Virus record (IMG/VR): IMGVR_UViG_3300044644_001125
Span: 62,001 to 126,000 of that record
Direction: 5' to 3' (one strand)
DNA: 64,000 nucleotides
Shown: piece after piece, positions 1 to 64,000 of the stretch
Layout: every line of letters begins with the position of its first letter
How positions within the stretch are numbered: the first letter of the stretch is position 1
The notes under the pieces: generated by a model
Seen by the model: the letters and a program-made list of their open reading frames with translations, nothing else
The model's database searches: none
What the model was told of the DNA's origin: nothing
Translations under genes and position numbers: made by a program

Positions 1-939
1 AAAGATTTGGTACTACAAACCGAAGAAGATTACAAAAACGTAGGACTTGATGTTGGTGTTTATTACGGTGATAGAAAAGAACTTGGCAAAACCCACACCA
101 TTTGTACATGGCAAAGTTTAGAAGCACTCGATAAGAAAGACCCAGACCAAGCGATTTTATCACTTGCTGAGTTTATTGACGGTGTAACTGCTGTTATCGT
201 GGACGAGTGTCACGCGGCCTCCGCTTCAATTCTAACCAAACTTCTTACCCAGAATTTCAAGCACTGTCCTATTAGATGGGGATTAACTGGTACCGTACCA
301 AAAGAACCGCATGAATTCCAAGGGATTCTTGCGAGTCTTGGTTCCGTTATTAATACTGTTACAGCTAAAGATTTACAGGATCTAGGTATTCTTGCTGACT
401 TGCATATCAATATTCTACAAACCAATGATGTGCAATCATTTAAAAACTACCAAGCGGAGTATGATTTTTTGGTAACTGATACACGTAGACTTACTTGGAT
501 GGCAAGTAAAATCGTTGAAATGACGGCTACTGGTAACACATTAGTGCTTGTTAACAGAATTGAAACTGGTAAGGTGTTAACTGATTTGATCCCCAACAGC
601 ACATTCATTAATGGTAGTGTTAAGTCTAAAAACCGTAAAACTGAATACGATGAAATCAAAACCAGTGATGATAAAGTTATTATCGCAACGTTTGGCGTAG
701 CCAGTACCGGTATTAACTTACCACGTATCTTTAACCTAGTATTAGTCGAGCCTGGTAAGAGTTTCACCCGAGTTATTCAGTCAATTGGTCGTGGTATTCG
801 TAAAGCCGATGACAAAGATTATGTTGATGTGTATGATATCACCAGTGCTTGTAAGTATGCTAAAAAACATTTGACTGAACGTAAACGGTATTACAAAGAG
901 GCTCAATATCCATTCACTGTTACTAAAGTAAATCTGTAA
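1..939 (+). CDS. uvsW: UvsW-like SF2 helicase (5'-truncated by window)
   Basis: DECH Walker B, LTGT motif III, GINLP, QSIGRGIR motif VI, C-terminal HLTERKRYY as in T4 UvsW. Confidence 0.9.
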   Translation, partial: KDLVLQTEEDYKNVGLDVGVYYGDRKELGKTHTICTWQSLEALDKKDPDQAILSLAEFIDGVTAVIVDECHAASASILTKLLTQNFKHCPIRWGLTGTVPKEPHEFQGILASLGSVINTVTAKDLQDLGILADLHINILQTNDVQSFKNYQAEYDFLVTDTRRLTWMASKIVEMTATGNTLVLVNRIETGKVLTDLIPNSTFINGSVKSKNRKTEYDEIKTSDDKVIIATFGVASTGINLPRIFNLVLVEPGKSFTRVIQSIGRGIRKADDKDYVDVYDITSACKYAKKHLTERKRYYKEAQYPFTVTKVNL

Positions 940-970
940 TTGACAAATCACTACTGAAGATGTACAATTG
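940..970 (+). promoter_or_regulatory. Sigma70-type promoter
   Basis: TTGACA-17 nt-TACAAT upstream of ORF 1001. Confidence 0.7.
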
Positions 971-1000
971 GATATTAAACATTATTAATCAAGGACCCAC

Positions 1001-1507
1001 ATGCGAATTTTAACATTGAACAATAAGTCTTATAACTTGAATGATTTACCTGACGTGATTGAAGAAGATATCCGTTATAGTGTATTAGATAATTCAAACT
1101 CAGAAAACCCAGACTTCTTTTTCCATCCATTGATTTTCATGGAATCATTTAATAGTCCAGCTATTCAACTTAAAATCGATAGCTACACTATCCAAATGCC
1201 ACTTGATTGGCATATCCTAGTGGGTGATCAAGAGTGTGGATTAGATCCAGAAGCAATCCCATTGACTAGCTTGAATCAACGTAAGTTTGAAGCATTTACT
1301 TTCAACCCAATGACTGGCTTTGGTGCTGAATTCTCTGAGATTAAAATTGCAAATATCTTCCAAGATGTCAAATGGTTCTTTCCTAAGTTGAGAAATGGAC
1401 ATTACTTATCAGTCCCATTAGGTGATGACGAGAATCCAAGATGCGTCTTTTTCATTAAAGACGTAACTAAACAATGCGAATCTTTGAAAATCGACCAGAT
1501 CATGTGA
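1001..1507 (+). CDS. Hypothetical protein
   Basis: 168-aa ORF, AAGGA SD, sigma70-like promoter upstream. Confidence 0.75.
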   Translation: MRILTLNNKSYNLNDLPDVIEEDIRYSVLDNSNSENPDFFFHPLIFMESFNSPAIQLKIDSYTIQMPLDWHILVGDQECGLDPEAIPLTSLNQRKFEAFTFNPMTGFGAEFSEIKIANIFQDVKWFFPKLRNGHYLSVPLGDDENPRCVFFIKDVTKQCESLKIDQIM

Positions 1508-1513
1508 CGTTGT

Positions 1514-1741
1514 ATGGCATATCGATATAATACATTCACGCAATTCTTCGAATTGATGGCGTGGGAGTTAAAGTTATCTTGGCTTCCACGTCGATGTGCC
1601 AAAAGTGACGATCATATATGGTTAGAATTGGCATATCGAGGTCGAAGAAAAGTAAAGGTATTCAACGAAGATATAACAATCGAACATTGGATTTCACGTA
1701 AACATTTTGATATAGGAACTAATAATGATAATCGCAGGTAA
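1514..1741 (+). CDS. Hypothetical protein
   Basis: Tightly packed ORF in operon. Confidence 0.6.
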   Translation: MAYRYNTFTQFFELMAWELKLSWLPRRCAKSDDHIWLELAYRGRRKVKVFNEDITIEHWISRKHFDIGTNNDNRR

Positions 1742-2078
1742 AGTATGGGGTCAAACCGAGCTACTAGAAGCAAATGGAGTACTTGAATTCCATCGTATAC
1801 AAGCTATTGCTGGTGGTACTTGTTCTAAACACAAGCACAAATACAAATGGAATGGGTTCTTTGTTGAATCTGGTAAGATGATAATCCGTGTTTGGAAGAA
1901 CAACTACGACTTAGTAGATACCACTGTATTAACCGCAGGTCAGTATACTAAAGTCGCACCAGGCGAATATCATCAGTTCGAAGCGGTTGAAGATACAGTT
2001 GCTTTTGAGTTATACTGGGCAGAGTTCGATCATACCGATATCGAACGCGAATCTGTAGGATATGTACATGGCAACTAA
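1725..2078 (+). CDS. Cupin-domain protein
   Basis: Cupin motifs CSKHKH...NGFFVESG and GQYTKVAPGEYHQF. Confidence 0.8.
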   Translation: MIIAGKVWGQTELLEANGVLEFHRIQAIAGGTCSKHKHKYKWNGFFVESGKMIIRVWKNNYDLVDTTVLTAGQYTKVAPGEYHQFEAVEDTVAFELYWAEFDHTDIERESVGYVHGN

Positions 2079-2544
2079 AGCAAAGAAAGTTGATATTAAA
2101 GAAGTGCTAGCAGCCACCGATCTTAACGCAAAAGAAGCATGGGAAGAGTTTACAGAAGAAGAACAAAAGTCAGTTTCTCTTTTTGTGATGAATCGCTTCT
2201 TAAGTAGTGTTGTTAGTAAAGATAGGGAAGTTGTGGAGCATTATCTTTTAGCAACAAATGAGATTTACAATAAGAATCTTTATGCTATAATGGGTAAACA
2301 TCCTAAACTGACTTGGCAATTGGCATGTGCTTGTTCATATGACAATGAAACAATCCAGAATCATAAATGGATTAAAGTCGAGAAAACATCGTCTAAGAAG
2401 GAAAAGTTCCTTGCGGAACTTTTCCCAAACATGAAGATGGATGATATCACCGCGTTAGCGAACATTACAACTGATAAAGAGGTTAGAGAATACTGTGAAT
2501 GTCTTGGATGGGATAGAAAAAAAGCAAGTGCCCTTAAATTTTAA
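2062..2544 (+). CDS. Clamp-loader small subunit (gp62-like)
   Basis: FVMNRFLS, HPKL, KWIK and LAELFPNMK pattern typical of gp62-like proteins; replication context. Confidence 0.6.
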   Translation: MYMATKAKKVDIKEVLAATDLNAKEAWEEFTEEEQKSVSLFVMNRFLSSVVSKDREVVEHYLLATNEIYNKNLYAIMGKHPKLTWQLACACSYDNETIQNHKWIKVEKTSSKKEKFLAELFPNMKMDDITALANITTDKEVREYCECLGWDRKKASALKF

Positions 2545-3211
2545 TTGCGAGTTCTGTGGTAAAGGATTCGTTAGGGCATCTACATTTCAAGTTCATGTGT
2601 GTGAGAAGAAACGCAGACACTTCGCACGTGATGACAAGAATGTAAAGATTGCATACAGTGCATATGTACGTTTTTATGAACTAACAATGCCAAATTCAGC
2701 AAAACCAACCTACGAAGATTTTGCTAACGGTCCTTACTATACAGCATTTGTTAAGTTTGGTAGTTTCATGATTAACTCATCACCTATCTACCCAGAACGA
2801 TTCATTGACTACGTTATCAAGAGTGGTACTAGGTTAGATAAGTGGTGTAGAGATGACTTATATGAAAAGTATGTTTCCGAGTTGATTAAGATTGAACCAG
2901 CCGATAGTGCACTAGAACGTACTATTAAAACAATGATGGCTTGGGGTGATCTTAACAAAACGCCATGGGAACATTACTTCAAGTATGTTAATAACAACCG
3001 AGCAACCCATGATGTTTTAGAAGGGTTTATTTCACCATGGGTTATTCTTAATTGCAACGCTGGTAAAGAAATGGTTGGCAGGTTAACAGATGAACAACTG
3101 GATATCATTAGTGTCGTTATTGATCCTAATTTCTGGTTGAGAAGATTCAAAGAGTTGCCTGCCGATGTTGTCTTTATCAAAGAAGTTATCAAAGAGGCAA
3201 AATTGAGATGA
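2495..3211 (+). CDS. Zinc-finger protein (likely GTG start near 2528)
   Basis: CEFCGK...HVC zinc-finger at N-terminus. Confidence 0.65.
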   Translation: MNVLDGIEKKQVPLNFNCEFCGKGFVRASTFQVHVCEKKRRHFARDDKNVKIAYSAYVRFYELTMPNSAKPTYEDFANGPYYTAFVKFGSFMINSSPIYPERFIDYVIKSGTRLDKWCRDDLYEKYVSELIKIEPADSALERTIKTMMAWGDLNKTPWEHYFKYVNNNRATHDVLEGFISPWVILNCNAGKEMVGRLTDEQLDIISVVIDPNFWLRRFKELPADVVFIKEVIKEAKLR

Positions 3212-3774
3212 TGGACATTGATATCGATTTTCAAGACCGTGAAAAAGCACTTGCTCTTTTTAAACACATAAGAGCAAGTAGACTTGATAACGGTAAGCTC
3301 GTTAAACATAATTCAGGGGTGTATCTACACGAAGTACCGGTAGACGCACCTACCAATCTGTGTAGTGTTCAATACAAAGAAGCAACCGATTACTTTAAAA
3401 TCGACTTCTTGAATGTTGGGATTTACAATGGGATTAATTCGGAACAAGAACTCATCGAGTTAATGAATACAGAACCCATGTGGGAATTACTTGAAGACGA
3501 TATCTTTATCAGTAATCTTTATCACGTAGCAGATCATGGTGATTTACTACGAGCCATGAAACCAACCTCAATAGAACAGCTAGCTGCTGTTCTTGCATTG
3601 ATTAGACCAGCTAAAAGATACTTGGTTGGTAAAGATTGGAATGCTATTATGCAAGAGGTTTGGAAAGATACTGGTACTGAAACTGGTTACGCTTTTAAAC
3701 ATTCACATGGTATAGCGTATGCAACGGCTATTGTTGTGCAAATGAACTTTATATGTAACCAGCTACTTAGGTAG
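3208..3774 (+). CDS. Minimal DnaE (Pol III alpha)-like catalytic fragment
   Basis: DIDIDF, KHNSGV, KIDFL, ALIRP, YAFKHSHGIAYA motifs of the DnaE palm/fingers. Confidence 0.8.
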   Translation: MMDIDIDFQDREKALALFKHIRASRLDNGKLVKHNSGVYLHEVPVDAPTNLCSVQYKEATDYFKIDFLNVGIYNGINSEQELIELMNTEPMWELLEDDIFISNLYHVADHGDLLRAMKPTSIEQLAAVLALIRPAKRYLVGKDWNAIMQEVWKDTGTETGYAFKHSHGIAYATAIVVQMNFICNQLLR

Positions 3775-4137
3775 TTTTCTTATTAAGGTTATAGACTTTC
3801 TTTTTACTCGCTTCGTGATGATATCAGATAATTTAGTTACTGGACCAAATTCCACGACAACATCCTTAGTAGTAAAGTTCTTGATGGCATAATGAAATTC
3901 TTCAATTTCCGAGCCCAAGAATATACTAATGGGGATTTGTCTATTCGACTCCCACCACCATACCTCACCAAGCTCAATGAACTTCGCCTTTTCTGCATCA
4001 GTACGTATCGACCCGTAGTCATACATACTGGTGATCATGTTATCTTGGTTAATAATAATTCCAACGTACTCGTTCTTAACGTGCGTGATCACGGTTAAGA
4101 ATGGGAAGTTCTCTTGGATGTTGTCGGTTAAAATCAT
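3763..4137 (-). CDS. Hypothetical protein
   Basis: 124-aa ORF with WWWESNRQIPI motif. Confidence 0.7.
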   Translation of the reverse strand: MILTDNIQENFPFLTVITHVKNEYVGIIINQDNMITSMYDYGSIRTDAEKAKFIELGEVWWWESNRQIPISIFLGSEIEEFHYAIKNFTTKDVVVEFGPVTKLSDIITKRVKRKSITLIRKLPK

Positions 4138-4161
4138 AAATACTCAAAGGGTCCTTAAATT

Positions 4162-4968
4162 ATGCAATCTAATTCATTATATTTACTAGCAAACAAAATT
4201 GACGTATTCACAGATTCGTCAAGCACTTGGTCAACAGAGAGGTATCGCAGAGTGTATAACCGAAATCTAAAAATATATCAAAGTGTAGACAACAAGATTG
4301 ATCTACAAGTTCGCAACGCTGATCAGAAAGCTACCGATATATCCCAATCGGTGCTTGTATTTAACTTAATTTCAAGAACGGGTAAAGTCGTTCTTCAACG
4401 TGATTGCGACACGATAAATGCTGCTAAAGGCAGAGTGACGGTTACCATTAACCGTGAAGATATGCTTAACTTGGAAAATGGGTATTACAATTACACCGTA
4501 TTCCAGGAATTCCGCGAAACTATCGACAGTACAGAATACGTAGTTACGACCAAGAAACCCATGTTTATGGATGCCCAATACGGTATTAACGGCACTATTG
4601 AAATCGCAGGCGATGCGCTTGGCGAAGTAAAACCAGCACTGGTTGTTGATAAGTTCAACTATAATAATCCAATTACTACTGGCTCATTAGATCCAAAATT
4701 CTTCGTTAGTAGTATCATCGATGCACAACCAAGTGAATCAACACCACAAAGCCTACATACATTCCAGTTCTACTTCACTGATTACACTGGAACCGTAACC
4801 ATACAGGGCAGTATCGAGCAACAAGGCGGTACACCTTGTAAATGGGTTGATATCACCGACATAGACCCAACCTTAGATGTCTACAAAAACATCGTAGGTA
4901 AATGGTCTTGGTTTAGAATTAAACATATCCCATTAACAGGAACTCTTGACAAGGTGCTGTACGTGTAG
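4162..4968 (+). CDS. Probable virion structural protein (late)
   Basis: Beta-rich 268 aa, ATAAATA late-promoter motif just upstream. Confidence 0.5.
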   Translation: MQSNSLYLLANKIDVFTDSSSTWSTERYRRVYNRNLKIYQSVDNKIDLQVRNADQKATDISQSVLVFNLISRTGKVVLQRDCDTINAAKGRVTVTINREDMLNLENGYYNYTVFQEFRETIDSTEYVVTTKKPMFMDAQYGINGTIEIAGDALGEVKPALVVDKFNYNNPITTGSLDPKFFVSSIIDAQPSESTPQSLHTFQFYFTDYTGTVTIQGSIEQQGGTPCKWVDITDIDPTLDVYKNIVGKWSWFRIKHIPLTGTLDKVLYV

Positions 4969-4980
4969 TATCATCTAACC

Positions 4981-5994
4981 ATGAACTACGTAATAGATAC
5001 CTTTAGAGAACTACTTCCACCACTTAAATCCAGTGCTAGTAAATGGCAGAGTTTCAACTGCCCTTGCTGCCAGCATCTTGGTCACAACCGAGATACTCGT
5101 AAACGCGCTGGAGTTATGCTAGGTCCAGGAATTGTGTTCAATTGCTTTAATTGCAAATTCACTGCAGGGTGGCAACCCGGCCGTCCTATATCCGATAACA
5201 TGAAACGCCTGTGCGCTTGGCTAGGAGCAAGTGACGCCGAAATCAAACGAATTGTATTCGAATCTCTTAAGGCAGAATCATCCGACTATGAACCAGATGA
5301 GAACAGCTTAGTTACCTTTACTGAAAAAGACTTACCAGAAGGTTCACTTCCTTTAGCTGAATGGATCTTGGTACAAGATTTAGATGACAGCATAGCCAAT
5401 CATCTTTTAGGTGTAGTGGAATACGTGCTATCTCGTGGACTAGATCCAATGAGCGATACGTTCTACTGGAGTCCAAATCCTGCATTTTCTGATAGACTTA
5501 TCTTACCATTCTGGTATAATACCAAAATTGTTGGGTATACAGCACGACGTATTACCAACAATAGACCTAAGTATCTATCTGAACAACACCCTCATTTTGT
5601 GTTCAATTTGGATGCACAAGATCCAATGAATCGGTATGTGTTGGTAACAGAAGGACCATTTGATGCACTTAGTATCAATGGCGTTGCGTTGTTAACAAAT
5701 AACATTGCAGATCAACAAGCACGTATGATTAATCGATTAGGTAAAGAAGTCATCGTGATACCAGACCAAGACATGGCTGGCTTGGCAGTTATTAAACGAG
5801 CCATTGAGTATGGGTGGTCTGTTGCATTTCCTACTTGGGAGCCTGATATAAAGGATTGTGCAGATGCAGTATTGCGTTATGGTAAGTTGTTTGTTATAGT
5901 TGACGTTATTAAATCTGCTGAAAGACACGAAGCAACAATTCGAATTAAAATGAAACATTTAGAACAACAAATACGGAGTTTGCATGGCAATTAA
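4981..5994 (+). CDS. DNA primase (gp61-like)
   Basis: CPCC...CFNC zinc-binding domain; TEGPFDAL and DQD TOPRIM motifs. Confidence 0.9.
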   Translation: MNYVIDTFRELLPPLKSSASKWQSFNCPCCQHLGHNRDTRKRAGVMLGPGIVFNCFNCKFTAGWQPGRPISDNMKRLCAWLGASDAEIKRIVFESLKAESSDYEPDENSLVTFTEKDLPEGSLPLAEWILVQDLDDSIANHLLGVVEYVLSRGLDPMSDTFYWSPNPAFSDRLILPFWYNTKIVGYTARRITNNRPKYLSEQHPHFVFNLDAQDPMNRYVLVTEGPFDALSINGVALLTNNIADQQARMINRLGKEVIVIPDQDMAGLAVIKRAIEYGWSVAFPTWEPDIKDCADAVLRYGKLFVIVDVIKSAERHEATIRIKMKHLEQQIRSLHGN

Positions 5995-7822
5995 GAACTA
6001 TGATTATGATGTACAGAAAATGTACCTAGAACTAATGTTATCTGATGCAGAAACATTTGTACGTTGCCAAAGCATTTTTGACCATTCATTATTTGATAAA
6101 AAACTACAACCTGCTGCTGAATTCATCCTAGAATATGTAAAAGGTTATACCGTGTTACCCGATTACAATATGGTTAATACTTCATGCCGTGCTAATTTAA
6201 AACCACCAAGTGAACTAAAAGAAGGTCATACCGCATGGTTAATTGATGAGTTTGAACAATTCATACGACATAAGTCATTGGAACGTGCGATCATTGCTTC
6301 AGCTGATCTTTTAGACCAACATGATTATGGTTCAGTAGAAGCACTTATCAAAGAAGCAGTACAGATTGGTTTAGCACGTGATATGGGCATTGATTATTAT
6401 GAAGACCCGAGAACACGTTTGATGGGACTAAAAGATAAGAATGGCCAGGTGTCTACCGGTTGGGATTCATTAGATAAGATGTTATACGGTGGATTCAACC
6501 GAGGTGAACTAGAAATCTTCGCAGGTGGTTCTGGTTGTGTCATATATAGTACACCGGTTGAAGTTAGGGAAGTAGTAGACAGTATTTTTGGATTACCGAA
6601 GCATGTCCCAATTGGCTCATTATTAAACAACACTGGTAAATTCGTAGTAAACAGCCCAGATGGTTGGGTTCCAGTACTTGATTGTGTGGAAAAACTAAAA
6701 GATGAGTTATACACGTTTGTATTTGAATCTGGTGTAACCATTACTGCTAGTCATGACCACTTGTATCAGAAACCAGACTTATCATGGCACTATGCTAAAG
6801 ATTTGCAAATAGGTGATGTTCTTTTAGCAGAACGCGGTTCTGATAAGATTGTTTCATTATCTTTTAGTAAGGAACCAACTAAAGTATATGACTTATCAGT
6901 AGATCACGACAATCACAGATATTACACGGATACTATCTGCAGTCATAACACTGGTAAAAGTTTATTCTTAGCAAACCTAAGTGTTAACTTCTCATTTGCT
7001 GGGTTAAATGTTGTATATATCACATTAGAGTTAAGTGAACCATTAGTTGGTATGCGTATCGATTCTATGGTTACTGGTATTGGTACCCGTGATGTATTCA
7101 AACAACTAGATGAAGTTGAAATGAAAGTTAAGATGATTGGTAAAAAGTCAGGATCATTACAAATCAAATATCTCCCAAGCGGGAAAACGGTCAATGATAT
7201 TCGCAGTTATCTAAAAGAGTATGAAGTTAAAACTGGACTACGTGCAGACATTATCGTAATCGATTATATGGATTTGTTAATGCCAATTGGTAAGAAGATT
7301 TCAGCAGAAAACTTGTACATTAAGGATAAGTATGTTGCAGAAGAACTACGTAACTTGGCAGTAGAGAAGAATGCTGTTGGAATTAGCGCCGCACAATTAA
7401 ATCGAGGAAGTGTGGAGGAGGTAGAATTCGACCACAGTCATATCTCTGGTGGTATCAGTAAGATTCAAACAGCGGATAACGTGTTTGGTATCTTTACCTC
7501 GAGAGCCATGAGAGAACGCGGTAGGTATCAACTACAATTCATGAAAACTCGTAGTTCTAGTGGTGTTGGTCAAAAGATAGACTTAGATTTTAATATCGAT
7601 AGTTTACGCATAACTGACGTACCTGAAGTTGAACAAGAAGCCAGTGGCGTAAGAGTAATAAACTCAACTGATTCGTTGATTGACAACATCAAACGTAAAA
7701 CAAGTTTGGAAAATGCGAATGCTATTCCAGTAACCGTAATCAGCAGCAAAGGAACTGAAGTTGGGTCAACTAAACTACGTTCTATTATTAACAACCTAGG
7801 GACAGAAGAAGATGAATATTGA
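5984..7822 (+). CDS. Replicative DNA helicase (gp41/DnaB-like) containing an intein
   Basis: Walker A GGSG/TGKS split by insertion; ITLELSE, IDYMDL, AAQLNR, KTRS motifs. Confidence 0.92.
   Translation: MAIKNYDYDVQKMYLELMLSDAETFVRCQSIFDHSLFDKKLQPAAEFILEYVKGYTVLPDYNMVNTSCRANLKPPSELKEGHTAWLIDEFEQFIRHKSLERAIIASADLLDQHDYGSVEALIKEAVQIGLARDMGIDYYEDPRTRLMGLKDKNGQVSTGWDSLDKMLYGGFNRGELEIFAGGSGCVIYSTPVEVREVVDSIFGLPKHVPIGSLLNNTGKFVVNSPDGWVPVLDCVEKLKDELYTFVFESGVTITASHDHLYQKPDLSWHYAKDLQIGDVLLAERGSDKIVSLSFSKEPTKVYDLSVDHDNHRYYTDTICSHNTGKSLFLANLSVNFSFAGLNVVYITLELSEPLVGMRIDSMVTGIGTRDVFKQLDEVEMKVKMIGKKSGSLQIKYLPSGKTVNDIRSYLKEYEVKTGLRADIIVIDYMDLLMPIGKKISAENLYIKDKYVAEELRNLAVEKNAVGISAAQLNRGSVEEVEFDHSHISGGISKIQTADNVFGIFTSRAMRERGRYQLQFMKTRSSSGVGQKIDLDFNIDSLRITDVPEVEQEASGVRVINSTDSLIDNIKRKTSLENANAIPVTVISSKGTEVGSTKLRSIINNLGTEEDEY
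6536..6949 (+). mobile_element. Mini-intein (138 aa) in helicase P-loop
   Basis: Starts with Cys (CVIYST), TASHDH block B, VYDLSV block F, ends SHN followed by Thr; no endonuclease domain. Confidence 0.9.
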
Positions 7823-8048
7823 GTTTAAGAAAACCTTGTTTAAGTGGACAGAAGAACCAAAAGATAATATCGATATCGATTGGCCTAATGTACACAAAGC
7901 AGTTGGTAGTGACCAAATCAAGTGGTTAGAAGAGCAACCACTATCAACTTGCCAAATGGTACTAGAGATGGTTGGTAATGAGGTTAAGTTAGTTGCTGAG
8001 TTTTATAACAAAACCACAGCAAATACCTATATGTTATTGTGGGCATAA
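7812..8048 (+). CDS. Hypothetical protein
   Basis: ORF overlapping helicase stop. Confidence 0.6.
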   Translation: MNIEFKKTLFKWTEEPKDNIDIDWPNVHKAVGSDQIKWLEEQPLSTCQMVLEMVGNEVKLVAEFYNKTTANTYMLLWA

Positions 8049-8066
8049 TCTCGGCTAAATAGTTTC

Positions 8067-8978
8067 ATGTGTATAGTCATAGCCAAACATTTTGAAACTC
8101 ACGGCTGGGTTGCTTTTAAGAACCGAGATCGTAATTACATCCCCGAAATTTCTTTTAAAAAGAAACTGGTTAAGGGAGTAGAAATCCTTTACTTCTGGGA
8201 TAATGTCACCGCTTACTGCGAAGGTATGAACTCTCACGGTATTGGTGTATTGAGTGCTAGTCTTATGGTATTAGATGACGAAAAGGAAATTGAAATCCGT
8301 ACTAGAACACCATCTAAAGACGGTGCTAAAATTAAGAAAGCACTTGAGTTAACAAATGTACACGACGTAGCAAAGGAACTTATCGAGTTGAAACTCACTG
8401 GTTCTACTATCATTTTCAACCAAGAGACCTGTTATCTTTTAGAGGGTGCTTGGGAGAAAGGTGGTTATAAAGCAGAGAAGTTCAGGTACGTCATTAAAGA
8501 GATTCCAAAAGACCAAACCGTGGTTAGAACTAATCACGGCGTCTGGTTACCAGATGCTGGTTATCAGCGAGGTGTTAATGAATCACAAACTAAAAGCAGA
8601 ATCTCAAGTGAATGCCGTAAACTTATTGCAGAGATCGTAACATTAACAGCTAAAACTCCAATAGAAATCTTAAATGGGTTAACTAAAGACTTTACCCATG
8701 ATGGTCAAATGAACGCATTGAGAACGTCAACTGAAGACAAAAAGATGCGTACCACTAGTCAGATTATGATTATCCCCAAAGAACAAACCATGTTTGTACG
8801 TCCAGTGCAAAGTAATATGGAGTTTAACTTCTGGGAATTGAACAGACCTGACCAACGCACTTGGGTAGAATTGTTGAGTAATCGTGTACTATACGATAAC
8901 CTAAAAGATAATGATCCAAATAACGACCCACCATTTGATTATGATTTAAAACATACATTATTAGGAAACGCAGAATGA
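8067..8978 (+). CDS. Ntn-hydrolase (N-terminal Cys) family protein
   Basis: MC start, KNRDR, EGMNSHGI, RTNHG motifs; CTAAATA upstream. Confidence 0.7.
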   Translation: MCIVIAKHFETHGWVAFKNRDRNYIPEISFKKKLVKGVEILYFWDNVTAYCEGMNSHGIGVLSASLMVLDDEKEIEIRTRTPSKDGAKIKKALELTNVHDVAKELIELKLTGSTIIFNQETCYLLEGAWEKGGYKAEKFRYVIKEIPKDQTVVRTNHGVWLPDAGYQRGVNESQTKSRISSECRKLIAEIVTLTAKTPIEILNGLTKDFTHDGQMNALRTSTEDKKMRTTSQIMIIPKEQTMFVRPVQSNMEFNFWELNRPDQRTWVELLSNRVLYDNLKDNDPNNDPPFDYDLKHTLLGNAE

Positions 8979-9340
8979 GAATCCATGAAATCCTAAGTGA
9001 AGCAAGCACACCACTGAGTAAAAATGCAAAAGCTAGTCTCAAAGGTGCTGTAACGACTCCAGCAGCGAATAACAATGGTGGTGATGCGTACAAGCATTAT
9101 CGCATGGGATTGGCATTAGCAGGAGCTCCTGAGTATCCCACAAAGGCTACAAATGATATCGCTGGTGATCCATTAATCAGTACGTATACTGATGAAGAAT
9201 TGGAGATGGTTAACTTTGCAGCTAAACAATCAAATGCAGGTAAAATAAAACGCATTACGAAAAATCGTAGTGAAGAAAGACCAGATACGGACAAGTTCAG
9301 TCCAGTGGCAAAAACAAAGAAGAATAAGTACGGTGTTTAA
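8975..9340 (+). CDS. Putative head internal protein
   Basis: MRIHEILSE N-terminus; late operon. Confidence 0.55.
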   Translation: MRIHEILSEASTPLSKNAKASLKGAVTTPAANNNGGDAYKHYRMGLALAGAPEYPTKATNDIAGDPLISTYTDEELEMVNFAAKQSNAGKIKRITKNRSEERPDTDKFSPVAKTKKNKYGV

Positions 9341-9342
9341 AG

Positions 9343-10029
9343 ATGAAAGATCCATTAATAGTAACAGTAAACAAAAACTTAAACCCAAAACTATGGGACC
9401 AAGACGGTAACTTACATCCAGTTATCAAAGATAAGTTAATCGATATTGCCGATGCTTTCTATGAGTTCATTGGTGTAAAATTGAACATCATCGATTTAAC
9501 TATCACTGGCTCTAATGCCAACTTCACCTGGAATGCCCATTCTGATATCGACTTACATCTTATCATCAGTGGCGTTGCGAGTGAACAAGATAGAGAACTC
9601 TTTAATGCCAAGAAAGCTGTTTGGGGTGATCAACATAATATTACAATCAAAGGCATCCCTGTCGAAGTTTATGTTCAAGGTAATGCAGAAGTTCATTACT
9701 CAACCGGTGTGTATTCTATATTAGAAGATGAATGGGTAGTTGAACCAATGAAACAAAAACCTGCAATTGATGATGCGGCAGTTCATGCCAAAAAAGATAA
9801 CATCGTAGAACGAATCGAAGAAGCTCTTATGGAAAACGACTTAGAAAAACTAAAGTCTATCAAAGAGAAAGTTGTACAGATGCGTAAGGCTGGATTAGAA
9901 AGAGCAGGCGAATGGTCAACTGAAAACTTAGTTTTCAAGATACTAAGAAATACAGGTATGATCGAAGAACTTACCACAAAGATTCACGAGTTAGTAGATA
10001 AAGAACTTAGTTTGGAGAATTTACAATGA
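9343..10029 (+). CDS. Pol-beta-family nucleotidyltransferase
   Basis: TGS-x10-DIDLH motif and downstream VEVYV. Confidence 0.8.
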   Translation: MKDPLIVTVNKNLNPKLWDQDGNLHPVIKDKLIDIADAFYEFIGVKLNIIDLTITGSNANFTWNAHSDIDLHLIISGVASEQDRELFNAKKAVWGDQHNITIKGIPVEVYVQGNAEVHYSTGVYSILEDEWVVEPMKQKPAIDDAAVHAKKDNIVERIEEALMENDLEKLKSIKEKVVQMRKAGLERAGEWSTENLVFKILRNTGMIEELTTKIHELVDKELSLENLQ

Positions 10030-11219
10030 GAATGAGTGATTTGCTACTAGAAGACGCAAAACCCAAATTAACTGAAAGAACCTTGGGTGGTTTTCCAGTT
10101 ACAAAATCATATGGTGCTATTCCAGATGCACCGGAAGATGACGTCGATGAAGCATTGAAAATTGGTGATGCAAGAACTAAAACCATCCCAACCGATGTAA
10201 TGCAAGGTAGACTTAATAGAATCCACAATAGAAACAAAACACTAACAGATAAAAAGAAACCAATCATTCATCGGAGTAACTTGGTTGCTACTAAAAGTGA
10301 TGACCCAAATGATAGATGGGATCTTAATGATCTAGCACAACAAATCATGACTAGACCTAGACAACTCATCAGTTCAAATGCTAAGATGAAATCGAGTATC
10401 ATTAAAGGTCAAGAAAAGTTATATGATATTACACTACCTGCACTTAGTGGTATTGTAGTTGATGAACAAACACATGAATTCGTAGAAGTGAATACATGTC
10501 CAGCTGCAGGTGTTTGTCAGAAGTATTGCTTTGCAAGAAAGGGTGGATATGTTCAATTCCCAGCTAGTAGTATGAATGCAGCTAAAACACTCAACTTCTT
10601 AGTTAATGATCCAGATGGCTATTTTGCTAGAATAGCAAGAGACTTAGCATCACTTGGTACTGGTAGAGTTACCAAGAAGCTACAGATTATTGTAAGATGG
10701 CATGATTCTGGTGACTTCTTCAGTATGGATTACTTCCAACGTGCAGTTGATTTAGCAAAACAATTTCCAAACATTGAATTCTATGCTTATACTAAATCAG
10801 CTAATGTAGCAACAAGTTCAGATACACCTGATAACTTCATCATCAACTTCAGTGATGGTGCAGCTAACAAATCTACTGAATTAGTTCAAAAACACATTGA
10901 TGCAGGTAACCACATCAAACACGCTAGGGTTATTCCAAAAGATGTTTTTGATGATCTAGTACTAAAAGATAATGAAGGTAAATTAGTTAAAGATAATCTA
11001 CACAGAACACAACTAAGATCACCAGCTGCTTGGGATATGCTAAAACAAAGATTGGCAAAAAGATTCAACGTTGATGTAGATACAATTATTTCCTATGATG
11101 AAATGCTCAAAATCCCAAAAGGTACAGAACCCAAATGGCGAGTAATTGTTCAAGCTGGTGCAGGTGACAGAGCAGCAAATCGCAGAGATGTTATCGATTC
11201 ATATCTTCTCATTCATTAA
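10026..11219 (+). CDS. Gp88-like Fe-S (radical-SAM-like) protein with capsid-targeting-like N-terminus
   Basis: TCPAAGVCQKYCFA, RWHDSGDF, FYAYTK; starts MRMSDLLLE. Confidence 0.7.
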   Translation: MRMSDLLLEDAKPKLTERTLGGFPVTKSYGAIPDAPEDDVDEALKIGDARTKTIPTDVMQGRLNRIHNRNKTLTDKKKPIIHRSNLVATKSDDPNDRWDLNDLAQQIMTRPRQLISSNAKMKSSIIKGQEKLYDITLPALSGIVVDEQTHEFVEVNTCPAAGVCQKYCFARKGGYVQFPASSMNAAKTLNFLVNDPDGYFARIARDLASLGTGRVTKKLQIIVRWHDSGDFFSMDYFQRAVDLAKQFPNIEFYAYTKSANVATSSDTPDNFIINFSDGAANKSTELVQKHIDAGNHIKHARVIPKDVFDDLVLKDNEGKLVKDNLHRTQLRSPAAWDMLKQRLAKRFNVDVDTIISYDEMLKIPKGTEPKWRVIVQAGAGDRAANRRDVIDSYLLIH

Positions 11220-11331
11220 TATGACAGACGAACAATTCAAGACCTTCCTGATAGTAGCAGTGGTTTGGTTCATGATATTATTTGGTCAAAAAGCAGTCTA
11301 GTATGCGCAGGACGGCAGTCCTGTGCAACAG

Positions 11332-11355
11332 TAGGGGAGACGAGTCTCCCTTTTA
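11332..11355 (+). terminator. Intrinsic terminator
   Basis: GGGAGAC-GA-GTCTCCC followed by T-run. Confidence 0.55.
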
Positions 11356-11447
11356 ATTTCCACTGTATTTTGTTCTTGTTTCACCACGCACACTAAAAGA
11401 TGAGCATCCAGCATGCTCCTACAACCGTATCTACCGTATAAAGCTAA

Positions 11448-12209
11448 TCAAACTATAGTGAATAAGTTTGCAAACATGTTTCCTGTCGAGCCAACCGCTC
11501 CTGTCCAAACTGCAGAACTATTGTGCGATTCGATCCTATCGGCTATCACAGCAGCACGCTGTGCTGACGTCGCTGGTTTGTACATACCAAACCTTGACAA
11601 ACTCCCAGCGTTCACTGCAGCGTTTGTACTGTCAGCTGACGATAACGGTAATTTGGTAAACACTGCTGTATTTAACATTCGCAAACCATGCAGTTTACAC
11701 CTAGGCCTACCTTGAGAATCACAAGCAACCGCCATCGCTTCATCCATTCTGTCCCACCACTTATCAGTATTTGGAGTGGCATACTCACCAGAACTTCCTA
11801 ATGCAACAATCTCAAAATTCTCAACTAACCACTCAAGATATTCTAAAGATTCATGCAAATGCCAAACTGGAACACCCTTTGCCCTTGTCCCCGTTCTAAT
11901 CCATTGTAATACCCAGGCTTTGTTGTCAGCCTCAGTCCCATCAATGATATCTGGAATCAATGCCCAATCAAATCCAGGGTGACGATACAACGTATGCACC
12001 CAATTCAAATAAGCATCAAAATCTATTCTACCAGATCCCTTCTTCCAATGGGAAAATGCACCGTTGTCTAAACAAAATGTCTGACAAAACTCAAGCACCG
12101 GTCCTACATCGTCCTGACGACCAAATGGGATCAACGCATGTCGTCCTACTAAAAACCTAGCAACATCCTGCCTGCTACCTCCAACTGGGGTACCATGATA
12201 ATGTATCAT
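11448..12209 (-). CDS. TGT/queuine-tRNA-ribosyltransferase-like TIM-barrel protein
   Basis: HYHGTP, LDNGAFS, PDII, PVWH, LHGL, SADST motifs. Confidence 0.6.
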   Translation of the reverse strand: MIHYHGTPVGGSRQDVARFLVGRHALIPFGRQDDVGPVLEFCQTFCLDNGAFSHWKKGSGRIDFDAYLNWVHTLYRHPGFDWALIPDIIDGTEADNKAWVLQWIRTGTRAKGVPVWHLHESLEYLEWLVENFEIVALGSSGEYATPNTDKWWDRMDEAMAVACDSQGRPRCKLHGLRMLNTAVFTKLPLSSADSTNAAVNAGSLSRFGMYKPATSAQRAAVIADRIESHNSSAVWTGAVGSTGNMFANLFTIV

Positions 12210-12710
12210 TCTTATTCTCTCGTTTGTAATTATGCCGTATTTATGAACACGCTCCTACTACCCTAAAACACGATAAAATTCTATTTTTCATCACAATCCC
12301 GGCGGACAATTGGCAGGGTTCAGGCCTCAGATGTTCTGATATTCACGGCCGTGAACGGCCTAAAAGATAATGCTGCGCGGTTCAGGCCGTGCCCAATCTA
12401 GTTTATGGTTACTCACAGTGAAAAGGTACAGCCTCTGCATTTTCTGGGCGGCCAGAATTTTTCAATTTGGATTCTACAGTAGAGTGCATTGGTTTCTACG
12501 GTCTCCAATATGCAAAACCCACTAAGGGTACTCTATATTGTTTACCGTGAAGTCGATTGTAGAGTTTATGGTAAAGTTCACCATTGACACTGTCAAGAGC
12601 AGTTGGCAGGGTCTGATTCAATTGGGTATAGAAGGTTCAGGCCTCAGCGGTTCTGTATTCTAAAGGCGAATTGATCTAGGGTTTAGGCGCGAGGTGTTCG
12701 GATTGTTGGT

Positions 12711-12780
12711 TTATTGTAGGTTTATTGTAGAGTCGATTGTAGAGTCGATTGTAGAGTCGATTGTAGAGTCTATTGTAGGT
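12711..12780. repeat. Tandem 12-bp repeat (ATTGTAGAGTCG and variants)
   Basis: About 3 exact plus degenerate ATTGTAG units, read directly. Confidence 0.85.
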
Positions 12781-13097
12781 TAATTATCTTTTAGGATAGA
12801 TCTATTGTAGATCTATTATCTTTTAGGGTGCAGGCCCGAAAAAGGGTACGGTTTCTCAAAAATCGAGCCGCGTAAAAAATACAGGGTAGGTACTTATGAA
12901 ATAGGGGGTACCGTTTTCCAACCCCCGCACCCGTATATACACCCGTATATTATACCACACCTTTTTGCACCTTGTCAACCTTTTTTTCTTTTATTTTCGA
13001 GTCGAAAGTGCTTGACATTTTGCGCGAGCTGTGCTAACCCTTTTTTGCCCGAACGAGCTGCTACCACGTTTTGCCGTGCTTGTCAAGTCTTACCCAC

Positions 13098-13129
13098 ATA
13101 AAAAAAGACTTGACATAATGTCAAGTCTA
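13098..13129 (-). terminator. Intrinsic terminator closing the early array
   Basis: AGACTTGACA/TGTCAAGTCT inverted repeat with A7 on + strand. Confidence 0.6.
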
Positions 13130-13265
13130 TGAGTTTAACCCTTTAGTGGTTATCTGTTTTAACTGGTAGCCTATACCGTTTCAATGTATAGGCTTAAATC
13201 GTTCATAATTGCCTTTTAAGGCGTGATAGACTGATAAGTAATACCAGTCTATCACTCTATGCGGT

Positions 13266-13832
13266 TTAGGCGTGTAACGCGGTTTTAGCGTTCAAATTCA
13301 ATTCCATTTTATTTGCTTTAATCGCTGTAATGTTTTCGATTTTGATAGTACGAACAATGGTAGAATGAATCACGTCATTTGTTTTATTATATACAAGGCT
13401 ATTATCGTTCAATAGCTTTTCACGTTCACTAGGTGTTAAGTATTGTGAAACAGTCATTTTGTCTACTTCAATACCGTCTATTGTATAGACTGATTTACTG
13501 GCATTGTTAAAGATAGCGTACAGGTAAGCCGTGCCATTAGTTTTATGATTAACGATTGAAAAGCAAGTTTTATCATGTTCAAAATATGTATCGCTTACTT
13601 CAAAATTATTGATTGATTGCCCGTCAATTTTGTTTGCTGATTTAATCACGGCACGTTGATAAACTTCAAAATCTTTGAGTGTACCGAATAGCGTTACATT
13701 GGCTTTAGACTGTTTCATGATTTTAATATCTTTGAATTTAGCCGCTGTTTTAACTTGCGTAGTGTATTCAATGCTAGCAAACGTGCTACCATTAGCGATT
13801 AAAGATTTTACTGTTTCGATGATTGCTTTCAT
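13266..13832 (-). CDS. Early hypothetical protein
   Basis: 188-aa ORF with own promoter. Confidence 0.75.
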   Translation of the reverse strand: MKAIIETVKSLIANGSTFASIEYTTQVKTAAKFKDIKIMKQSKANVTLFGTLKDFEVYQRAVIKSANKIDGQSINNFEVSDTYFEHDKTCFSIVNHKTNGTAYLYAIFNNASKSVYTIDGIEVDKMTVSQYLTPSEREKLLNDNSLVYNKTNDVIHSTIVRTIKIENITAIKANKMELNLNAKTALHA

Positions 13833-13980
13833 GATAAGTTACCTATTTTTAGTGATTAAGTGATTTTGCCCGTTAAGCGTTTTGCTTAACTTGTGGCATA
13901 TTCTACAGCAATTCACGGCAATGTCAAATTATTTTGAGCGAGCTGGTATTCAATCCATTGAATACCAGTAAATTCGCGGT

Positions 13981-14715
13981 TTAGGCTTTAGTTTGATATT
14001 TTCTGTTTGCATCAATTACGGCTTTAGATACTTTTGTTTTGCCCGTGCCATGCGCTGTAAAGCCAATAATGACGCGGTTTTGCGTTCTATCCTTTGCGCA
14101 TAACATACAGTTAATGCACTGGATTTTTTCGTTATATTCATTAGGGCATTGCACCACTTTAACGTCATCAATCTTTTGTACTTTAGGGCTATTCAATGGC
14201 ATAACTAAAACCGCGTTAATGCCATTATCTAAAGCCGTTTTTGCTTGTTCAATGCTTTCACAGCTCGCGTTAACGTGTAAGCCTTGTTTGAATGCTGATT
14301 GAAAAGCAATTAAATTGCTTTCAATGGTTAAATCATGATGACTGTAAAGTATTGTGTTTAATTGACGTTTAACGATAATATCAACTAATTGATTGAATAA
14401 ATCAACTAAAATAGTTTGGTCTTTATGTGGTAAATCACCCATAACATTTAGGCGTAATTTTGCGCTTTTATCCATGTGACGTATGTTAGATAACAAGGCT
14501 TTAAAGTCTAATCCTGTTTTATCCAATTTACGCCATTGGATACCAGTATAGCTATAATCAGCATAACACCCGTTTAATTGCATTTTAACCGCGTCTACGA
14601 TAACGGTTTTAATGAAAGGGCATGAAGTAGGGCATGAATCACTTGACGTGCTAGTAACTGCAATGTTACCTGTTTTTGAATTTTGAGATACCGCTGTAAA
14701 TGAATAATTAAACAT
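13981..14715 (-). CDS. Gp88-like Fe-S protein
   Basis: NSKTG, CPTSCP...GCYA, RLNVMGD, CP...CINCMLC, GFTAHG. Confidence 0.65.
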   Translation of the reverse strand: MFNYSFTAVSQNSKTGNIAVTSTSSDSCPTSCPFIKTVIVDAVKMQLNGCYADYSYTGIQWRKLDKTGLDFKALLSNIRHMDKSAKLRLNVMGDLPHKDQTILVDLFNQLVDIIVKRQLNTILYSHHDLTIESNLIAFQSAFKQGLHVNASCESIEQAKTALDNGINAVLVMPLNSPKVQKIDDVKVVQCPNEYNEKIQCINCMLCAKDRTQNRVIIGFTAHGTGKTKVSKAVIDANRKYQTKA

Positions 14716-14883
14716 GGTTTGAATCCTGTAGTGCTTTTGTTAAGGTGGGTATAGTTTAACGGTTTGTTGCTACCATGTCAAATTTATTTTTGCATAACGC
14801 ATTATACGCGTATAGGCGTATATCATTACAGCGGGTAACGGGCGTTTTATGCTGATTTAACGCCCGTCACAGCTCGTTCGAGC

Positions 14884-15204
14884 TTAGATACCGTACTCGC
14901 GTATTGTGTACAATTCTGATTTTGTTTCGATTGCCTTGTAATCACCAAACGCAATGCTAGGATTAGCAAAGGATTCGCTGGCATCGTCATAAGCGGCTTT
15001 AGCACGTTCTACATTCGACCAAAATGACGATGATTCGAGTTTGATTGACGCGGTTACGATACCGTCTGTTTCACTGATTGCATCAGCATCATAGAACGAC
15101 CAATCGCCTAGATTAAAAGACAATTCTACATTGTCCCATAAATCAGCAGGTACTTCTACAACAAAGTTTACAACGTAGGTTAAGTTTTGATTATTCGCGT
15201 TCAT
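14884..15204 (-). CDS. Early hypothetical protein
   Basis: Start moved to MNANNQ after AGGA SD. Confidence 0.7.
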   Translation of the reverse strand: MNANNQNLTYVVNFVVEVPADLWDNVELSFNLGDWSFYDADAISETDGIVTASIKLESSSFWSNVERAKAAYDDASESFANPSIAFGDYKAIETKSELYTIREYGI

Positions 15205-15292
15205 GGTATGAATCCTATAAAGTGTAGTGAAAAGAGCAAGCCGTTTGACTTGGTGCATATTCTACACGAATTACACACCAAGTCAAATCTTT

Positions 15293-15586
15293 TTACGCTG
15301 GTAGGCGATAACGTGGAACGTCCGTGTATTCGCTTAGGACAGACCACCCATATTGCAGGACAGGCTCTTCACGTTCTGATACTTCGCCACTGTAGGCATT
15401 GGTAACGGTGGTAGACCAAACAGGCTCGAAAGCCTGCCATTTTGTCCATGCTTTTGCATAACCATTGTAGGCATAGGCACGTTGAAACCATGCGCCTGTA
15501 GCAGATAGCGCGACTTCTACGTTTACGCCAAAAGTGTTTGAGCCACCAAATGCGCGTACTGCTTTCACTGTTTTTGATGTTGCCAT
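15293..15586 (-). CDS. Early hypothetical protein
   Basis: Cassette promoter and GGAG SD. Confidence 0.75.
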   Translation of the reverse strand: MATSKTVKAVRAFGGSNTFGVNVEVALSATGAWFQRAYAYNGYAKAWTKWQAFEPVWSTTVTNAYSGEVSEREEPVLQYGWSVLSEYTDVPRYRLPA

Positions 15587-16020
15587 GATGTTTACTCCGT
15601 AGTGCTTTGTTAAGGTGGGTATATTCTAAAAGATAATTAAACTATTGTCAACCTCTAAATTCATATACGCGTATACACGTATAGGCGTGTATACTCACAG
15701 CGGGTACTGGTAGACTTCACGCCTACCAGCTCCCTCGGATTGGTTAACTATCGCTGTTGATGTATACCCATTCAGCGTATAACTCTTCTATTGTTGTGCC
15801 GTACTTCAATTCTAGTTTTTCTTCTTTGTTTAGTTTTTTCGCATACTCTTCGATTGTTTTGATTTCAGTTGGCACTGCGTATATTTTACCTTGGAATTCA
15901 ACAGATGTAGGTTTATTAGAATTGTCGTAGTGTAGGATTGGTTTCATTGTCTTGTTTCCTGTAGTGCTGTTTAGTGAGGTTATAGTCTAATGGATTATAA
16001 CCTCACTGTCAAATTTATTT

Positions 16021-16368
16021 TTAATCTAGTCTACTGCAAGCATAAGCGTCGATACCGTTATCGCGTAAGACTTTGGCGTATGCTTGTGCGCCTGCTTCGA
16101 GTGTATCCACGTTTTGAACGTGAAGTCTGCTAGGATTCCATAACTCAAAGCATTTTGAGGTATAACCTTTATCGAATCCTAGACTTTCCAATTGTTTACC
16201 TAGTTTGCTATTGGCACGAATGCGTTGTTCAATGCGAACCCAAGCGAAACCGCAGGCGAATCTATCAACACCACCTAGTTTGTTGATAAAGTATTCGCGT
16301 GCCGCAGTTTCAGCGGCTAATGATGCTTGTGTGTGGATTGCTGTTAAGTCTAAAGTTGTAGTAGTCAT
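16021..16368 (-). CDS. Early hypothetical protein
   Basis: CGFAWV...SRLD phage-type small protein; cassette promoter. Confidence 0.75.
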   Translation of the reverse strand: MTTTTLDLTAIHTQASLAAETAAREYFINKLGGVDRFACGFAWVRIEQRIRANSKLGKQLESLGFDKGYTSKCFELWNPSRLHVQNVDTLEAGAQAYAKVLRDNGIDAYACSRLD

Positions 16369-17024
16369 TTTAAATGTCCTGTAGTGCTGTTGTTTAGTGA
16401 GGTTATAGTCTAATGGATTATAACCTCGATGTCAAATTATTTTTATTCGAAAGATAAAGCAATCGTAATACCGTTTTTGGTAGCTTTGCCAGCAGTGCGT
16501 ACTTTGCTTTGTAATTGCATTGCTTGTGCTGTTTGGCTTGCTGTATAGCCACCACCGCAGACTTGTAGGCAGACTGCCGCGAGTGCATCGATTGGGTGTT
16601 GTGTTTTGAAGTTAGGTTTTTTAGTAACTGTGATGTAGGTTGTCATTGCTTTGTTTCCTGTAGTGCTTTGTTAAGGTGGTGATAGTTTAGTTGATAACTA
16701 TCACCTTGTCAACCATTATCTTTTAATTAAGTTTATAGTAATGTTCCACGGCTAACCCATTACCAGCACCGCAATCGAATAATTCGGTACGGCATGATAG
16801 TACATTATCTTTGAGTAATTCGTGAAACGCGGCGGTTATTTGCTTATCTAATTGAACCCATTTATTGAAATCAGTTCTGAATGCGTGATGATATTCTGCT
16901 AAAGTCCAGCAGAATTTTGACGCAGATACTTCTGTTTGTTTGGTTAATGCGTCAATGATTAGTGCTTTCATGGTGTTTACTCCGTAGTGCTTGTTAAGTT
17001 GGGTATAGTCTAAAAGATAATCGT

Positions 17025-17291
17025 TTAGCTGTCAACACTTTTATTTTGTCGTTCACGGCTTGCCATAGCCATCAGTGAGAAGTTGCTACATTTATCTTCC
17101 CAGCGTAGTAAATCCGCCACTGCGTAGCGTATGTGTTCTTTTTTGTACACTCTAATTTCTTGGTTTACCGCACCATTAGCAAATACTCTAACGTTCCAAC
17201 CTTTACCGATTCGTCTAACGGTGATTTCATGATGACACCAACCTAGACCTATTCGAGCTGGTGTTATGATTTGTTCTAATTTTATTTTCAT
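17025..17291 (-). CDS. Early hypothetical protein
   Basis: Cassette promoter and SD. Confidence 0.7.
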   Translation of the reverse strand: MKIKLEQIITPARIGLGWCHHEITVRRIGKGWNVRVFANGAVNQEIRVYKKEHIRYAVADLLRWEDKCSNFSLMAMASRERQNKSVDS

Positions 17292-17424
17292 AATGTTTAC
17301 TCCGTAGTGATGTTAAGTTGGGTACATTATAAAGGCGAATGTACCTAATGTCAACTCTATTTTTGCCTATACGTGCGTATATGGGTATAATGCGCGTATA
17401 GGCTTGCGTACTCACAGCGGGTAC

Positions 17425-17637
17425 TCAGTATCTGTGACGTCTTGCGTATCGTCTTTTATCGTAGTAGCCTCTGCGATAGTCGCCATATCGATAATGCGGG
17501 ACATAGTTATACTCTTTGAGGTATACTGGATGGCCCGGAATGTAGGTGGTGTCTGTTTCATAGATTGGATAGGTTGCCTCATAGACAGGGCCAGCAGTAC
17601 AACCAGTGAGCAATAAGATTAAGATATATTTTAGCAT
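17425..17637 (-). CDS. Small putative lipoprotein
   Basis: MLKYILILLLTGC lipobox. Confidence 0.55.
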   Translation of the reverse strand: MLKYILILLLTGCTAGPVYEATYPIYETDTTYIPGHPVYLKEYNYVPHYRYGDYRRGYYDKRRYARRHRY

Positions 17638-17904
17638 GATAGTCTGATGTGGTCGATGGTTTCGTGGACTGTTAAGGTTTCAGTAATTAAGTTAATCACG
17701 GTGCCGTTTTCCAGTGGTTTAAGTGATACGATGTATTTTGTGTTAATATAGATCGTTTCGTGTTGTTCGTTGGTAACTGGTAGTAGCATAAGGATCCTTT
17801 TGATTATGGCTCGTCACTAACGTGACTCGCTAGGTTATATGTGTATGTATATGTGTATAATTACCCGCGTGAATGGCGTACACTCACAGCGGGTAATGTG
17901 GATT

Positions 17905-18327
17905 CTAAAGTAAATCGTGGATATGGTAGCAATTTTGGTAGAAGTAAGGTAGTTTAGTTTTACCTACTGATTCGTTTTCTACACGAAACTCGTAGAAGTA
18001 ATCGTCATAATCGTCTGTGTTAGATTCTTTAGTTGGTTCGTACTCCCAGAATGTCACGATGCCGCTACCAGATACGGTTAGGTAGTTTGCCCATGATGGT
18101 GCTGGTGAGTCGGTTATATCGGCTAGTGCTAGTGGCAATTCGATGACTGTTGGTTTGGTCACAGGTGTGAATGATTCGCCTAGATACGTTGAACTTGACA
18201 TACTGAACACGTCATCACTGATAATCCATGTTTCACCGTAGTGTGCATTGACTTGATTGTCTTTGATGCTAATGAATAACGCGCCAGTTGGGATTGTGCT
18301 TGTGTCGATTACTTCGTATGCTTTCAT
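17905..18327 (-). CDS. Early hypothetical protein
   Basis: Cassette promoter and SD. Confidence 0.7.
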   Translation of the reverse strand: MKAYEVIDTSTIPTGALFISIKDNQVNAHYGETWIISDDVFSMSSSTYLGESFTPVTKPTVIELPLALADITDSPAPSWANYLTVSGSGIVTFWEYEPTKESNTDDYDDYFYEFRVENESVGKTKLPYFYQNCYHIHDLL

Positions 18328-18408
18328 GGTCTTTGCTCCGGTAGTGCTTGTTAAGTTGGGTATAGTTTAATCGTAAATTGACGAACTGTCAAGCATTATC
18401 TTTTAGAA

Positions 18409-18540
18409 AAAGAAAAACCTAACAGAGCACTACTTCTGTTAGGTTGTTTCAGTGGTGGTATACTAGGGTCACTACTCCCACATTGACCACCTTGTTACTG
18501 GGCGTTGGTTAGGTTTCCATGCCCAGTGGATTTGCACTAC
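18409..18540 (-). ncRNA. Candidate sRNA/3'-UTR RNA with AGUAGUG loops ending in a terminator
   Basis: Hairpin 18416-18445 (loop AGTAGTGC, U-tail); hairpin 18454-18491 (loop AGTAGTGA); further GTAGTGC at 18534-18540. Confidence 0.55.
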
Positions 18541-18987
18541 ACTTTGAATTTTGGGTTTGTTTTGCCAATGGTTGCCGCGCTTAGTAGCTGGATTGTTTTG
18601 TTGTCGAATCCGAGCTGTTTGGCTAGGTCTTTGACTGTTTCTTTTGGTTTAGTGGGTTTGTTCATTTGGCAGTGCCTATTTGTGTTTTAAGGGGTGTACA
18701 AGGCTCGCGCGTTGCGCTCGCGAGCCTAATGTTTATAAACCTTTTAATAACTGGTTTACTACTGGTTTTAAATCGTCTTGTAGGTTATCTAGTTCTAATT
18801 GGTATTCTAAACTTTCGCTGTATTGTTCTAAATCTCTTACTACATAGTCAAGTAATCTCATTCTACCTTCTAGGGTTAGGACTTCGTACATATCAATGGT
18901 AATTGGACTGTAGTTACTCATGGGTAGTGCCTCTTTGTTTTGTTAAGGTGGTGCTATTCTAAAAGATAATTAACGCACTGTCAAGTA

Positions 18988-19599
18988 TTATCTTTTAGTT
19001 AGAATCAATCTAATGTCTTTCTTTTCTGGGGTATAAGCCCAAACTCGTTGGTCGAAGTCGTAGTCTTCTTCACCGTGGTGTAGTTTAACATTGGTTTCTA
19101 GTATGGTGTTAGTTGCAATGTCTACGATGTCTACTTGGTATTCTTCTAGGTTGCTAAACATTTTCCAAAGTTTTCTCGCGCCATAGTATTGTTCTTCGCC
19201 ACCCATTAGCGTATAACCTGCGTCAATTAGGCTCATATAGCTACCTGATGCAATGCCACGTCCATATTGGTTATCGACAACCTTGACTGCTTTAACGCTT
19301 AGTATGTTACTATAGTGTTCAAAGTTTGGCATTTTTTCAAGGCTAATTTCACCAGATACTTTAAACTTATCCTTTATAGTTTTGTAGTTCTTATCGATGT
19401 CTTCAGCAAAGAACCCGACAACAAACTCATAAGAGTTGTTTAGTTGATAGCGTTCCATTACGCTATCAGTCGTGTTTACAGTTCCAACAAAGGTATATTT
19501 GCTTTTCATTACACCCATTGTTATATCTGAATAGGCTAGTTGGGTATTCCATTCACCGTATCGTGCGATTGACATTTCTGTTAAGTCTTTTATTCTCAT
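18988..19599 (-). CDS. GNAT-like acetyltransferase
   Basis: VKVVDNQYGRGIA acetyl-CoA motif, ARKLW; N-terminus MRIKDLTE. Confidence 0.6.
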   Translation of the reverse strand: MRIKDLTEMSIARYGEWNTQLAYSDITMGVMKSKYTFVGTVNTTDSVMERYQLNNSYEFVVGFFAEDIDKNYKTIKDKFKVSGEISLEKMPNFEHYSNILSVKAVKVVDNQYGRGIASGSYMSLIDAGYTLMGGEEQYYGARKLWKMFSNLEEYQVDIVDIATNTILETNVKLHHGEEDYDFDQRVWAYTPEKKDIRLILTKR

Positions 19600-20924
19600 G
19601 GTCGTTCTCTTGGTTACAAGGCTCGCCTACGGCTCGCAAGCCTTGTATTGAGTTATCTTTTAGTTATCTATCGCCAACTGCTTCGTTATGTAGTTGTTTA
19701 ATGCGTTCGTCTGTTTCGATGGCAAAGTAACTTTGTAAAATGCTTTTTAAGTATCCAACGTCTTCTAAACAGGTATCTAGTGCATCATCGACTAATTCGT
19801 CTATTAGTTGTTCAATATTCATGGGTAGTGCCTCTTTGTTTTGTTAAGGTGCGAGTAGTATATAACTACTCGCTGGGTTTGTCAATTGTTTTTTATTGGT
19901 CTTCTAGCATTAAGTCTTCAAGGTTTGTAACTAAGCCGTCAAAGTCTTCATCTGGGCCGAGTGTACTTGCGTAGAAGAAGACTGTTTCGCGGTCGATGCC
20001 GAAGTCATCTGCTAGGTTGTTCAAGTAGTCTTTGCGGTTTTTGTAACCTTCTTCAGTGTAAATGCTCATAGGTAGTGCCTCTTTGGTTATCTTGTAGCGG
20101 TATTGCTACAAGGTGGTTATATTCTAAAAGATAATTGATTTACTGTCAACTGTTTTATTGTACTGGTTTGCCATTTTCGTCATAGATACCAGTACGGTTG
20201 TGCATTTCGTCATAGTTGTCTAGGCATTCATTGATTTTGTCGTTGTTGCCTTTGTAGAGTGTTTTACAGAAACCCACTTGATAGCCTACTGTTGGTTCTA
20301 CTGCTCTATAGATAAAGTAAGCACTTGTTAAGGTGATTACTGATAATATGATTGATGTTATGATTTCTTTCATTGTTTTTCTCTGTTCGGTTAAGGTGGT
20401 GATAGTTTAATCGTTTATCACCACCGTGTCAAATCTTTTTTATGCGAAGTCTTTAACTAATTCTACTTCGGTTGCGTATGGGAAGAACTGCTCGAATAAC
20501 TCGTTTGCTTTGGTCGATGACTCTGCGTTGATTACCAAGGTTTCTTCAGTGCCGTACATACCAATGTAGTGGTATTGATATGGGAATAGTTCTTTCATTT
20601 GTAGTGCCTCTTGGTTTTGTTAAGGTGGGTACAGTATAGTTGTTCTGTACCCAGTTGTCAACTATTATTTTGATTGGCAGGTTGCCGCGTATCCGATTAA
20701 ACCTTCTTCTAGTGCGTGGTTTAATGCTGGTGTAATTTGTGCTTTGTAGGTTTCGCATTCAGCAGTGGTTGTGAAGTTACGCGCCACATTAGTTGGTGTG
20801 TCGTTGTTCATGTCAACTGGTGTGAAGTAAAGTGATACGAGTAAGATAATCATTTTGTTTGTCCTGTAGTGCTTTGTTAAGGTGGGTACATTGTATTCTC
20901 AATGTACCCAGTTGTCAACTCTTT

Positions 20925-21119
20925 TTATCCTATTGCTTGCACTAAGTATGCGTAGGTGATTTCTTTCTTCGTGCCTTTTGGTAATCCTAGTAGCTGGCAA
21001 GCTACTGTGTTTGCTGATTTTCCACGACCTTTCAATCCTTTGATTTCTAATCCAAGTGCTGATTTCAAGGTTAATAATTGGAATCTGCTGATTTGTTCTG
21101 GTGTAGTTAATGCGCTCAT
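20925..21119 (-). CDS. Small early protein (copy 1)
   Basis: Near-identical to 38032-38226. Confidence 0.8.
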   Translation of the reverse strand: MSALTTPEQISRFQLLTLKSALGLEIKGLKGRGKSANTVACQLLGLPKGTKKEITYAYLVQAIG

Positions 21120-22088
21120 CTTTGTATCTCCGGTAGTGCTTTGTTAAGGTGGGTATAGTTTAGTCGTTTATGCCTACATTGTCAACAACTTTCGTTAAAC
21201 AATCTACAGGATAATAACAACAGTCGCCAAAAGATACTGAATACGAGTACCACGTAGTCATTACACCGTCTATGAGGTTATTCCATTCGCTTTGCTTGGT
21301 ATTGACTACGTCACCAATGATAGGCTTTGAACCTCCTAAGTCTAGGCTAAGTGTTAAGCCTATCACTGAGTTGATGTCTGTTTTCATGCGATCTAGTACG
21401 TTCATGGTTTGTCCTTTGACAGCTCGCGCTAACGCGCTCGCATAATATAATCTTTAGTCTGCTGGTTTAACATGGATTATGTTTATATCACTACCGTGTT
21501 TATAATGTGCCATCTTTCTTGCGTTTTCTGCATCTGATATAGTAATATAGTCATACTGGGTAATGGTACGTTTAGTGAAGTTGTAATCGTACTTCTCGAA
21601 GTAGACTTCAAACTGGGTTAGTCCATCGGTTCTTCTACACATGGGTTGCCTCTATGTTGGATAGATAGTTGTGCCGTAGACTTCTACGGGTTCGAGTAGA
21701 ATAGTATCATACTCGACTGTCACTGTCAATAAGGCGACCAGTACTATTATTGCGATTGATTGTAGTATAATTATAGTTCGCATTGCTTATCTCTTGAACA
21801 GGTAATAACCGACAGCTAACATGACTAGGTATCCCGCGCCACCACTGCCAATGATTCCAGCAGTGCCAAAGATAAGCAATCCAACCATAACAAACCAGAA
21901 AGCAACCTTAATGAATAAGGTTAGCACTGTTGCGAATATAGATAGCATTATCAATGCAAAAATGATAGTGGCGGCTAGTTCGGGTGCGTTTTCCATTGGT
22001 TGCTCTCGTATGTGCGTATAGGTGTGTTATGTCACAGCGGGTAAAGAGGCTAAAAGATGATTGAGTTATCTTTTAGCCTTGTTGATAT

Positions 22089-22391
22089 TTACCCTTGTAG
22101 TTCTTCTAGGGTAACTCTGGTTACTCGTTCAATGATGAGTTGGTCTGGTGTAACCGCAGTGAGTTCGAGATACCAAGCGTCAAAATCTTCATCCTGTGTA
22201 AACGTTTTAACTGTTACTTCATCGGTATCTGAATCAAACTCGAATTCATCAACTAGGTGTGGGTATCCCTCGTGTTCTACTTTGATTTGAAAACCTGTGT
22301 TAAGGTTATAATACGTTACGGTTTCTTGCCATTCTGCTTGATTGGCTGTTAATACGTTTACTGCTGTTAATGCGTCTAGGTATGCTTTCAT
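22089..22391 (-). CDS. Early acidic hypothetical protein
   Basis: Cassette promoter and SD. Confidence 0.7.
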   Translation of the reverse strand: MKAYLDALTAVNVLTANQAEWQETVTYYNLNTGFQIKVEHEGYPHLVDEFEFDSDTDEVTVKTFTQDEDFDAWYLELTAVTPDQLIIERVTRVTLEELQG

Positions 22392-22461
22392 CTTGTTTAC
22401 TCCGGTAGTGCTTTGTTAAGGTGGTGATAGTTTATTTGAAAACTATCACCGTGTCAAGTTG

Positions 22462-23388
22462 TTAGTGTAATATTTTTGAACCTTTGGTTCTGTTACATCT
22501 CCAACATAATGTTTGTAAGTTACTTTCTACAGTAAAACCGCCTTTCGATAATGGTATAATATGGTCGATTTCTAATAGTAGATTCTTTTCATCATTAGTT
22601 GATAGATTACACATTTGGCAAGTATGGCTATCTCTGTTCTTTATCTTAGTTCTAAGTGCCGATGTCATCAATGCGCGTTGTCCAGCGATACTCTTTTTGA
22701 ATTTGATGTTATCATTCAAGTAAGCAATAAATCTGTTTAAGTTTGATATATCGAATTGAATGTCATTTTTCATAAAACTGTTACCACCAGCCGACACGTA
22801 TTGAAACGAATAAACTGGAAAATACAACTCGCTCAAGTCAACATAATTCAAACCCAACTTCTGTTTCAACAATTCTGAATCAAAACGCATAATCAATGGT
22901 GGTATGCAATTTGATATACTTGCAATAATCTCATCTCTTTCAGTGGTTAGTAATCTTTTACCCTCTTGAACCGACCCGTAATCATTTAACATACTTTCAA
23001 AGTTCGATAATGCGTCTTCATCAATTCCAATATTGAAATACTTACACAGGTACTTGAATGGTTGATTGTTTGAGTTTTTCAGCACAGAAGACGAACAGCG
23101 ATGAACAAATGTATTACTTTTTCTGATATTTGCCCAGTTTGGTCTTTTGAAATTATAATTGCTACTATCACGCAACGTACTTACACCCATATTGTTAGCT
23201 GGTATATGAACGTGAGATTGTTTTAACTTCTCTATGTACTCGTTTAATTCGTTGCAATTGTTAACATGATAATATACGGTATCGCGTATATTCAAGAAAA
23301 TCTGACTTTTAAAATATCTATTTCTATATACTACATATACAATCCACATCACACATAACAATCCAATCACAGCAATTGCCAATTTCAT
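22462..23388 (-). CDS. Membrane-anchored HNH endonuclease
   Basis: N-terminal TM helix; RD..TCQMC, EIDHIIP, NLQTLCWRCN. Confidence 0.85.
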   Translation of the reverse strand: MKLAIAVIGLLCVMWIVYVVYRNRYFKSQIFLNIRDTVYYHVNNCNELNEYIEKLKQSHVHIPANNMGVSTLRDSSNYNFKRPNWANIRKSNTFVHRCSSSVLKNSNNQPFKYLCKYFNIGIDEDALSNFESMLNDYGSVQEGKRLLTTERDEIIASISNCIPPLIMRFDSELLKQKLGLNYVDLSELYFPVYSFQYVSAGGNSFMKNDIQFDISNLNRFIAYLNDNIKFKKSIAGQRALMTSALRTKIKNRDSHTCQMCNLSTNDEKNLLLEIDHIIPLSKGGFTVESNLQTLCWRCNRTKGSKILH

Positions 23389-23461
23389 CTTGTTTACTCC
23401 GTAGTGCTTTGTTAAGGTGGGTACATTATAGTTGCAATGTACCCAGTTGTCAAGTTATCTT

Positions 23462-23788
23462 TTAGATGAGTTCACCATCTTCGTCAAATTCTGAATCAAA
23501 GTCAACGACTTTGTATTCGTCATCTGCTGGTATTTCAGTAACAACATAGTTCAAACGGTCACAGTAATGCCAACCACTTAAGATTGGGTTGTTGCCATAG
23601 CACATAATTGTCCAAACACGTTTAGGGTCTGTTACTTTCATCTGGTTGATATATTCTTCTTCCTCACCGTATGTTTCGTATGAGATGCCACCAAAGCTCG
23701 CAAATTCTACATCTTCATCTTCTGGTAAGAAGTGGTTGATTTGTGGTTTGAATTGTTCTTCGAATTGTTCCCAAGATATTGTTTTCAT
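23462..23788 (-). CDS. Early hypothetical protein
   Basis: Cassette promoter and SD. Confidence 0.75.
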   Translation of the reverse strand: MKTISWEQFEEQFKPQINHFLPEDEDVEFASFGGISYETYGEEEEYINQMKVTDPKRVWTIMCYGNNPILSGWHYCDRLNYVVTEIPADDEYKVVDFDSEFDEDGELI

Positions 23789-24679
23789 GTTTTGTTACTC
23801 CGTAGTGCTTTGTTAAGGTGGGTACAGTATAGTTGTTCTGTACCCAGTTGTCAACGATTATCTTTTAGGTTATAGTTCTAGTATGAGTTCGTTATTATCG
23901 TACTTAGACTTCCAAACCAGTTTTGCGGTGTACATATTAACGTCTAGTTCTGGTTCAAGCCATGTTAGTTCACTGTTTGACATATCGAATACATCGTCAA
24001 CTTCTTCCGATGCAAGGAAAGTTCCAGTGGGAATGATCGACCAATAAGTAACTTGGTTGATGTCATTACTTGATATAATCTCACGACCTTTCTCGATTTT
24101 TTCATTAAGAAAGTCTAAGTTGCCATAGTAAAACAACGGTGTGTCTGAGTATTCTTCGGTGGTTGAAAGTTCGTATAGTTTCATTGTAGTGCCTCGTTGT
24201 TGTTTAAAGTGGGTGTATTCTAAAAGATAACTGCTTTACTGTCAAGTGTTATATACTAATGGAATTGGTCTAATACCTAGTTGTTTTCTCATTAGAATCG
24301 CAATATCTTCTGTTTTTCTTACAAGCACTTTACCCTTTTTATTAAGAAGATTCGTTGATGCAACAATTCTGTTGTTGACTACATAAAACGTGTTTATTTT
24401 ATGCTCGGTGCGTGCATGAATATTGAATGCTATTATCTCGTACCCAGCATCTATTTTGTAAGCGTACACACTAGGTGGGCATACCAGTTCTTTTGTCAAA
24501 AGTCCAGTAGCAACTCTTTTATCTAGTATTGCTATAATTCTGCTTGATTCTTTCTTTAACCATCTTTGTTTAATTTTACCTTTTTTCATCTTGTTTACTC
24601 CGTAGTGCTTTGTTAAGGTGGGTATATTCTAAAAGATAACTGCCTCAAAGTCAACAGTTATCTTTTAGGTTAATCTAGG

Positions 24680-24979
24680 TTAAATGTGATAGAATTCTTT
24701 AGCCTCTTGGATAATTGCATCGATGTCCACTTGGCTATGTTGGGTTTCTACTACTTTAGAAGTGGTACGTTTATGTTTAACATAGCGTAAGGTTTTGAAG
24801 AAGTCTTGGTACATTGCGTGTGATACAAAGTTACCTTCTACTCTGCCTACCGATGCGCAGGTGTGTAACGCTCCATCTGACGCTTTACTTGTTCTGATAC
24901 TAAGTTGAAGTTTACCGTTAAGCATGGTTACTGTTTCTGCTCTCCATGCGTTGCCATATTTATTGATTAGTGTTTGCAT
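24680..24979 (-). CDS. Early hypothetical protein
   Basis: Cassette promoter and SD. Confidence 0.7.
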   Translation of the reverse strand: MQTLINKYGNAWRAETVTMLNGKLQLSIRTSKASDGALHTCASVGRVEGNFVSHAMYQDFFKTLRYVKHKRTTSKVVETQHSQVDIDAIIQEAKEFYHI

Positions 24980-25321
24980 TGCTGTTTTCCTGTAGTGCTT
25001 TGTTAAGGTGCGAGTAGTATATAACTACTCGCTTTATATGTCAACAGTTTATCTCAAATGTTCTTCTAGTAATTTCAACTGTTTTTTAGATAGGTTAAGT
25101 TCAGCTAATACGTTTCTAAAAGATGATGTAAGATAACCTGTAACAAAGGCATAGTTCACCTCTCCTTTGTTAAAATCTGCCGATGCTTGTTCTGCTGTTG
25201 TTTTCATATGGTCGATTACTGTTTCTAATAGGATTGGGTTTGTCATCGTCTTTACTCCGGTAGTGCTTGTTAAGGTGGGTACAGTATAGTTGTTCTGTAC
25301 CCATTTGTCAACAGTTATCTT

Positions 25322-25906
25322 TTAGTCTTCGAGTTCTTCTTCGCGTTCCCATTCTGCCATGTTTTCATATATAGCAAATGCCTCGTTAATGGCTTGTGGT
25401 ATATGCTTTTTAACCCATGCACTATCACCATCAATGCTATATTCATCAACGTCTGTGTATTCTTCATTGCCTTCGTAATAACCACAGAATGCGCAACCAC
25501 CCTCATAGAAGTAAGCCTCGATTTCAAATCCCAATGCGGCTAATGCGTTATAACCTTCTACTGGTGGACTCCATGCACTATCGAAATCTAATGTTAATGT
25601 ATCGCCTTCTAGTGTGCTTTCTGTATCAGTTCCGCCAATATCCCACTTCGTACCCCATTTGGCATTGGCAAACTCGTACCAATCAACGTATCCGTATTTT
25701 TCTTTATTTGCTTTTTGCTTTGCCTCTAATTCGAGTTGTTGCTCTGTACCCTCACCATAGAATCCACTGGTTGTGTTTCTTAGTTCTTCTGGGATTGGTA
25801 TAAACTCGTTAAGTAGTTTGCCATTGTCAAACGCCTCTTGAGCGCGGACAAGCATTGCAGGGTCTTTGTGTTTTAAAGTTGCTTTGTTATTGCACCAGTT
25901 TGGCAT
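25322..25906 (-). CDS. DUF1281/YubB (Api92-like ferredoxin-fold) protein
   Basis: MPNWCNN, DWY...WGTKWD, FDSAWSPP, YEGG. Confidence 0.8.
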   Translation of the reverse strand: MPNWCNNKATLKHKDPAMLVRAQEAFDNGKLLNEFIPIPEELRNTTSGFYGEGTEQQLELEAKQKANKEKYGYVDWYEFANAKWGTKWDIGGTDTESTLEGDTLTLDFDSAWSPPVEGYNALAALGFEIEAYFYEGGCAFCGYYEGNEEYTDVDEYSIDGDSAWVKKHIPQAINEAFAIYENMAEWEREEELED

Positions 25907-25991
25907 GGTCGTATCCTCGTTGTAGTGTTTAATGTAGTGCCTTGTTTCAAGGTGGTGATAGTATATTCTTTTATCACCACCTTGTCAATCT

Positions 25992-26402
25992 TTATTTTGC
26001 TAATAATCCAATAACTACTGGTGTTAATTCTTTTACATCATAGCCGTTGCAATACCACCATTGTTTGCCTTGTAGCAGGTAGAAGTATTCGCCACCCTTA
26101 CGGAATCTAAGCCATTCTTCTACATTGGCATGGTTACGACTTTCAATACCAGTTTCGCCTCTATCACGTCCATAGAACGTGGTGCTTTTGACTTTAGTAG
26201 CACGGTCAAAGTTGTGTTTATGACCTACAAAATCTTTCAGTGAACTAACGTCACCGTTGGCTAGTAGTTGGACTGTTTTTCTTTTGTTGTAGTGTTCTGC
26301 TAAGGTTTGTCCTACGCCTTCTAGGTAGCCGTCCCAGTGGCAGTAAATTGATTGAATTGTTCCGTTTGGTAATACCATTGCGATTGTGCTTCTTGTTGCC
26401 AT
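25992..26402 (-). CDS. Conserved phage early protein (IYCHWDGY type)
   Basis: MATRSTI...IYCHWDGY..GVG..L; diverged paralog at 31659-32162. Confidence 0.75.
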   Translation of the reverse strand: MATRSTIAMVLPNGTIQSIYCHWDGYLEGVGQTLAEHYNKRKTVQLLANGDVSSLKDFVGHKHNFDRATKVKSTTFYGRDRGETGIESRNHANVEEWLRFRKGGEYFYLLQGKQWWYCNGYDVKELTPVVIGLLAK

Positions 26403-26473
26403 TGTCTTTACTCCGTAGTGCTTTGTTAAGGTGGGTATATTCTAAAAGATAATACCCACCGTGTCAATACTTT

Positions 26474-27409
26474 TTATTCAATAATGCTATCAACCCATCG
26501 CGCAAAAGCATTTATTGGGTGTTCAAAGTCGGGTGGGATATACCAGAATGATCCTTGTGGTTCCCATCGTGCTCCTAATACCTTCACCATATCTTTTTCA
26601 CTATATGGAACTTTAAGTTTTATCGTCATGCCATTAGTGTATATTAGTTGGTGCTTTGCTAATATACTATCATCACAATTTCCGGTAATATCTGAATTAT
26701 TAACGGTCTCAAAGAATTTACTATGTTTAAACTGCAATTTAATCATGGTTAATCGTAGATCATTCAGTTCTAATTGTTGTTTATCTATATCTGCCTGTAG
26801 CTTTTCCAATCGTGTTTTACGCCGGTGCATCTCTAGTTGACGCATGTTAATGGATTTAAAATACAATTGAATCAAAAATTCTTTCATATCAACCGATGAT
26901 TTAAAACCAACTCTATAATGTTGACCAGCATATTCTAACTCATTGAATTCGCCTACGTCTTTACATTCTACTACTCGATAGCTAACAATTTCAGAATACG
27001 CCCATCTTGGCAATGATGATTTGTCGGTGGTGTTAGCAATCCACAATATGTTTCGATAAGCAGTTGTCCGTGATTCCACGTCCTCATCAGATATAGACGA
27101 CTGTTGCAATTCAACCACCAAGTAACCATCAGGAAGTCTTGGGTCTCTGATACAAATATCAGCAATGTTATTTGGCCACAATGGGTCTCTAACTTCCACT
27201 TCTGATACATCTAGCATATTTTGCCATTTATAGTGCCATTCGCCTTTTCCCTTGGCATATGCACACGAATTCGCAGAATGCGCCCAATGCCATGTCTTAA
27301 TCATTCCGGTTTTAGCGATTACTACTTCATTACAGCATTGGCAAAGTGCTTTTCTAATTTCCTTATCTGGTCTTACACGGTACCCTTCTTCAGTCACTGC
27401 TATATACAT
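26474..27409 (-). CDS. CoiA-like nuclease with C-terminal DUF5710-like domain
   Basis: CQCC..HWAH, ADI..VELQQS (PD-D/ExK-like), LKVPYSEKDMVKVLGARW. Confidence 0.75.
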   Translation of the reverse strand: MYIAVTEEGYRVRPDKEIRKALCQCCNEVVIAKTGMIKTWHWAHSANSCAYAKGKGEWHYKWQNMLDVSEVEVRDPLWPNNIADICIRDPRLPDGYLVVELQQSSISDEDVESRTTAYRNILWIANTTDKSSLPRWAYSEIVSYRVVECKDVGEFNELEYAGQHYRVGFKSSVDMKEFLIQLYFKSINMRQLEMHRRKTRLEKLQADIDKQQLELNDLRLTMIKLQFKHSKFFETVNNSDITGNCDDSILAKHQLIYTNGMTIKLKVPYSEKDMVKVLGARWEPQGSFWYIPPDFEHPINAFARWVDSIIE

Positions 27410-27485
27410 GATTATTCCTCGTAACTAAAATCAATTATTATACGACATTATCTTTTAGTTTTTACCCATTGTCAATACCCTAGAC

Positions 27486-27514
27486 AAAAAAATGCCCAGC
27501 TACAAGAACTGGGC
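27486..27514 (-). terminator. Intrinsic terminator
   Basis: GCCCAG stem with U7 tail on minus strand. Confidence 0.75.
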
Positions 27515-27680
27515 GAGGTGAGTGTACATCAGGTGCTAATATCAGGCACTACTCCGATACTAGCCTCCTTTGGGTGGTAGATCCGCAAGGCACTACTCCT
27601 GCAAATCTATCTGGGTTGCCAATACAAGGCACTACTCCTGCATTGACGGGTACTACCTTAACACAACGAATTGTCTGTTT
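27486..27680 (-). ncRNA. Candidate three-hairpin sRNA with identical GGAGUAGUGCCU loops
   Basis: Hairpins 27618-27647, 27578-27609, 27535-27564 with different stems, fully paired only on the minus strand (G-U), and an identical 12-nt loop. Confidence 0.7.
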
Positions 27681-27693
27681 CATGTCTATTCTC

Positions 27694-27834
27694 CTAAGAG
27701 TAAAACTGTTTGATTACTTTCTTTGACTGGGTTCTATTCAACGCAATGCCAGTGGATAGAAAGTATCTTATATAATCTTCAACGAATTGTTCACGTTTTG
27801 CTTGTCTAATTTGTAATTTGCTTTTTGCTTTCAT
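27694..27834 (-). CDS. Small basic protein
   Basis: True start MKAKSK downstream of tRNA, AAGGT SD. Confidence 0.55.
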   Translation of the reverse strand: MKAKSKLQIRQAKREQFVEDYIRYFLSTGIALNRTQSKKVIKQFYS

Positions 27835-27855
27835 TGTCTTTACCTTTATGTTTGT

Positions 27856-27931
27856 TGGTGCCATTACAGGGATTCGAACCCCGATCTTACGCATTATGAG
27901 TACGCGGCATTAACCGTTATGCTATAATGGC
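27856..27931 (-). tRNA. tRNA with CAU anticodon (elongator Met or Ile2)
   Basis: GCCATTA/TAATGGC acceptor, GCAT/ATGC D stem, CT-CAT-AA loop, GTTCGAATC T loop, encoded CCA; lacks initiator features. Confidence 0.92.
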
Positions 27932-28325
27932 ATTTGTATATTCTAAAAGATAATTGAATCATTGTCAAGCATTATCTTTTAGGGTTGCCGTCCTTGGCAG
28001 TGAGTGTTTTATTGGTTTGTTAATTGTTCATCTAATGCACGTTTTGCAATTACTGCCCATAAGTAAGGGTGGCTAAATTCAGTATCATTCAATGCTTGTT
28101 CAACACGTTCATTGTCATCAGCATTCAAAGGTATTTCCAATTCAGTTACAGTTTCATCAATGAATGCTAGATACTCTGTGCCTCTAACATGACTGATAAG
28201 GTCAAATATTCTTTCTACTGCATTTTCTGTTAATGTTATTGTATAGGTTTTCATATGTAGTGCCTCTTTGTTTTATTAATGTGGTGATAGTCTAAAAGAT
28301 AATCACCACATTGTCAAGTTATATA

Positions 28326-28709
28326 TTAAGCCGCTAATGCGTATGCTTTGTTCCACTGTCCGATATTGATGTCAACATAAAAGCCTCTATCGTGATAATC
28401 TGACATAATGTCCGAATTATCATAGTTGCCTTCATTCATGATTTCAAGTGCTTTAGTCAAGAACTCGTGTGCAACACCTTTGTTAAACTGGTCGTCTAAC
28501 CAATAAGGATTGACTTGTATATAATCTTTGCTGTAGTTACTGTCTACTTCTTTTAACGCGCCATAGAAGTCGATTTTACCACCTTGTATATTAAGAACGA
28601 TGGTGTAGCAATGTTTACGCGCCACAGTTGCTTTGATACCGTATTCTTTTGCTAATGCTCTTAATCTTACTGCTTTCAACTCTTTTTGTTCTTTACTAAT
28701 GTATGGCAT
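28326..28709 (-). CDS. Early protein resembling polyvalent-protein LPD-type domain
   Basis: NYDNSDIMSDYHDRGFY..INIG.W motif. Confidence 0.55.
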   Translation of the reverse strand: MPYISKEQKELKAVRLRALAKEYGIKATVARKHCYTIVLNIQGGKIDFYGALKEVDSNYSKDYIQVNPYWLDDQFNKGVAHEFLTKALEIMNEGNYDNSDIMSDYHDRGFYVDINIGQWNKAYALAA

Positions 28710-30209
28710 GATTTTTACTCCGTAGTGCTTTGTTAAGGTGGGTACATTCTAGTTTAAAATGCACCCAAAGTCAAGCATTATCTTTTAGATATATTCACGT
28801 CCTGTTTCTTCAATCAACGCAGGTGTGAACCAATCACGGTATCTGGTGGCATTCTCACGACCAGCACCCCAGCCAAAATCTTCTACCCAGTATAACTGTT
28901 CACCATCAAACTCATCTATCTTACCTAAGATAACAAACTGTTTACCAAATACGTCATCATCACTAAAGCCTTGATTGGCTACTGCATCATCTTGAATGAA
29001 GTCTAAGAAGTGTGCCAAACCCATTGCGTGGTCTGAACCATTGTTCAGTAACCATTCTTTTTGTTCTCTAAGTAACGCCCAGTCTATGTTTTTAAGTGTA
29101 ATCATTTTCTATTCTCCGTAGTGCTTTGTTAAAGTGGCTCTAGTATCTCATATAAGAACCACCTTGTCAACTTTAATATTCTTCGTGTGTGATAATTCTT
29201 TCTACATCGTCTGGGACTGTTTCAATCGTATAATCTAAGATTTCTTCATCACCAGTCAATCTTTCGTTGATTTCTTCGGGTAACCAGTAGTCTAGTTTGT
29301 GGTCATCGTTTACTGTCAATAAGAATGTTACTTTTACTGTTTTCATTTGTAGTGCCTCTTTAGATTGTTTGATATATTTCTCGCTGTACTGTTTCTTCGT
29401 ATGCGTCTGCGCAGTCCTCTTGATTTGCATCGCATTCGCTACACGCTAATTGTGATTTCGGTCTGACGTAATTGTCATTGCATTCACATTCCCAATAAGA
29501 ATGGTTTAGCGTAATCAAACCGTAGTTTTCAATCACATCACCTTGTGCGTTTGTGTCTAACATGGTTATTGCTCCGTAGTGCTTTGTTGAGGTGGGTACA
29601 TTCTAAAAGATGATGTACCCAAAGTCAAGCATTATCTTTTAGTCAAACGCTTTGACTATTGAATCAATAAGATTGTCCATATATTCCACCACTTCACTGA
29701 TAGTATCATCTTCAAATTTTTCCCATATCGTAGCATAATCAATACAGTCAAAACTATCTGCTAATTCATTTGATAACATTTCATACGTTTTAACGGCATC
29801 ATTATCATATTCAGATAAGAATGTGTTAATTGCGATTTCAATTGCTTTTTCTTTTGTAGTCATGTCTATTACTCCGTAGTGCTTTGTTAAGGTGCGAGTA
29901 GTTTAATCTATCTCACACCAGTTGTCAACTATTATCTTTTAGTTTGCGGTTAACAAATCTAAAAATTCTTGGTATGGAATCATTACTTCAAATCCCATGT
30001 TGTTATCATAAACTACCCATGTTGAATTTTTAGATGACAGGCTTATGAACTTAATGAGTGCCGTGTTTAGTATTACTAATGTTTCATGCGTTGCAGTTGA
30101 ACCGCGTAGTTTTTCTGTTTTAGTTGCTTTAATGAACATGGTCTTTACTCCGTAGTGCTTTGTTAAGGTGCGAGTAGTATATTACTACTCGCTTTAGTTG
30201 TCAACTGTT

Positions 30210-30710
30210 TTATATAATCATTGTTTTTGGTATTCTGTAAACAATACCACTTGCAACACCTAATAGCGGTTTAACGCTTACCACTTTCACTACTGCGACA
30301 TATGAATTCCTCAACTGGATAATGTCACCAATCATCAAGTTAGCGGCACGTTTGCGTGTTTTACTAGCATTTTCGTGAAACTTAACTACATTATCGCGCC
30401 ATTCTTGGCAAGTAACTGTTGCCTCTTTTAAAAACTTTAGTGGGCAGTTATATTGATAAGGGTGCATACTTTCACACATATCTTTGTAACCATAGCCTTT
30501 ATCGTTTTTAAAGTATTCAAGTCTGAATAGCAGAATAACCTTTTGACCTAACACATTGTTAGGATTATAATCAACGTCTTTTTGTGATACTGTGTACAAA
30601 CCCCATAGGTTATTGCCAACCAACGACCATTGAGTTATTGCATCATTGTCTAATTTAATTTGTCTAACTAATGCTTGTTTGCCAGTGTTGCTATAAGATA
30701 ACCAACCCAT
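30210..30710 (-). CDS. Conserved phage early protein (GYKDMCESMHP type)
   Basis: MGW..., GYKDM.E.M.P..Y.CP..., EWR motifs. Confidence 0.7.
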   Translation of the reverse strand: MGWLSYSNTGKQALVRQIKLDNDAITQWSLVGNNLWGLYTVSQKDVDYNPNNVLGQKVILLFRLEYFKNDKGYGYKDMCESMHPYQYNCPLKFLKEATVTCQEWRDNVVKFHENASKTRKRAANLMIGDIIQLRNSYVAVVKVVSVKPLLGVASGIVYRIPKTMII

Positions 30711-30789
30711 TGTCTTTACTCCGTAGTGCTTTGTTAAGGTGGGTACAGTATAGTTGTTCTGTACCCAGTTGTCAACTCTTTTTTTTCAA

Positions 30790-30901
30790 CTATCAGTAAG
30801 TAAGTCTACCATTATTAAGATTTAACGTATTAACGAAAAATGTACTGGCTCAAGCCTTGTATTGGGTGCTTGAGGACACCCGCAGACCCACTTACTGATA
30901 G
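30790..30901 (-). ncRNA. Candidate structured ncRNA in a cassette slot
   Basis: 20-bp closing stem (30790-30809 with 30882-30901, G-U on minus strand) and inner CTCAAGC/GCTTGAG hairpin; promoter at about 30935-30972 with no SD or ORF. Confidence 0.55.
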
Positions 30902-31658
30902 CTCTTAGGCTCGTGCCTATCGGCACTCGCTAAGTTGGGTACATTATCTTTTAGAATGTACCCATTGTCAAGTATTATTTTAAACTACCTTACCTACGAA
31001 AACGTAATTATGTCTACTCATATCAGCTAGATTACCAATCGAGTTAATCCAAAAAGGATCTGTATTTTGTGAATCAAGTATAACCTTATTGGCAACTTCT
31101 TCTAGGTGGTGTACCTTGTTTACTTGAGTTTTACCTAGTAAGATACTATTGTCTAAATTATCTTTTAGTGCTTTAGCCACTTGCGCTAAGTCACTTTCGT
31201 GTCTGGTAAAACTACCAGCAATGGATATTGGGTTTATGTTCATATTAGCACCTATCACTTTGATGTGGCAAACAATGCCGTAAATGCCCACAGCATACTC
31301 TTAATGCCGCGCCATTGAGCGGCGCGTATTGCTGTAATAGATACTGTGGTGACCTGTGTTCTTCGTATGGTGGTGGCATCATTACTGTTGGTGACATTTG
31401 GCAACCATACAAAGAAACTAAAAGTATATAGGCTATTTTACGCATGACTGAGTACCTAACAAAACAAAACCGAAACAGATTAACCCAAAGCCAACTGCTA
31501 TTGCAATAATTGCCGTTAACCACTGGCTAGTCATTAAACCTAAGTCACCAATCGAACCTAGTGCCATACCTGTTGCGATTGAAGTCATCGCTTTACTTAA
31601 ATTTGTCATAGAGTGCCTCGTGTGCGTAGGTGTACCCGCCTTCACAGCGGGTAATCTG

Positions 31659-32162
31659 TTAGTGTCTTGTTGCTGGCTTGATACCAAAGATGGTATACAT
31701 CCGTTCATCAAACTTATCTAAGATAACGTCTGGTAGGATTTCCATAAGTTCATCTATGATTTCTGCCTTGAGTTGTTCAACATCAATCATTTCAACTTCG
31801 GTTTGTTTAGTTGTAAACTCGTTCTCTTGGCTTAATTGCAAGAGTACCGTTTCAAGGTTATGCAATGTTTTATCCTGTCGAGTGGCAACTTCCCAAAAAC
31901 CAATTCGATTATAGATAAAGATATAATCAGCATTAGTTTCATCTAAAAGATGATTGAGTGTCTTGTGTATCTCACTTTCATCTAGGTCACCAGTATCATC
32001 CGTTATTTCTGCTCTATCTCCTATCAACATCAATTTAGAGATGTTACTTTGGTCGATGTTAGCTAAAAGATAACGTCCAACATCTTTTAGAGTTCCTTCG
32101 TGGATATAGACGGATTCAACGACACCACCTTCTCTTACCCATGCAACTGTACTACTAGGCAT
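31659..32162 (-). CDS. Diverged paralog of 25992-26402
   Basis: SVYIHEGTLKDVGRYL, LMLIGD, DYIFIY pattern. Confidence 0.6.
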   Translation of the reverse strand: MPSSTVAWVREGGVVESVYIHEGTLKDVGRYLLANIDQSNISKLMLIGDRAEITDDTGDLDESEIHKTLNHLLDETNADYIFIYNRIGFWEVATRQDKTLHNLETVLLQLSQENEFTTKQTEVEMIDVEQLKAEIIDELMEILPDVILDKFDERMYTIFGIKPATRH

Positions 32163-33738
32163 TTTCTACCTCTCTTGCGATTATATCTGCTATTGTTTCG
32201 TCAGTGGCTTTATAGATAAGCCAGTTACCAATCTGTACCTTATGCTTTGCGTTCATGTACTTTAAACCAAAGTTACCCTCAAAGATTCGTTGTTTAGCGG
32301 CTGGGATGATGATAACATCCTCGCCAATGTACAAGTGGGTTCTGTCGGTATTATCAGTCAACAACGCCTTAAAGGTTGTTTCACTGGTATGGTTATCAAC
32401 GTACTGTTGGAACAAATCCGCCATTGGACTTGTTACTACTTCTTCAAACTTCATGTTATCGTTCCTTGTTAGCTCACCGCTAACGCGGTTCGCACGTTAA
32501 CGGTGAAGTTGTTAGTTAAGCTGGGTTAAGTATCTGTAATCCGTAGATTAAATCTTCGTCTGTAATCTCATCGTATGAGAGTATGTATTGTTCGCCATCA
32601 TCAACTGTATGTACATGAATCATCTTATCCTCTGGTGATAAGCCATCAATCACATAATCAACGTCATCTTTTACAATTAAGAATGCTTGTTCGATTAAGG
32701 TATTAAGTTGTTCTCTTGTTCTCATTGGTAGTGCCTCTTTGTTAGTGTAGTGGTATGGTATCAATTATCTTTTAGGTTGTCAACTTATTTCTTACTGTCC
32801 ATTAAGTCTTGCATACCGTCTAAGTGGTAGATTCGATTCTTATGGAATACAAACCCACCTATGTTTGTAAAGTAAATTTTGCAGTAGTTAGTTGCAATGT
32901 CTTTTTGGAAGTGGGTGAATACTGCAATACCCGCAATCAACGCGCCAATCGCAATACCACTAACAAATGCTCTTAATCCCCTAAAGTTATCTGATACTTC
33001 TACTAATCTTGGTTTCTGTTCGTAAGTTGCCATCTGTAGTGCCTCTTTGTTAAGTTGTGGCTATTCTAAAAGATAATCGAACTGCTGTCAACAACTTTCT
33101 GTAACAAGGTTCTCATGTCTTGGCATTCGCTGTCATCTTCTTCTGAAAACTCATAACCAAACGCAATAATATATTCTAAGGCAGTTTTAATCAAGTCTAC
33201 TTCATTTGCGTCAAAGTTCATGTTACTGTACTCTATAGTTATGTTTAAGGTCAATGTCTGGTGTCAATGGCATTGGTTTAGCTTTCGTATCAGTTCTTGG
33301 TAAGTGGATTTGTTTATGGTTAACGATAACATACTCTACCGTAAACTTATCTGGGCAAATCTGATACAAGGTTTCACCACTGCAATGTACATGGTCATAG
33401 AATCCTGTTTCATCTGGGAAGTCTGGTACATCAATAACCGCGTGTGCATTGGTGGTAAAAATGGCTAGTGCTAGTAGTAATTTCTTCATTGTCTTTTCTC
33501 GATTGTTGCTATTGTTCCAACTAAGTTTTGTGCAAATGTTGCTTTGAATTCTTGGTTATTCAGTGAAGTTGTTTTAACCCATTCATCGATAAAGTAACTT
33601 ACTGGTGTTAACTTTCTTACTTGGGACTTAGCCACTCCTGTATGGGTTGCTAAGGTTTGTTCTATTGTGGTCATGTCGCTATCCTCTGTTAAGTTGCAGG
33701 TATCTTACCCTAAAATACCTGCATTTGTCAACAACTCG

Positions 33739-34197
33739 TTAGTAAAATTCCGGCATGAATTCTTCTTCAAAGTCATCGATAAAATCGAGTTCATTAAAGT
33801 CATTATCTGCAAACTGTTCCATGTCTACATCACTTGGTGTATAATTGCCTTTCTTTGCCGCTACATAGCTTGTAACTCTATCAACCAGTCTTTCCATTGG
33901 CTTGTCTAAGTTCTTCCCAGTGACGGTGCCTGTGTTGCATTCTAACTTGATGTCAAATAACACATCCGCCAAGCCTACTGAATATTTAATGTCGCAATCG
34001 AATAAGAAGTTTACCGCGCCACTGGTGTTAGATTTTAAACCGTTTTGATAGTAATCATAGTATACGCGTCCAATGGCTCTCATCATCTCACCTTCAACAC
34101 TTCCAGCATTACCTGCTTTTGGTACGATTTCTTTTAATGCGTTATATTCGTTTTGCATTTTGCCTAGATTGTTCCAGTATATGTTTTTCATTTTCAT
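33739..34197 (-). CDS. Conserved phage early protein
   Basis: YWN..GK.Q, GEMMRA...YYDYYQNG. Confidence 0.7.
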   Translation of the reverse strand: MKMKNIYWNNLGKMQNEYNALKEIVPKAGNAGSVEGEMMRAIGRVYYDYYQNGLKSNTSGAVNFLFDCDIKYSVGLADVLFDIKLECNTGTVTGKNLDKPMERLVDRVTSYVAAKKGNYTPSDVDMEQFADNDFNELDFIDDFEEEFMPEFY

Positions 34198-35573
34198 TTA
34201 CTCCGTAGTGCTTGTTAAGGTGGTGATAGTTTAATTGGAAACTATCACCGTGTCAAGTTATCTTTTAGTCTTCAGATTCTCTGCGGTCTAATTCAATGGC
34301 TAGTAACTCTTGCATAACTTCAGTAAAGGCATCTCTTGATTCTAATTCTGAATACAACTCAAACTTGAGTTCCAGTTCATCGTATGTCATTTCACTGATT
34401 TGGTTTTTGATTTCATTTATGTTCATTGGTAGTGCCTCTGGGTTGGTTAGGTTAGGCTCGCGCGTTGCGCTCGCGAGCCATGTATGTTGTTTAGATGATA
34501 CAATCGTTATCTGCATCAATTTCCAATGTTACGCATTCGGTGGAAATATCGTCACCATTATCAATCCATGCCAATCCAACACGATTTTTATCTATTGTGA
34601 ATTGTTCATCTGCGTATGCAACCGATACCACTACCGGTAAGTCTGCATCGAATGTGGATAATACTGCAATTAGTTCTTTGATTGTCATTATCTTTACTCC
34701 GTAGTGCTTGTTAAGGTGGTGATAGTTTAATTGGAAACTATCACCTTGTCAAGTTATCTTTTAGGTTAGGCTCGCGCGTTGCGCTCGCAAGCCTTGTATG
34801 TTTAGGTTGACACCTACTTGATTAGAGTAGTTAGAAGGTGCAGTTTCCTTCCATGCCAAGTATCACTTGCACTGCACCCTTATGTCATTATCTTTTAGGT
34901 TATTGGTCTTCGTATGCTCTGGCTAGTAACTCTGCCGTTTTAAAGATATGGTGAACTCTATCATCTTTTAGTGCGATTTCAAGAGCCTCCTCGTCATCAA
35001 TCGAGAAGTCATTGTCAAAGTGTTCTACCATGTACTCCTCGAAACTATCTGCCTCAGATTCTAGCAAGTAGTCTAAGATACTAGACAAACGGTTTAAGTT
35101 GGTTTCTGTTAAGGTGATTGTTCTGTATTGTTCGCTCATTGTCTATTACTCCGTAGTGCTTTGTTAAGGTGCGAGTAGTATATTACTACTCGCTAAGTTT
35201 GTCAACTTCTATTCATGGTACATTTTACCGTTAAATTCTACTGCTTGTGGTTCATCGTCAGAATCTGCCCAATCAGTCCAGTAAATCGCGTCATCCGCGT
35301 AAGCATCTTCGTAAGTGGCATATCCAGCCGCAATACTCCATTCAACTGCATCTTTGATATTCTTAAAGTATTGGTCTGCCTCGCTGGTAACCCATCCTGC
35401 GTTCATACCTTCACCAGTGATTGAACAAACTCGCATCCAAGTTTTAAATTCTGTAGTCATTGTCTTTACTCCGTAGTGCTTTGTTAAGGTGCGAGTAGTA
35501 TATTACTACTCGCTTTAAATGTCAACTATTTTTTTCTTCGTACTGGCTCGTGCCTATCGGCACTCGCAGAAAT

Positions 35574-35867
35574 TTAATCGATGGTTCTAACTGCTCTGAC
35601 GTATCCGTCACCGTAACTCTTACCGTAGTAACTCTGAATCCCGATTGACATATGATTACTCCATGCGTTGACATCATTATACTCAGTAGATGACCAGTAG
35701 TAATCTTCCTCAAACTCATTTTCCGATTCATAAATCTGCGTTAGTTCGTCTGTGGTTGGTAAACGCCATCCTGTTTTCTCGTTGATATTAAGCGAAAAGC
35801 AGTATTGGCTGGCATCATACCAGTTGGCTTGAATCTCTGTTTCTTTTGGTGCGATTTCAATGTTCAT
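35574..35867 (-). CDS. Mini DUF1566/C-lectin-fold protein
   Basis: W.DA..YC...GWRLPT..EL...YWSSTE...VRAVR. Confidence 0.8.
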   Translation of the reverse strand: MNIEIAPKETEIQANWYDASQYCFSLNINEKTGWRLPTTDELTQIYESENEFEEDYYWSSTEYNDVNAWSNHMSIGIQSYYGKSYGDGYVRAVRTID

Positions 35868-35941
35868 ATCTTTTACTCCGTAGTGCTTGTTAAGGTGGGT
35901 ACATTCTAGTTGAAATATACCCAGTTGTCAACTATTTGTTT

Positions 35942-36202
35942 TTAGATTATTCTGGTTTGTTTTATTACTGCACATTCGATTCTATCTGCTGAAATTTCTT
36001 CACCAAACTCGCCATCCGTGCCTTTGAATAGTACAGTGCTACCAGCTACTTCAACTAAAGCAACCTCGACCACTTCGCCACAATCTTTAACATATATTTG
36101 ATAGTCTTTGGCAACCTCGTAATCGATTGAATCCGCATAATCCGAGTATTCTACCAAGTATGGCATGATTTCAGCTAAGGTGGTTTCTGTCATTGTGTAC
36201 AT
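35942..36202 (-). CDS. Early protein (paralog A)
   Basis: MYTMTETT...IECAV shared with 36916-37179. Confidence 0.75.
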   Translation of the reverse strand: MYTMTETTLAEIMPYLVEYSDYADSIDYEVAKDYQIYVKDCGEVVEVALVEVAGSTVLFKGTDGEFGEEISADRIECAVIKQTRII

Positions 36203-36915
36203 GGATATTCTCCGTAGTGCTTTGTTAAGGTGGGTATATTCTAGTTGAAATATACCCAGTTGTCAAGTTATCTTTTAGGTTAAATCGTGTTCTAATTTAG
36301 GGTATGTTGCGCGTAAGGTTTCAATCTTTGCTATTAAGGCAGTTATATCTGCTACTATCTCGTCCCTAGCAGTGACTTCACTCTCTGTCAGTGACTTTAA
36401 GTAATCAGTGTCATAGATGTCAAACATAGCTTTAATGTCACGTCTGTATGACTGTACCATGCTATAAAGGTCTGACCGTTTTTGAATGCCGTTCCAGTAT
36501 AAACTACTCATTGGCTTTACTCCGTAGTGCTTTGATAAGGTGGTGATAGTTTAATTGAAAACTATCACATTGTCAATCTTTTTTACCCGTGAGTTAGTTC
36601 TGCCTCAGCATCTTCTAGTGCATCAGCGACTTCTTCTTTAAAGTTGATATTATGACAATCACAGTAACGAATAATATCTACTAACAAATCTGCTACGGTT
36701 GTTTCATAACCATAATCTTCTAATTTTAATATTGCCGCAATCTTTTCAACACCAGTGTAAAAAGAAAACTTTTTAAATACTTCTTCTCCTTCTGGCATTT
36801 CCTGTAGTTCTGCTAACACAAGTTTAATCGAATTGTTCATGTTGTTTACTCCGTAGTGCTTTGTTAAGGTGGGTATATTCTAGTTGAAATATACCCAGTT
36901 GTCAACTATTTGTTT

Positions 36916-37179
36916 TTAGATTAGTCTGTTTTGTTTCATTACAGCGCATTCAATACTATTGACTTTGGCAGTACCGCATTTACCACCACCAATGTTTCTG
37001 AATGTCACGCTATCACCTAAGACTTCTACTGTTCCTACTTCTACCACATCACCAAACTCTTTTACATAGAGTTGAATATGACGTGCTGGTTCGTATTGGA
37101 AGAATCCATTGTCCTCCTCGTCAAACAATTCCAAGTAAGGTAATAAATCAGCAAAGGTGGTTTCTGTCATTGTGTACAT
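36916..37179 (-). CDS. Early protein (paralog B)
   Basis: Paralog of 35942-36202. Confidence 0.75.
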   Translation of the reverse strand: MYTMTETTFADLLPYLELFDEEDNGFFQYEPARHIQLYVKEFGDVVEVGTVEVLGDSVTFRNIGGGKCGTAKVNSIECAVMKQNRLI

Positions 37180-37246
37180 GGATATTCTCCGTAGTGCTTT
37201 GTTAAGGTGGGTACATTCTAAAAGAAAATACCCACCATGTCAATCT

Positions 37247-37960
37247 TTATTTTGTGCGAATAACGAATCCGCTAGTATCTTTTTTCGCGCGTCCTTTGGC
37301 TTTCAATCCAATAACCAAGTCTAGGTTAGTATTATTGAATCTTAAGTCATCCAAGTCACCATCAACTACAGGAACACCATTCCAAGTGGCGGGTACTTCA
37401 TCGAATACCACTGCAATAGAGTAACCTTGTTCCAATGCTTTCATTACGTCTGCATCGTTTGATTCTGCTCTACTGAATGTTAAATGGTAGTTACCTAGGT
37501 GCTTAACCTTACGATTAAGAATCTTACTGTAGTCGTAGAATTGTACTGTAGGGAAGTGTTCAAACACGTTCTTACCACCAACGTAAATGTTTTCCCATAG
37601 AATGTCACTTGTACCATTTAAACGGAATACAGGTGTCATACCTTTACGCTCTGCTTGTTTAATGGCTTTTGTTATATCAGTGATTAAGGTTTCCATGAAA
37701 ACCTCTCTGTTTGTTTTAAAGAACACGGTTCTACGTTTACGAGCCTCTTGTACCGCGTTAGTGGTTTCACCTGCTTTAAACATACCACCATGTCCAGCAG
37801 TATTCAAACAAGCCGCTCTGCATCCAGCAGTAGCCTTTGGGCAAGTGTTCATTACACCAGATAAGTCACTTGGTGCTAGGTGAAGAATGTAGGATTTATA
37901 ACCTTGTGATTCACCTTTAATGATTTTAAGGTTTGAAGTAGTGAGAAGTGAAAATGCCAT
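37247..37960 (-). CDS. Gp88-like Fe-S protein
   Basis: CPKATAGCRAACL, RLNGTSD, QFYDYSK, YHLTFS, GDLDDLRF, GLKAKG. Confidence 0.75.
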   Translation of the reverse strand: MAFSLLTTSNLKIIKGESQGYKSYILHLAPSDLSGVMNTCPKATAGCRAACLNTAGHGGMFKAGETTNAVQEARKRRTVFFKTNREVFMETLITDITKAIKQAERKGMTPVFRLNGTSDILWENIYVGGKNVFEHFPTVQFYDYSKILNRKVKHLGNYHLTFSRAESNDADVMKALEQGYSIAVVFDEVPATWNGVPVVDGDLDDLRFNNTNLDLVIGLKAKGRAKKDTSGFVIRTK

Positions 37961-38031
37961 TGTAGTAACTCCGTAGTGCTTTGTTAAGGTGGGTACATTG
38001 TATTCTCAATGTACCCATTTGTCAAATCTTT

Positions 38032-38226
38032 TTATCCGATTGCTTGTAACAAGTACGCGTATGTGATTTCTTTCTTCGTTCCTTTTGGTAAACCTAGCAA
38101 CTGGCAAGCCATTGTATTAGCCGATTTTCCACGACCTTTCAATCCTTTGATTTCTAATCCAAGTGCTGATTTCAAGGTTAATAACTGGAATCTGTTGATT
38201 TGTTCTGGTGTAGTTAATACGCTCAT
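38032..38226 (-). CDS. Small early protein (copy 2)
   Basis: Near-identical to 20925-21119. Confidence 0.8.
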   Translation of the reverse strand: MSVLTTPEQINRFQLLTLKSALGLEIKGLKGRGKSANTMACQLLGLPKGTKKEITYAYLLQAIG

Positions 38227-39149
38227 CTTTGTAACTCCGTAGTGCTTTGTTAAGGTGGGTATAGTTTAGTGGATCTTTACCCTGTTGTCAACTCTTTTTT
38301 TTCTTCTTATTGGCTCGTGCCTATCGGCACTCGCAAACAAGTGGGTACATCCTACTCGAAAATACCCACCTTGTCAAATCTTCTTTTAGTGTGATGCAAT
38401 TATCGAATCATTGGACAATGAAAACCAATAACCACGTCGCTTATAGTCTGCAATGATTGCAAAGGCCTCCTCCTCTGGCATAGCTTGCAGCTCGTCCAAG
38501 TCTAGTTTAATCGAATCATTACGTGGTTTTGTGCCTAGTATAAATGTCGGTTCGTTCATTTTGTTTGCTCCTGTATGTTTATGTTTCGGCGTATAGCCTA
38601 CCAGTAGTTAGCCGAGTTGTCAACAACCCACTAACTCATCATACAGTTCTTGGTAAACACTGCCTTGGTATGCACCATCATCAAAGTCCATGACAGCACA
38701 TCTCTCAATAAAATCCAGATTGGATTCACCCTCATATTGCTCGTACAGCACAGAATACTTCTCATAAGCCTCTGGGATTTGTTTAACTTTCTCAATATAT
38801 GAATCTATCATCGTAGTATCCTCTTGGGTTTAAGTTGGCATTAGTCTACCAAGTTACTGGTTACTTGTCAACTCTGTATACCAAACTCCCTATCAATCCA
38901 CTCCTGCTCATCTGGATACACATAAGTGAAGATGACTTCCCCATCTTTTAGGGATCTCAAATCCTCCATGAAGTCATGGGGATACAGGATGTCTGCGCCT
39001 TCAGGCAGAACTGATGAGTCGATGATGGTTACGCCAGTTGCTGTTGTTGCTTGTAAGTAGTTTGCCATGCGGTTTCTCTGGGTTGTGGTTATTTGTGGGT
39101 ACAGTCTAAAAGATAATTAACCCAATGTCAAGCATTATCTTTTAGGCAT

Positions 39150-39180
39150 AAAAAAGCCATCGTTTTTCGATGGCGTTTTT
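39150..39180. terminator. Bidirectional intrinsic terminator
   Basis: A-run, GCCATCG/CGATGGC stem, T-run. Confidence 0.7.
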
Positions 39181-39820
39181 GATTTTATTTAGCACCAGCC
39201 CTTACTAAAAGATCATTGACTATCTCTTCACAGCGTGGTGAATGGCATTCAACCCTTTTGATCCGCTCTACCATCGCAGGATCTGGTATGTATGCAGCGG
39301 GTACGAAGTACCATACCTGCATTAATATAACCCCTACCTGCATTCCAAGGATCGCACATATCCCAAGTGTATTCCACGGACTTTCCCTCCATAGCTCAAT
39401 GAACTTAAGTTTACCTACATGGATTAACGTAACAATCCATACAAACCCACCTATCCATAGTGCGGTTATTACGAATGACTCTAATGACATTTTCTTCTCC
39501 TATACGTGTATATGCATGATGCTCACAGCGGGTAACCTGACTCTACCATACGTGCACACTCAATAGCTTCCAGTGCACTAGCACGGATAGTCTTGAAATC
39601 TATCTGATCAGCATCCCAAGTGGCCTGCCAAACAAACTGCCACCAGAACTTCCAATGCTTCCGGTATACATGAATCTCTACTGCATTCTTACCTGCATAG
39701 AAAATCCGGGCCTGGTAGATACCATCATCAACTTTTAACATGTGTGCTCTCCTATATGTGTGAATGCAGGTATATTATCATATATCCTTCAGCGGGTAAA
39801 GTAGAATTTAAAGGTAAGTG

Positions 39821-39989
39821 AATCAATAACTTACAAGCGTTCGTTTCATTTTTTGTGTATTGTAGATTATTGACCCTGTAGGGTAACCAGGGTAAGATAC
39901 TGTTTAAAGGTACTGTTTGTAAGTCATTGATTTATATCATTATTATTTTAAGGGTCTAAAAGATAATAGCTTTATAATTCAATGACTTA
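39821..39989. promoter_or_regulatory. Cluster of IHF-consensus sites
   Basis: WATCAANNNNTTR at 39821-39833 (+) and 39920-39932 (-), near-match at 39977-39989; another at 46662-46674 (-). Confidence 0.55.
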
Positions 39990-40061
39990 CAAGAAAGTAG
40001 TTGAAAATTGAATGAAAACACGTGTATATTAGCACGAGCTACTAACACGCACAGCGGGTAA

Positions 40062-40394
40062 CTAGGATTTGATCAACCATACAAACGATTGATTGGCAGC
40101 ACAACCAAGCACGAGTCCAGGGTTATTCACTATCATTTCGATTCTACCATCAGCGGTATTCTCCTGAGTTACATGTGGATAGTTCATCTCTTTAATCATA
40201 GAGTTGGTATAGAGATCACATTGATAACGACTCATCCCACGCTTCCAAGCTACTATGATATGTGAATTCTGTTTCATTGCATCATAGTCAACTAAGAACC
40301 CGGCGTTCAACATGTTCTGTTTGATATCATCCAAGGTATATGCATTGGCGTTTAACGATGCTAGTAATGCGATTACTGCTAATAACTTTTTCAT
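40062..40394 (-). CDS. Secreted hypothetical protein
   Basis: Signal peptide MKKLLAVIALLASLNANA. Confidence 0.65.
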   Translation of the reverse strand: MKKLLAVIALLASLNANAYTLDDIKQNMLNAGFLVDYDAMKQNSHIIVAWKRGMSRYQCDLYTNSMIKEMNYPHVTQENTADGRIEMIVNNPGLVLGCAANQSFVWLIKS

Positions 40395-40503
40395 TTTGAT
40401 TTACTCGGTTAGTTAGAAAGTTACTATTATACATGTATATGTACAGATGTCAAGTACCTGCACAGCGGGTAGATAGGTATAGCGAGGCACGCTAGTGCCG
40501 AGC

Positions 40504-42285
40504 CTAGTCTTCGTCATCCTCGTCGTCATATTCATACAAGTACTCTTCATCCCCATACTGAACACTATCGTATCTATGATCAGAACCATCGAAGTAATCT
40601 GTACCCCAAGAGTCACGATGGCGTTTAGCATAACGTTCGCGTTCCTCCTTAATGGCTCGCATCTCTGGTTCAATTAATGAATCATCAATATCCGATTCAA
40701 TGATCCGAGTAGTATTACCACGTGACAATTCATATTCCTGTTCACGTATGACTAATCTATGAATGGCAACCTTACGGTCATTATCCTCAACTCTAGGACC
40801 AACCATCGCAGTATACCCAGTAAGTTTCTCACCCACTAACTTCCAATATGGCATACCAAACGCTGTTTTGATACGCAACTCGATCTCCTGCAGATCATCA
40901 AATGCAATCTTATTTCGCACAATGAACGCGTCATGCACACCGATTAGTATCTCATGTCCCATAGTTTCCGCAATCGATGTAGCACTAGTCATGATCGCAG
41001 TCTCAGCATGCTGGTACAAGTAAGCCATCTCTTTGGCCTTATTACGACACCCTTTGTCTGTTTTAGTACAGGTTAACGGAGCCAATATACTTTTATTCTT
41101 CTCTAGGATAAACTCAGCTAACTCCATATGCTCATGGATAAATCCACTAATCAAATCATGATTCAAAAATGCATCACGAATTTCATTATCTTTTAGGATA
41201 ACACCTAACGAATTAACCAATGGATTGTCTGGATCTTTTGGGTTGGGTATGACAATCCCGAATACCTTCGCACCAAAAGATATGGCATTCATCATAGCCT
41301 TGATCTTTTTACGACACCACTCAGGATCATACCGGTGAACATTACCCGCTTTGTCTTTGTAAGTACGGCATAAGAACACGTGCTTCAAACAGTCCTGTAT
41401 AAAGTCTTCCTTATCTGTCAGGTAATGATTAGTATACTGGAACCTTTCTGGTTTTACTTCTCGGTTATACGCAGCTGCATAACTATACTTCCAGGCAATG
41501 GATGAAGAACTGATATCATACTGCCATGAATCACCCAATACATTCTTACGCATTTCCCTTGGGATGTTATGCATCGATAACCCAACATAATACAATCGGC
41601 CAAATACACTCTGCTTCTTCCGCTGGAACCAATACCCATCACCTTTATGTGCTAGGGCCAAGATCATCTTAGCCTTACGTATATAACTCTTGCGTTGGTC
41701 CTCATCCAACTTAGTACTGTCATAGATAAGCCAATTCAAGTAATTAGTTAACGTTGTAGTATTAACTTCAATTGGGTGAAACATCGCTAAACAATCATCA
41801 GCTGACATTAATCCCTGACTTGCATATAAAACCTCTGGATATTCCCTGTAGAATAAATCATCATACATTTCATTATCAAGGAAATCATCAGTCTGGATGT
41901 TAAGTTGTTTTTCTTCGTATTCTTCTAGGCTCATGTCAAATAGATCTGTGTAAGTACAACGGTTGTCAATTAGGGAGATAGTAGATTTTACCTTCTGTAA
42001 ACTATTACCCATGTTTAGAACTTTTATGATTGGCTTATTATCTTTTAGCCAGGAATGAACTCGTACCTTCTTACCTTTCGAATCGGTAATTCTCCCACCG
42101 GTATCATGTAATACCTTCATTGGGATCTGATACTGACTATACGCAGTACATGCGTAATCGTTTGTAATTGATATATGTATCAAGTTAGACAAGACCTTAG
42201 AATACTTCTCAAGTGCTTTATCTACTGATTTTTTAGAAAACTCCGCATACATTGCTTCGTACACAGACTCGTGGATTTCGATCAT
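40504..42285 (-). CDS. Family-A (right-hand) polymerase-fold protein
   Basis: GRLY, motif A YDISSS, motif B KIKAMMNAISFG, YQHAE, motif C VHDAF. Confidence 0.65.
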   Translation of the reverse strand: MIEIHESVYEAMYAEFSKKSVDKALEKYSKVLSNLIHISITNDYACTAYSQYQIPMKVLHDTGGRITDSKGKKVRVHSWLKDNKPIIKVLNMGNSLQKVKSTISLIDNRCTYTDLFDMSLEEYEEKQLNIQTDDFLDNEMYDDLFYREYPEVLYASQGLMSADDCLAMFHPIEVNTTTLTNYLNWLIYDSTKLDEDQRKSYIRKAKMILALAHKGDGYWFQRKKQSVFGRLYYVGLSMHNIPREMRKNVLGDSWQYDISSSSIAWKYSYAAAYNREVKPERFQYTNHYLTDKEDFIQDCLKHVFLCRTYKDKAGNVHRYDPEWCRKKIKAMMNAISFGAKVFGIVIPNPKDPDNPLVNSLGVILKDNEIRDAFLNHDLISGFIHEHMELAEFILEKNKSILAPLTCTKTDKGCRNKAKEMAYLYQHAETAIMTSATSIAETMGHEILIGVHDAFIVRNKIAFDDLQEIELRIKTAFGMPYWKLVGEKLTGYTAMVGPRVEDNDRKVAIHRLVIREQEYELSRGNTTRIIESDIDDSLIEPEMRAIKEERERYAKRHRDSWGTDYFDGSDHRYDSVQYGDEEYLYEYDDEDDED

Positions 42286-42500
42286 CTTATTCTTCCTATG
42301 GTTTGTGTTACCAGTTCTCTGATCAAACCACCCCTAATTCGGTTGGCCAACCTAGCTAGGGGTTTAAGAAAAATGATTATGATCAATCGAACTTTTAACT
42401 CATGTATTTAGTACAGGACCTCCATTATCTTTTAGTCGAATTAATACTATCACAGCCATAACCAATCAGTCAACTAATATATCTAAAAGATAACTTCATT

Positions 42501-42562
42501 AATAGTTCAATTATCTTTTAGTGATATAGACCATCAATAGTTCAATTATCTTTTAGTGATAT
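42501..42562. repeat. 27-bp direct repeat x2
   Basis: AATAGTTCAATTATCTTTTAGTGATAT at 42501 and 42536. Confidence 0.85.
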
Positions 42563-42875
42563 CTCCAATTGCTCGATGGATTTCTTGTGCAATTACTAGA
42601 GGGATTCTGAGGAGAATCCAGGAGAAGAAGCAAAGACCAAGGAAGCCACCAAAGGCATAAGGAGAAGATCAACAAATCTCTTCTCCCTTAGGGAGACACT
42701 TTTTCGGTCTGCAGGCCGCATTCTATATATACCTGATTATGACAGTTATGTTACAAGCTCGTGCCTACCGGCACTCGCAATCGAAAAAATTCACACACTA
42801 GTCAACCCAGGGAACTTTTCAGGCAATAAAAAGGCAGAACTAAGTCTGCCTGTGTATGAGTCAAATACATCATTG

Positions 42876-43367
42876 TTATAGGTATGAATCCACCTTAACT
42901 ACTTTAATACAATTACCTTCATCTTCGGTAACGGTAAAATCAGAAACAAATGCATCTGGTCTTAGCAAATACGCTTCGGAGATTGGTTCTTTGTACCAAA
43001 CAGCCAACCCATTAAATATAGAATACGATCTATGAATTGCTTTACATGACCAGCATCTATTACCATACTTATTTTCCCATCCATGATCTTCCGTACCTTT
43101 TAAAACTTCACCATACAATTCTATCTCATAGGTTGGAATAACTCGTTTAATAAGATTAACATTGTTTATGGCAGTCCAACGATTAAACAACTGTGGATTA
43201 GTATGAAACTTTGGTATATACCACGATTTCTGCTCGGGTGACCAACAGGCACCAAGTTTCTTCGCTATGGGTTTATGTGTAAATGGTACATCAATTATTA
43301 TACCACCCGAAAAATGTAACGATTGCTTTTTCCTTTTTTCCTCACGGAATTTTTCAAGAATATTCAT
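42876..43367 (-). CDS. DUF5710-like domain protein
   Basis: IDVPFTHKPIAKKLGACW....KSWYIP. Confidence 0.7.
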   Translation of the reverse strand: MNILEKFREEKRKKQSLHFSGGIIIDVPFTHKPIAKKLGACWSPEQKSWYIPKFHTNPQLFNRWTAINNVNLIKRVIPTYEIELYGEVLKGTEDHGWENKYGNRCWSCKAIHRSYSIFNGLAVWYKEPISEAYLLRPDAFVSDFTVTEDEGNCIKVVKVDSYL

Positions 43368-43770
43368 AATTCACACCTAAAAGATAATTGCCAACTATTA
43401 ACTCTATACACACATATACACACGTATATACACCAACATGCACAGCGGGTATACTACAAGCTATTACCAAACTTATCCACTGGCTTACCTATTCGATCAC
43501 ACTCAACCAGAGGTACCGTCACTGTTATACGGATTGACAACACCATTACTATCAACAAAAACACTATACACAAAATTACATTATCTCTACTCATAAAACT
43601 CTCCTATACGTATGGGTACATAACGCTACAGCGGGTATATTACCCTAAAAGATAATGGGCATACAGCATCTCCCAATACTGTACACCCAACTGTTGTAAA
43701 ACTATTCTTTATTATATCCAACTATATACCTATAGTCAAGATATATTGCGAGCACCGCTAGGTGCGAGCC

Positions 43771-44373
43771 TTAGTCAAAAACAAACAACTGCTTAACGGT
43801 TTTAGCTCTAGTTAAGGCTGGGTAATCACCATACCAGTTCTTATAACAAATTCTGAAACTAGTCGCATTGGCATATCCACACTTACTAGCAATGTCATCT
43901 ACTGAAGCATATCGACCACTATCCAACAACGACTTAGCCAATGTCATACGCACATCTCTACTTACCATAGAAAACGTGTTATCAAAGAAGGCACTAAACA
44001 AAGCATCTACCTTATGCACAGGTAACCCAGCTGCCAAGTATACCCCTTCCTTATCCACACCAGCCTCAATCTTAGCTACTAACTTCTGAATCAATGCCAA
44101 GTCACTCATCTGATAACCAGCAGCTGCCACTCTCTCAGTTAAATCAGCAGCAGTTGGCTTGTATCGCATGTTAGTATATAGGGTCTGCAACGCAGTATTC
44201 ACTAATAATGAATTACCAGACATCAACCCACTACGCAATTCCGCTACCGGTAAAGTTTTACCTAGGGCTAAACCCAACTCCACATGAAACGCACTTGCCT
44301 CTTCTTCAGTCAACCCTTCTGCCGCTGCCCAACTAAATGTTTTAACTGCTTCGATTTTAATCATTGTATACAC
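43771..44373 (-). CDS. AraC-type HTH protein
   Basis: RMTLAKSLL..SVDDIASKCGYANATSFRICYKNWYGDYP. Confidence 0.75.
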   Translation of the reverse strand: MYTMIKIEAVKTFSWAAAEGLTEEEASAFHVELGLALGKTLPVAELRSGLMSGNSLLVNTALQTLYTNMRYKPTAADLTERVAAAGYQMSDLALIQKLVAKIEAGVDKEGVYLAAGLPVHKVDALFSAFFDNTFSMVSRDVRMTLAKSLLDSGRYASVDDIASKCGYANATSFRICYKNWYGDYPALTRAKTVKQLFVFD

Positions 44374-44790
44374 CTATCTGTAATTGTTAATCTGTTGAGA
44401 AATGTTATTCTGTAAGTTAGATAACTGATAATTAAACATACTGTTCATTGCACCAAGTACCGCAACACCAATTCCTTCCTGTACTACCTTCTGGATAGTC
44501 GCATTAACCTCTTCCGTATGACTACCAATGTACTCCCGAACAGCCGCTTGAACATTAGCCTCCATTACCTCCTTTACTAACTCATGCAACAACGGTGGTA
44601 TCGTCGCTGGCTCACCAGCATTATAATAGGATGCATGTTTTGGATTCGAACGAGGTTTAAAGAATACCTCCTCCAAGGATCTATCCACCATCTTAGTCAA
44701 ATCCTCATCAGAGATCAAATCACCTATCGAATCCCTAATACGTTCCTTCATCCGCTGCTCAAACGTCTTACTTTCTACTATGTCTGTCAT
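44374..44790 (-). CDS. Hypothetical protein
   Basis: 138-aa helical ORF between AraC paralogs. Confidence 0.65.
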   Translation of the reverse strand: MTDIVESKTFEQRMKERIRDSIGDLISDEDLTKMVDRSLEEVFFKPRSNPKHASYYNAGEPATIPPLLHELVKEVMEANVQAAVREYIGSHTEEVNATIQKVVQEGIGVAVLGAMNSMFNYQLSNLQNNISQQINNYR

Positions 44791-44900
44791 TCTATCACCT
44801 TCAAAGGTTTATGTCAAGTATTTTTTACTTGGTTGTTACTCGTGGGTTGCGAGTGCCGATAGGCACGAGCCATTGACTCGCACCTATCGGTGCTCGTAAC

Positions 44901-45605
44901 TTATGCGTGTACTAACTCTGCCAACGCTTTCTTACCCTTCTCACGCTGCGCATTCTGTCTGTACTCCAATGGCGAAACACCCATCAACTGCCCAAAAGCA
45001 CTGCGGAACCCGGCTTTAGAAAATGCCAATGATTTTGCCACATCCGAGATCTTAGCAATTGACCCATCTTCTAACATCTTAGCACCACGCATCAAGGTAA
45101 TCTCACGATGCGTAGATGCAAACGTACCCTCAAAGAATACTTCGAATAACTTCTCAAACTGGAATGGTCTCAATCCCAAGTCTCGTTGCATCTTATCCTG
45201 CTTTAAGTTAACATAGGTAGATAACATAGTCACTACGTTCTTTGCTACTGATAACTCTTCACCAGTAAATCCTGCAGCAGCAATACGACCTGCCAAGTCA
45301 GATTCTTCTGGGGTATACTTCGTACCAGTATAAAGTTCACCTAGGGCCTGTTTAGCCAACTTGATGTCACTGCTAGATGGTGCAGCCTTAGCTACCACCT
45401 TCTTTACGTCAGGTTGTACCACTGGGTCTACTACCTCAGCACTAGCCTTTAACTCAGCCACCGGTAACTTCGTATGGGTTTGTCCCAGTGCAATTGTAAA
45501 GTCTTTAAGGAACTGCTCCGCTTCTTCCCTACTAGCATTTACTCCTGCCTTCCAATTGTATGTTTCTACGGTAATAGTGTGCTTTGATACTTGAACTAAA
45601 CTCAT
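44901..45605 (-). CDS. AraC-type HTH protein
   Basis: KISDVAKSLAFSKAGFRSAFGQLMGVSPLEYR. Confidence 0.8.
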   Translation of the reverse strand: MSLVQVSKHTITVETYNWKAGVNASREEAEQFLKDFTIALGQTHTKLPVAELKASAEVVDPVVQPDVKKVVAKAAPSSSDIKLAKQALGELYTGTKYTPEESDLAGRIAAAGFTGEELSVAKNVVTMLSTYVNLKQDKMQRDLGLRPFQFEKLFEVFFEGTFASTHREITLMRGAKMLEDGSIAKISDVAKSLAFSKAGFRSAFGQLMGVSPLEYRQNAQREKGKKALAELVHA

Positions 45606-46180
45606 GGTTTATCCTTGTTGTGGTTGTGAAAGATTGTATGTTACTCTGTTTTCTACTTGCTGTCAACTTCTTTTTGCGATTTTCTCCCTGGGAAAACTTT
45701 GAAATCTTCCTAAAAGATAACTTTTCTACAATACCCAACATAACCAAATCCTCTACAGGCCTTGAATTTACTGGGTTCCTTATTTCTTCCATCTTCAAAA
45801 CATTTTCAACTTTTTACAGGGAGAAAAACAGTACCTAAAAGATGATTTTCGTTCTAGTAATAATGCGGCCTGTAGCCCAGGGAACTCGGCTTCAACTTTC
45901 TCTAGGGGAGAAAGTCATCTTTTTTACTAATACCAACATCCTCTTTATGTTAGGTCTAGTAACAGATAAGGCAATCTGCACTGCATCGTCCTCTATCCAC
46001 AAGTTAACATACGGATTATCGTAGTACATATCATTAACATCCGCTATAGTCAAAGGTCTCCAGTGTTCAGCTTGGGCGAATGCGTATAGCTTCGCTTCCG
46101 TGTATGTCAACGGTATTGGTGCTATATGGGTTGTTTCTTGAGTTTCTTGGGTCGCGAGCACCGATAGGTGCGAGCCATTG

Positions 46181-46468
46181 TCAGTTGACATCTCGCACCG
46201 CCCGTATACTTGCTACCCTAGTCTTAACTATTCTACTAGTACTATTGTCACTGAAACTATGTGCTAACGCAAAGTTCTCCGCTTCATCCGAACTCCAGTA
46301 GTTAGATAGCGTAAAGTCGTTATCTTGCTTGTATATGTCGATAAGTTCCGCTAACGTCGGCAATCTCCAGTTATCGTGCTCATTTACTCGCATACTCTTT
46401 ATTATAAGGGTGGCCTCGTACCAATCTCCAAACATTTCAGCCTCCCTAGGTGATACTTCTATACTCAT
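46181..46468 (-). CDS. Mini DUF1566/C-lectin-fold protein
   Basis: NWRLPTLAEL, YWSS, IRAVRD. Confidence 0.75.
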   Translation of the reverse strand: MSIEVSPREAEMFGDWYEATLIIKSMRVNEHDNWRLPTLAELIDIYKQDNDFTLSNYWSSDEAENFALAHSFSDNSTSRIVKTRVASIRAVRDVN

Positions 46469-46868
46469 TGTGAATTCTCCTAGTGGTTTGTCTCAATATA
46501 GCCCATTTTGAGGGTGCTGTCAAGTGATCTTTTAGCGTAAGATAGCGTACTTTAGAAAAAAGTTTTCGACTTTTAAAAACACTTCATCGATGTCGATCGA
46601 GTATAAACAATATGGGATAAAGGGAAAAAACACACACGAAAATACTCCAGATTTATAAACGTAAGTCATTGATTTATAAGGGTTAAATACGTGTATTTTT
46701 GGTTATTTTCATGCTAAATACTGGTTTTAGGCTCCTTCGCATTCGCTCAGTCGCAAGTCAAATATCGACTAAAAATCAGTAATATTCGAACAAATGCTCG
46801 TGCCTAGCGGCACTCGCAACTGTATTATGTAAGGTATTATATAGGGTATTATGTAAGTCAATTATCTT

Positions 46869-47156
46869 TTAGAGGTCTCTGACTGCTCTTACATAGCCGT
46901 CATTGTTCTTACTGTATTGATACTGGCAGCCATTACCGAAGTTCAGACCTGCTACTCGGAAGTCATCCCATACATCAGATGACCAGTAGTAGGCAGGAGC
47001 GAAATCGTTTTTTGATCTTCCTATTATAATGAGTTCTTCCTCGGTAGGTAAACGCCATCCAGTTTTGTTGTTTGTATTGAGTGCGAAGCAGTAGAGTTTT
47101 GCATCTTCCCACGTGAGTTTTGCTACAGTTTCTTTAGGTGCTATTTCGAATTTCAT
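46869..47156 (-). CDS. Mini DUF1566/C-lectin-fold protein
   Basis: GWRLPT, YWSS, YVRAVRDL. Confidence 0.8.
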   Translation of the reverse strand: MKFEIAPKETVAKLTWEDAKLYCFALNTNNKTGWRLPTEEELIIIGRSKNDFAPAYYWSSDVWDDFRVAGLNFGNGCQYQYSKNNDGYVRAVRDL

Positions 47157-47470
47157 GTTAAGTCTCTTACTGCACGCACGTAGCTGATGTAATTCTTGCC
47201 GTAGTTACTGAGCTGAACACCATTCGATAAATTCTGACACCAGGCGTAGTTAGCATTGTACTCAGAAGACGACCAGTAGAAGGAATCAACAAAGTCCCAG
47301 TAGTAGGTACAGCCAAAGTCATTTTTGTATTCATAGATATGATTTAATTCATCTTTAGTGGGTAATCGCCATCCAGTCTTACCATCGATATTAAGAGAAA
47401 AGCAGTAGAGCTTGGCATCAAACCAATTGAGAAATGCCTCTGTTTCTTTTGGACTTATTTCGAATTTCAT
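47153..47470 (-). CDS. Mini DUF1566/C-lectin-fold protein
   Basis: GWRLPT, YWSSSEYNANYAW, YVRAVRD. Confidence 0.8.
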   Translation of the reverse strand: MKFEISPKETEAFLNWFDAKLYCFSLNIDGKTGWRLPTKDELNHIYEYKNDFGCTYYWDFVDSFYWSSSEYNANYAWCQNLSNGVQLSNYGKNYISYVRAVRDLT

Positions 47471-47760
47471 TGTAAATCCCTGATTGCTCTTACGTAGTTG
47501 TAGTCATAATCTTTAGCCCCATCAAATTGACCACCAGTACCAAACGACTGAAACCATGCTTTTGAGCCATCGACCTCGGTAGAGGACCAATATCCCCATT
47601 TTTCAAAATCATGTTTTGTATCGAATATTTTATCTAGTTCTTCAAATGTTGGTAATCTCCAACCGGTTTTACCATTTATACGAAGAGCAAAGCAATACAA
47701 CTTGGCATCATCCCAATTGGCTTGGATCTCTGTTTCCTTGGGTGCTATTTCGATGTTCAT
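47467..47760 (-). CDS. Mini DUF1566/C-lectin-fold protein
   Basis: GWRLPT, YWSSTE, YVRAIRD. Confidence 0.8.
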   Translation of the reverse strand: MNIEIAPKETEIQANWDDAKLYCFALRINGKTGWRLPTFEELDKIFDTKHDFEKWGYWSSTEVDGSKAWFQSFGTGGQFDGAKDYDYNYVRAIRDLQ

Positions 47761-48335
47761 GATGGTTTCCTAAAAGATAATGGAACCATGCGCGTAGGTT
47801 AGTACGCGCGATTGTCTGGTTGACTATCTGAATAGTCGTTTAATGTCTGGTATAATATCTTTAAATGAAAGTACTAACAGTCCAATTACAATACATGGTA
47901 GTATTGTTGGCCATGCGATTACTGCTATAAGTTTTGTTATAACTCGTAATAGTCGGTTTGTAATCCAATCAAATAATCCATCGTAATCCATGTTTATGAT
48001 CCAAAACATTCCCATAAACAGCCAAAAAATTCCTATTAGTACAAGATCTATCATAGTAATCTCCTAGTCAAATAAGTACTGCCAAAATCAATCCGATTGT
48101 CCAGAATGCTTGCGAAGTTGTTTGAGTTCTGGGTTTCTGTATAGAATCCATTTAAGCCGCAACTTGTTAAAACATACTTTTATCCAATCAACGGCTTCCA
48201 TGAGGTAATATATTGGAATCATCCAAAGACAATGGTATCCAAACTTGTTATGCATGTTGTTCTCCTGTTTAGGTTTAAGATGTGGTTAGTATACTGGATT
48301 AATTATGAATGTCAAGCAAATTATGGGTTGGTGTT

Positions 48336-48821
48336 TCAATCTATATATTCAGTTACTCCACGACTTACTGTTAACTGATTGATAATTTGATCATCAGTTT
48401 TAGCTTCACACAATTTTTCATTTACTTTACCCCAGTGAAAAGTAGAATTATACTGCCTATTAAAAATGGGGTTTAGTTGACTAATTAACGATATTTCTAA
48501 TATCTCAGCATTAGTGATGTTTTTGGTAATGCATACATCAACATTATCCATCAAAGGAGTAACCTTTTGTAAATCAGTTAAATTGTATTTTAACAAGTTG
48601 CTAACGTTAGATAACGTTAAATGCGTTGACAGTCTAGTTCGTAAATTAGCAGCCTTGCCAATGTAGAGTAACTCTGATTGTTTAGTATATATCAAGTATA
48701 CTCCGCAATTATCAGGTCGGTTAATTTCAACTGGTACATCAATGTTATATTTGAACCAGTTCTTTATATTAACTCTATCATATTCAATGCTAATATTGGT
48801 AGTTTCTTTCATCTGTTTCAC
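48336..48821 (-). CDS. GIY-YIG (UvrC N-terminal-like) nuclease
   Basis: GVY...LYIGKA.NLR.RL..H, E..LI....P.FN. Confidence 0.85.
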   Translation of the reverse strand: MKQMKETTNISIEYDRVNIKNWFKYNIDVPVEINRPDNCGVYLIYTKQSELLYIGKAANLRTRLSTHLTLSNVSNLLKYNLTDLQKVTPLMDNVDVCITKNITNAEILEISLISQLNPIFNRQYNSTFHWGKVNEKLCEAKTDDQIINQLTVSRGVTEYID

Positions 48822-48891
48822 TCAGGAAGTTGACTCTATGGCTCGCCACTAGCGTGGCTCGCAAGATTGTATAATTACATGTAAGAAGGTT

Positions 48892-49308
48892 TTAGTCAAG
48901 GCTATTGATGAAATCGGTATATTTGGTTTTGTATTTTGGGTTAAGTTGAATCGCTGGTTCGCCTAGTTCGAAACGCCCTTTAATAACTTCTGAAGCATAC
49001 CAGTAAGAGTATGATGCACCAGTTGCAATCGCTGGTTCGCCTAGTTCGAAACGTCCATTAATAAAATCAGCATATTCATAAGATGTTTCTGCGTCGGTTG
49101 CAATGGCAGGTTCGCCTAGTTCAAAACGTCCATTGAGTATACTACACGCATAACAGTAAGCACTTCTCGGATCTGATGCAATAATCTCTACAAGTTCTGG
49201 AATGCGAGTATGCGTTTCCTCGTCGGTGTAAGCCTGGCGAATAGTGTCTAAAATATCGAGTGCTGCAAGCGGTGTTGGTTTAGAAGGTAAGGTGAGTTGA
49301 AAAGTCAT
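48892..49308 (-). CDS. Internal-repeat protein
   Basis: Three GRFELGEPAI repeats. Confidence 0.75.
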   Translation of the reverse strand: MTFQLTLPSKPTPLAALDILDTIRQAYTDEETHTRIPELVEIIASDPRSAYCYACSILNGRFELGEPAIATDAETSYEYADFINGRFELGEPAIATGASYSYWYASEVIKGRFELGEPAIQLNPKYKTKYTDFINSLD

Positions 49309-49356
49309 GATTGTTCTCCGAGGTTGTTTAAGTTGTGGTTAGTATACTGAATTAAT

Positions 49357-49608
49357 TTAGGATGTCAAGTGTTTTTCATTATCTTTTAGATCTCTTACTG
49401 GTATGCAGGTTGCTGTATTATGATCAAAGTAATTGCAATTTTGAAAAAGTACATTGTACCGGTCTGGTAGTTCAAAGACGTATTCTTTATCTGTCGGTAA
49501 TCGCCATCCAATTTTACCATCAATATTAAGTGAGAAGCAATAGACCAATGCTTCCGAGTAGGTTATTTCTTCTTTGTGATATTCTTCTGGTGCTATTTCG
49601 ATGGCCAT
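49357..49608 (-). CDS. Mini DUF1566-like protein
   Basis: YCFSLNIDGKIGWRLPT...IPVRDL. Confidence 0.75.
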   Translation of the reverse strand: MAIEIAPEEYHKEEITYSEALVYCFSLNIDGKIGWRLPTDKEYVFELPDRYNVLFQNCNYFDHNTATCIPVRDLKDNEKHLTS

Positions 49609-49672
49609 GCGATTCTCTAAAAGATAATTGAGTTACCGTGTATTATACCGAAACAATCAATTATGTCAATAA

Positions 49673-49700
49673 CAAAAAAGGGTATCTTTCGATACCCTTG
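49673..49700 (-). terminator. Intrinsic terminator
   Basis: AAGGGTATC/GATACCCTT stem with A-run on + strand. Confidence 0.7.
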
Positions 49701-49704
49701 TAGA

Positions 49705-50424
49705 TTAGCAGTTCCACTTTCTCAGTGCCAGTGCTTTTCTGGTTGGCTTGCCATGTTCATCCTTCATTGGTCCTTTCATACCACTCATTCTAGCACAGAA
49801 ACTTTTACGTCGTTTGGCTGCTTTGCTACCTGGTTTGAGTTTACTTGGTTTAGTAGTGACTGCTGTTTGAAGTTTACTTCCAGGGTGTTCTCTGCGATAG
49901 CTAGCTACACCTTTCTTGTTCAAACCACCTCGTTTGTTCTTGCCTTCTTTACGTTGCCAAGCAGCTGTTTCAAAGAGTTCACGATCACTGACTGATTCAA
50001 AGTCTTCCCAAATGACGTCACTATCAACGTTATGTTGTATGGCTAAACTTTCTACCATGTCTTCGATCATGTCGAACATCTCGTCAACAGTTGGGTTGAC
50101 TCCTTGGTCTTCTTGACTTTGTAGGTAATCCCAAACAGAAACCAGCATGCTTTCTGCTTTTGCGATTTTCTCTTGAGCCCATTCTGGTAGGTTTTCATTG
50201 TCGTCAATTGTATCGAGAAGCCCATCAACTGCTCTTCGAAGCGTATGAAGATTGCTGTGAGCCATCCCAGCTTCGTCATCATATTCTGCATTGAAGTTTT
50301 CGTTTGGTACACAGTTATTGACTCGGATACCACCTTTCATCTTAGTACCTTCTTTGTGTTTGCCCTTCCAACAACTTGGGTCTAGGCGTTGTTTTGATTC
50401 TGTAATTAGTTCACTGATGCGCAT
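49705..50424 (-). CDS. Modular putative head internal protein with DUF6321-like C-terminus
   Basis: MRISELITE start; AAWQRKEGK..GGLN..G...RKSFCARM...W.C; TAAATA upstream. Confidence 0.7.
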   Translation of the reverse strand: MRISELITESKQRLDPSCWKGKHKEGTKMKGGIRVNNCVPNENFNAEYDDEAGMAHSNLHTLRRAVDGLLDTIDDNENLPEWAQEKIAKAESMLVSVWDYLQSQEDQGVNPTVDEMFDMIEDMVESLAIQHNVDSDVIWEDFESVSDRELFETAAWQRKEGKNKRGGLNKKGVASYRREHPGSKLQTAVTTKPSKLKPGSKAAKRRKSFCARMSGMKGPMKDEHGKPTRKALALRKWNC

Positions 50425-50493
50425 TTTGGTAATCCTCTTAGTTTTGTGTATTTATTTGGTGCTGGTAAGTTAAATACATGTTTAAGGTGTATT

Positions 50494-51210
50494 ATGAGAA
50501 TCGAAGAAATACTAAGTGAAGTAAAACTAAAGCCACGCATATCAAATAAGTCTACAAGTGGCGTTTTGAAATCACCGAACTTACAGTTTATCGCAACTGG
50601 TACCCAAGCTATTGCGTATTATCACAAAACGCATCCGAATACTGTTGTTAAAGTTGCTGCGGTATCTGGTGAAGGAGACCCCATTTGGCAGTTCTTGCGT
50701 ATTTGCATCAATAATCAAAAGAATCCGTATTTTCCAAAAATCTTTAACTACAAGATATTCAATTTAAAATCGATAACCGATGAAGAAGAAGCGTACTTGG
50801 AAAACAATCCAGAGTTTGAATACTTACCTATTCATGATAATAGAAAGATGCAAATACTAATGGTAACTGAACGGCTTGATGAAATCACTGCACCTGAGTT
50901 TGAACAAGCATTGAGTAAACTAGGATTAGACAAATTGATCAACTATACTAAAAGAAAATGGCAACCTGGTTACAGCTATCCATTAACAACAGAACTAATA
51001 TGGAAAATGTTAATGGATAAAGAAGTTGGTAGACGGTATTTACGGTCTGAATCAACTGACAAGCACTTTTCGGATGCCATTAGGCTATTGAGTCCATTGA
51101 TAGCAACCGGTAGAATGTATGCTGATGTTCATCTTGGGAATATGATGTTGAGAAAAGATGGGCATTTGGTATTTAATGATCCACTAGCTATTACCCTTTC
51201 AGATGAATAG
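50494..51210 (+). CDS. Protein-kinase-like protein, putative internal protein
   Basis: GTQAIAY Gly-loop, VVK, MVTERL, DVHLGN, VFNDP; starts MRIEEILSE; TAAATA upstream. Confidence 0.7.
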   Translation: MRIEEILSEVKLKPRISNKSTSGVLKSPNLQFIATGTQAIAYYHKTHPNTVVKVAAVSGEGDPIWQFLRICINNQKNPYFPKIFNYKIFNLKSITDEEEAYLENNPEFEYLPIHDNRKMQILMVTERLDEITAPEFEQALSKLGLDKLINYTKRKWQPGYSYPLTTELIWKMLMDKEVGRRYLRSESTDKHFSDAIRLLSPLIATGRMYADVHLGNMMLRKDGHLVFNDPLAITLSDE

Positions 51211-51234
51211 CAAACTCACATTCTCGGCAGGGAA

Positions 51235-51480
51235 CTAATCGACATCTCGCACTGGATAGCAAAAGTACTTTACGGTATCCAGTTCCGAATCCATCAATGA
51301 TGGTTTGTCTTCTTGCACCCAACCAATAGACAGCACTGGTTTGCTATTGCTATCGCGGAAGTCTTTATACGATGGTATTCTCCAACCAATCTTACCATCG
51401 ATGTTTAATGAAAAGCAATATAGTATTGATTCGTTCCACGTTATTTTTTTGTGGTATTCTTCTGGTGCTATTTCGATCAT
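51235..51480 (-). CDS. Mini DUF1566-like protein
   Basis: YCFSLNIDGKIGWRIPS...YPVRD. Confidence 0.75.
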   Translation of the reverse strand: MIEIAPEEYHKKITWNESILYCFSLNIDGKIGWRIPSYKDFRDSNSKPVLSIGWVQEDKPSLMDSELDTVKYFCYPVRDVD

Positions 51481-51534
51481 TGGTTTTCTCTAAAAGATAA
51501 TAAACAAACAGTCTACATTATCTTTTAGTTTCGG

Positions 51535-52341
51535 TCAACTTAAACTTGATTGATAATCAGTAAGATGTTGGTAGATTGATTTCAAGTATCTGCGGTATAC
51601 TTTCTCGTAGCCTGGTTCTTGTCTATTCTTAAAATCAGAATAGGTAGTTGCTTGCTTTGGAATTTCTTTTAGGAATACAGTAATAGCAGTGGCTTGTTCA
51701 GCTACAGGTAACTTGTGTATCTTATTGATTAGATCCGATGCAGCTTCTTGTGCGTATGCTGCTATTTCATCAGGTTGAGATTTGTAGATTTCGTGTGCTC
51801 TTACTTTCTCTTCTTCTGATTTGAATTCATCTTGAATCAAGGCTGTAAAGAATTTGATTTTGTCTTTTTCAATATAGCCACGTTTGTATTTGTATCGTTG
51901 TCCGTGACTTACTTGCGTAGCATGAGTAACTTCATGCAGGAATACTGAAGTCAAGTAACCAATGATAGTATCTAGTTCAGTAGAAACGTCAATCTTTTCT
52001 GTCAACTGTTTATATAGCAGTGTGATAAGTTTTGAAAGTACTTTAGGTGAAATAGTTATCGTGTTGGTGTCTTCGAGGTACTGGCCGGTTCCATTGGGTA
52101 GGGATTTAAACTGAATAGTAACCTCACTGTTTGTTATTTGTTTTGCGTAATCTGTTAGAATAGGTTTGATCGCATTAACAAACGCAGTATTGTACTTGAC
52201 CATAAACTGCATATCCATTTTCGCTGGCGGTTGCGTTGGCGTTTTGAATATCGTTGCAACAGCGGTGTGTAATGCTCGGTTAATCGTTGGTGTGTAGTTT
52301 GATAACGATATACGTTCACTTAAGATTTCTGCGATTCTCAT
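51535..52341 (-). CDS. Zincin-like metallopeptidase, putative internal protein
   Basis: HEVTHATQ (HExxH) and downstream PDEIAAYA; starts MRIAEILSE. Confidence 0.7.
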   Translation of the reverse strand: MRIAEILSERISLSNYTPTINRALHTAVATIFKTPTQPPAKMDMQFMVKYNTAFVNAIKPILTDYAKQITNSEVTIQFKSLPNGTGQYLEDTNTITISPKVLSKLITLLYKQLTEKIDVSTELDTIIGYLTSVFLHEVTHATQVSHGQRYKYKRGYIEKDKIKFFTALIQDEFKSEEEKVRAHEIYKSQPDEIAAYAQEAASDLINKIHKLPVAEQATAITVFLKEIPKQATTYSDFKNRQEPGYEKVYRRYLKSIYQHLTDYQSSLS

Positions 52342-53150
52342 ACTGATGCCTTTCTTGTAAGGATGAAGCTATCACCGTAGGTTTCGATATTCCAAGTATT
52401 AGAAAAGAACTTGTTAAGGATTTTAGAATAGACTGCGAATCTACGATTTTGTCTAACGTGTACGCCTTCTGGTGAGTAACTAGTGATCACTGACATGAAT
52501 CGTTCTAGTTGTTTGAAGGCTTCGTTCATCTCTGGATATTTGCTGAGTTTCATGTCAGCAGCTTTGCGTATTTGCCAGTATAGTTTATCAAACTCACTTG
52601 AACTATATTTTTCAACTGGCTGGGTAAGATATTGTTTGATTGCCTCGATTGTTTCTAATACCAGGTTGTACTTATTCTTTCTAATCTCATCTTCTTCAGT
52701 TTTTAGTAACTCGTTTGTCACTGAACTTAAACCTTGCAATGATGCGAGTAATTCTCTTTTAGGTCTTTCTACTGGTATATTGAATTTGTGTTTGGTATCA
52801 CTAGGAGTTGAATGCGCAGAGAAAGTGCACCGGTCGATTTTGGCTTTGTCGAGATAGGTTTTAACGATGTAGCCAACCCCAGATAGAATATCAAAATCAT
52901 TATCAATATCTTTTCCTTCAGTCGATGCGGTATCATACATTGTACCATTAACATAGAAAACAACATCGGTTGTTTTCTCATCGCCATCGGTTGTTGTTTT
53001 GAATTGAATGTCTACTTGATTACCTTTGTTTGTGGTAAAAGTACGTTGTGCTATTTTGTTCTTAGAACCTTGCATACCGGCTTTTGATACAGTTGAACTT
53101 TTAACTGTAGTTAAAGGTTTCTTTGGTTCTAGTAGTTCGTGAATTCGCAT
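52338..53150 (-). CDS. Putative internal protein
   Basis: MRIHELLE start; ATAAATA upstream. Confidence 0.55.
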   Translation of the reverse strand: MRIHELLEPKKPLTTVKSSTVSKAGMQGSKNKIAQRTFTTNKGNQVDIQFKTTTDGDEKTTDVVFYVNGTMYDTASTEGKDIDNDFDILSGVGYIVKTYLDKAKIDRCTFSAHSTPSDTKHKFNIPVERPKRELLASLQGLSSVTNELLKTEEDEIRKNKYNLVLETIEAIKQYLTQPVEKYSSSEFDKLYWQIRKAADMKLSKYPEMNEAFKQLERFMSVITSYSPEGVHVRQNRRFAVYSKILNKFFSNTWNIETYGDSFILTRKASV

Positions 53151-53211
53151 TGGATAATGTCCTCTTTTGGTATTGAAGTATTTATGGAGGACATTATCTT
53201 TTAGGTTGTGG

Positions 53212-54000
53212 TTACTTCGACATCGAGAACATAGTCATGTCGTGGGGGATAAGAATAGTTTGAACTTTTCCATCTCTTACTGCTTCAGCAATAGTTACCT
53301 GAGCAGTTGCTAACATATAGTCAATAGCACCTTTATTCGCATTTAACACTGCAATTCGTTCTGCTTCTTGTTTAGCAGTTTGTACTTCAATCTCTTTTTG
53401 TTTGTATGCGTTTTTAGCACGAACTAGAGAGTTTGCAGAATCTACCACCGTATCAGCTGGAGTAATACTACGTACTAGAACTTGGCTAATAGTCAAAGCA
53501 GTATCTAATTTTTCATCCCTTAAGGTTTGAACAATAGTATCTTTGACTTCTTGTTCGATGGCTTGTCTTGCATCACTCATGTCCAACGCATCATACTTTC
53601 TTGCCGACTTGTAAACTGCATTACGTGCGGCTGCTGTGATGTAATTGTACATTAGATACGTATCACCATGAGTGTCAGTGGTATTGAATGAACGATTCTT
53701 AGTTGAGTAAAGTTCAGCCACTGAATCTGGATTAACATTGTAGATGACTACAAGATCAAAGTCTTTCATGGTTGAGTTGTCTTTTGCTACTGGCGTTAAA
53801 TCATCAATTGAAACACCAACATCCTTGACTGGGATAGTAATCACATCACCAAGTAGAACTTGATTGAATGAGCCTGGTTGTAACTCATCAAGTTCAACTT
53901 GTTTGGATACATTGACACGAACACCTCGATGCCCAGATTCGATACGTGTACAACCAGTGGCTAAGATAGTTGCGAGTAATACTAATAGTAGTTTGTTCAT
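53212..54000 (-). CDS. SPFH/prohibitin (band 7) lipoprotein
   Basis: LATGC lipobox, RIESGHRGV, coiled-coil C-terminus. Confidence 0.8.
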   Translation of the reverse strand: MNKLLLVLLATILATGCTRIESGHRGVRVNVSKQVELDELQPGSFNQVLLGDVITIPVKDVGVSIDDLTPVAKDNSTMKDFDLVVIYNVNPDSVAELYSTKNRSFNTTDTHGDTYLMYNYITAAARNAVYKSARKYDALDMSDARQAIEQEVKDTIVQTLRDEKLDTALTISQVLVRSITPADTVVDSANSLVRAKNAYKQKEIEVQTAKQEAERIAVLNANKGAIDYMLATAQVTIAEAVRDGKVQTILIPHDMTMFSMSK

Positions 54001-54183
54001 TTTGTTTTCCTTAGAATAAGAATACAACTGTCATAAGAACAGTAATGGTTAAAATTGCGCATTGTGCTACCAATGCGAGTAGATATTTTGCAAGTTTGAT
54101 CTGATCATCAGTCATTTGCCTTAATACTAAAGTACCCAAGAAAAATGCGATGAATACAATTAAGAATATTAACGTGGTTTTGA

Positions 54184-54492
54184 TCATGTTAGATCCTTAG
54201 AAGATAATATCAGTTGTTGAATAGCTTTGCCAAACTCTTCTTTAGTTTGTGGTAGCGGAATACTTTCACCAGAACTGTTAGCCCAACGATCAAAATGTTC
54301 CAATGGACAAGAAACTTGGAATCTGAGTTCTCCGTTTTCTGGTACCAAGAAACGCCATCTGCGATCATTGCCAATAAAGTAAGGTGGGTACTTTGAGAAT
54401 ATCTGTCTCCATAATTTTGATTTTCTCGTACCTTCTGGTTTTAAACCGTTTGAATTAAGCCAGCGTTTAAAGTCTCTGTGAAGTTTTTGCAT
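54184..54492 (-). CDS. Hypothetical protein
   Basis: AGGAG SD and promoter. Confidence 0.65.
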   Translation of the reverse strand: MQKLHRDFKRWLNSNGLKPEGTRKSKLWRQIFSKYPPYFIGNDRRWRFLVPENGELRFQVSCPLEHFDRWANSSGESIPLPQTKEEFGKAIQQLILSSKDLT

Positions 54493-54850
54493 GTTGTACT
54501 CCTGTGTTAAGTTAAGAGTATTATACCTGTAGTTGACTGGATGTCAACTACTATTCGTCGAGGTCGTCCATGTATTCCATGTCTTGCTGAATCATATCGT
54601 ACATACTACTGTAGCAGGTTGGACAAAATGCAACTGGAAGTATTCCAAAGTATCCTTGAATTCCGCCCTCGTCATCCGAAAATTCGCAAGAACAAACATT
54701 GCAAATATGGTCGGTACCTATATGTGAAAATTGTTCAATCATGTGTAACTCCATTGTGTTCATTGTTAAGGAGTGGTTATTATACATAAGGGCGACTGGA
54801 TGTCAAGAGTTTTTGGTGTGGATATAACGAGAACAGGGGGCTCACCTACT

Positions 54851-55722
54851 TCAATCATCTTTTAGATCTCTTACTGGCGTTACGTACCACTTACCCTTAC
54901 CAGAAGTTCTTCCAATGCACCAGCACATAGAATTGGTAATTCCCTTAGTATTCATGTATTCGTCGATGGTTGGTAATCTCCAACCGATTTTACCATCGAT
55001 GATTAACGAAAAGCAATACATCAATGCTTCCTCATACGTCATTTCGAATTTTGTTCGTTCACCTATTTCAATCATCTTTTAGATCTCTTACTGGAGTAAC
55101 ATACCACACAATATTCGCTGTAGGTCTACCAACGTACCACGAGCCGTATATATACTTATTGCCGTAATATTCCTCTTGCGTTGGCAATCTCCAACCTATC
55201 TTACCATCAATATTAAGTGAGAAGCAATACATAACGGCTTCTTCATGCGACAGTTCGACTTCTGTTCTTATGGCTACTTCAATCATTTCAAATCTCTTAC
55301 TGGAGTTACGTACCATTTAAGACCCATATTTCTACTAAGATGCCAAGACTCGGTAATCTTCGAATTCTGCATGTATTCGTTACTTGTTGGCATTCTCCAA
55401 CCAATCTTACCATCTACGTTTAATGAAAAGCAATACATCCTTGCTTCGTCGTATGTCATTAGAAATTTAGTTCGTTCACCTATTTCAATCATCGCAAATC
55501 CCTCACTGGCGTAACTCGTCGTGGAAAAGTACTATCACTTGCCAACTTGTTTTCGTACCATCCGGCAATAGGTGGAATGATTTCCCATTCATCGTAGCTT
55601 GGTAATCTCCAACCAATCTTACAATCATAAGATAAGGTAAAGCAATACAGTTTTGCTTCGGAATATGACATGGCGGATTCTGACAGTGGTGCTAGTTCAA
55701 TCCCAAATTCTTCAATTATCAT
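54851..55722 (-). CDS. Four tandem mini DUF1566-like genes (55489-55722, 55283-55492, 55068-55286, 54851-55075)
   Basis: Each has EA..YCF.L...GWR.P...TPVRDL, with overlapping stop/start junctions. Confidence 0.8.
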
Positions 55723-55726
55723 AGCT

Positions 55727-56095
55727 TCACCACTTCAATGCAGTTTTTAATTCAAATTCTTTGTATGCGATATCAGCAATTGGAATTTCATATCGCATGG
55801 CTTTTGCTGCTATAACTGCTAAGTCTCCATTGCAAGAAATAAACTTAAACAACTTGTCTTCACACTCATAGAAGATATCAGCATCTTGTAGTTTCTCTAG
55901 GGTAGAAGTATGAATCAAGTATTTCAAACAGTTGTTACCAAACTCATATTCTAGTTTGCCAATGATTTTGTTTGGTACAAGTTTATGAACTACGCCTTTG
56001 TTTGTTTCTAGTGTTAATAGTTTTACAGTATCGAATTCCACATGGGTTCTTTGTACTGTATACCAATCGTGATAATGCCATTTGTTTTCTGCCAT
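55727..56095 (-). CDS. Hypothetical protein
   Basis: AAGGA SD, 122 aa. Confidence 0.6.
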   Translation of the reverse strand: MAENKWHYHDWYTVQRTHVEFDTVKLLTLETNKGVVHKLVPNKIIGKLEYEFGNNCLKYLIHTSTLEKLQDADIFYECEDKLFKFISCNGDLAVIAAKAMRYEIPIADIAYKEFELKTALKW

Positions 56096-56142
56096 TTGAT
56101 TTTCCTTTGGTTATTTTCTAAAAGATAATAGCTTACTTTGGT

Positions 56143-57256
56143 TTAATTGTCAATGCTTCGTACTGGGATAATTGTATGCGTTTCTGTAGTCCAATTGTCA
56201 TTGATGTCTTCATCATACCAATAACCGTCTTCATTTGTCATTATAACAAGCGACGTCAGGCATTCTTCACATGTGGGTAATCTCCAACCATCACCTAAAC
56301 AAAAACAATACAAGACTGCTTCTGTGATGGTACCCTCTTTCCACAATACTCTAGGTGCTATTTCAATCATCTTTTAGATCTCGTACTGGGGCAAGCAACC
56401 AGTTACCTTTACTGGGTCTGGGTCTACCAATATACCAACAACCCATTAATTGATCGTTACCATACCATTCATCTTTGGTTGGTAATCTCCATCCAGTCTT
56501 ACCATCTATATTCAACAAAAAGCAATACATAATTGCTTCCTCGTAAGATAGTCTTAATTCACGGTCAATTGGTGCTATCTCAATCATCGTCAGGTACCTC
56601 GCGAACAGGTTGTAAAAAGTAAACGTCATCAGGATTGTACCACTGTTTACGGTCAACGTACAACCAATCACGGTCAACGTACCACCAATCACTGTACATT
56701 TCGTATAGTAAGCATTCATCCAAGGTTGGAAAACGCCAACCATCAGCTAGGCAAAACAGGTAGAATTTTGCATCTTCGTAAGTTACTCTTGTTGTGGTTG
56801 GCTTACCCATTTCTAATCTAATCATCTTTAATATCTCGCACTGGTCTAACAAAAAACGTACTAACTTGTGAGATTCTATCAACATACCAAGAACCTTGCA
56901 ATTCATACTCAATGTATTCGGCTTCAGTTGGCAATCTCCAACCATCACCCAAGCAAAAACAATATAAGATTGCCTCGTCATACGTGATTCGTTTGTTATA
57001 GTACTTCCCAATCTCAATCATCGTCAACATCTCTCACTGGTACAAGTGGGCATAACCCAACACTATGAATCGAGTCTTCAGCAACCCAGGCATGTATTAT
57101 GGTTGGCGATTCACCGTGGATAACAGCCATGATGTTGTTAAGTTCACGTCTAGTCGGTAGTCGCCATCCAATATCTAATTTTAATAGATGCAATTCTGCA
57201 TCGGATCGTGATATATTATGGGTTGGGCGTAATTCTATTGGCGATACTTCTATCAT
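56143..57256 (-). CDS. Five tandem mini DUF1566-like genes (57014-57256, 56818-57021, 56580-56825, 56363-56587, 56143-56370)
   Basis: Each has GWR(L/F)PT...W...PVR; starts corrected to MIE/MIR; GATGATTGA/GATGATTAG overlaps. Confidence 0.8.
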
Positions 57257-57588
57257 TGGTAGCCCTCGGTTGGTGGCTTACTAAACCTTAATAAGCCACC
57301 AGGTTATTAAAGGTTAGGTAATACCCAGTTGTTAATGATGAGTAATATCCCACCAAGAATCAACAATGGTCCTAAAACCAATCTTGTAACATAACCACAG
57401 ATTTCACTATCAACCACAGGTTCTTCTGATTGAACTTCTGGTTTGATACGATTTTTGTTTGATTCTTTTAAAGCCATGATTGTCTCCGTTTGTAATTTAG
57501 AAAGGGCTATTCTATCGAACAATCTATCGGTTGTCAACTACAAAACAGCACCTAAATATAACTAATCTTACCACAAAGGAAACCAAAC

Positions 57589-57813
57589 ATGAGAGCAGCA
57601 GAGTTTATGCGAACCCTGGCGGATTTAATCGACCAGCTAGAAAACAAAACCGATGATACTAAATCATCTGAATCAGAAACACCAATGGATTCTGGTGATA
57701 TAATGGTACCACCTCTACAGCAAAAGATCGAGTTGATGAAAAAGATGACAAACTCGGATGATGATAACTTTAATACAGCAGCGGCTGAAGAAGACGAACC
57801 ATTCGAAGGATAA
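57589..57813 (+). CDS. Small acidic late protein
   Basis: CTAAATA upstream, AAGGA SD, MRAAEF start. Confidence 0.65.
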   Translation: MRAAEFMRTLADLIDQLENKTDDTKSSESETPMDSGDIMVPPLQQKIELMKKMTNSDDDNFNTAAAEEDEPFEG

Positions 57814-57815
57814 CA

Positions 57816-59780
57816 ATGGGTTTTACTCAAGACTTTCTTACTAGTAGAAGAAACAACGACGATGGTAGTACCAGAATCGGTGAACATGATCGCCTCTGGT
57901 ATTCGAGCTCAGACAACACCATCAGGATTGGTGACAATGTTACGCCTGGTGGTATTATTGTCTGTGGTGGCGGTACAGGTGATGGAATTTATGTATTACC
58001 AACTGCCAGTACTACCGTAAAAGGTGGTGTTAAAATTGACGGAACTTCTATCACAATCAATAACGAAGTTATTAGTGGATTTGATGGTAACTACAATTCG
58101 TTGTCTAACAAACCAGTTCTGTTTAGTGGTAACTATAATGATCTAACGAATAAACCAGTTTTATTCAGTGGGTCATATAACGACTTAACTAATAAGCCTA
58201 CCATCCCAGCAGCACAGGTTCAATCGGATTGGTTGGCAACAAGTGGCGTTGCCGAAATCCTAAACAAACCAGCTATACCAGATATCACCGGTATAACAGA
58301 AGTGTTTGCGGCAACCGGTGAACCAATGGGCCATGCCGACAAAACCCATTCGTTGATTTCATTTGATGATGCAAGTAGAACTTTCACTATATCACCGGTG
58401 AATAGTTCATTTGATATCTGGGTAAAAGGAACTAAGTGGGTAATCACCAACTCAAGATCAGTAACTATACCAGATAATACTGGCCTGTATTACATTTATT
58501 TTGATGCCACTGGTACGTTGCATTATAAAACAACGTTCTTTGATTGGCCAAATGATTGTATGACAGCTTATGTTTATTGGAATAAACTAACCGGTAAAGC
58601 GCCATACGTTGCAGATGAAAGACATGGTATAACCTTAGATTGGCAAACCCATGAATACCTGCACAGAACACGTGGTGCAGCAATTGCAAGTGGTTTCACT
58701 GCCTCCAATTTTATAATAAACGGTGATGGTTCTCTCAATTCACATCTTCAATTAGATATAGAATCTGGTACGTTCTTTGATGAAGATTTACAAGTTGATG
58801 TTATTAGTACCAATACACCAGTAGCAAATTCTTGGCAACAAGACTTAGCTGGCCCTGCACGAATACCAATGTTCTATATTAACAGTGGCGGTGGTTGGGT
58901 AATGGATCCAGCTACTGACTTTCCAGTAAAACAAGGTTTGTTACCAAAGTATAACTTGTATAGCGGTGGTAACTGGACTACACCTGATATCGATAATAAC
59001 AAGTTTGGTGTTAGTTTCATCTTAGCAACCAATAACATCAATTATCCTGTTATTGGAATTATTGGTCAATCATCGCATGCCAACCAAGGCGATGCAGAAG
59101 CAGTTAATTTCACTGATTTGTCATTACCCGGATTCCCAGTTGTAGAATTAAGACAGCTATATAAACTGGTATTCCAATGCAAAACAAGTTATACCAATAC
59201 GGTACATGCTAGACTTACATCGATATTTGACTTAAGAAGTTTTAGTAGCACAACATCGGCAATGGCTACTTATACCGATCATGGATCTTTAAGTGGATTA
59301 CTAGATGATGATCATCCGCAATATCTACTAAGAACCGATGTGAGTGCACTTAATGGTCCCGCATTTAGTGTGTATCGAGATGCAGTGCAAACCATACCAA
59401 CTGATGTGTTAACCGCAATGACTTGGACTGTCGAAGAGTACGATACCCATAACTGCGTAACATCAACTAGATTCACACCAACCGTTGCAGGTTACTATGC
59501 CCTTGTTGCTACTGTTAGAATTGATGGTGGTATCGGTACAGGTGAACGTATGATTTGTATTAAGAAAAATGGTACAGAATATCGACGAGGTATGAACTCT
59601 AAAGGTACTGCTAGTGTTGGAGATAGTTGGTTTCAACTAGATATTTCATGCCAAGTACATGCTAATGGTACTGGTGATTACTTTGAAGTGTTTGTTCAAC
59701 AGGGTGCTGGTGCTGATAGAAATACGACAAGTGGACAACCATTCACTGCATTCCAAGGATGCATGTTGCGTGCTGCATAG
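57816..59780 (+). CDS. Tail fibre / receptor-binding-like protein
   Basis: IRIGDNVTPGG, LPTAS...GGVKI, repeated FSG.YNDL.NKP, DDHPQY, C1q/gp37-like C-terminal domain. Confidence 0.75.
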   Translation: MGFTQDFLTSRRNNDDGSTRIGEHDRLWYSSSDNTIRIGDNVTPGGIIVCGGGTGDGIYVLPTASTTVKGGVKIDGTSITINNEVISGFDGNYNSLSNKPVLFSGNYNDLTNKPVLFSGSYNDLTNKPTIPAAQVQSDWLATSGVAEILNKPAIPDITGITEVFAATGEPMGHADKTHSLISFDDASRTFTISPVNSSFDIWVKGTKWVITNSRSVTIPDNTGLYYIYFDATGTLHYKTTFFDWPNDCMTAYVYWNKLTGKAPYVADERHGITLDWQTHEYLHRTRGAAIASGFTASNFIINGDGSLNSHLQLDIESGTFFDEDLQVDVISTNTPVANSWQQDLAGPARIPMFYINSGGGWVMDPATDFPVKQGLLPKYNLYSGGNWTTPDIDNNKFGVSFILATNNINYPVIGIIGQSSHANQGDAEAVNFTDLSLPGFPVVELRQLYKLVFQCKTSYTNTVHARLTSIFDLRSFSSTTSAMATYTDHGSLSGLLDDDHPQYLLRTDVSALNGPAFSVYRDAVQTIPTDVLTAMTWTVEEYDTHNCVTSTRFTPTVAGYYALVATVRIDGGIGTGERMICIKKNGTEYRRGMNSKGTASVGDSWFQLDISCQVHANGTGDYFEVFVQQGAGADRNTTSGQPFTAFQGCMLRAA

Positions 59781-59816
59781 GACTAAAAGATAATTGAAGT
59801 TAGTTTCGATTATCTT

Positions 59817-60149
59817 TTAGCAATCCCGCACTGGTCTAACTAGGGTAGTATTCACGTATTTGTCATCCCAAGTGGTGTGCATGTCAACCAGCAGTGGCAT
59901 CGCAAGCCACGCACATCCTGAGTAATCAACATGCTCCTCGCTGGACCAGTATCTAGGATACTTCCGATAATTCATTGTCTGGGTATGTTCCGAAGTGATT
60001 AACCCTCTTGACCCAAGCCAATGCAATTCTCGCATCGTTGGTAATCTCCAACCAACCTTTCCATCGATGTTCAACGAAAAACAATACAAACGGGCTTCAT
60101 CCCATGCGAGTGCTTTGATGTATTCTAATGGTGCAAGTTCTATGTTCAT
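59817..60149 (-). CDS. Mini DUF1566/C-lectin-fold protein
   Basis: MNIELAP, GWRLPT, YWSSEE, VRPVRD. Confidence 0.8.
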   Translation of the reverse strand: MNIELAPLEYIKALAWDEARLYCFSLNIDGKVGWRLPTMRELHWLGSRGLITSEHTQTMNYRKYPRYWSSEEHVDYSGCAWLAMPLLVDMHTTWDDKYVNTTLVRPVRDC

Positions 60150-60178
60150 TGGATAAATATTAATAAAAGGAAAAGACA

Positions 60179-60436
60179 ATGTCACTAAACGGTATTTCAA
60201 CATTAGCAACTAGACAAGCTCGGCTTGAAGCTAAACTAAATTTGGCACAAGCAAAACGCCAAGGTAAAGTCGTAGCAGCTGATGGTACTATCACTGGTTC
60301 TATTGACCCAACCAAACCTTACTTTCGTGCGTTGAATGTATATGATGTAAATCTTTTACCAACTAAGTATAGTGGCAACACTTTGGTTCAAAACAGTCAT
60401 CCATTGTTGTTAAGTTTACATCACCCATGGGTATAG
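60179..60436 (+). CDS. Small late (possibly structural) protein
   Basis: ATAAATA and AAGGA upstream. Confidence 0.6.
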   Translation: MSLNGISTLATRQARLEAKLNLAQAKRQGKVVAADGTITGSIDPTKPYFRALNVYDVNLLPTKYSGNTLVQNSHPLLLSLHHPWV

Positions 60437-60454
60437 CCTCGCAATATCAATATA

Positions 60455-60982
60455 TTAGACATTCCTAACCGGAATAGTAACCCTGTTACTATCTAAATCC
60501 TCGAAGTCATATTCATCATCTTCGAATCCATAAGTGGTAACAGGCCCATCACTTGGCATTTCATAGGGACGAGAACCATACACGTGATTCTCCTCGTCGT
60601 AGAATGGTTCAGTAGATGTATACACCCAGTTTTCTTGTTTCAATGCTGTTAGTAAATTGGGTTCTGCTTGTTTACGAATAATCTCGCATTCATAAACAGT
60701 TGGTAATCGCCATCCAATCTTACCATCGATATTCAAAGAAAAGCAATACAACTTTGCATGCTCAAAAAGAAAGTCTTGACTCCAATAATCCCTCGGTGAA
60801 ATCTCAAGTTTAGCATAATCCAACTCGTCAGCTTTGTTATGTAACGCAATAGCAAATTCACGTGCAGTTGCTGTATCAACCTCACCAACTGATGCCCAAC
60901 TAATGGTAGATGGATTTACTGTTTCAAAATCAACAGAAGATATGTACGGTTCAGAAACCGTTATCAATTTTTTAACGTTCAT
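60455..60982 (-). CDS. DUF1566-like protein with N-terminal extension
   Basis: LEISP..YCFSLNIDGKIGWRLPT...IPVRN. Confidence 0.75.
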   Translation of the reverse strand: MNVKKLITVSEPYISSVDFETVNPSTISWASVGEVDTATAREFAIALHNKADELDYAKLEISPRDYWSQDFLFEHAKLYCFSLNIDGKIGWRLPTVYECEIIRKQAEPNLLTALKQENWVYTSTEPFYDEENHVYGSRPYEMPSDGPVTTYGFEDDEYDFEDLDSNRVTIPVRNV

Positions 60983-61332
60983 CGGATTGCTTCTAAGGTA
61001 ACTGAGGTTTCAGTAACAGACCAAACATGGACTGGTTTCTTTTTTGATTTAGCATATTCAATTGATTCTGATGTACTGTCAGATACTGAATCGCAAATGG
61101 CAATCAACATATCGGCTGAATCAATGATAGCATGATTTCTTTCTGGTGAATAATGTTCTGCAAATACTTGCGGTGGTCTTCTTAGATTCTTGTAAGCATA
61201 CATAACGGCATTACCATCAACACCAGATGAATGTGAAGTACTGATCTCATCCAACTGACTATAATCTTTTAGGATACGTTCGATGGTAGGATAACTAACG
61301 ATTGTGCGTGAACCAATTACTGCTGCTTTCAT
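60979..61332 (-). CDS. SLOG (YspA/DUF2493-like) protein
   Basis: AVIGSR, GVD, RN..IID.AD.LIA, ST..SIEYA....KPV. Confidence 0.7.
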   Translation of the reverse strand: MKAAVIGSRTIVSYPTIERILKDYSQLDEISTSHSSGVDGNAVMYAYKNLRRPPQVFAEHYSPERNHAIIDSADMLIAICDSVSDSTSESIEYAKSKKKPVHVWSVTETSVTLEAIR

Positions 61333-61374
61333 GTGAACACCTCTCTGTTAAAAGTTGGTAGTGTATACTGGTAT

Positions 61375-61904
61375 TTAAGGATTGTCAATAGTTCTTACTG
61401 CTCTGACTGACAAGTTCTGATCAACCAAGTAATCGTCATCAGATGACCAATACCAAGCCCAGTGCGAAGATTCGGAATTTTTAGAAAGTTCTTTAAGCTC
61501 GTCACTTGTTGGTAATCTCCAACCTATCTTACCATCAACACTAAGAGAAAAGCAATACAATTTTGCAGCATCTAATGAATTAGTGAATGTTTCGGTTTCG
61601 ATTGGTGACAACTCAATCATAGCGTTCTGACTGGTCTAGCCTGCGAAAGCATTGTGGGTAAGTGCTCTATTGTAGTGACTCCACCGTATTGGATATGGAA
61701 GATGCAACCATGATTGTTGTCTTTTGCATTGATCCAGCATGAGCCTGGAACTTCAATATCCATTCGTCCTAGTTCTTGCATTTCAGATATAGTAGGTAAA
61801 CGCCATCCAGTTTTACCGTCGATGTTTAATGAAAAACAATATACAATTGCTTCATCAATAGTTAAGGTCTTTTCGTATTCAGGTGGTGATAATTCAAAGT
61901 GCAT
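61375..61904 (-). CDS. Two tandem mini DUF1566-like genes (61617-61904, 61375-61620)
   Basis: YCFSL..DGK.GWRLPT...VRT. Confidence 0.8.
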
Positions 61905-62136
61905 ATAGTGCCCAATGTAACATTCAATTAAACTATAGGATATTAAATATCGCGAGGCACGTTAGTGCCGAGCCATTACTAATATCCGGGAGTGTGTTAA
62001 TATTATGGTTATGATTGCGAGGCACGTTAGTGCCGAGCTAATCTCTCTTTTTCTGTTATAAGGATAAATAAGTGTAGTCCACGGATTTGGCGATCCTGAC
62101 TACTTTAGAACTATTAACTTTAGAGGAGTTCCAACT

Positions 62137-63444
62137 ATGACTATTTATGCCAAAATTTTAGCAACAAAAGAACACAACGAACGTCAACTAAGAATCTACG
62201 TAAAATACATCGCAAAATGTGCAGTATTAAACGAGAATCTTTCAGAAGATACCTACACAGAGCTTCATCATATCTGCCCTAGAGTATTCTTTCCTGAATA
62301 CAAAAATCTAAAAGATCATCCTTGGAATGGGATACGATTAACACTAGGCCAACACTTCACAGCCCATTTGATTCTTTCAAACGCATATACGTTTAACGGT
62401 GCTATGTCTCAAGCATTTTACCTTATGTGCACACAGAATGGAAGTAAAGGTCAAGCAGTTGTTGATAGGTTCAAAAACTTGAAAACCTACTACGAAGATG
62501 CTCGTAACCTAGTCATCAACTCTCAACGCGGTTTAACTATGGTTAAAAACAAAGAAACCGGTGTGTTTGGTCTGATTCCGGTAGAAGAGTACACTGCAAA
62601 TCCTGATTTATACGAAACTGCCACTACTGGCATGGTAACAGTTCGCGATATTGAAACCGGTGAAATAATGAGTATGTCATGCGAAATTTACCACGCGAAT
62701 AAGGACAAGTTTACTGCCATGAATACTGGAATCGTGCACGTCACAGACAAATTGACTGGTGAGAAGAAACGCATACCATCAGAAGAATATCAAGCAAATA
62801 AAGAAAGCTACACAACTTCTGGGTCTGGAGTGACTACTGTTAGAGAATTAGCAACTGGTATTGTAATGAGTGTACCCGTCGATGAGTACTCAAACAATAA
62901 AGATCGATTCGAAAGCATTGTTACTGGAACTACAACTGCAAGATTAATAAGCACCGGTGAGATGGTTGTTATCCCAGTAGAAACATACCATGCAAATCGT
63001 GATTTATACGAAACTGCTACTACTGGTCTATTGACTGCAAAAAACAAATTAACAGGTGAATCTGTTAGATTGACCAGAGAGGAATATGAGGCAAATAAGG
63101 ATTTGTATCACTTCCACACATCTGGAGTGTCAGTTATATCGACTATTACCGGTAAGAAATCGCGCATATCATGGGATGAATTTGAAAACAATCCTACCTT
63201 GTATTATAGAGTAAGCAATGTACGGTCAATATACGAACTAGGGAGTTACTCAAAACCAATAGATTATGTAAAACTACCACACGAAGTCAGTAATAAGTCC
63301 AGTTGGGTTCATAACCCAACCACTGGTGAATGTAAAAAGATATCAAAACACGAATACGTTGAATTAGATTGGTTAGCTGGTATCACACCAGAATATAAAA
63401 AACAATTAGAACGTGAACGTTACCATGCTAACAAAGTAAAGTAA
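62137..63444 (+). CDS. HNH homing endonuclease with repeated C-terminal DNA-binding modules
   Basis: YTELHHICPR...N.I.LT..QHF.AH..L; about seven 33-aa repeats (G..TV....TGE.....EEY..N.D.Y). Confidence 0.85.
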   Translation: MTIYAKILATKEHNERQLRIYVKYIAKCAVLNENLSEDTYTELHHICPRVFFPEYKNLKDHPWNGIRLTLGQHFTAHLILSNAYTFNGAMSQAFYLMCTQNGSKGQAVVDRFKNLKTYYEDARNLVINSQRGLTMVKNKETGVFGLIPVEEYTANPDLYETATTGMVTVRDIETGEIMSMSCEIYHANKDKFTAMNTGIVHVTDKLTGEKKRIPSEEYQANKESYTTSGSGVTTVRELATGIVMSVPVDEYSNNKDRFESIVTGTTTARLISTGEMVVIPVETYHANRDLYETATTGLLTAKNKLTGESVRLTREEYEANKDLYHFHTSGVSVISTITGKKSRISWDEFENNPTLYYRVSNVRSIYELGSYSKPIDYVKLPHEVSNKSSWVHNPTTGECKKISKHEYVELDWLAGITPEYKKQLERERYHANKVK

Positions 63445-63451
63445 TTATCTT

Positions 63452-63802
63452 TTAGTACCCTGTCGTGTTGGAATCATTGCGTGGTTCCTGCACTTCAGGT
63501 TTTTGATGGAACTTCTTTCTATCAGGTTTTTCCGGTTGAAACTTTTGAAATTTACCAGAAGTTGATCTTACTGGTGGCGAAATTTTAAATTTTCCATCTC
63601 TTTGATCCGCTGCATTCTTTGCACAAGATTTAGAAAATGAAGGATGACCATTATTTGAAATGCAGTTGGATGGGTCCGTTATTTTGTGTTTTTTGGACCA
63701 GTCAAATCCACTTTTCGACCCGGAACAGTCTTTCGTGCACGGTAATCCGTTGTATGATAACCCTGAATAGGTCAACTCTGTTATAATTTCATGTATTCTC
63801 AT
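63452..63802 (-). CDS. Putative internal protein
   Basis: MRIHEIITE start, CTKDCSG motif, ATAAATA upstream. Confidence 0.6.
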   Translation of the reverse strand: MRIHEIITELTYSGLSYNGLPCTKDCSGSKSGFDWSKKHKITDPSNCISNNGHPSFSKSCAKNAADQRDGKFKISPPVRSTSGKFQKFQPEKPDRKKFHQKPEVQEPRNDSNTTGY

Positions 63803-64000
63803 GTTTGTATTTATTCACTAAAAGATAATCAACCCAACTAGCTCGAGCCTATCGGCTCTCGCAAATTCACATAACCCAACAAGCTCGGCACTAACGTGCC
63901 TCGCAATCAACAATTCAACCTATATTATATCACATCTAACATAACCACCCAATAAATACCTATAGGTACTAAAACTATGGAGGGTTTGTACGTGAAGAAA

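What the first reader, a model, noticed from the sequence alone, without database searches (positions are those of the whole stretch)
15970..38030. Each early promoter embeds a co-varying palindrome straddling the -10 box
Seen: the arms change together while pairing is kept. Examples are GGGTACAG..CTGTACCC (near 20627, 23820, 30740), GGTGATAG..CTATCACC (near 16678, 22423, 34222), GCGAGTAG..CTACTCGC (near 19850, 30170, 35171), GAGGTTATA..TATAACCTC (near 15976, 16399) and GGGTACATTG..CAATGTACCC (near 20884, 37991). One arm lies in the -35/-10 spacer, so it cannot fold in that promoter's own mRNA, and there is no U-tract. Inference: it acts either as a DNA cruciform/ssDNA hairpin that gates the promoter or serves as a recombination substrate, or as a processing hairpin in read-through RNA that frees monocistronic mRNAs.
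Basis: partly seen in the sequence, partly recalled or inferred. Interest (0 to 1): 0.7.

Follow-up and report, generated by a model that had tools for sequence, protein, structure and literature searches.

The report
Promoter–hairpin gene cassettes in jumbo phage
The co-varying palindromes are real. They belong to about 50 repeated promoter-plus-hairpin cassettes of a kind already described in T4-like phages as PeSLs, here in an uncultured lake jumbo phage, where they bound the small genes that natural strains gain, lose and reshuffle.

Summary
Window 13.9-39.1 kb (minus strand) carries 51 near-identical cassettes. Each has an A-rich stretch, TTGACA, a 17-nt spacer, TAnAnT, a 6-nt discriminator, a conserved leader (ACCTTAACAAAGCACTACGGAG) and an ATG.

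- **Cassette types:** 34 cassettes (32 of 42 in the stated range) have a perfect 7-13 bp inverted repeat. Its 5' arm is in the spacer. Its 3' arm covers the end of the -10 box plus the discriminator and ends at about -1 to +6.
- **Other cassettes:** 4 have a different inverted repeat around the -35 box, and 13 have none.
- **Covariation:** The arms co-vary far beyond permutation controls. They fall into at least 12 stem families in four registers. At least six changes are compensatory on both sides, some of them between strains.

The same geometry is found in RB49 PeSLs (promoter-early stem-loops, Arbiol 2010; Comeau 2014) when scanned with the same script. As with PeSLs, the cassettes precede unrelated ORFans. 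They also hold 34 of 38 indel junction ends among natural strains.

The best reading is a PeSL-type cassette. It combines a sigma70-type promoter with a hairpin that exists only in read-through RNA and acts as an attenuator or 3'-end protector. The conserved flanks serve as recombination homology. The hairpin's mechanism is not shown here.

This is a new member of a known kind, of moderate interest.

The parts
13893..39145 (-). Array of 51 promoter cassettes, one in front of almost every small ORF (a hyperplastic, ORFan-rich region)
   Evidence: nhmmer with the cassette profile places 46 of 50 genome hits here.
20656..20661 (-). -35 hexamer TTGACA of the example cassette w20661
20633..20638 (-). 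-10 hexamer TATACT of cassette w20661, 17 nt after the -35 box
20599..20626 (-). Conserved leader from the predicted start (A of ACCTTAAC) to the base before the ATG at 20598, with the SD. The start site is inferred, not mapped.
20626..20653 (-). Stem TGGGTACAG/CTGTACCCA, loop 10. Same stem at 23819-23846, 25276-25303 and 30740-30767.
   Evidence: -13.4 kcal/mol, z -4.0
20883..20910 (-). Stem TGGGTACATTG/CAATGTACCCA, loop 6. Also at 37990-38017, and at 23418-23445 with one G.T pair.
   Evidence: z -5.8
36231..36258 (-). Stem TGGGTATATT/AATATACCCA, which is C:G to T:A relative to the previous family. Also at 36870-36897, and at 35896-35923 with T.G.
16678..16705 (-). Stem GGTGATAGTT/AACTATCACC. 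Also at 22423-22450, 34222-34249, 34718-34745 and 36543-36568.
   Evidence: z -6.6
19851..19873 (-). Stem GCGAGTAGT/ACTACTCGC, loop 3-5. Also at 25010-25032, 30170-30192, 35171-35193 and 35491-35513. The orthologous cassette in strain G001 has GCGGGTAG/CTACCCGC.
   Evidence: z -7.6
15973..16007 (-). Stem AGTGAGGTTATA/TATAACCTCACT. A shorter copy lies at 16399-16427.
   Evidence: z -6.3
20395..20425 (-). Stem GGTGGTGATA/TATCACCACC. Relatives lie at 25948-25984 (13 bp) and 28278-28312. In strain G001 this core is replaced by a GGGTACATT-type core between identical flanks.
26430..26460 (-). Stem GGTGGGTAT/ATACCCACC, loop 13. Wobble-containing relatives lie at 37206-37236 and 38339-38371.
   Evidence: z -5.4
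33695..33723 (-). Stem TGCAGGTA../..TACCTGCA in a promoter with an 18-nt spacer
29891..29919 (-). Stem GGTGTGAG/CTCGCACC with one T.G pair. Other strains carry GGTGTGAG/CTCACACC and GGTGCGAG/CTCGCACC, which gives a full compensatory path.
15249..15282 (-). Stem CTTGGTGTGTA/TATGCACCAAG in a promoter with a 16-nt spacer
24629..24668 (-). Second kind of inverted repeat: CTAAAAGATAACTG upstream of the -35 box, paired with CAGTTATCTTTTAG ending in the -10 box. 12-bp versions lie at 18959-18998, 27943-27982 and 39106-39145. Its arms are copies of a genome-wide 11-mer.
18416..18445 (-). Canonical hairpin plus T-run terminator just upstream of the stemless cassette w18392
27494..27514 (-). Canonical hairpin plus T-run terminator just upstream of cassette w27475

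Best explanation
The region is a hyperplastic early-gene array of an uncultured freshwater jumbo phage. The phage is 327 kb with 38% GC and a gp23-type capsid. Its nearest cultured relatives are the PA5oct, Atu_ph07 and Phosso phages.

The array is built from about 50 copies of a composite cassette of the PeSL (promoter-early stem-loop) kind. Each cassette supplies three things.

(a) A near-consensus sigma70-type promoter with an optimised leader and SD, so that each ORFan is expressed on its own.

(b) An intrastrand hairpin written into the only free letters of the promoter, the spacer and the discriminator. It lies wholly upstream of the cassette's own predicted start. It therefore exists only in RNA that arrives from upstream promoters. 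There it most likely attenuates or terminates read-through, protects the 3' end of the upstream message, or both.

(c) Conserved flanks (the A-rich stretch with the -35 box, and the 26-nt leader) that serve as homology for recombination. This lets gene-plus-cassette units be deleted, inserted, swapped and reordered.

Shown here: the anatomy, the selection for pairing, the identity of geometry with RB49 PeSLs, the association with unrelated ORFans, and the cassette-bounded indels in natural strains.

Inferred: early timing, the start site, and what the hairpin does in RNA.
For: - Anatomy and copy number.
- Pairing beyond chance.
- Pairing in four registers (column sums 43, 45, 46, 48) with loops of 3-13 nt. 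No fixed dyad exists, which fits a hairpin and not a dimeric protein site.
- Compensatory changes: GCGAGTAG/CTACTCGC to GCGGGTAG/CTACCCGC at an orthologous cassette; GGGTACAG to GGGTATAG; GGGTACATT to GGGTATATT; GGTGATAGTT to GGTGATAGTA; and GGTGTGAG/CTCACACC to the T.G form to GGTGCGAG/CTCGCACC.
- Independent occurrences of the same design at three unrelated promoters elsewhere in the genome, in IMG/VR contig L046 and in RB49.
- RB49 PeSLs scanned with the same script give GGGGGTA/TACCCCC, GGGAGTA/TACTCCC and ATGCGGT/ACCGCAT. The 5' arm is in the spacer and the 3' arm ends 6-8 nt after the -10 box. They also have a conserved leader.
[quoted passage not shown] A cloned stem-loop lowered lacZ expression as much as rrnB T1. 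Recombination between PeSLs gives mini-circles (PMC2839356; PMC4122927).
- Cassettes precede unrelated genes. There are only 3 paralogous pairs among about 50 genes, and cassette type does not follow paralogy. Most of these genes have no family match.
- Breakpoints fall in cassettes: 15 of 18 and 34 of 38.
- Cassettes without an embedded stem have stronger structure in the 58 nt upstream: median -11.4 against -6.7 kcal/mol, one-sided Mann-Whitney p=0.010. Two of them are preceded by canonical terminators. This suggests a hairpin is wanted somewhere before the start site.
Against: - No U-tract follows the embedded hairpins. The phage does use canonical hairpin-plus-T-run terminators elsewhere, so strong intrinsic termination at the embedded stems is doubtful.
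- A terminator whose 3' arm ends at the next start site cannot protect that promoter from occlusion.
- The stems are almost all perfect Watson-Crick. There is no clear excess of G.U over A.C: 4 against 0 in single-mismatch stems, and 4 against 14 in flanking pairs. No RNA-specific signature was found.
- The RNA data available (assembled contigs of lake metatranscriptomes) break at the repeats and give no 5' or 3' ends.
- Breakpoints in cassettes are partly expected, because the cassettes are the intergenic DNA.
- 13 of 51 cassettes have no embedded stem, and chimeric cassettes with broken stems exist. The stem is therefore dispensable at least in the short term.
Confidence: 0.6

Rival explanations
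1. The hairpin acts on DNA. It forms in single-stranded DNA during replication or recombination and marks or stimulates cassette exchange, being cut or stalled at. This would make the array work like an integron whose attC-like sites have conserved structure and variable sequence.
For: - The stems are perfect Watson-Crick, with very few wobble pairs.
- Gene-plus-cassette units are gained, lost and reordered between strains.
- Chimeric cassettes imply crossovers between the two arms.
- In RB49 one mini-circle crossover mapped to the loop (PMC2839356).
Against: - Ordinary homologous recombination through the conserved leader and the -35 flank explains the same junctions.
- No recombinase or structure-specific nuclease was linked to the array. 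The Endonuclease_7 search found nothing, though its control also failed.
- Stemless cassettes bound indels just as well.
Confidence: 0.15
2. The pairing is kept by mutation and not by function. Template switching within quasi-palindromes during replication repairs one arm from the other. Gene conversion among cassettes then spreads whole cores.
For: - The stems are perfect with almost no intermediates.
- Whole cores are swapped between identical flanks.
- The same core sits before unrelated genes.
Against: - It does not explain why at least 12 different palindromes arose at this one position.
- It does not explain why the same design recurs at unrelated promoters and in unrelated phages.
- It does not explain why stemless cassettes carry compensating upstream hairpins.
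Confidence: 0.1
3. A cruciform, or a protein bound to the palindrome (an operator), gates the promoter and switches early transcription off or on.
For: The palindrome overlaps the -10 box and the start site, where repressors usually act. The position of the 3' arm is constant.
Against: - The half-site sequences differ between families, and the centre of symmetry shifts across four registers with loops of 3-13 nt. This does not fit one dimeric protein.
- Arms of 7-13 bp with such loops are poor cruciform formers by established knowledge of cruciform extrusion. This was not tested here.
- A quarter of the cassettes and about 100 other consensus promoter-like sites lack the stem.
Confidence: 0.07

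Closest known systems
PeSLs (promoter-early stem-loops) of T4-like phages: RB49/phi1, T4/PST and KVP40/nt-1 (Arbiol et al. 2010, PMC2839356; Comeau et al. 2014, PMC4122927)
   Same: - Same parts: a repeated cassette of about 100 bp with an A/T-rich stretch, a near-consensus sigma70 promoter, a stem-loop inside or over the promoter, an SD and a start codon.
- Same setting: it sits between small ORFans in hyperplastic regions and bounds indels between close relatives.
- Same geometry: one RB49 class has exactly the geometry seen here, and its arms also differ between copies while still pairing.
   Different: - The host phage is a 327-kb jumbo phage of the PA5oct/Atu_ph07/Phosso group. It is not a member of Straboviridae.
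- There are more copies in one block (51 in 25 kb).
- The stem sequences are more diverse (at least 12 families, against the G-run/C-run type of RB49), and the leader is much more conserved.
- The cultured relatives PA5oct and Vibrio phage 2.275.O have no such array.
- Promoter, terminator and mini-circle activities were not tested here.
Intrinsic (Rho-independent) terminators
   Same: A stable hairpin of 7-13 bp (-13 to -20 kcal/mol) directly after a gene, in the sense strand.
   Different: There is no U-tract after the stem. The scan flags none of the embedded stems on the coding strand, whereas true hairpin-plus-T-run sites exist at 18416-18445 and 27494-27514.
Integron attC sites and gene cassettes
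   Same: Promoter-less or small ORF units are bounded by imperfect palindromes whose structure, not sequence, is conserved. Units are excised and inserted, with circles reported for PeSLs.
   Different: No integrase was found. Each unit carries its own promoter. The conserved flanks allow plain homologous exchange. attC has extrahelical bases and a fixed R/L box layout that are absent here.
Hairpin promoters of phage N4 virion RNA polymerase
   Same: A short hairpin at the promoter whose structure matters more than most of its sequence.
   Different: N4 promoters are 5-7 bp stems with 3-nt loops, read by a phage polymerase on extruded single strands, and there are three per genome. Here a full sigma70 -35/-10 pair is present and the stem is optional.

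Membership tests
PeSL cassette | Near-consensus sigma70-type -35 and -10 boxes with about 17 nt spacing | tested here: met
   TTGACA or TTGACT, 16-18 nt (17 in nearly all), then TAnAnT in all 51 cassettes
PeSL cassette | A/T-rich stretch upstream of the -35 box, and an SD plus start codon at the 3' end, all within a repeated intergenic motif of about 100 bp | tested here: met
   The conserved leader ACCTTAACAAAGCACTACGGAG is followed by an ATG about 30 nt after the predicted start.
PeSL cassette | [quoted passage not shown] | tested here: met
   34 cassettes have a stem over the -10 box and 4 have one around the -35 box. The same script on RB49 finds stems of 7-9 bp in the same geometry.
PeSL cassette | Preferential location in hyperplastic regions next to ORFans | tested here: met
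   46 of 50 profile hits lie in one 30-kb block. Stems occur in 33 of 54 sites in the array against 3 of 103 elsewhere. The genes are mostly without family matches and unrelated to one another.
PeSL cassette | Association with insertions, deletions and replacements between closely related phages | tested here: met
   15 of 18 breakpoints and 34 of 38 junction ends lie in cassettes. The caveat is that the cassettes are the intergenic DNA.
PeSL cassette | Measured promoter activity, read-through reduction by the stem-loop, and mini-circles | not testable with these tools
   The phage is uncultured. Only assembled RNA and DNA contigs were available. 'Goes back' joints exist in DNA runs but cannot be told apart from other gene orders.
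PeSL cassette | Host phage is a T4-like myovirus | tested here: inconclusive
   A gp23-family capsid protein is present. The nearest relatives are jumbo phages of other families, at 68-72% capsid identity.
Intrinsic terminator | G+C-rich hairpin followed within 0-2 nt by a U-rich tract | tested here: not met
   The stems are followed by ACCTTAAC. No embedded stem is flagged on the coding strand, and terminator-like sites are not enriched (16 against 14.3 in shuffles).
Operator for a dimeric DNA-binding protein | Conserved half-site sequence at a fixed spacing about one dyad | tested here: not met
   There are at least 12 half-site families, four registers, and loops of 3-13 nt.
Integron attC | A tyrosine recombinase, conserved R and L boxes, and extrahelical bases in the folded strand | not tested
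   No recombinase search was made. The stems are perfect, without bulges.

The most novel reading that the evidence does not exclude
The hairpin is not a passive attenuator. It is a structure-specific DNA or RNA signal tied to the promoter it sits in. One form of this is a recombination site recognised as folded single-stranded DNA, which would make the array an integrase-free, integron-like cassette exchanger. The other form is a U-tract-independent stop. In that case the -10 element in the loop pauses sigma-bearing read-through polymerase just as the stem closes, and the polymerase is handed over to the next promoter.
Probability: 0.12. Interest if true: 0.75.

Novelty: new member of a known kind. 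Interest (0 to 1): 0.4.

Why it matters
It extends promoter/stem-loop shuffling cassettes from cultured T4-like coliphages and vibriophages to an uncultured freshwater jumbo phage of another lineage. It is an unusually clean case, with about 50 copies, many stem families and many natural strain variants.

This set could settle what the PeSL stem actually does, whether RNA attenuator, 3'-end protector or recombination signal. That question is still open even for RB49.

It also shows how jumbo phages can turn over accessory early genes as plug-and-play units.

Tried and rejected
- **Nucleotide matches to cultured phages.** Near-identity search against cultured phages gave nothing.
- **RNA evidence.** Only four lake metatranscriptome runs hold the region, and only as assembled contigs. 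The contigs end at the repeated cassettes in DNA runs too (for example at 20887), so their ends say nothing about start sites or 3' ends. Joints between cassettes could be other strains' gene orders. The second read-laying run was not used, because contigs cannot answer the question.
- **One consensus structure.** A single structure on a fixed-column alignment works poorly, with 43-52% of cells paired and slid controls equally high. The stems use four registers, so a register-free permutation test was used instead.
- **G.U against A.C asymmetry** as a test of RNA against DNA. There are too few imperfect pairs to decide.
- **The degenerate cassette pattern in IMG/VR.** This gave mostly single chance hits. 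Only one close strain (G001), one fragment and one unrelated contig (L046) were useful.
- **Cultured relatives.** PA5oct and Vibrio phage 2.275.O have no comparable promoter array, so their published data cannot be borrowed.
- **Pfam searches** for RegB and endonuclease VII in the genome found nothing. The control genomes did not ring either, so absence is not shown.
- **Paralogous gene duplication** as the source of cassette families was rejected.
- **The inverted repeat around the -35 box** was first taken as a second hairpin class. Its arms turned out to be copies of an 11-mer present 169 times in the genome, so its hairpin reading is uncertain.

Full report
**What is there.**
The window is bases 62001-126000 of a single 327,256-bp contig with 38.1% GC. 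The contig is held almost completely by lake-water metagenome runs. It encodes a gp23-family major capsid protein. That protein is 68-72% identical to those of Sinorhizobium phage Phosso, Vibrio phage 2.275.O and Pseudomonas phage PA5oct. Its DnaB-like helicase is about 50% identical to those of PA5oct and Atu_ph07. It is therefore an uncultured freshwater jumbo myovirus.

Genes between about 12 and 56 kb of the window lie on the minus strand. Read on that strand, almost every small ORF between 13.9 and 39.1 kb is preceded by the same cassette:
- an A-rich stretch that often holds the upstream stop codon;
- TTGACA, a 17-nt spacer and TAnAnT;
- a 6-nt discriminator and the leader ACCTTAACAAAGCACTACGGAG;
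- an ATG about 30 nt after the predicted start.

A profile of the cassette finds 50 copies in the genome, 46 of them in this block. I count 51 cassettes in the array.

**The palindromes.**
In 34 cassettes a perfect inverted repeat of 7-13 bp links the spacer to the bases from the last 2-4 nt of the -10 box through the discriminator. It ends 5-12 nt after the -10 box, most often 6-7 nt, which is at about -1 to +6 of the predicted start.

The promoter's own transcript therefore lacks the 5' arm. Only RNA arriving from upstream, or single-stranded DNA, can fold.

Seven tested hairpins fold at -13.4 to -20.1 kcal/mol with z-scores of -4.0 to -7.7. Three stemless cassettes score near zero. No T-run follows the stems.

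Four cassettes carry instead a 12-14 bp A/T-rich inverted repeat around the -35 box, and 13 have neither. Outside the array only 3 of 103 consensus promoter-like sites have such a stem. "Each early promoter" is therefore too strong.

**Is the covariation more than descent?**
- *Permutation.* Dealing the 3' arms out among cassettes gives 6.3 stems of 8 or more on average, with a maximum of 14, against 27 observed. With variants from a close strain and 25 metagenome contigs, 59 of 105 distinct cores pair, against a mean of 14 and a maximum of 22.
- *Diversity.* There are at least 12 stem families in four registers. On a gap-free alignment the paired columns sum to 43, 45, 46 or 48. This is why any single consensus structure does poorly and the slid controls peak at the other registers.
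- *Compensatory steps.* Several pairs of stems differ by exactly one base pair changed on both sides. One such change lies at an orthologous cassette of two strains (A:T to G:C in the GCGAGTAG stem). Another forms a complete path from T:A through T.G to C:G across three strains.
- *Not gene duplication.* Only three paralogous pairs exist among about 50 genes. Paralogues carry different stems, and identical cores precede unrelated genes.
- *Convergence.* The same design occurs with unrelated sequences at three other promoters of this genome, in an unrelated IMG/VR contig (L046) and in RB49.

I conclude that pairing itself is maintained.

**What it is.**
The architecture matches the PeSLs described for RB49/phi1 and later for T4/PST and KVP40/nt-1. 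[quoted passage not shown] They also carry an SD and a start codon. They are concentrated in hyperplastic regions next to ORFans and lie at indels between close relatives (PMC2839356; PMC4122927).

I ran my own script on RB49. One class has the stem wholly in the spacer. The other has the 5' arm in the spacer and a 3' arm made of the end of the -10 box plus the discriminator, ending 6-8 nt after the -10 box. Its arms differ between copies while still pairing, and it has a conserved leader. That is the geometry seen here.

The other defining features were also met:
- The array genes are mostly without family matches.
- Against a strain 88-98% identical (G001, L015), 15 of 18 synteny breakpoints lie in cassettes, which cover 20% of the region.
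- In metagenome contigs, 19 distinct deletions, replacements and reorderings have 34 of 38 ends in cassettes.
- Orthologous positions can carry a different core between identical flanks, and chimeric cassettes with mismatched arms exist.

**How it probably works.**
The promoter and leader parts need no special pleading. For the hairpin, the strongest constraint from anatomy is that it is always placed before the start site, whatever its register or class. Cassettes without an embedded stem tend to have a stronger hairpin in the 58 nt upstream (median -11.4 against -6.7 kcal/mol, p=0.010). These include two canonical terminators.

This points to an action on transcripts arriving from upstream. 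It agrees with the lacZ result reported for an RB49 stem-loop.

Three things argue against a simple terminator:
- There is no U-tract, in a phage that does use canonical terminators.
- The stem cannot shield the promoter it sits in.
- The stems carry no RNA-type wobble signature.

Attenuation, pausing or 3'-end protection after cleavage in the unstructured leader therefore all remain open. So does a DNA-level role in recombination. Cruciform gating and a protein operator fit poorly with the shifting dyad, the variable loops and the many stemless promoters.

**Verdict.**
The read-through-RNA half is plausible but unproven, and the cruciform idea is not supported.

Noticed in passing
Whole genome. 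In the window, for example 18959-18969, 24629-24639, 27943-27953 and 39106-39116 (minus strand). Plus-strand copies lie just upstream of many -35 boxes.: The 11-mer TTATCTTTTAG occurs 169 times in the 327-kb genome on both strands, where about 0.6 is expected, and 271 times with up to 1 mismatch. It lies mostly outside ORFs. It appears singly, in tandem clusters, or as inverted pairs, most often 16-18 nt apart. It sits inside or beside sigma70-like promoters all over the genome and 8-45 nt before many start codons. It shows no strand preference relative to genes. No paper in the library mentions it. It may be a regulator site or a phage-specific signal.
   Followed up: partly
Window 38334, 35567, 30930, 17830, 42778 and 46817 (minus); 44849 and 46154 (plus). 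About 39 copies in the genome.: A second repeated intergenic element has the form GCGAG, a 4-bp stem, a GNTA loop, the stem again, then CGAGC. The four inner pairs co-vary: TGCC/GGCA, CACC/GGTG, CTCC/GGAG, CGCC/GGCG and AGCC/GGCT. It often lies just upstream of promoters.
   Followed up: no
Window 27856-27931 (minus) and cassette w27968: The only tRNA gene in the window (tRNA-Met, CAT) begins 2 nt after the predicted start of a cassette promoter that has no leader. The cassette promoter is therefore also used to drive a tRNA.
   Followed up: no
Window 22462-23388 (minus): An HNH endonuclease ORF with its own cassette is missing from other strains. It is skipped in an RNA-run contig, in metagenome contig L098 and in strain G001. 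This is as expected for a mobile homing endonuclease gene.
   Followed up: partly
L046 (IMGVR_UViG_3300036715_001196), positions 5885-7520: An unrelated viral contig also has a run of consensus promoters with a conserved leader. Several of them have stems that straddle the -10 box, with quite different sequences.
   Followed up: no
Window 20000-26000 in DNA runs X3 and X5: Contigs join cassettes 'backwards', for example 25033 to 20000, 25045 to 20617 and 20655 to 20427. This could be other gene orders, tandem duplications or circular forms, and contigs cannot tell which.
   Followed up: no

What the first reader, a model, noticed from the sequence alone, without database searches (positions are those of the whole stretch)
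17809..63904. Dispersed hairpin element with fixed tandem G.A mismatch, variable stem and GNTA loop
Seen: about 22 almost entirely intergenic copies in both orientations. They read GCGAG-[2-4 bp stem]-loop-[stem]-CGAGC on one strand. The inner stem varies with full compensation (TGCC/GGCA, TCAC/GTGA, CCAC/GTGG, CACC/GGTG, GCAC/GTGC, AGCC/GGCT, CGC/GCG), and the loop is mostly GATA/GTTA/GCTA/GGTA/GTA. Folding puts GA opposite GA between C-G pairs. Established: sheared tandem G.A pairs and GNA/GNNA loops give very stable ssDNA mini-hairpins. Inference: a structure-recognised ssDNA signal (REP-like HUH target, priming site, or packaging/recombination signal). Orientation is uniform from 17 to 39 kb and mixed afterwards. 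None was seen in 1-17 kb.
Basis: partly seen in the sequence, partly recalled or inferred. Interest (0 to 1): 0.75.

Follow-up and report, generated by a model that had tools for sequence, protein, structure and literature searches.

The report
REP-like G·A-clamped hairpin repeat in phage
A lake-water T4-like giant phage carries about 57 copies (22 in this window) of a 22-base intergenic hairpin with a fixed G·A/A·G mismatch pair; it behaves like the bacterial 'REP' repeats at gene boundaries, and its exact job is still unproven.

Summary
GCGAG-N7-14-CGAGC occurs 20 times in the window against 0.18 expected. Two variants bring the total to 22. The 327-kb phage genome holds 57 copies.

The main form is a 22-mer, GCGAG-NNNC-GNTA-GNNN-CGAGC. 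Its three inner pairs covary with no unpaired case in 77 distinct copies. The G·A clamp, and extra G·A tandems in variants, exist on one strand only. Four window copies fold better in another register with perfect stems and are a different hairpin.

The genome is a T4-like jumbo myovirus with no RNA polymerase found and sigma70-type promoters. Copies sit at cistron boundaries: just after stop codons, just before promoters or ribosome-binding sites, and sometimes ahead of homing-endonuclease genes. Orientation is 25 sense to 9 antisense.

Close relatives keep the copies, swap stems, and show one clean 22-bp presence/absence. At one site a hairpin pair replaces a normal terminator. Sister-clade phages have none in 949 kb. 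Unrelated viral contigs carry similar G·A-clamped hairpins.

No RAYT, L7Ae, RegA or RegB gene and no Rfam family was found.

Best reading: a REP/PeSL-like structured extragenic repeat that marks transcript boundaries. Whether it acts as RNA or as single-stranded DNA is unresolved. It is a new variant of a known kind.

The parts
17809..17830 (-). canonical 22-mer, stem TCAC/GTGA, loop GTTA; 20 nt before an ATG with an AAAGGA ribosome-binding site
18703..18721 (-). 19-nt pattern match (CGC-AAC-GCG); folds better as a perfect 9-bp stem AGGCUCGCG/CGCGAGCCU, so it belongs to a different hairpin sub-family
19621..19637 (-). 17-nt pattern match (CC-GTA-GG); with its flanks it folds as a perfect 12-bp stem (-19.8 kcal/mol); 22 nt before the ATG of the 203-aa gene
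21422..21441 (-). 20-nt copy, stem CGC/GCG, loop GTTA; 13 nt after a stop codon and 17 nt before the next ATG
30909..30930 (-). canonical copy TGCC-GATA; starts 12 nt after the -10 of a TTGACA-N17-GATAAT promoter; followed by about 200 nt without a called ORF
32472..32493 (-). variant GCGAA-CCGC-GTTA-GCGG-TGAGC; the G-C pair next to the G·A tandem is replaced by A-T (a compensated change inside the clamp); a competing fold with the upstream flank exists
34456..34474 (-). AAC-type pattern match; alternative perfect 8-bp stem preferred
34770..34788 (-). AAC-type pattern match; alternative 9-bp stem preferred; a sigma70-like promoter follows
35546..35567 (-). canonical TGCC-GATA; 7-8 nt after a stop codon, then an A-run and a TTGACA-N17-TATACT promoter
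38313..38334 (-). canonical TGCC-GATA; lies between two sigma70-like promoters (-10 ends 14 nt upstream; the next -35 begins about 21 nt downstream)
40482..40503 (+). canonical GCAC-GCTA, antisense to the flanking genes; abuts the stop codon of the 593-aa minus-strand gene; the promoter of the next minus-strand gene follows
42757..42778 (-). canonical TGCC-GGTA; lies about 55 nt after a canonical terminator, at the head of a 470-nt non-coding stretch
43748..43769 (+). canonical CACC-GCTA, antisense; 2 nt from the stop of an AraC-type HTH gene (43771-44373, minus); RNA-library contigs end 6-18 nt beyond it
44849..44870 (+). canonical TGCC-GATA, antisense; forms an inverted doublet with 44876-44897; one RNA-library contig ends 2 nt beyond it
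44876..44897 (-). copy with the outer pair changed (ACGAG...CGAGT, A-T instead of G-C); sense; 4-5 nt after the stop of the second AraC-type gene
46154..46175 (+). canonical CACC-GATA, antisense; 6 nt from the stop of the 95-aa minus-strand gene; overlaps a doubtful 99-aa ORF
46796..46817 (-). canonical TGCC-GCTA; downstream of a CTAAAAGATAA motif followed by TTGACT and, 17 nt on, TATAAT, read by eye (my promoter scan listed no promoter here)
48841..48862 (-). canonical CCAC-GCTA; 8 nt after a promoter -10 and about 30 nt before a GIY-YIG endonuclease gene
61952..61973 (+). canonical GCAC-GTTA; first of two tandem copies upstream of a plus-strand homing-endonuclease-like gene (62137-63444)
62017..62038 (+). 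canonical GCAC-GTTA; second tandem copy, 100 nt before the endonuclease-like gene
63841..63862 (-). canonical AGCC-GATA; in a divergent intergenic region, 40 nt upstream of the minus-strand gene 63452-63802
63883..63904 (-). canonical GCAC-GTTA; tandem partner of 63841

Best explanation
What it is: a lineage-specific family of REP-like 'G·A-clamped mini-hairpins'. These are 22-nt extragenic palindromes, 57 per 327-kb genome and 22 in this window.

The fold: the repeat is kept under selection to fold on the GCGAG strand only. The fold has two G-C pairs, a tandem G·A/A·G, a 5-bp stem whose three middle pairs covary freely, and a C(GNTA)G loop.

Where it sits: the family has multiplied recently in the intergenic spacers of one clade of freshwater T4-like jumbo phages, which show sigma70-type promoters and no RNA polymerase gene of their own. 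Copies sit at cistron boundaries. Some lie 1-14 nt after stop codons. Some lie 8-60 nt before sigma70-type promoters, or 4-5 nt before a Shine-Dalgarno sequence. Some lie ahead of island or homing-endonuclease genes.

How it most likely works (inferred, not shown): the unit is gained, lost and exchanged as a discrete 22-bp DNA module, and its single-stranded fold is what is recognised. In the roughly 70% of copies that are sense to transcription it places a compact hairpin of about -11.6 kcal/mol in the mRNA. That hairpin delimits and insulates neighbouring cistrons. It would act as a 3' exonuclease or processing barrier for the upstream message and as a 5' structural cap for the downstream one. 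This is the role played by REP elements and by the stem-loop of T4-type PeSL promoter-terminator cassettes. It is not a canonical intrinsic terminator.
For: Shown:
- Enrichment is 20 copies against 0.18 expected in the window, and 57 against 3 for the control pattern in the genome.
- In 77 distinct copies the inner pairs show 31, 43 and 19 double-sided changes and no unpaired cell. The covariation score is 0.464 against 0.111 in shuffles (0 of 500 shuffles as high) and at most 0.087 for slid registers.
- The strand is specific. C6 G7 A8 and G23 A24 G25 are invariant. One clamp G-C is changed to A-T on both sides. Imperfect copies carry a second G·A/A·G tandem rather than random mismatches.
- The RNA fold is -11.6 kcal/mol on the sense strand and -8.7 on the antisense strand.
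- Context: 18 of 55 copies have a strong sigma70-like promoter starting 8-60 nt downstream, and 7 start 5-18 nt after a -10. Many lie 1-14 nt from a stop codon or 16-30 nt from an ATG.
- Between co-directional genes, 25 loci are sense and 9 antisense, p=0.009.
- The copies are concentrated in small-ORF, paralogue and early regions and are absent from the long structural operons.
- Upstream of the sheath gene, relatives carry an antisense plus a sense hairpin where this genome has a canonical terminator.
- In relatives, 31 of 33 mappable copies are kept in place and orientation. Flanks diverge while only loop position 2 or both sides of a stem pair change.
- One site shows a clean 22-bp presence/absence with identical flanks, and one shows an imprecise loss.
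- There are no copies in 949 kb around the portal gene of sister-clade phages (63-81% portal identity), where the same gene junctions are compact.
- Contigs from RNA libraries of a roughly 96% identical relative end 2-18 nt beyond copies 43748 and 44849 in three runs of one sample, and a DNA run's contigs bridge both of these copies.
- No phage RNA polymerase was found. The portal, sheath and baseplate are T4-like.

Published basis for the comparison: PeSL cassettes (PMC4122927).
Against: - No enzyme that could copy or insert the unit was found. There is no Y1/RAYT gene. The TnpB element ends are unrelated. An apparent link to a small endonuclease-VII-like gene vanished in an unbiased sample: GA hairpins occurred in one independent lineage among 80 protein-selected loci.
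- Only two gain/loss events were seen. One lies in a paralogue array where gene conversion could mimic insertion.
- Homology breakpoints between relatives are not enriched near copies: 12 of 66 against a 17% null.
- About 30% of copies are antisense yet equally conserved, and several lie between a terminator and the next promoter where little RNA is expected. The RNA role therefore cannot explain all copies.
- GNUA is not a known extra-stable RNA loop. By the mini-hairpin review, GCGNNAGC-type hairpins are much more stable as DNA than as RNA (PMC13037366).
- The invariant T in the loop is not explained by stability in either nucleic acid.
- The RNA evidence rests on assembled contigs of one sample. 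One RNA contig runs on for 239 nt past a hairpin copy whose flanks differ from this window.
Confidence: 0.45

Rival explanations
1. RNA operator of a regulon. The sense-strand RNA hairpin (G·A clamp plus G-N-U-A loop) is the binding site of a phage- or host-encoded RNA-binding protein or endoribonuclease. That protein would control translation, processing or antitermination of the adjacent cistrons, as with the MS2 coat operator, lambda boxB-N or Cas6-type hairpin recognition.
For: - The non-Watson-Crick clamp and loop positions 1, 3 and 4 are invariant while position 2 is free. This is the pattern of a protein-read hairpin rather than a stability-only one.
- Many copies sit 4-5 nt before a Shine-Dalgarno sequence.
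- Orientation is biased to sense, 25:9.
- In the unrelated contig L011 all three copies lie in a conserved promoter-leader cassette, sense to the gene.
Against: - Nine to eleven antisense loci are as well conserved as the sense ones. Some copies lie between a terminator and a promoter.
- No RegA, RegB or L7Ae homologue and no Rfam family was found.
- The element is absent from sister-clade phages with the same genes, so it is not a core regulatory circuit.
Confidence: 0.2
2. Functional single-stranded-DNA or cruciform signal of the phage itself. The GCGAG strand would extrude as an unusually stable DNA mini-hairpin. It would serve replication, recombination or repair (priming site, R-loop or origin stabiliser on the non-template strand, nuclease or nicking target), independent of transcripts.
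For: - The closing C-G pair plus GNNA/GNA loops match the published DNA mini-hairpin motif, which is far more stable as DNA than as RNA and occurs at G4/St-1-type priming origins (PMC13037366).
- N4 shows that a small hairpin with a sheared G:A loop extrudes at physiological superhelicity (PMC4496689).
- CGAG is the pyrimidine-GA-purine context that I recall as favouring sheared tandem G·A in DNA (own knowledge).
- Both orientations occur, and dense same-strand arrays exist in unrelated contigs.
- Sense orientation puts the hairpin on the non-template strand.
Against: - Orientation follows the local gene, even for single island genes inside opposite-strand blocks. GC skew gives no independent replication signal.
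- There are 57 copies, restricted to the plastic regions.
- No HUH gene and no phage RNA polymerase was found.
- Sister-clade phages with the same replication genes lack the element.
Confidence: 0.15
3. Transcription terminator or attenuator, factor-independent or helped by a factor, at the ends of early and middle transcription units.
For: - Many copies lie directly after stop codons and before the next promoter.
- A hairpin pair replaces a canonical terminator at one orthologous site.
- RNA-library contigs end 2-18 nt after two copies.
Against: - There is no U-tract. Downstream positions read C-A-W-W and are then A-rich.
- The phage also has ordinary hairpin-plus-T-run terminators, some directly beside a copy.
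- Many copies sit inside tight operon junctions or just after promoters.
- One RNA contig runs on for 239 nt past a hairpin copy whose flanks differ from this window.
Confidence: 0.1
4. Double-stranded operator. A DNA-binding protein would read the two direct CGAG repeats 17 bp apart, and the inner palindrome would be incidental.
For: - GCGAG and CGAGC share the direct repeat CGAG (sequence).
- Two AraC-type HTH genes lie among the copies.
Against: - The inner stem covaries perfectly while its sequence is free. A dsDNA reader does not predict this.
- The clamp G-C to A-T double change and the added G·A tandems preserve a fold, not a sequence.
Confidence: 0.03

Closest known systems
Bacterial REP / BIME / REPIN elements with RAYT transposase-like proteins
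   Same: - Short imperfect extragenic palindromes in high copy number, about one per 6 kb here.
- A conserved non-Watson-Crick feature on one strand.
- Both orientations, with inverted doublets and clusters.
- Placement after genes or between genes of an operon.
- Lineage-specific families with gain and loss between close relatives.
   Different: - The host is a phage genome, and the unit is only 22 nt.
- There is no 5' GTAG-type tetranucleotide; the flanks are T-H and C-A.
- There is no RAYT/Y1 gene.
- The conserved irregularity is a symmetric tandem G·A plus a GNTA loop.
PeSL (promoter-early stem-loop) cassettes of T4-like phages (PMC2839356, PMC4122927)
   Same: - T4-like phage, with copies concentrated in plastic regions full of small ORFs.
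- The stem-loop lies directly upstream of a sigma70-like promoter, Shine-Dalgarno sequence and ATG (18 of 55 copies).
- Local tandem duplications contain degraded -35 boxes.
   Different: - PeSL stem-loops are generic terminator-like stems, for example A3-4G3-loop-C3T3-4. Here the clamp and loop are sequence-fixed and strand-specific, and there is no T-run.
- Many copies are not next to a promoter.
- Breakpoints between relatives are not enriched at copies.
Intercistronic C(UUCG)G hairpins of phage T4 (Tuerk et al. 1988; recalled, not read here)
   Same: A T4-type phage reuses one unusually stable loop motif with variable stems in intercistronic regions.
   Different: - UUCG is an RNA-specific stable loop, whereas GNTA with a C-G closing pair fits the DNA mini-hairpin rule.
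- T4's hairpins have no G·A clamp.
Mini-hairpin DNA (GCGNAGC/GCGNNAGC) at G4/St-1/alpha3 priming origins and N4 virion-RNA-polymerase promoters (PMC13037366, PMC4496689)
   Same: - A C-G-closed GNNA/GNA loop with a sheared G:A pair.
- Precedent that such small hairpins form in ssDNA or extrude from supercoiled phage DNA and are read by a primase or polymerase.
- The 16-mer found in other viruses contains GCGAAGC itself.
   Different: - Those are one to three sites per genome at fixed functional positions. Here there are 57 dispersed copies.
- No N4-type polymerase was found (that search had no positive control).
- A tandem G·A clamp is not part of those signals.

Membership tests
REP/REPIN-RAYT system | Short imperfect palindrome, extragenic, many copies per genome | tested here: met
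   57 copies in 327 kb, nearly all outside called genes
REP/REPIN-RAYT system | Conserved GT(A/G)G-type tetranucleotide at the 5' foot of the hairpin | tested here: not met
   Flank profile: -2 is T (81%), -1 is T/A/C, +1 is C (79%), +2 is A (64%); no GTAG
REP/REPIN-RAYT system | Cognate Y1 HUH (RAYT, PF01797) gene in the same genome | tested here: not met
   No match at E<=1 in the six-frame search of the 327-kb record, while the controls rang. The record is about 92% complete and the host genome is unknown
REP/REPIN-RAYT system | Inverted doublets as the replicating unit | tested here: inconclusive
   Three inverted pairs in this genome (genome coordinates 106850/106877, 147110/147156, 245258/245330) and one in relatives; most copies are single
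PeSL cassettes of T4-like phages | Stem-loop immediately upstream of a sigma70-like early promoter, Shine-Dalgarno sequence and start codon | tested here: met
   Met for a subset: 18 of 55 copies have a strong promoter starting 8-60 nt downstream on one strand or the other; example upstream of the DNA ligase gene
PeSL cassettes of T4-like phages | Located at insertion, deletion or replacement junctions between close relatives | tested here: not met
   12 of 66 homology breakpoints lie within 60 nt of a copy, against a 17% null for intergenic positions; a crude and underpowered test
PeSL cassettes of T4-like phages | Preferential location in hyperplastic regions of small ORFs | tested here: met
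   Copies lie at 79-163, 224-261 and 319-327 kb and are absent from the long structural operons
Intrinsic (Rho-independent) terminator | G+C-rich hairpin followed directly by a U-tract | tested here: not met
   Positions +1 to +15 read C-A-W-W and are then A-rich, with no T-run
N4-type DNA-hairpin promoter | Cognate T7-like virion RNA polymerase encoded by the phage | tested here: inconclusive
   PF00940 found nothing, but the control genomes did not ring either; the one giant ORF (4529 aa) shows only FG-GAP and CBM domains
N4-type DNA-hairpin promoter | Few sites, one orientation, fixed spacing to the transcription start at the first-injected genome end | tested here: not met
   57 dispersed copies in both orientations
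Mini-hairpin DNA motif (GCGNNAGC/GCGNAGC) | C-G closing pair and a G...A loop of 3-4 nt | tested here: met
   C13, G14, A17 and G18 are at least 90% conserved; GAA and GTA triloop variants exist. The extraordinary stability itself cannot be tested with these tools
Kink-turn RNA | Three-nucleotide bulge next to the tandem G·A pairs | tested here: not met
   The G·A/A·G is a symmetric 2x2 internal loop with no bulge; no L7Ae gene
Any Rfam family | Match to a curated covariance model | tested here: not met
   Only tRNA-Met matched at the gathering score. Nothing relevant appeared at E<=10 in window 43.5-49 kb, or at E<=0.1 in L050

The most novel reading that the evidence does not exclude
The G·A-clamped mini-hairpin is a previously unrecognised class of mobile or protein-read single-stranded-DNA element of viruses. 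It would be a 'phage REP' whose clamp (G-C, C-G, sheared G·A/A·G) around a GNA/GNNA mini-hairpin is the recognition structure of an unknown hairpin-specific enzyme. This would explain three observations:
- The same architecture turns up patchily in unrelated viral contigs as dispersed copies and dense arrays.
- It is absent from the sister clade of this phage.
- It appears and disappears as an exact 22-bp unit.
Probability: 0.25. Interest if true: 0.8.

Novelty: new variant of a known kind. Interest (0 to 1): 0.58.

Why it matters
Dispersed structured repeats are well studied in bacteria (REP, BIME) but hardly at all in phages, apart from the loosely defined PeSL stem-loops.

This family has an unusually sharp definition. 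Its covariation is perfect. It carries a non-Watson-Crick clamp that is preserved even through double mutations. Its loop follows the chemistry of DNA mini-hairpins.

The system is tractable, because one 22-mer can be tested in two strands and two nucleic acids. It could show what such repeats do in a virus that relies on the host RNA polymerase: mRNA punctuation, supercoil-driven DNA hairpins, or selfish spread.

Related G·A-clamped hairpins occur in many unrelated viral contigs, so the answer may generalise.

It also matters for annotation. These hairpins mark cistron boundaries and are easily mistaken for terminators.

Tried and rejected
- Rfam, at gathering and permissive thresholds: nothing relevant.
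- GenBank phage collection, near and distant modes: no relative and no annotated analogue.
- RAYT/Y1 HUH gene: absent.
- TnpB elements: four copies are present, but their ends carry other hairpins and lie far from the repeats. Rejected as the source.
- Phage RNA polymerases: none found, so an N4-type hairpin promoter is unsupported.
- RegA, RegB and L7Ae as candidate binders: absent.
- Recombination-junction role as in PeSL: breakpoints are not enriched near copies.
- Replication-strand signal: GC skew only mirrors the coding strand, and hairpin orientation follows local genes.
- Base pair between flank positions -2 and +2: not supported, with 33 of 77 copies unpaired.
- Endonuclease-VII/HNH-like 104-aa gene: its homologues lie 220-430 nt from G·A hairpins in three unrelated contigs. 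An unbiased set of 80 protein-selected loci showed hairpins in only one independent lineage, so the lead was dropped.
- Shared-gene search between this phage and other hairpin-bearing contigs: only a MoxR-type ATPase, its neighbouring gene and a few others were shared, none convincing.
- First metagenome scan with the 593-aa neighbouring protein: no relatives found.
- Exact-protein look-ups: one query was not on record; the other returned the source contig and one contig identical over the two hairpin-bearing stretches compared.
- Literature searches for the sequence motif: nothing specific.

Full report

Yes. GCGAG-N7-14-CGAGC matches 20 times in the window, against 0.18 expected and at most 2 in any of 100 dinucleotide-preserving shuffles. 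Allowing two mismatches to the 22-mer consensus adds 32472-32493 and 44876-44897, against 0.01 expected.

No copy lies in 1-17.8 kb. All copies up to 38.3 kb are on the minus strand, and orientation is mixed afterwards.

The window is bases 62001-126000 of a 327,256-bp IMG/VR virus record. That record holds 57 matches, against 3 for the same pattern read backwards.

**2. What genome is this?**

- The record has a T4-type portal, a T4-type baseplate wedge, a tail sheath and a family B DNA polymerase.
- It also encodes a DnaB helicase, a Toprim primase, a ribonucleotide reductase and a DNA ligase.
- Inteins interrupt several of these genes.
- I found no T7-like and no multisubunit RNA polymerase.
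- Intergenic regions carry near-consensus TTGACA-N16-18-TATAAT promoters, Shine-Dalgarno sequences and ordinary hairpin-plus-T-run terminators.
- The DNA recurs in many lake-water metagenomes.
- It is therefore a freshwater T4-like jumbo myovirus that most likely relies on the host polymerase.

**3. Anatomy of the element**

The main form is GCGAG-NNNC-GNTA-GNNN-CGAGC. I aligned 77 distinct copies from this genome and its close relatives. In this alignment C6, G7, A8, T16, G23, A24 and G25 are invariant, and the outer G-C, the closing C-G and the loop G...A are at least 90% conserved.

The three middle stem pairs change on both sides in 31, 43 and 19 sequences and are never unpaired. The covariation score is 0.464, against 0.111 for shuffles (0 of 500 shuffles as high) and at most 0.087 for slid registers.

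The fold exists on one strand only. On that strand G·A faces A·G between C-G pairs, while the complement would have T·C/C·T. Three further observations show that the fold, not the letters, is conserved:
- Copy 32472 changes the G-C pair next to the tandem to A-T on both sides.
- Copy 44876 changes the outer G-C to A-T.
- Imperfect copies do not carry random mismatches. They carry a second G·A/A·G tandem, for example GCGAG-GA-AC...GT-GA-CGAGC.

As RNA the sense strand folds at -11.6 kcal/mol and the antisense strand at -8.7. The DNA parameter set does not model sheared G·A pairs or mini-hairpin loops.

The flanks add weak conservation: T at -2, never G at -1, C at +1 and A at +2. A -2/+2 base pair is not supported.

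Four window copies (18703, 34456, 34770, 19621) are better described as a different hairpin. Their flanks give perfect 8-12-bp stems, (C)AAGGCTYGCG/CGCGAGCCTT(G), in another register.

**4. Where the copies sit**

By my crude gene calls almost all copies are intergenic. They are concentrated at 79-163, 224-261 and 319-327 kb. These regions hold small ORFs, paralogue arrays and early-type promoters. The long structural operons have none.

Three settings recur:
- **After a stop codon, ahead of a promoter.** The copy lies 1-14 nt after the stop, followed by an A-rich stretch and a sigma70-like promoter. Eighteen of 55 copies have such a promoter starting 8-60 nt downstream, on either strand of the hairpin. 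The spacer before the DNA ligase gene is a clean example.
- **Inside a tight operon junction.** The layout is stop codon, 6-8 nt, hairpin, CAAT, AGGAAA, then ATG 16-18 nt after the hairpin.
- **Just after a promoter.** The copy starts 5-18 nt after a -10 element (7 copies).

About ten copies lie beside a canonical terminator.

Between co-directional genes, 25 loci are sense and 9 antisense (p = 0.009). After correcting three spurious ORF calls by eye the count is about 26 to 11.

The four antisense copies in the window all lie 0-5 nt beyond the stop codon of a minus-strand gene.

Tandem clusters and single copies also lie upstream of 'island' genes. Three of five free-standing endonuclease-like genes have one to three sense copies within 300 nt upstream:
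- GIY-YIG at window 48336-48821;
- homing-endonuclease-like at window 62137-63444;
- HNH-like at genome 155341-156819.

This is suggestive only.

**5. Relatives**

A scan of viral contigs for the degenerate 22-mer returned two kinds of match. All matches in contigs of about 0.37-0.40 GC that are 72-98% identical to this genome had perfect inner stems. Matches in unrelated high-GC contigs were mostly unpaired, which serves as an internal chance control.

At orthologous sites the flanks diverge. The hairpin changes only at loop position 2 or by paired stem changes. Examples are TGCC/GGCA to AGCC/GGCT at genome 326633 and CACC/GGTG to AGCC/GGCT at genome 226367. Of the relatives' copies that could be mapped, 31 of 33 are in the same place and orientation here.

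Turnover exists:
- At genome 324199 two relatives lack exactly the 22 bases, with otherwise near-identical flanks and no duplication or scar.
- At 323.78 kb this genome keeps only a remnant where relatives have a copy.
- At 226367 one relative has none, one has another stem type.

Upstream of the sheath gene this genome has an ordinary terminator. Three relatives have the 11-mer motif plus an antisense and a sense hairpin in exactly that spacer.

Eighty loci (949 kb) from phages whose portal is 63-81% identical contain no copy at all. Their portal junction is compact, where this genome has a 200-nt spacer with two copies. The family is therefore a recent, lineage-specific expansion.

**6. The same architecture elsewhere**

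A few unrelated viral contigs carry true G·A-clamped hairpins.
- L011 has three, with GTAA or GTTA loops and an extra 5-bp stem. Each sits in a conserved promoter-leader cassette.
- L050 (G001) has 16 pattern matches on one strand, most in a 400-nt array, with varied loops that include the minimal GCGAG-C-GAA-G-CGAGC.
- L009 (G002) has a cluster of five.

The 16-mer GCGAGCGAAGCGAGCC contains the classical mini-hairpin GCGAAGC.
- The hits are mostly in contigs of 0.3-0.5 GC.
- Several contigs carry multiple copies.
- The base before the 16-mer is G in 65% of cases, which extends the stem.

A truncated scan of bacterial genomes gave 13 perfect-stem matches among 128, where I estimate about 2 by chance. 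I could not estimate a chance expectation for the viral collection because I do not know its size.

**7. Transcript evidence**

Three RNA-library runs from one lake sample hold a roughly 96% identical relative.
- Their contigs cover the AraC-type gene 43771-44373 and end 6, 13 and 18 nt beyond copy 43748.
- At the other side, two of the three runs' contigs reach a common point 187-189 nt upstream.
- One contig covering the next gene ends 2 nt beyond copy 44849.
- Contigs of a DNA run bridge both of these copies, and only one DNA contig ends inside a copy (46154).
- Another RNA contig runs on for 239 nt past a hairpin copy whose flanks differ from this window (all).

This is weak evidence for RNA ends just past the hairpins. 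The copies concerned are antisense to the gene. These are assembled contigs, not reads, and DNA carry-over cannot be excluded.

**8. Candidate partners**

No Y1/RAYT gene is present. Four TnpB genes exist, but their element ends have other hairpins. No RegA, RegB or L7Ae homologue was found.

A small endonuclease-VII/HNH-like gene looked linked to G·A hairpins in three unrelated contigs. The link failed in an unbiased sample of 80 loci chosen by the protein.

**9. Interpretation**

Shown:
- a strand-specific fold under strong purifying selection;
- extragenic placement at cistron boundaries;
- a moderate sense bias;
- conservation together with turnover in close relatives;
- restriction to one lineage;
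- interchangeability with a terminator at one site.

Inferred: the family behaves like bacterial REP elements and like the stem-loop part of T4-type PeSL cassettes (PMC4122927). In this reading a discrete DNA module has multiplied in plastic intergenic spacers. When transcribed in the sense direction it gives a compact hairpin that delimits and protects neighbouring messages. I hold this reading at about 0.45.

It is not a canonical terminator, because no U-tract follows it.

The main open question is the acting nucleic acid. Four points favour RNA:
- the sense bias;
- the 3 kcal/mol asymmetry between the two RNA strands;
- the position next to ribosome-binding sites;
- the RNA contig ends.

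Four points favour single-stranded DNA:
- The loop and closing pair follow the DNA mini-hairpin rule, and such hairpins are much less stable as RNA (PMC13037366).
- The third loop base is T rather than the purine of GNRA.
- About 30% of copies are antisense yet equally conserved, and some lie in barely transcribed spacers.
- One site shows an exact 22-bp indel.

N4 shows that small hairpins with a sheared G:A loop can extrude in vivo (PMC4496689). A replication-strand signal, an N4-type promoter and a duplex operator are each poorly supported.

**10. Limits**

- Gene calls are my own greedy ATG-ORF calls.
- The promoter and terminator scans are simple consensus matches.
- Relatives cover only parts of the genome and none of window 40-64 kb.
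- The host is unknown.

Noticed in passing
window, 64 sites (e.g. 18959-18969 +, 18988-18998 -, 46862-46872 -); 169 in the genome: The 11-mer CTAAAAGATAA is massively over-represented: 64 exact copies in the window against 0.06 expected.
- It occurs on both strands. Forty-eight copies lie inside called genes, with either strand equally frequent.
- It often sits 0-3 nt before a TTGAC(A/T) -35 box, or forms convergent inverted pairs 16-18 nt apart around a -35 box.
- Only 3 copies occur in 949 kb of sister-clade loci, so it is lineage-specific like the hairpin.
- In some Lcl_C paralogues it also encodes the C-terminus ...LKDN*.
- It points towards the hairpin: 18 forward copies lie upstream and 6 reverse copies downstream, against 1 and 1 for the other arrangements.
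- It is probably the DNA site of a lineage-specific factor.
   Followed up: partly
window 43771-44373 (-) and 44901-45605 (-): Two AraC-type HTH (HTH_18) genes, each bracketed by hairpin copies. They are the only part of window 43.5-49 kb well covered by RNA-library contigs. They are candidate phage transcription factors, possibly readers of the 11-mer motif.
   Followed up: partly
genome 136646-137929 (+), 172502-173779 (-), 182523-183791 (+), 252990-254261 (+); all outside the window: Four TnpB (Cas12f1-like TNB domain) genes without any Y1 TnpA. Two are 92% identical IS copies of about 1.4 kb. The 182.5-kb copy appears to sit inside coding sequence.
   Followed up: partly
window 5984-7822 (DnaB); genome 319186-322356 (portal), 192825-195401 (RNR), 255935-258106 (PolB), 228237-229793 (PhoH): Intein or Hint domains interrupt at least five core genes of this phage.
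   Followed up: no
genome 224-226, 230-232, 236-240, 324-326 kb; also 154.1 kb and near window 60455-60982: More than 25 paralogous genes of about 100 aa with an Lcl_C/DUF1566-like domain, with N-terminus M(N/K)FEIAPK and C-terminus VRDL. They lie in tandem arrays, and hairpin copies often sit at the junctions between them.
   Followed up: partly
window 17-40 kb, minus strand (23 copies of CCACCTTAACAA): The small early-type genes share an intergenic cassette of about 70 nt: 11-mer motif, TTGACA, N17, TAnAcT, then the conserved leader ACCCACCTTAACAAAGCACTACGGAG before the ATG. This is a PeSL-like repeated promoter-leader unit.
   Followed up: partly
L050 = G001:1952-2344 (unrelated viral contig, 0.43 GC); L009 = G002:17676-18141: Dense same-strand arrays of G·A-clamped hairpins with varied loops, including GCGAGCGAAGCGAGC, in non-coding stretches of unrelated phage contigs. 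No Rfam match.
   Followed up: partly
viral contigs L220/L236, L282/L226, L266 (outside the window): In several low-GC viral contigs, some binned as giant-virus MAGs, the minimal hairpin GCGAGCGAAGCGAGC is preceded 12-16 nt upstream by a second conserved motif, CCCCCATACCCCC(C)T.
   Followed up: no
window 30710-30908 and 42286-42756, minus strand: Two long stretches without a called ORF (about 200 and 470 nt) lie directly downstream of hairpin copies. The second holds several copies of the 11-mer motif. They may encode small RNAs or short peptides.
   Followed up: no
window 27856-27931 (-): A single tRNA-Met (CAT) gene among the small early genes.
   Followed up: no
genome 319103-319122 (outside the window): One copy has the normal sense clamp, but its inner stem-loop carries the loop TATC, the complement of GATA. 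It looks as if the inner palindrome had been inverted.
   Followed up: no

What the first reader, a model, noticed from the sequence alone, without database searches (positions are those of the whole stretch)
18409..18540. Second, sequence-unrelated RNA displaying the same AGUAGUG anti-leader loop
Seen: downstream of a 41-aa ORF (18540-18665, minus) are a hairpin with loop AGUAGUGA (18454-18491) and a terminator hairpin whose loop is AGUAGUGC (18416-18445), plus another GUAGUGC at 18534-18540. The stems share no sequence with the 27.5 kb RNA, only the loop word. Two independent scaffolds with the same seed support selection on the loop and suggest a family of anti-leader RNAs.
Basis: partly seen in the sequence, partly recalled or inferred. 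Interest (0 to 1): 0.75.

Follow-up and report, generated by a model that had tools for sequence, protein, structure and literature searches.

The report
Phage 3'UTR RNA displaying anti-leader loops
In an uncultured lake-water giant phage, the tail of a small early gene folds into three conserved hairpins that show, three times, the exact complement of a 7-letter word sitting beside the ribosome-binding site of 44 early genes. It is therefore probably a regulatory RNA that acts on the whole early gene class, though this has not been tested.

Summary
Window 18405-18545 (minus strand) is the 3'UTR of a 42-aa ORF. It folds into three hairpins and ends in an intrinsic terminator. GUAGUG appears three times, always in accessible positions: at the stop codon, in the loop of the second hairpin (HP1), and in the terminator loop.

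The window comes from a 327-kb uncultured freshwater phage. There, GCACUAC lies next to the Shine-Dalgarno sequence of 44 early genes.

Fifteen distinct natural versions of this 3'UTR support the structure: 8 base pairs show compensatory changes. The terminator stem occurs in five versions, yet its 8-nt loop AGUAGUGC never changes, so selection acts on the loop sequence itself.

Across the genome, only four long-stem hairpins carry this loop. Three are in the 27.5-kb element and one is here. Those two elements also end at the only two convincing intrinsic terminators in the array of about 45 early promoters.

The most likely function is a loop-seed antisense RNA, similar to OxyS or RNAIII, that pairs with early leaders. 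This rests on complementarity and conservation only. Transcription, processing and regulation have not been shown, and a protein that reads the loop cannot be excluded. There is no Rfam family and no cultured relative. Two more distant relatives lack both the leader word and the loops.

The parts
18956..18984 (-). Sigma70-type early promoter (TTGACA-17-TAGAAT) of the transcription unit that ends in this RNA
   Evidence: 11 of 12 matches; one of about 45 such promoters
18733..18921 (-). 62-aa ORF, first gene of the unit in this genome, with a class-b leader (AGAGGCACUACCCAUG)
   Evidence: homologues at 67-100% identity in metagenome contigs
18702..18726 (-). GC-rich hairpin without a U-tract, between the two ORFs
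   Evidence: sequence; the same repeat near 34470
18537..18665 (-). 42-aa ORF (stop included), probably a real small two-helix protein; always found together with the 3'UTR
   Evidence: Across 15 distinct DNA versions, variable sites by codon position are 10/4/14. Model has two helices at low confidence
18535..18540 (-). GUAGUG copy 1, single-stranded, overlapping the stop codon (GUG-UAG-UG)
   Evidence: invariant in 15 variants; opening energy 0.35 kcal/mol
18497..18527 (-). HP0: hairpin whose large loop AUGGAAACCUAACCAA is almost invariant; function unknown
   Evidence: two compensatory pairs in the stem; no target found
18454..18491 (-). HP1: composite hairpin with a GGUGGU/ACCACC lower stem. 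Its loop AGUAGUGA (18469-18476) carries GUAGUG copy 2
   Evidence: Loop variants are A/G/C-GUAGUGA, and in one relative (L055) CCUAGUGAA on a different stem
18416..18445 (-). Intrinsic terminator hairpin, 11 bp. Its loop AGUAGUGC (18427-18434) carries GUAGUG copy 3
   Evidence: Five stem versions with 6 compensatory pairs and an invariant loop
18405..18415 (-). U-tract of the terminator (UUUUUCUUUUU)
18364..18392 (-). Next early promoter, immediately after the terminator (terminator-then-promoter junction)
18341..18347 (-). GCACUAC leader word of the next gene: one example of the 44 proposed targets
27494..27690 (-). The sister element: three hairpins of 11-12 bp, each with loop AGUAGUGC, followed by the only other strong terminator of the early array (27494-27514)

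Best explanation
Window 18405-18545 (minus strand) is the structured 3'UTR of a mobile small-gene cassette, made of a 42-aa ORF plus this UTR, in the early region of a 327-kb freshwater phage. It ends in one of only two strong intrinsic terminators in the early array. Read-through transcripts from about 16 upstream early promoters should therefore all end with it.

The RNA shows GUAGUG three times in accessible positions: a single-stranded 5' copy at the stop codon, the HP1 loop and the terminator loop. I propose that these act as seeds that pair with GCACUAC. That word sits directly 5' of the Shine-Dalgarno sequence in 34 early leaders, and between the Shine-Dalgarno sequence and the AUG in 10 more. 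Pairing would hinder 30S binding or change mRNA decay. As early transcripts and their stable 3' fragments build up, this would give class-wide feedback on early-gene expression.

Shown: the structure, its covariation, invariance of the loop, the exact complementarity, accessibility on both sides, and the position at the terminator.

Inferred: transcription, any processing into a separate RNA, the pairing itself, and whether the effect is repression or activation.
For: Structure:
- Three hairpins.
- On 15 distinct natural sequences, 98.6% of cells are paired and 8 pairs show changes on both sides, against 0-1 in slid controls.

Selection on the loop:
- The terminator stem occurs in five versions. 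All five loop-proximal pairs vary, yet 0 of 8 loop columns vary.
- Terminal loops vary at 4 of 29 columns against 39 of 102 in the rest of the UTR, p = 0.014.

Complementarity:
- GCACTAC occurs 50 times on the minus strand against 14 expected; 44 copies are leader-like, with G before CACTAC in 43 of 44.
- CACTAC and GCACTA are the two most frequent leader 6-mers, in 42 and 40 of 43 leaders, and they are exactly the words shown in antisense in the long-stem loops.
- The word is the only element shared by both leader layouts.

Accessibility and energy:
- Leader word unpaired probability is 0.8.
- The 7-bp duplex is -10.8 kcal/mol, or -21 kcal/mol if the 3' arm opens.
- The three GUAGUG words are among the most accessible 7-mers in the RNA.

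Architecture:
- There are only two convincing terminators in the array of about 45 promoters, and each ends a GUAGUG-displaying element.

Consistency across relatives:
- Relatives carrying the RNA keep GCACUAC leaders.
- Two distant relatives lack both.

Precedent:
Against: - No experiment and no strand-specific RNA data exist. The metatranscriptome contigs are low-depth (2-7x) single-read-sized pieces, and DNA carry-over is possible.
- Leader word and loop are both invariant in all available relatives, so there is no covariation between target and seed.
- The pairing is only 6-7 bp inside 8-nt loops.
- The HP1 loop ends in A where pairing would call for C, and that A is invariant.
- The invariant 5' A of the terminator loop never faces a U in the leaders.
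- Several identical loops on long stems is also the layout of protein-binding RNAs.
- Compensatory stem changes in relatives reduce the extended 3'-arm complementarity, so only the loop seed is conserved.
Confidence: 0.45

Rival explanations
1. The AGUAGUGC/AGUAGUGA loops are binding sites for a phage or host RNA-binding protein, such as a termination or antitermination factor, a nuclease, a chaperone or a sponge target. On this view the complementarity to the leader word is secondary.
For: - Four hairpins share the identical 8-nt loop and the same 11-12 bp stem length on unrelated stems, a layout typical of protein-recognised hairpins.
- Loop positions that cannot pair with the leader are also invariant: the 5' A, and the 3' A of HP1.
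- The 42-aa two-helix protein is always linked to the UTR.
- Some sRNA terminator loops act without direct pairing (PMC11979758).
Against: - By my own estimate (not a tool result), the chance that a protein-selected loop is the exact reverse complement of the single most conserved leader word is about 0.003 or less. The estimate uses roughly 22 conserved leader 7-mers out of 16384 possible 7-mers.
- No candidate protein has any family assignment.
- The third GUAGUG copy is linear, not in a hairpin.
Confidence: 0.2
2. It is simply a terminator and 3'-end stabiliser built from inverted pieces of promoter-leader cassettes, a by-product of cassette shuffling. The GUAGUG words would then be inherited from an inverted leader copy and have no trans function.
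For: - The terminator reads as a leader-like 5' arm, then the loop, then an antisense leader (13 of 14 bases).
- HP1 resembles the inverted repeat that spans the -10 box of the early promoters.
- The region is a shuffling hot spot. The cassette sits in at least 6 different neighbourhoods, and assembly joints occur at promoter repeats, as with PeSL cassettes (PMC4122927).
Against: - A relic would not keep an 8-nt loop invariant through five compensated stem versions.
- The stem changes erase the extended leader similarity but leave the loop untouched.
- Three accessible copies in 141 nt, and a second element with three more, are not expected from debris.
Confidence: 0.15
3. The element acts only in cis. 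On long read-through early transcripts, the 3'-terminal GUAGUG loops pair with leader words of the same molecule, shaping its folding, decay or the translation of internal cistrons.
For: - With only two terminators for about 45 promoters, most early transcripts should carry both many leader words and the 3' element.
- The operon's own first leader has GGCACUAC.
Against: - Most copies of the 42-aa ORF have a ribosome-binding site without the word.
- There is no consistent downstream or upstream partner across neighbourhoods.
- Three loops cannot serve tens of leaders in one molecule.
Confidence: 0.12
4. The conserved word works at the DNA level, as an oriented site for a DNA-binding or replication protein. 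The hairpins would then be inverted repeats in duplex DNA.
For: The strong strand bias of CACTAC across the early region could reflect a polar DNA signal.
Against: - The conserved part is the centre of the palindrome while the arms vary, the opposite of dimeric operator sites.
- The hairpin is followed by a U-tract on the transcribed strand.
- The word tracks the ribosome-binding site in two different layouts, which points to an RNA-level role.
Confidence: 0.05

Closest known systems
OxyS sRNA acting on fhlA (E. coli)
   Same: Seeds are shown in two hairpin loops, one of them the terminator loop. Short (7-9 nt) loop pairing occurs at a translation initiation region (cited in PMC11979758).
   Different: OxyS is a stand-alone host sRNA with its own promoter and gene-specific targets. 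This RNA is a phage 3'UTR whose seed matches a word shared by 44 leaders. There is no sequence similarity and no Rfam hit.
Staphylococcus aureus RNAIII and RsaE (C-rich loop seeds against Shine-Dalgarno regions)
   Same: The same short motif is repeated in several hairpin loops, including a 3' terminal hairpin, and targets many ribosome-binding regions (from my own knowledge; not tested here).
   Different: Those loops pair with the Shine-Dalgarno sequence itself. Here the seed pairs with a phage-specific word next to it. The organism, size and sequence all differ.
P1/P7 c4 antisense RNA (Rfam C4)
   Same: A phage RNA, co-transcribed with protein genes, whose loop sequences pair with a leader and block a ribosome-binding site (from my own knowledge).
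   Different: c4 targets one operon (icd-ant) and is released by RNase P. No match to the Rfam model here.
3'UTR-derived sRNAs (CpxQ, SroC and DapZ type)
   Same: The RNA lies directly after a stop codon, shares the mRNA's intrinsic terminator with a U-tail, and has a conserved accessible seed near the stop codon.
   Different: Processing into a separate RNA and any dependence on a chaperone are unknown here.
PeSL promoter-terminator cassettes of T4-like phages (PMC2839356, PMC4122927)
   Same: A stem-loop followed at once by a near-consensus sigma70 early promoter, in a hyperplastic region of small ORFs that shuffle between close relatives.
   Different: PeSL stem-loops recur at many junctions, and no conserved loop word complementary to the leaders was found in the passages read. 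Here only two terminators exist in the array, and it is the loop, not the stem, that is conserved.
CsrB/RsmZ-type protein sponges
   Same: Several hairpins present the same short loop motif.
   Different: The defining GGA loop motif is not the conserved element here. The terminator loop context is AGAAGUAGUGC in this genome.

Membership tests
Intrinsic (Rho-independent) terminator | Stable stem with G-C pairs followed directly by a U-tract on the transcribed strand | tested here: met
   11-bp stem (4 G-C pairs) followed by UUUUUCUUUUU; the stem is kept by compensatory changes
3'UTR-derived regulatory RNA | Lies downstream of a real coding gene on the same strand and uses its terminator | tested here: met
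   A 42-aa ORF conserved in 15 DNA versions, with the fewest changes at codon position 2; the UTR always follows it
3'UTR-derived regulatory RNA | Accumulates as a separate stable RNA, by processing or from an internal promoter | not testable with these tools
   No internal promoter seen. Only unstranded low-depth contigs from an RNA library are available
Loop-seed base-pairing sRNA (OxyS/RNAIII-like) | Conserved, accessible seed presented in hairpin loops | tested here: met
   Loops are invariant or nearly so while the stems covary; opening energies 0.1-0.7 kcal/mol
Loop-seed base-pairing sRNA (OxyS/RNAIII-like) | Seed is complementary to the translation initiation regions of its targets | tested here: met
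   GUAGUGC pairs with GCACUAC beside the Shine-Dalgarno sequence in 44 leaders; duplex -10.8 kcal/mol and target unpaired probability 0.8
Loop-seed base-pairing sRNA (OxyS/RNAIII-like) | Regulation is lost with seed mutations and restored by compensatory target mutations | not testable with these tools
   Needs a reporter assay
Any Rfam family (including C4 antisense RNA) | Score at or above the family's gathering threshold | tested here: not met
   Only a tRNA in the window at gathering thresholds. The best local hits score 10-19 bits against thresholds of 48-100
CsrB/RsmZ-type sponge | Repeated GGA motifs in the hairpin loops | tested here: not met
   The loops are AGUAGUGA and AGUAGUGC. The conserved core is GUAGUG, not GGA
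PeSL-type mobile promoter-terminator cassette | Stem-loop directly followed by a sigma70 early promoter, at junctions where close relatives differ in gene content | tested here: met
   Terminator at 18416-18445, then promoter at 18392-18364. The cassette sits in at least 6 neighbourhoods, and an indel at 17907-18376 is seen in a lake population
PeSL-type mobile promoter-terminator cassette | The stem-loop recurs at many intergenic junctions of the hyperplastic region | tested here: not met
   Only two convincing terminators in the roughly 25-kb array; the promoters recur but the terminator does not

The most novel reading that the evidence does not exclude
A phage-encoded, class-wide RNA control system. 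Two RNAs sit at the only two terminators of the early-gene array. Each shows three copies of the complement of a 7-nt word that this phage lineage has placed beside the ribosome-binding site of all 44 early genes. Accumulating 3'-end RNA would then titrate or silence the whole early class by RNA-RNA pairing, acting as an RNA-based timer in place of a protein such as T4 RegA or RegB.
Probability: 0.35. Interest if true: 0.8.

Novelty: new variant of a known kind. Interest (0 to 1): 0.62.

Why it matters
If the pairing is real, this phage controls an entire temporal gene class through one short leader word and a few RNA loops. Control of that kind has so far been described for proteins (T4 RegA and RegB), not for a phage RNA.

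It would add giant-phage 3'UTRs as a source of trans-acting RNAs. It would also give a compact, portable word-and-loop pair that could be tested, and possibly reused, in sigma70 hosts.

Even without the trans function, the locus is a clean natural example of purifying selection on a terminator loop sequence. That bears on recent findings that terminator loops of sRNAs carry information (PMC11979758).

Tried and rejected
- **Close cultured relatives:** megablast and tblastn against 50,697 phage records found none.
- **IMG/VR scan for paired GGAGTAGTGCC:** besides the known relative, it returned only unrelated tandem coding repeats.
- **Scans for a looser leader word and for a conserved UTR linker:** only chance hits plus the same relative.
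- **DNA search of the early region in five large contigs related through their large-terminase (TerL) gene:** nothing.
- **Two distant relatives, G006 and G003:** both have promoter arrays, but no strict leader word and no recurrent loop word. Two identical ACUCCUUU loops in G006 lie inside a coding gene and were dismissed.
- **Genome-wide duplex-energy scan:** timed out and was replaced by blastn-short.
- **Target search for the invariant HP0 loop:** found only the RNA's own terminator arm.
- **CsrA-sponge reading:** rejected because GGA is not the conserved core.
- **tRNA-like and Rfam readings:** rejected.
- **The 42-aa protein:** no Pfam or PHROG family and only a low-confidence two-helix model.
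- **Loops versus paired columns alone:** not significant (p = 0.12-0.23). The significant contrasts are loops against the rest of the UTR, and the terminator loop against its own upper stem.
- **Not attempted:** a protein-RNA or RNA-RNA complex prediction, because shuffled-RNA controls would not separate the hypotheses.

Full report
**Context.** The window is bases 62001-126000 of a 327,256-bp virus record with 38% G+C. The record has no close cultured relative. Near-identical DNA occurs in many lake-water and freshwater metagenomes. Window positions of about 14-39 kb hold an array of small minus-strand ORFs. Nearly every ORF has a near-consensus sigma70 promoter and a conserved leader.

**The leader word.**
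- 42 of 43 promoter-leaders contain CACTAC.
- Genome-wide, GCACTAC occurs 50 times on the minus strand against 14 expected, and 44 of those copies are leader-like.
- In 34 leaders the word lies directly 5' of the Shine-Dalgarno sequence (class a). In 10 it lies between the Shine-Dalgarno sequence and the AUG (class b).
- It is the only element common to both layouts, which points to a function of the word itself near the ribosome-binding site.

**The observation.**
- GUAGUG lies at 18535-18540 (overlapping the stop codon), at 18470-18475 (loop AGUAGUGA of hairpin 18454-18491) and at 18428-18433 (loop AGUAGUGC of the 11-bp hairpin 18416-18445).
- That last hairpin is followed by a U-tract and is the only terminator-like site in 17-20 kb.
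- There is a third hairpin, HP0, at 18497-18527.
- The upstream ORF is 42 aa, not 41.
- The fold is much more stable than shuffles (z = -3.7).
- The three GUAGUG words are among the most accessible 7-mers in the RNA.

**Chance.**
- In the early region, 5 of 9 sense-strand GTAGTG copies sit in hairpin loops against a 3.7% background.
- Leaving out the three copies at 27.5 kb, 2 of 6 copies do (about p = 0.02).
- Genome-wide, the only long-stem (11-12 bp) hairpins with the word in the loop are this terminator and the three hairpins at 27.5 kb. All four have the identical 8-nt loop AGUAGUGC.
- An unbiased tally shows that the two most frequent leader 6-mers are exactly the words shown in antisense in these loops.

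The best antisense copy of the class-a leader in the whole genome is window 18420-18433 (13 of 14 bases), which is the loop plus the 3' arm of the terminator. The 27.5-kb hairpins match class-b-type leaders over 9-12 nt. In this genome the stems of the two elements are otherwise unrelated. In some relatives, however, the terminator reads GGAGUAGUGCC, the same 11-mer as at 27.5 kb.

**Relatives and covariation.**
- A 72-kb IMG/VR contig is 89-97% identical and carries both elements.
- Searching with the neighbouring 62-aa ORF and with the 42-aa ORF gave 24 further loci from metagenome assemblies.
- Together these yield 15 distinct versions of the 3'UTR.
- On these versions the three-hairpin structure has 98.6% of cells paired and 8 pairs with changes on both sides, against 0-1 when the partners are slid.
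- The terminator stem exists in five versions. All five loop-proximal pairs vary with compensation, while none of the eight loop positions varies. By my own combinatorial estimate, 5 of 5 variable pairs against 0 of 8 loop columns has a probability of about 8e-4; the rows are related, so this is indicative only.
- The HP1 loop keeps GUAGUGA while the base before it varies (A, G or C). One relative, L055, has CCUAGUGAA on a different stem.
- Terminal loops as a class vary less than the rest of the UTR (4 of 29 against 39 of 102 columns, p = 0.014).
- The loop sequence itself is therefore under selection. This is the strongest new result.
- The compensatory stem changes weaken the extended 3'-arm match to the leader, so only the loop seed is conserved.

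**The cassette.**
- The 42-aa ORF and the UTR always travel together, but sit in at least six different gene neighbourhoods.
- A lake population lacks the next gene: a joint runs from 17907 to 18376.
- The ORF looks coding, with the fewest changes at codon position 2. Its model has two helices at low confidence, and it has no family.
- Most copies of the ORF have a ribosome-binding site without the leader word.

**Architecture.**
- In the whole early array of about 25 kb and about 45 promoters, only two convincing intrinsic terminators exist: 27494-27514 and 18416-18445.
- Each closes one GUAGUG-displaying element.
- Read-through transcripts from about 16 promoters should therefore end with this RNA, making it a likely abundant 3' fragment.

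**Transcription.** Promoter, gene and terminator orientation all imply minus-strand transcription. A freshwater metatranscriptome holds 151-nt contigs over 18376-18512 and 18513-18663, at a depth of 2-7, similar to neighbouring early genes. The contigs are unstranded, and DNA carry-over cannot be excluded, so transcription is likely but not shown.

**Mechanism.**
- The best reading is a loop-seed antisense RNA that pairs with GCACUAC beside the Shine-Dalgarno sequence.
- The duplex is 7 bp at -10.8 kcal/mol, and the target is predicted unpaired with probability 0.8.
- Pairing would modulate translation or decay of the early class.
- Precedents are OxyS, whose terminator loop kisses the fhlA initiation region (cited in PMC11979758), and, from my own knowledge, RNAIII, RsaE and P1 c4.

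**What weakens this reading.**
- There is no target-seed covariation, because both are invariant in every relative that has them.
- Some invariant loop positions cannot pair with the leader.
- Identical loops on long stems also suit a protein-binding motif.
- Two distant relatives lack both the strict word and the loops. That fits the model, but it is only two lineages.

**Comparison with known systems.** There is no Rfam family. The locus is not a CsrB-like sponge, because GGA is not the conserved core. The terminator-then-promoter junction and the shuffling resemble PeSL cassettes (PMC4122927). Here, however, the terminator is rare in the array, and its loop rather than its stem is what is conserved.

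**Verdict.** The feature is real, and the loop is under selection. I file it as a new variant of the loop-seed or 3'UTR-derived regulatory RNA kind, with its function unproven.

Noticed in passing
window 13500-39000, minus strand: About 45 sigma70 early promoters but only two convincing intrinsic terminators (27494-27514 and 18416-18445). Both close a GUAGUG-displaying element.
   Followed up: yes
window 14700-38900, each early promoter (e.g. 23425-23453, 35497-35525): An inverted repeat spans the -10 box, pairing the promoter spacer with the first transcribed bases. Its arms covary between promoters (GGGTAC/GTACCC, GATAG/CTATC, GCGAGTAGT/ACTACTCGC). On read-through transcripts this would form a hairpin just before each leader.
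   Followed up: partly
window 18396-18406 and upstream of many other -35 boxes: A conserved CTAAAAGATAA box lies 1-4 nt upstream of TTGACA. It may be an UP-like element or a recombination joint, since assembly joints in a lake population fall there.
   Followed up: no
window 18497-18527: The HP0 loop AUGGAAACCUAACCAA is almost invariant while its stem covaries. It resembles a leader segment in the sense orientation and can pair with the terminator's 3' arm. No other target was found.
   Followed up: partly
window 18702-18726 and about 34455-34480: A repeated GC-rich hairpin (GGCTCGCG...CGCGAGCC) without a U-tract lies between ORFs. Variants of it precede the 42-aa ORF in relatives.
   Followed up: no
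window 17790-17900, minus strand: A long structured leader, rich in CA/TA and lacking the CACUAC word, precedes the 52-aa ORF. It is conserved in relatives, where it follows this RNA's terminator directly.
   Followed up: no
window 27494-27690, minus strand: The three hairpins at 27.5 kb are overlapped by a 44-aa ORF in which the repeat would encode AGVVPC twice. All three differences in the close relative are non-synonymous, which argues against coding.
   Followed up: partly
window 27856-27931, minus strand: A tRNA-Met (CAU) with its own early promoter lies in the same unit as the 27.5-kb element.
   Followed up: no
window 5984-7822, plus strand: A DnaB-like helicase with Hint/intein domain signals, suggesting an intein insertion.
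   Followed up: no
L179:12-334: One metagenome contig carries two tandem copies of the 42-aa ORF. Only the second is followed by the 3'UTR.
   Followed up: no

What the first reader, a model, noticed from the sequence alone, without database searches (positions are those of the whole stretch)
27486..27683. Three-armed small RNA whose loops are antisense to the leader shared by about 45 early genes: candidate master off-switch
Seen: on the minus strand, just downstream of the tRNA operon and before a U-tailed terminator, three hairpins have different stems (GTCAATGCA/TGTATTGGC, TAGATTTGCA/TGCGGATCTA, GCTAGTATC/GATATTAGC). They pair fully only on this strand, via G-U pairs, and all carry the identical loop GGAGUAGUGCCU. 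GUAGUGC(CU) is the reverse complement of GCACUAC/AGGCACUAC, which abuts or overlaps the SD in nearly every early-cassette mRNA. The same RNA also carries UGUUAAGGU (27655-27663), complementary to the other conserved leader block ACCUUAACA. These leader-like words occur here in the opposite orientation to all the promoters. Inference: one multivalent sRNA could base-pair to the ribosome-binding region of dozens of early mRNAs and shut down the array co-ordinately. That would explain why the leader is conserved beyond promoter needs. Alternative: the GGA in the loops makes it a CsrA/RsmA sponge.
Basis: partly seen in the sequence, partly recalled or inferred. Interest (0 to 1): 0.9.

Follow-up and report, generated by a model that had tools for sequence, protein, structure and literature searches.

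The report
Phage RNA mirroring its early-gene leaders
An uncultured jumbo phage carries a conserved, folded RNA with three hairpin loops that are the exact complement of a 7-base word beside the ribosome-binding site of 44 of its early genes. This makes it a strong but untested candidate for one RNA that tunes or shuts off the whole early gene set, although the same stretch is also kept as a tiny protein-coding frame.

Summary
On the minus strand, 27535-27647 forms three hairpins followed by an intrinsic terminator. Ten distinct relatives from metagenomes show 97% of cells paired and 18 base pairs with compensatory changes. Stem identity falls to 57% between module types. All 30 loops remain AGUAGUGC.

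GUAGUGC is the exact complement of GCACUAC, the most conserved word of the promoter-leader cassette. That word lies beside or inside the ribosome-binding site of 44 of about 66 early genes. A second conserved block, UGUUAAG(G), complements the 5' end of the leaders.

- The true loop is 8 nt, not 12.
- GGA is lost in one module type, so the CsrA-sponge reading fails.
- There is one tRNA, not an operon, and its link to the element is not conserved.
- The element is the 3' end of an early operon, not a free-standing gene.
- It is also a 42-46-codon ORF that selection keeps open, always stopping at the UAG of loop 3.
- A second locus (18.4 kb) carries two more such loops.

Best reading: a multivalent, translated anti-leader RNA that pairs with early mRNAs. 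Pairing and repression are inferred, not shown.

The parts
27940..27968 (-). Early-type sigma-70 promoter of the transcription unit (TTGACA-17-TAGAAT)
   Evidence: it has the same spacer words as the other early cassettes
27856..27931 (-). tRNA-Met (CAU), first product of the unit in this phage; absent from or displaced at the locus in some relatives
27694..27834 (-). orf46, a small basic helix-loop-helix protein that always lies immediately upstream of the element
   Evidence: it shows synonymous as well as replacement changes between relatives
27549..27683 (-). Small ORF (44 codons plus stop) overlapping hairpins 1-3; SD AGGAG at 27691-27695; the stop is the UAG of loop 3 (27549-27551)
27655..27663 (-). 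UGUUAAGGU block, complementary to the 5'-terminal ACCUUAACA of early mRNAs; UGUUAAG is kept in all relatives
27618..27647 (-). Hairpin 1: 11-bp stem, loop AGUAGUGC (27629-27636)
   Evidence: 9 of 11 pairs show changes on both sides
27576..27611 (-). Hairpin 2: 12-14-bp stem, loop AGUAGUGC (27590-27597)
27535..27564 (-). Hairpin 3: 11-bp stem, loop AGUAGUGC (27546-27553) containing the ORF stop codon
27486..27514 (-). Intrinsic terminator (8-bp GC-rich stem plus U run)
18416..18445 (-). Second locus: terminator hairpin whose loop is also AGUAGUGC (18427-18434), followed by a U run
   Evidence: conserved in a relative
18455..18492 (-). Second locus: hairpin with loop AGUAGUGA (18469-18476)
18534..18540 (-). 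Second locus: GUAGUGC word containing the UAG stop (18537-18539) of the upstream 42-codon ORF (18540-18665)
14728..38256 (-). Proposed targets: 44 early promoter-leader cassettes. In 32 leaders GCACUAC ends 11-13 nt before the AUG; in 10 it ends 1-2 nt before the AUG.

Best explanation
The element is the structured 3' part of an early phage transcript (orf46 and a small ORF, then a terminator). It displays three copies of an invariant 8-nt loop, A+GUAGUGC, on stems whose sequence is free to change. A single-stranded UGUUAAG(G) block lies upstream of the hairpins.

These segments base-pair with the two conserved words of the 5' UTR shared by about 44 early mRNAs: ACCUUAACA at the 5' end and GCACUAC next to or inside the ribosome-binding site. 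Pairing within the 30S footprint would lower translation, and probably stability, of the whole early set at once. This would give delayed negative feedback or shut-off as the stable RNA accumulates. Two further loops at 18.4 kb add to the pool.

Shown here: the fold, loop invariance, complementarity, predicted accessibility, operon context and ORF conservation.

Inferred: pairing in vivo, the direction of the effect (repression), the timing, and any gating by translation of the embedded ORF.
For: Structure: 44 pairs, 97.3% of cells paired, 18 pairs changed on both sides against 0-3 in the slid controls.

Loop conservation: all 30 loops are identical while stems fall to 57-65% identity between module types.

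The target word: GCACUAC is the most conserved part of the cassette, above the -35 and -10 elements. It is present in 44 of about 66 early genes.

Energetics: opening costs are about 0.5-0.8 kcal/mol on both partners, and the duplex is -10.2 to -10.9 kcal/mol.

Second block: ddG is -14.4 kcal/mol against -7.4 +/- 2.5 for shuffled leaders, with 1 of 200 shuffles as low.

Background: 2 of 312 other hairpins have a loop with at least 7 nt complementary to the leader.

Conservation relative to neighbours: the element's hairpins and terminator are far more conserved than the neighbouring orf46 across relatives.

Co-occurrence: every relative with the loops also has GCACUAC leaders.

Geometry: one unpaired 5' nucleotide plus 7 pairing nucleotides matches the known rule that 1-2 nt can span the deep groove of a 6-7-bp helix (H-type pseudoknots; from established knowledge, not tested here).
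Against: - There are no expression data and no cultured relative.
- Loop and leader words never vary, so no co-variation supports pairing.
- The loop core shared by all five hairpins is AGUAGUG. The 5' A is not needed for pairing, and one loop ends in A instead of C.
- The order of the two blocks in the RNA is the reverse of what a continuous duplex with one leader needs.
- A 7-bp contact is short.
- The RNA is made from an early-type promoter at the same time as its targets, and roughly one gene faces 44 strong promoters.
- The conserved ORF through the hairpins is not explained by a plain sRNA model.
Confidence: 0.5

Rival explanations
1. The hairpins are an array of binding sites for an RNA-binding protein. 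Candidates are a phage protein such as the always-adjacent orf46, or a host factor. The protein would read the AGUAGUG loop on any stem. The complementarity to the leader would then be secondary or coincidental.
For: The pattern of an invariant loop on variable stems is the classic signature of protein-hairpin recognition. The shared core AGUAGUG includes the 5' A, which has no pairing partner in most leaders. orf46 is always the upstream neighbour.
Against: Two independent blocks of the element complement the two conserved leader blocks. The chance estimates are about 0.006 and about 0.02, the latter being my own calculation. orf46 has no recognisable RNA-binding fold or family.
Confidence: 0.17
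2. Leader-loop pairing is real but the logic differs from an off-switch. One version: early mRNAs, or the leader of the same transcript in cis, pair with the element to control translation of the embedded ORF or the fate of the transcript. Another version: leader RNA tethered to the polymerase is captured so that termination occurs at the adjacent terminator (an anti-antitermination signal).
For: Both loci sit immediately before intrinsic terminators, and one loop is the terminator's own loop. In several relatives the same operon starts with a GCACUAC leader. The 5' leader block resembles rrn BoxA, UGCUCUUUAACA; I derived that sequence from the A. aeolicus 12-mer and the stated differences in PMC3177189. 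The ORF is kept open through the hairpins.
Against: The resemblance to BoxA is imperfect: 2 of the 8 recognised positions differ. In the window the unit's own promoter gives a transcript without a leader. This reading has no precedent.
Confidence: 0.15
3. The functional product is the 42-46-residue peptide. The hairpins would be cis elements of its mRNA that affect stability or translation rate.
For: The SD and ATG are kept in all ten sequences. All indels are multiples of 3. Frame 0 has no premature stop, against 2-8 stops in the other frames. Structure-preserving randomisation keeps the frame open in only 12-22% of trials per module type.
Against: Peptide identity falls to roughly 40% between module types (peptides listed; my estimate). 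It follows the compensatory stem changes. Between the window and its closest relative, all 5 substitutions change the amino acid. The same 8 nt is invariant in two different reading frames, so the constraint is on nucleotides. No family or homologue exists outside this lineage.
Confidence: 0.1
4. The element is a CsrA/RsmA sponge that uses GGA in its loops.
For: The window version has about six GGA triplets in about 170 nt, three of them at loop entrances.
Against: In type II modules (L185, L186) the three loops are closed by GA/UC or GU/AC, and none carries GGA. The AGUAGUGC loop is nevertheless intact. The terminator loop at 18.4 kb also lacks GGA. There is no Rfam match to the CsrB/Rsm families.
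Confidence: 0.02
5. The element works at the DNA level, for example as an inverted remnant of promoter-leader cassettes, a recombination hotspot or single-strand DNA hairpins, with no RNA function.
For: The early region is built from recombining cassettes of the PeSL type (PMC2839356, PMC4122927). The hairpin module has been swapped between near-identical flanks.
Against: G-U pairs make the fold strand-specific. Compensatory changes preserve pairing while loops stay invariant. A decaying remnant would not behave this way.
Confidence: 0.04

Closest known systems
Dual-function, multi-hairpin regulatory RNAs such as Staphylococcus aureus RNAIII (encodes delta-haemolysin), SgrS/SgrT and SR1/SR1P
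   Same: A structured RNA presents the same short seed in several hairpin loops. The seed pairs with the ribosome-binding regions of many mRNAs, and the RNA also carries a small translated ORF.
   Different: There is no sequence or Rfam relationship. Here the ORF runs through the seed-bearing hairpins and stops inside one loop. The proposed targets are the phage's own early genes, which share one leader. The RNA is the 3' end of an operon.
sRNAs with redundant loop seeds (LhrC, RsaE/RoxS C-rich motifs)
   Same: Repeated identical seed motifs sit in loops or linkers and give multivalent binding near Shine-Dalgarno sequences.
   Different: Their seeds are C-rich anti-SD words. Here the seed pairs beside the SD (class A leaders) or between the SD and the AUG (class B), and not with the SD itself.
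Phage antisense immunity RNAs: P1/P7 c4 and P4 CI (Rfam C4 family)
   Same: A phage-encoded structured RNA, processed from a longer transcript, uses exposed segments to pair with repeated complementary sites in phage leader RNA and shut down a block of genes.
   Different: There is no Rfam C4 match. Those RNAs act on one operon of a temperate phage, not on about 44 separately promoted genes, and they contain no embedded ORF.
T4 RegA and RegB, protein-based global shut-off of early mRNAs
   Same: The proposed biological role is the same: coordinated post-transcriptional silencing of many early mRNAs through a short shared word at the ribosome-binding site. The class A leader GGAGUAAAGAC also resembles the RegB/S1 site GGAGAAUAAAA (PMC1702504).
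   Different: Those effectors are proteins; here the proposed effector is an RNA. Only about 17 of the window's proteins were scanned against Pfam or PHROGs, and none matched RegA or RegB. The window was not systematically searched for a homologue.
PeSL promoter/stem-loop cassettes of T4-type phages
   Same: The target side matches: repeated strong sigma-70 early promoters with an adjacent stem-loop flank small ORFan genes in a plastic region.
   Different: PeSLs are described as promoter/terminator and recombination modules. A shared transcribed leader word with a matching anti-leader RNA has not been described for them.
CsrB/RsmZ protein sponges
   Same: Several hairpins lie in tandem before a terminator, and the window version has GGA at the loop entrances.
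   Different: GGA is not conserved among relatives. The conserved word is AGUAGUGC.

Membership tests
Trans-acting base-pairing sRNA (general class) | Conserved secondary structure with an exposed seed | tested here: met
   97.3% of cells paired, 18 compensatory pairs and 30 of 30 identical loops. Loop opening energy is 0.5-0.7 kcal/mol.
Trans-acting base-pairing sRNA (general class) | Seed complementary to accessible sites in target translation-initiation regions | tested here: met
   A 7-nt exact complement is present in 44 leaders, 1-13 nt upstream of the AUG, with a median opening energy of 0.8 kcal/mol.
Trans-acting base-pairing sRNA (general class) | Discrete, accumulating transcript and a regulatory effect on targets | not testable with these tools
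   The lineage is known only from metagenomes and has no cultured relative.
Trans-acting base-pairing sRNA (general class) | Seed and target co-vary among relatives | tested here: inconclusive
   Both words are invariant in all relatives found.
Dual-function sRNA | Embedded small ORF maintained by selection | tested here: met
   the frame is open in 10 of 10 sequences, indels are in frame, and structure-preserving randomisation keeps the frame open in 12-22% of trials per module type.
C4 antisense RNA (P1/P7 c4, P4 CI; Rfam RF01695) | Match to the family covariance model | tested here: not met
   The only Rfam match at gathering score is the tRNA. No C4 hit appears up to E=10.
CsrB/RsmZ-type CsrA sponge | Multiple conserved GGA motifs presented in loops | tested here: not met
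   Type II modules have no GGA in any of the three loops. There is no Rfam hit.
CRISPR-repeat mimic / RNA anti-CRISPR, or ToxI-like repeat antitoxin | Direct repeats with a conserved stem or whole-unit sequence | tested here: not met
   The stems differ between the three copies and between relatives. Only the loop is repeated.
Small protein-coding gene (peptide as sole product) | Purifying selection on the amino-acid sequence | tested here: not met
   All 5 substitutions against the closest relative change the amino acid. The peptide follows the compensatory stem changes.
PeSL cassette (target side) | Sigma-70 consensus promoter plus adjacent stem-loop, repeated before ORFan genes | tested here: met
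   The terminator and recombination functions were not testable.

The most novel reading that the evidence does not exclude
The element is a translation-gated anti-leader RNA. While ribosomes read the embedded ORF, which stops inside loop 3, the hairpins are melted or masked. When the flood of early mRNAs out-competes the element's weaker start site for ribosomes, the hairpins fold. Their three loops then clamp the shared leader of about 44 early mRNAs. This would give the phage a self-timed, load-sensing switch from early to later expression that works entirely through RNA.
Probability: 0.12. Interest if true: 0.92.

Novelty: new variant of a known kind. Interest (0 to 1): 0.75.

Why it matters
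Known global shut-off of phage early genes relies on proteins such as T4 RegA, RegB and Alc. Known phage antisense RNAs act on single operons. A single RNA that addresses a leader shared by dozens of separately promoted early genes would be a new regulatory design for large lytic phages.

It would also explain why the transcribed part of these recombining cassettes is more conserved than the promoter hexamers. The system is compact: a 7-nt word and an 8-nt loop. It can therefore be tested directly with reporters and compensatory mutations. It would also offer a portable, orthogonal multi-gene translational control module.

Tried and rejected
- Near and distant DNA searches of cultured phage genomes found nothing, for either the element or the cassette.
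- Loose three-loop and two-loop pattern scans of viral, metagenome and genome collections gave only coding direct repeats. No cellular look-alike of the hairpin array was found.
- A degenerate leader pattern with a free heptamer gave only chance hits, so no relative with a different word was found.
- Searching with the downstream 311-aa gene returned only the source contig.
- Rfam gave nothing at gathering score or at E up to 10.
- Pfam and PHROGs gave no informative matches for orf46, the small ORF or their neighbours.
- The orf46 model (pLDDT 87) has no PDB fold match.
- The Atu_ph07 region holding a homologue of a neighbouring gene lacks such cassettes.
- Cofold cannot model loop kissing, so the loop interaction was scored only as duplex energy plus opening energy.
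- Rejected readings: CsrA sponge, CRISPR-like or ToxI-like repeats, gene-60-type ribosome hopping (no matching landing codon), and an extended anti-SD mimic (GGAG is not conserved).

Full report
**What is in the sequence**

Read on the minus strand, 27968-27486 is one predicted transcription unit:
- an early-type promoter, TTGACA-17-TAGAAT
- a single tRNA-Met at 27931-27856
- a 46-codon ORF, orf46, at 27834-27694
- a Shine-Dalgarno sequence and an ATG at 27683
- three hairpins
- an intrinsic terminator at 27514-27494 followed by a U run

Each stem contains 2-3 G-U pairs. The minus strand folds at -66.5 kcal/mol (z = -3.1). The plus strand does not form the hairpins (z = -0.9). The real loop is the 8-mer AGUAGUGC.

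**The leader**

GCACTAC occurs 44 times on the minus strand, all between 14.7 and 38.2 kb. Each copy lies in a cassette with this order: TTGACA, 17 nt, a -10 element, ACCTTAACA, then GCACTAC.
- In 32 cassettes (class A), GGAG follows the word, and the AUG lies 11-13 nt after it.
- In 10 cassettes (class B), a GAGG Shine-Dalgarno sequence precedes the word, and the AUG lies 1-2 nt after it.

A simple gene census finds the word upstream of 44 of about 66 minus-strand genes in the cluster. It is the most conserved part of the cassette, above the promoter hexamers. The element's own genes lack it.

**A second locus**

At 18416-18540 on the minus strand, a 42-codon ORF ends at the UAG of a GUGUAGUGC word. 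It is followed by a hairpin with loop AGUAGUGA. After that comes a terminator hairpin whose loop is again AGUAGUGC. This locus is conserved in a relative.

**Relatives**

The window comes from a 327-kb IMG/VR contig. Its DnaB helicase, which carries an intein, is about 50% identical to those of jumbo phages such as PA5oct and Atu_ph07. No cultured phage shares the element or the cassette.

I found relatives through the small ORFs that gene callers had predicted. This gave ten distinct versions of the element (alignment A6). On the four-helix structure:
- 97.3% of cells pair.
- 18 of 44 pairs change on both sides, against 0-3 when the partners are slid by 1-3 columns.
- None of 500 shuffles reaches the observed values.

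There are three stem-module types. Stem identity between types falls to 57-65%, yet all 30 loops are AGUAGUGC. Type II lies between flanks 92-97% identical to the window, which indicates a module swap by recombination. The hairpins and terminator are much better conserved than the neighbouring orf46. Every relative with the loops also has GCACUAC leaders. The tRNA is absent or displaced in some relatives, whereas orf46 is always adjacent.

**Is the complementarity meaningful?**

GUAGUGC is the exact complement of the invariant leader heptamer. Among 312 other minus-strand hairpins, only 2 have a loop with at least 7 nt complementary to the leader consensus. My analytic estimate for a random 8-nt loop is about 0.004.

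The RNA also carries the only exact minus-strand copy of UGUUAAGGU. UGUUAAG is kept in all relatives. Cofolding places the leader's 5' end on this block with ddG -14.4 kcal/mol, against -7.4 +/- 2.5 for shuffled leaders.

Both partners are predicted to be open, with opening costs of 0.5-0.8 kcal/mol. The 7-bp duplex is about -10.5 kcal/mol. The duplex would cover -19 to -13 in class A leaders and lie between the SD and the AUG in class B, so both fall inside the 30S footprint.

**What the plain sRNA model misses**

The element is also an ORF that selection keeps open.
- In all ten sequences frame 0 has no premature stop, while the other frames have 2-8.
- All indels are multiples of three.
- The loop 1 to loop 2 spacing is always 39 nt.
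- The loop 2 to loop 3 spacing is 44, 41 or 38 nt, so the UAG of loop 3 is always the stop codon.

Randomisation that preserves structure and loops keeps the frame open in only 12-22% of trials per module type. The peptide itself is poorly conserved and follows the compensatory stem changes. All 5 substitutions against the closest relative change the amino acid. The dominant constraint is therefore on the RNA, but ribosomes very probably traverse it. I cannot explain why. A translation-gated regulator is the most interesting possibility.

**Alternatives**

- The CsrA-sponge reading fails because type II loops and the 18.4-kb terminator loop lack GGA.
- A protein-binding hairpin array remains possible. 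The pattern of an invariant loop on variable stems fits it, and the shared core is AGUAGUG. It does not explain the two independent complementarities to the leader.
- A cis role at terminators is conceivable. Both loci abut terminators, and the leader's 5' block resembles rrn BoxA.
- A purely DNA-level remnant is contradicted by the strand-specific pairing and the covariation.

**Comparison with known systems**

The element works most like multi-loop, dual-function sRNAs such as RNAIII, and like the phage antisense RNAs c4 and CI. It belongs to no Rfam family. Its proposed role parallels the protein-based early shut-off by T4 RegA and RegB. The class A SD region also resembles the RegB/S1 site (PMC1702504). 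The target cassettes resemble PeSLs (PMC2839356, PMC4122927). A literature search found no description of a phage RNA directed at a leader shared by its early genes.

**Verdict**

It is a new variant of a known kind (a base-pairing regulatory RNA). Its function is unproven.

Noticed in passing
window 14700-38300, minus strand (e.g. 38017-37990, 34745-34718, 35513-35491, 16007-15973): Nearly every early promoter carries a perfect 9-13-bp palindrome with no G-U pairs between the -35 element and the start site, with the -10 region in or next to its loop. At least four sequence families occur (TGGGTACA, GGTGATAG, GCGAGTAGT, GAGGTTATA). The stem sequence differs between families while the inverted symmetry is kept. 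This resembles PeSL promoter/stem-loop cassettes.
   Followed up: partly
window 18701-18727, 34455-34479, 34768-34794, 19615-19647 (minus): A GC-rich hairpin (GGCTCGCG, loop AGCGCAACG, CGCGAGCC) is repeated in intergenic positions inside early operons. A variant is present in relative L006.
   Followed up: no
window early cassettes, e.g. 24629-24668: The word CTAAAAGATAA lies upstream of the -35 element, and its inverse TTATCTTTTAG lies in the promoter spacer. Together they can form stems of up to 16 bp.
   Followed up: no
window class A leaders (e.g. 28709-28728): The SD region GGAGUAAAGAC resembles the 11-nt T4 RegB/S1 cleavage consensus GGAGAAUAAAA (PMC1702504). The window was not systematically searched for a RegB homologue.
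   Followed up: partly
window class A leaders, 5' block: CACCUUAACA resembles the E. coli rrn BoxA core CUCUUUAACA (8 of 10 positions). I derived the BoxA sequence from PMC3177189. A Nus-factor loading role for the leader is conceivable.
   Followed up: partly
window 5984-7822 (+): The DnaB-like helicase is interrupted by a HINT/intein domain (Pfam PT-HINT and Intein_splicing hits at residues 251-322).
   Followed up: no
L185 264-478 and L186 721-935, compared with window 27486-27706: The hairpin module (type II) has 57% stem identity to the window but sits between flanks 92-97% identical to it. This points to replacement of the whole module by recombination.
   Followed up: yes
L189 and L190, hairpin 2: A variant 3' arm (CCCACGG instead of CUUGCGG) breaks two pairs of hairpin 2 but keeps the ORF (Cys to His). 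It is the only case where the coding frame is kept at the expense of pairing.
   Followed up: partly
window 18654-18665 compared with L177: The leader of the 42-codon ORF at locus 2 reads GCACUGC in the window and GCACUAC in the relative. The change still allows a G-U pair with the loop.
   Followed up: partly
L183 1150-1210: One orf46 homologue (P0007) is followed by a different hairpin and a partial duplicate of the orf46 3' end. The contig ends before an element could be seen.
   Followed up: no
window 22462-23388 (-) and 26474-27409 (-): An HNH endonuclease and a protein with CoiA_N and DUF5710 domains lie among the small early ORFan genes. The gene downstream of the element differs between relatives (DUF3223 or others).
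   Followed up: no
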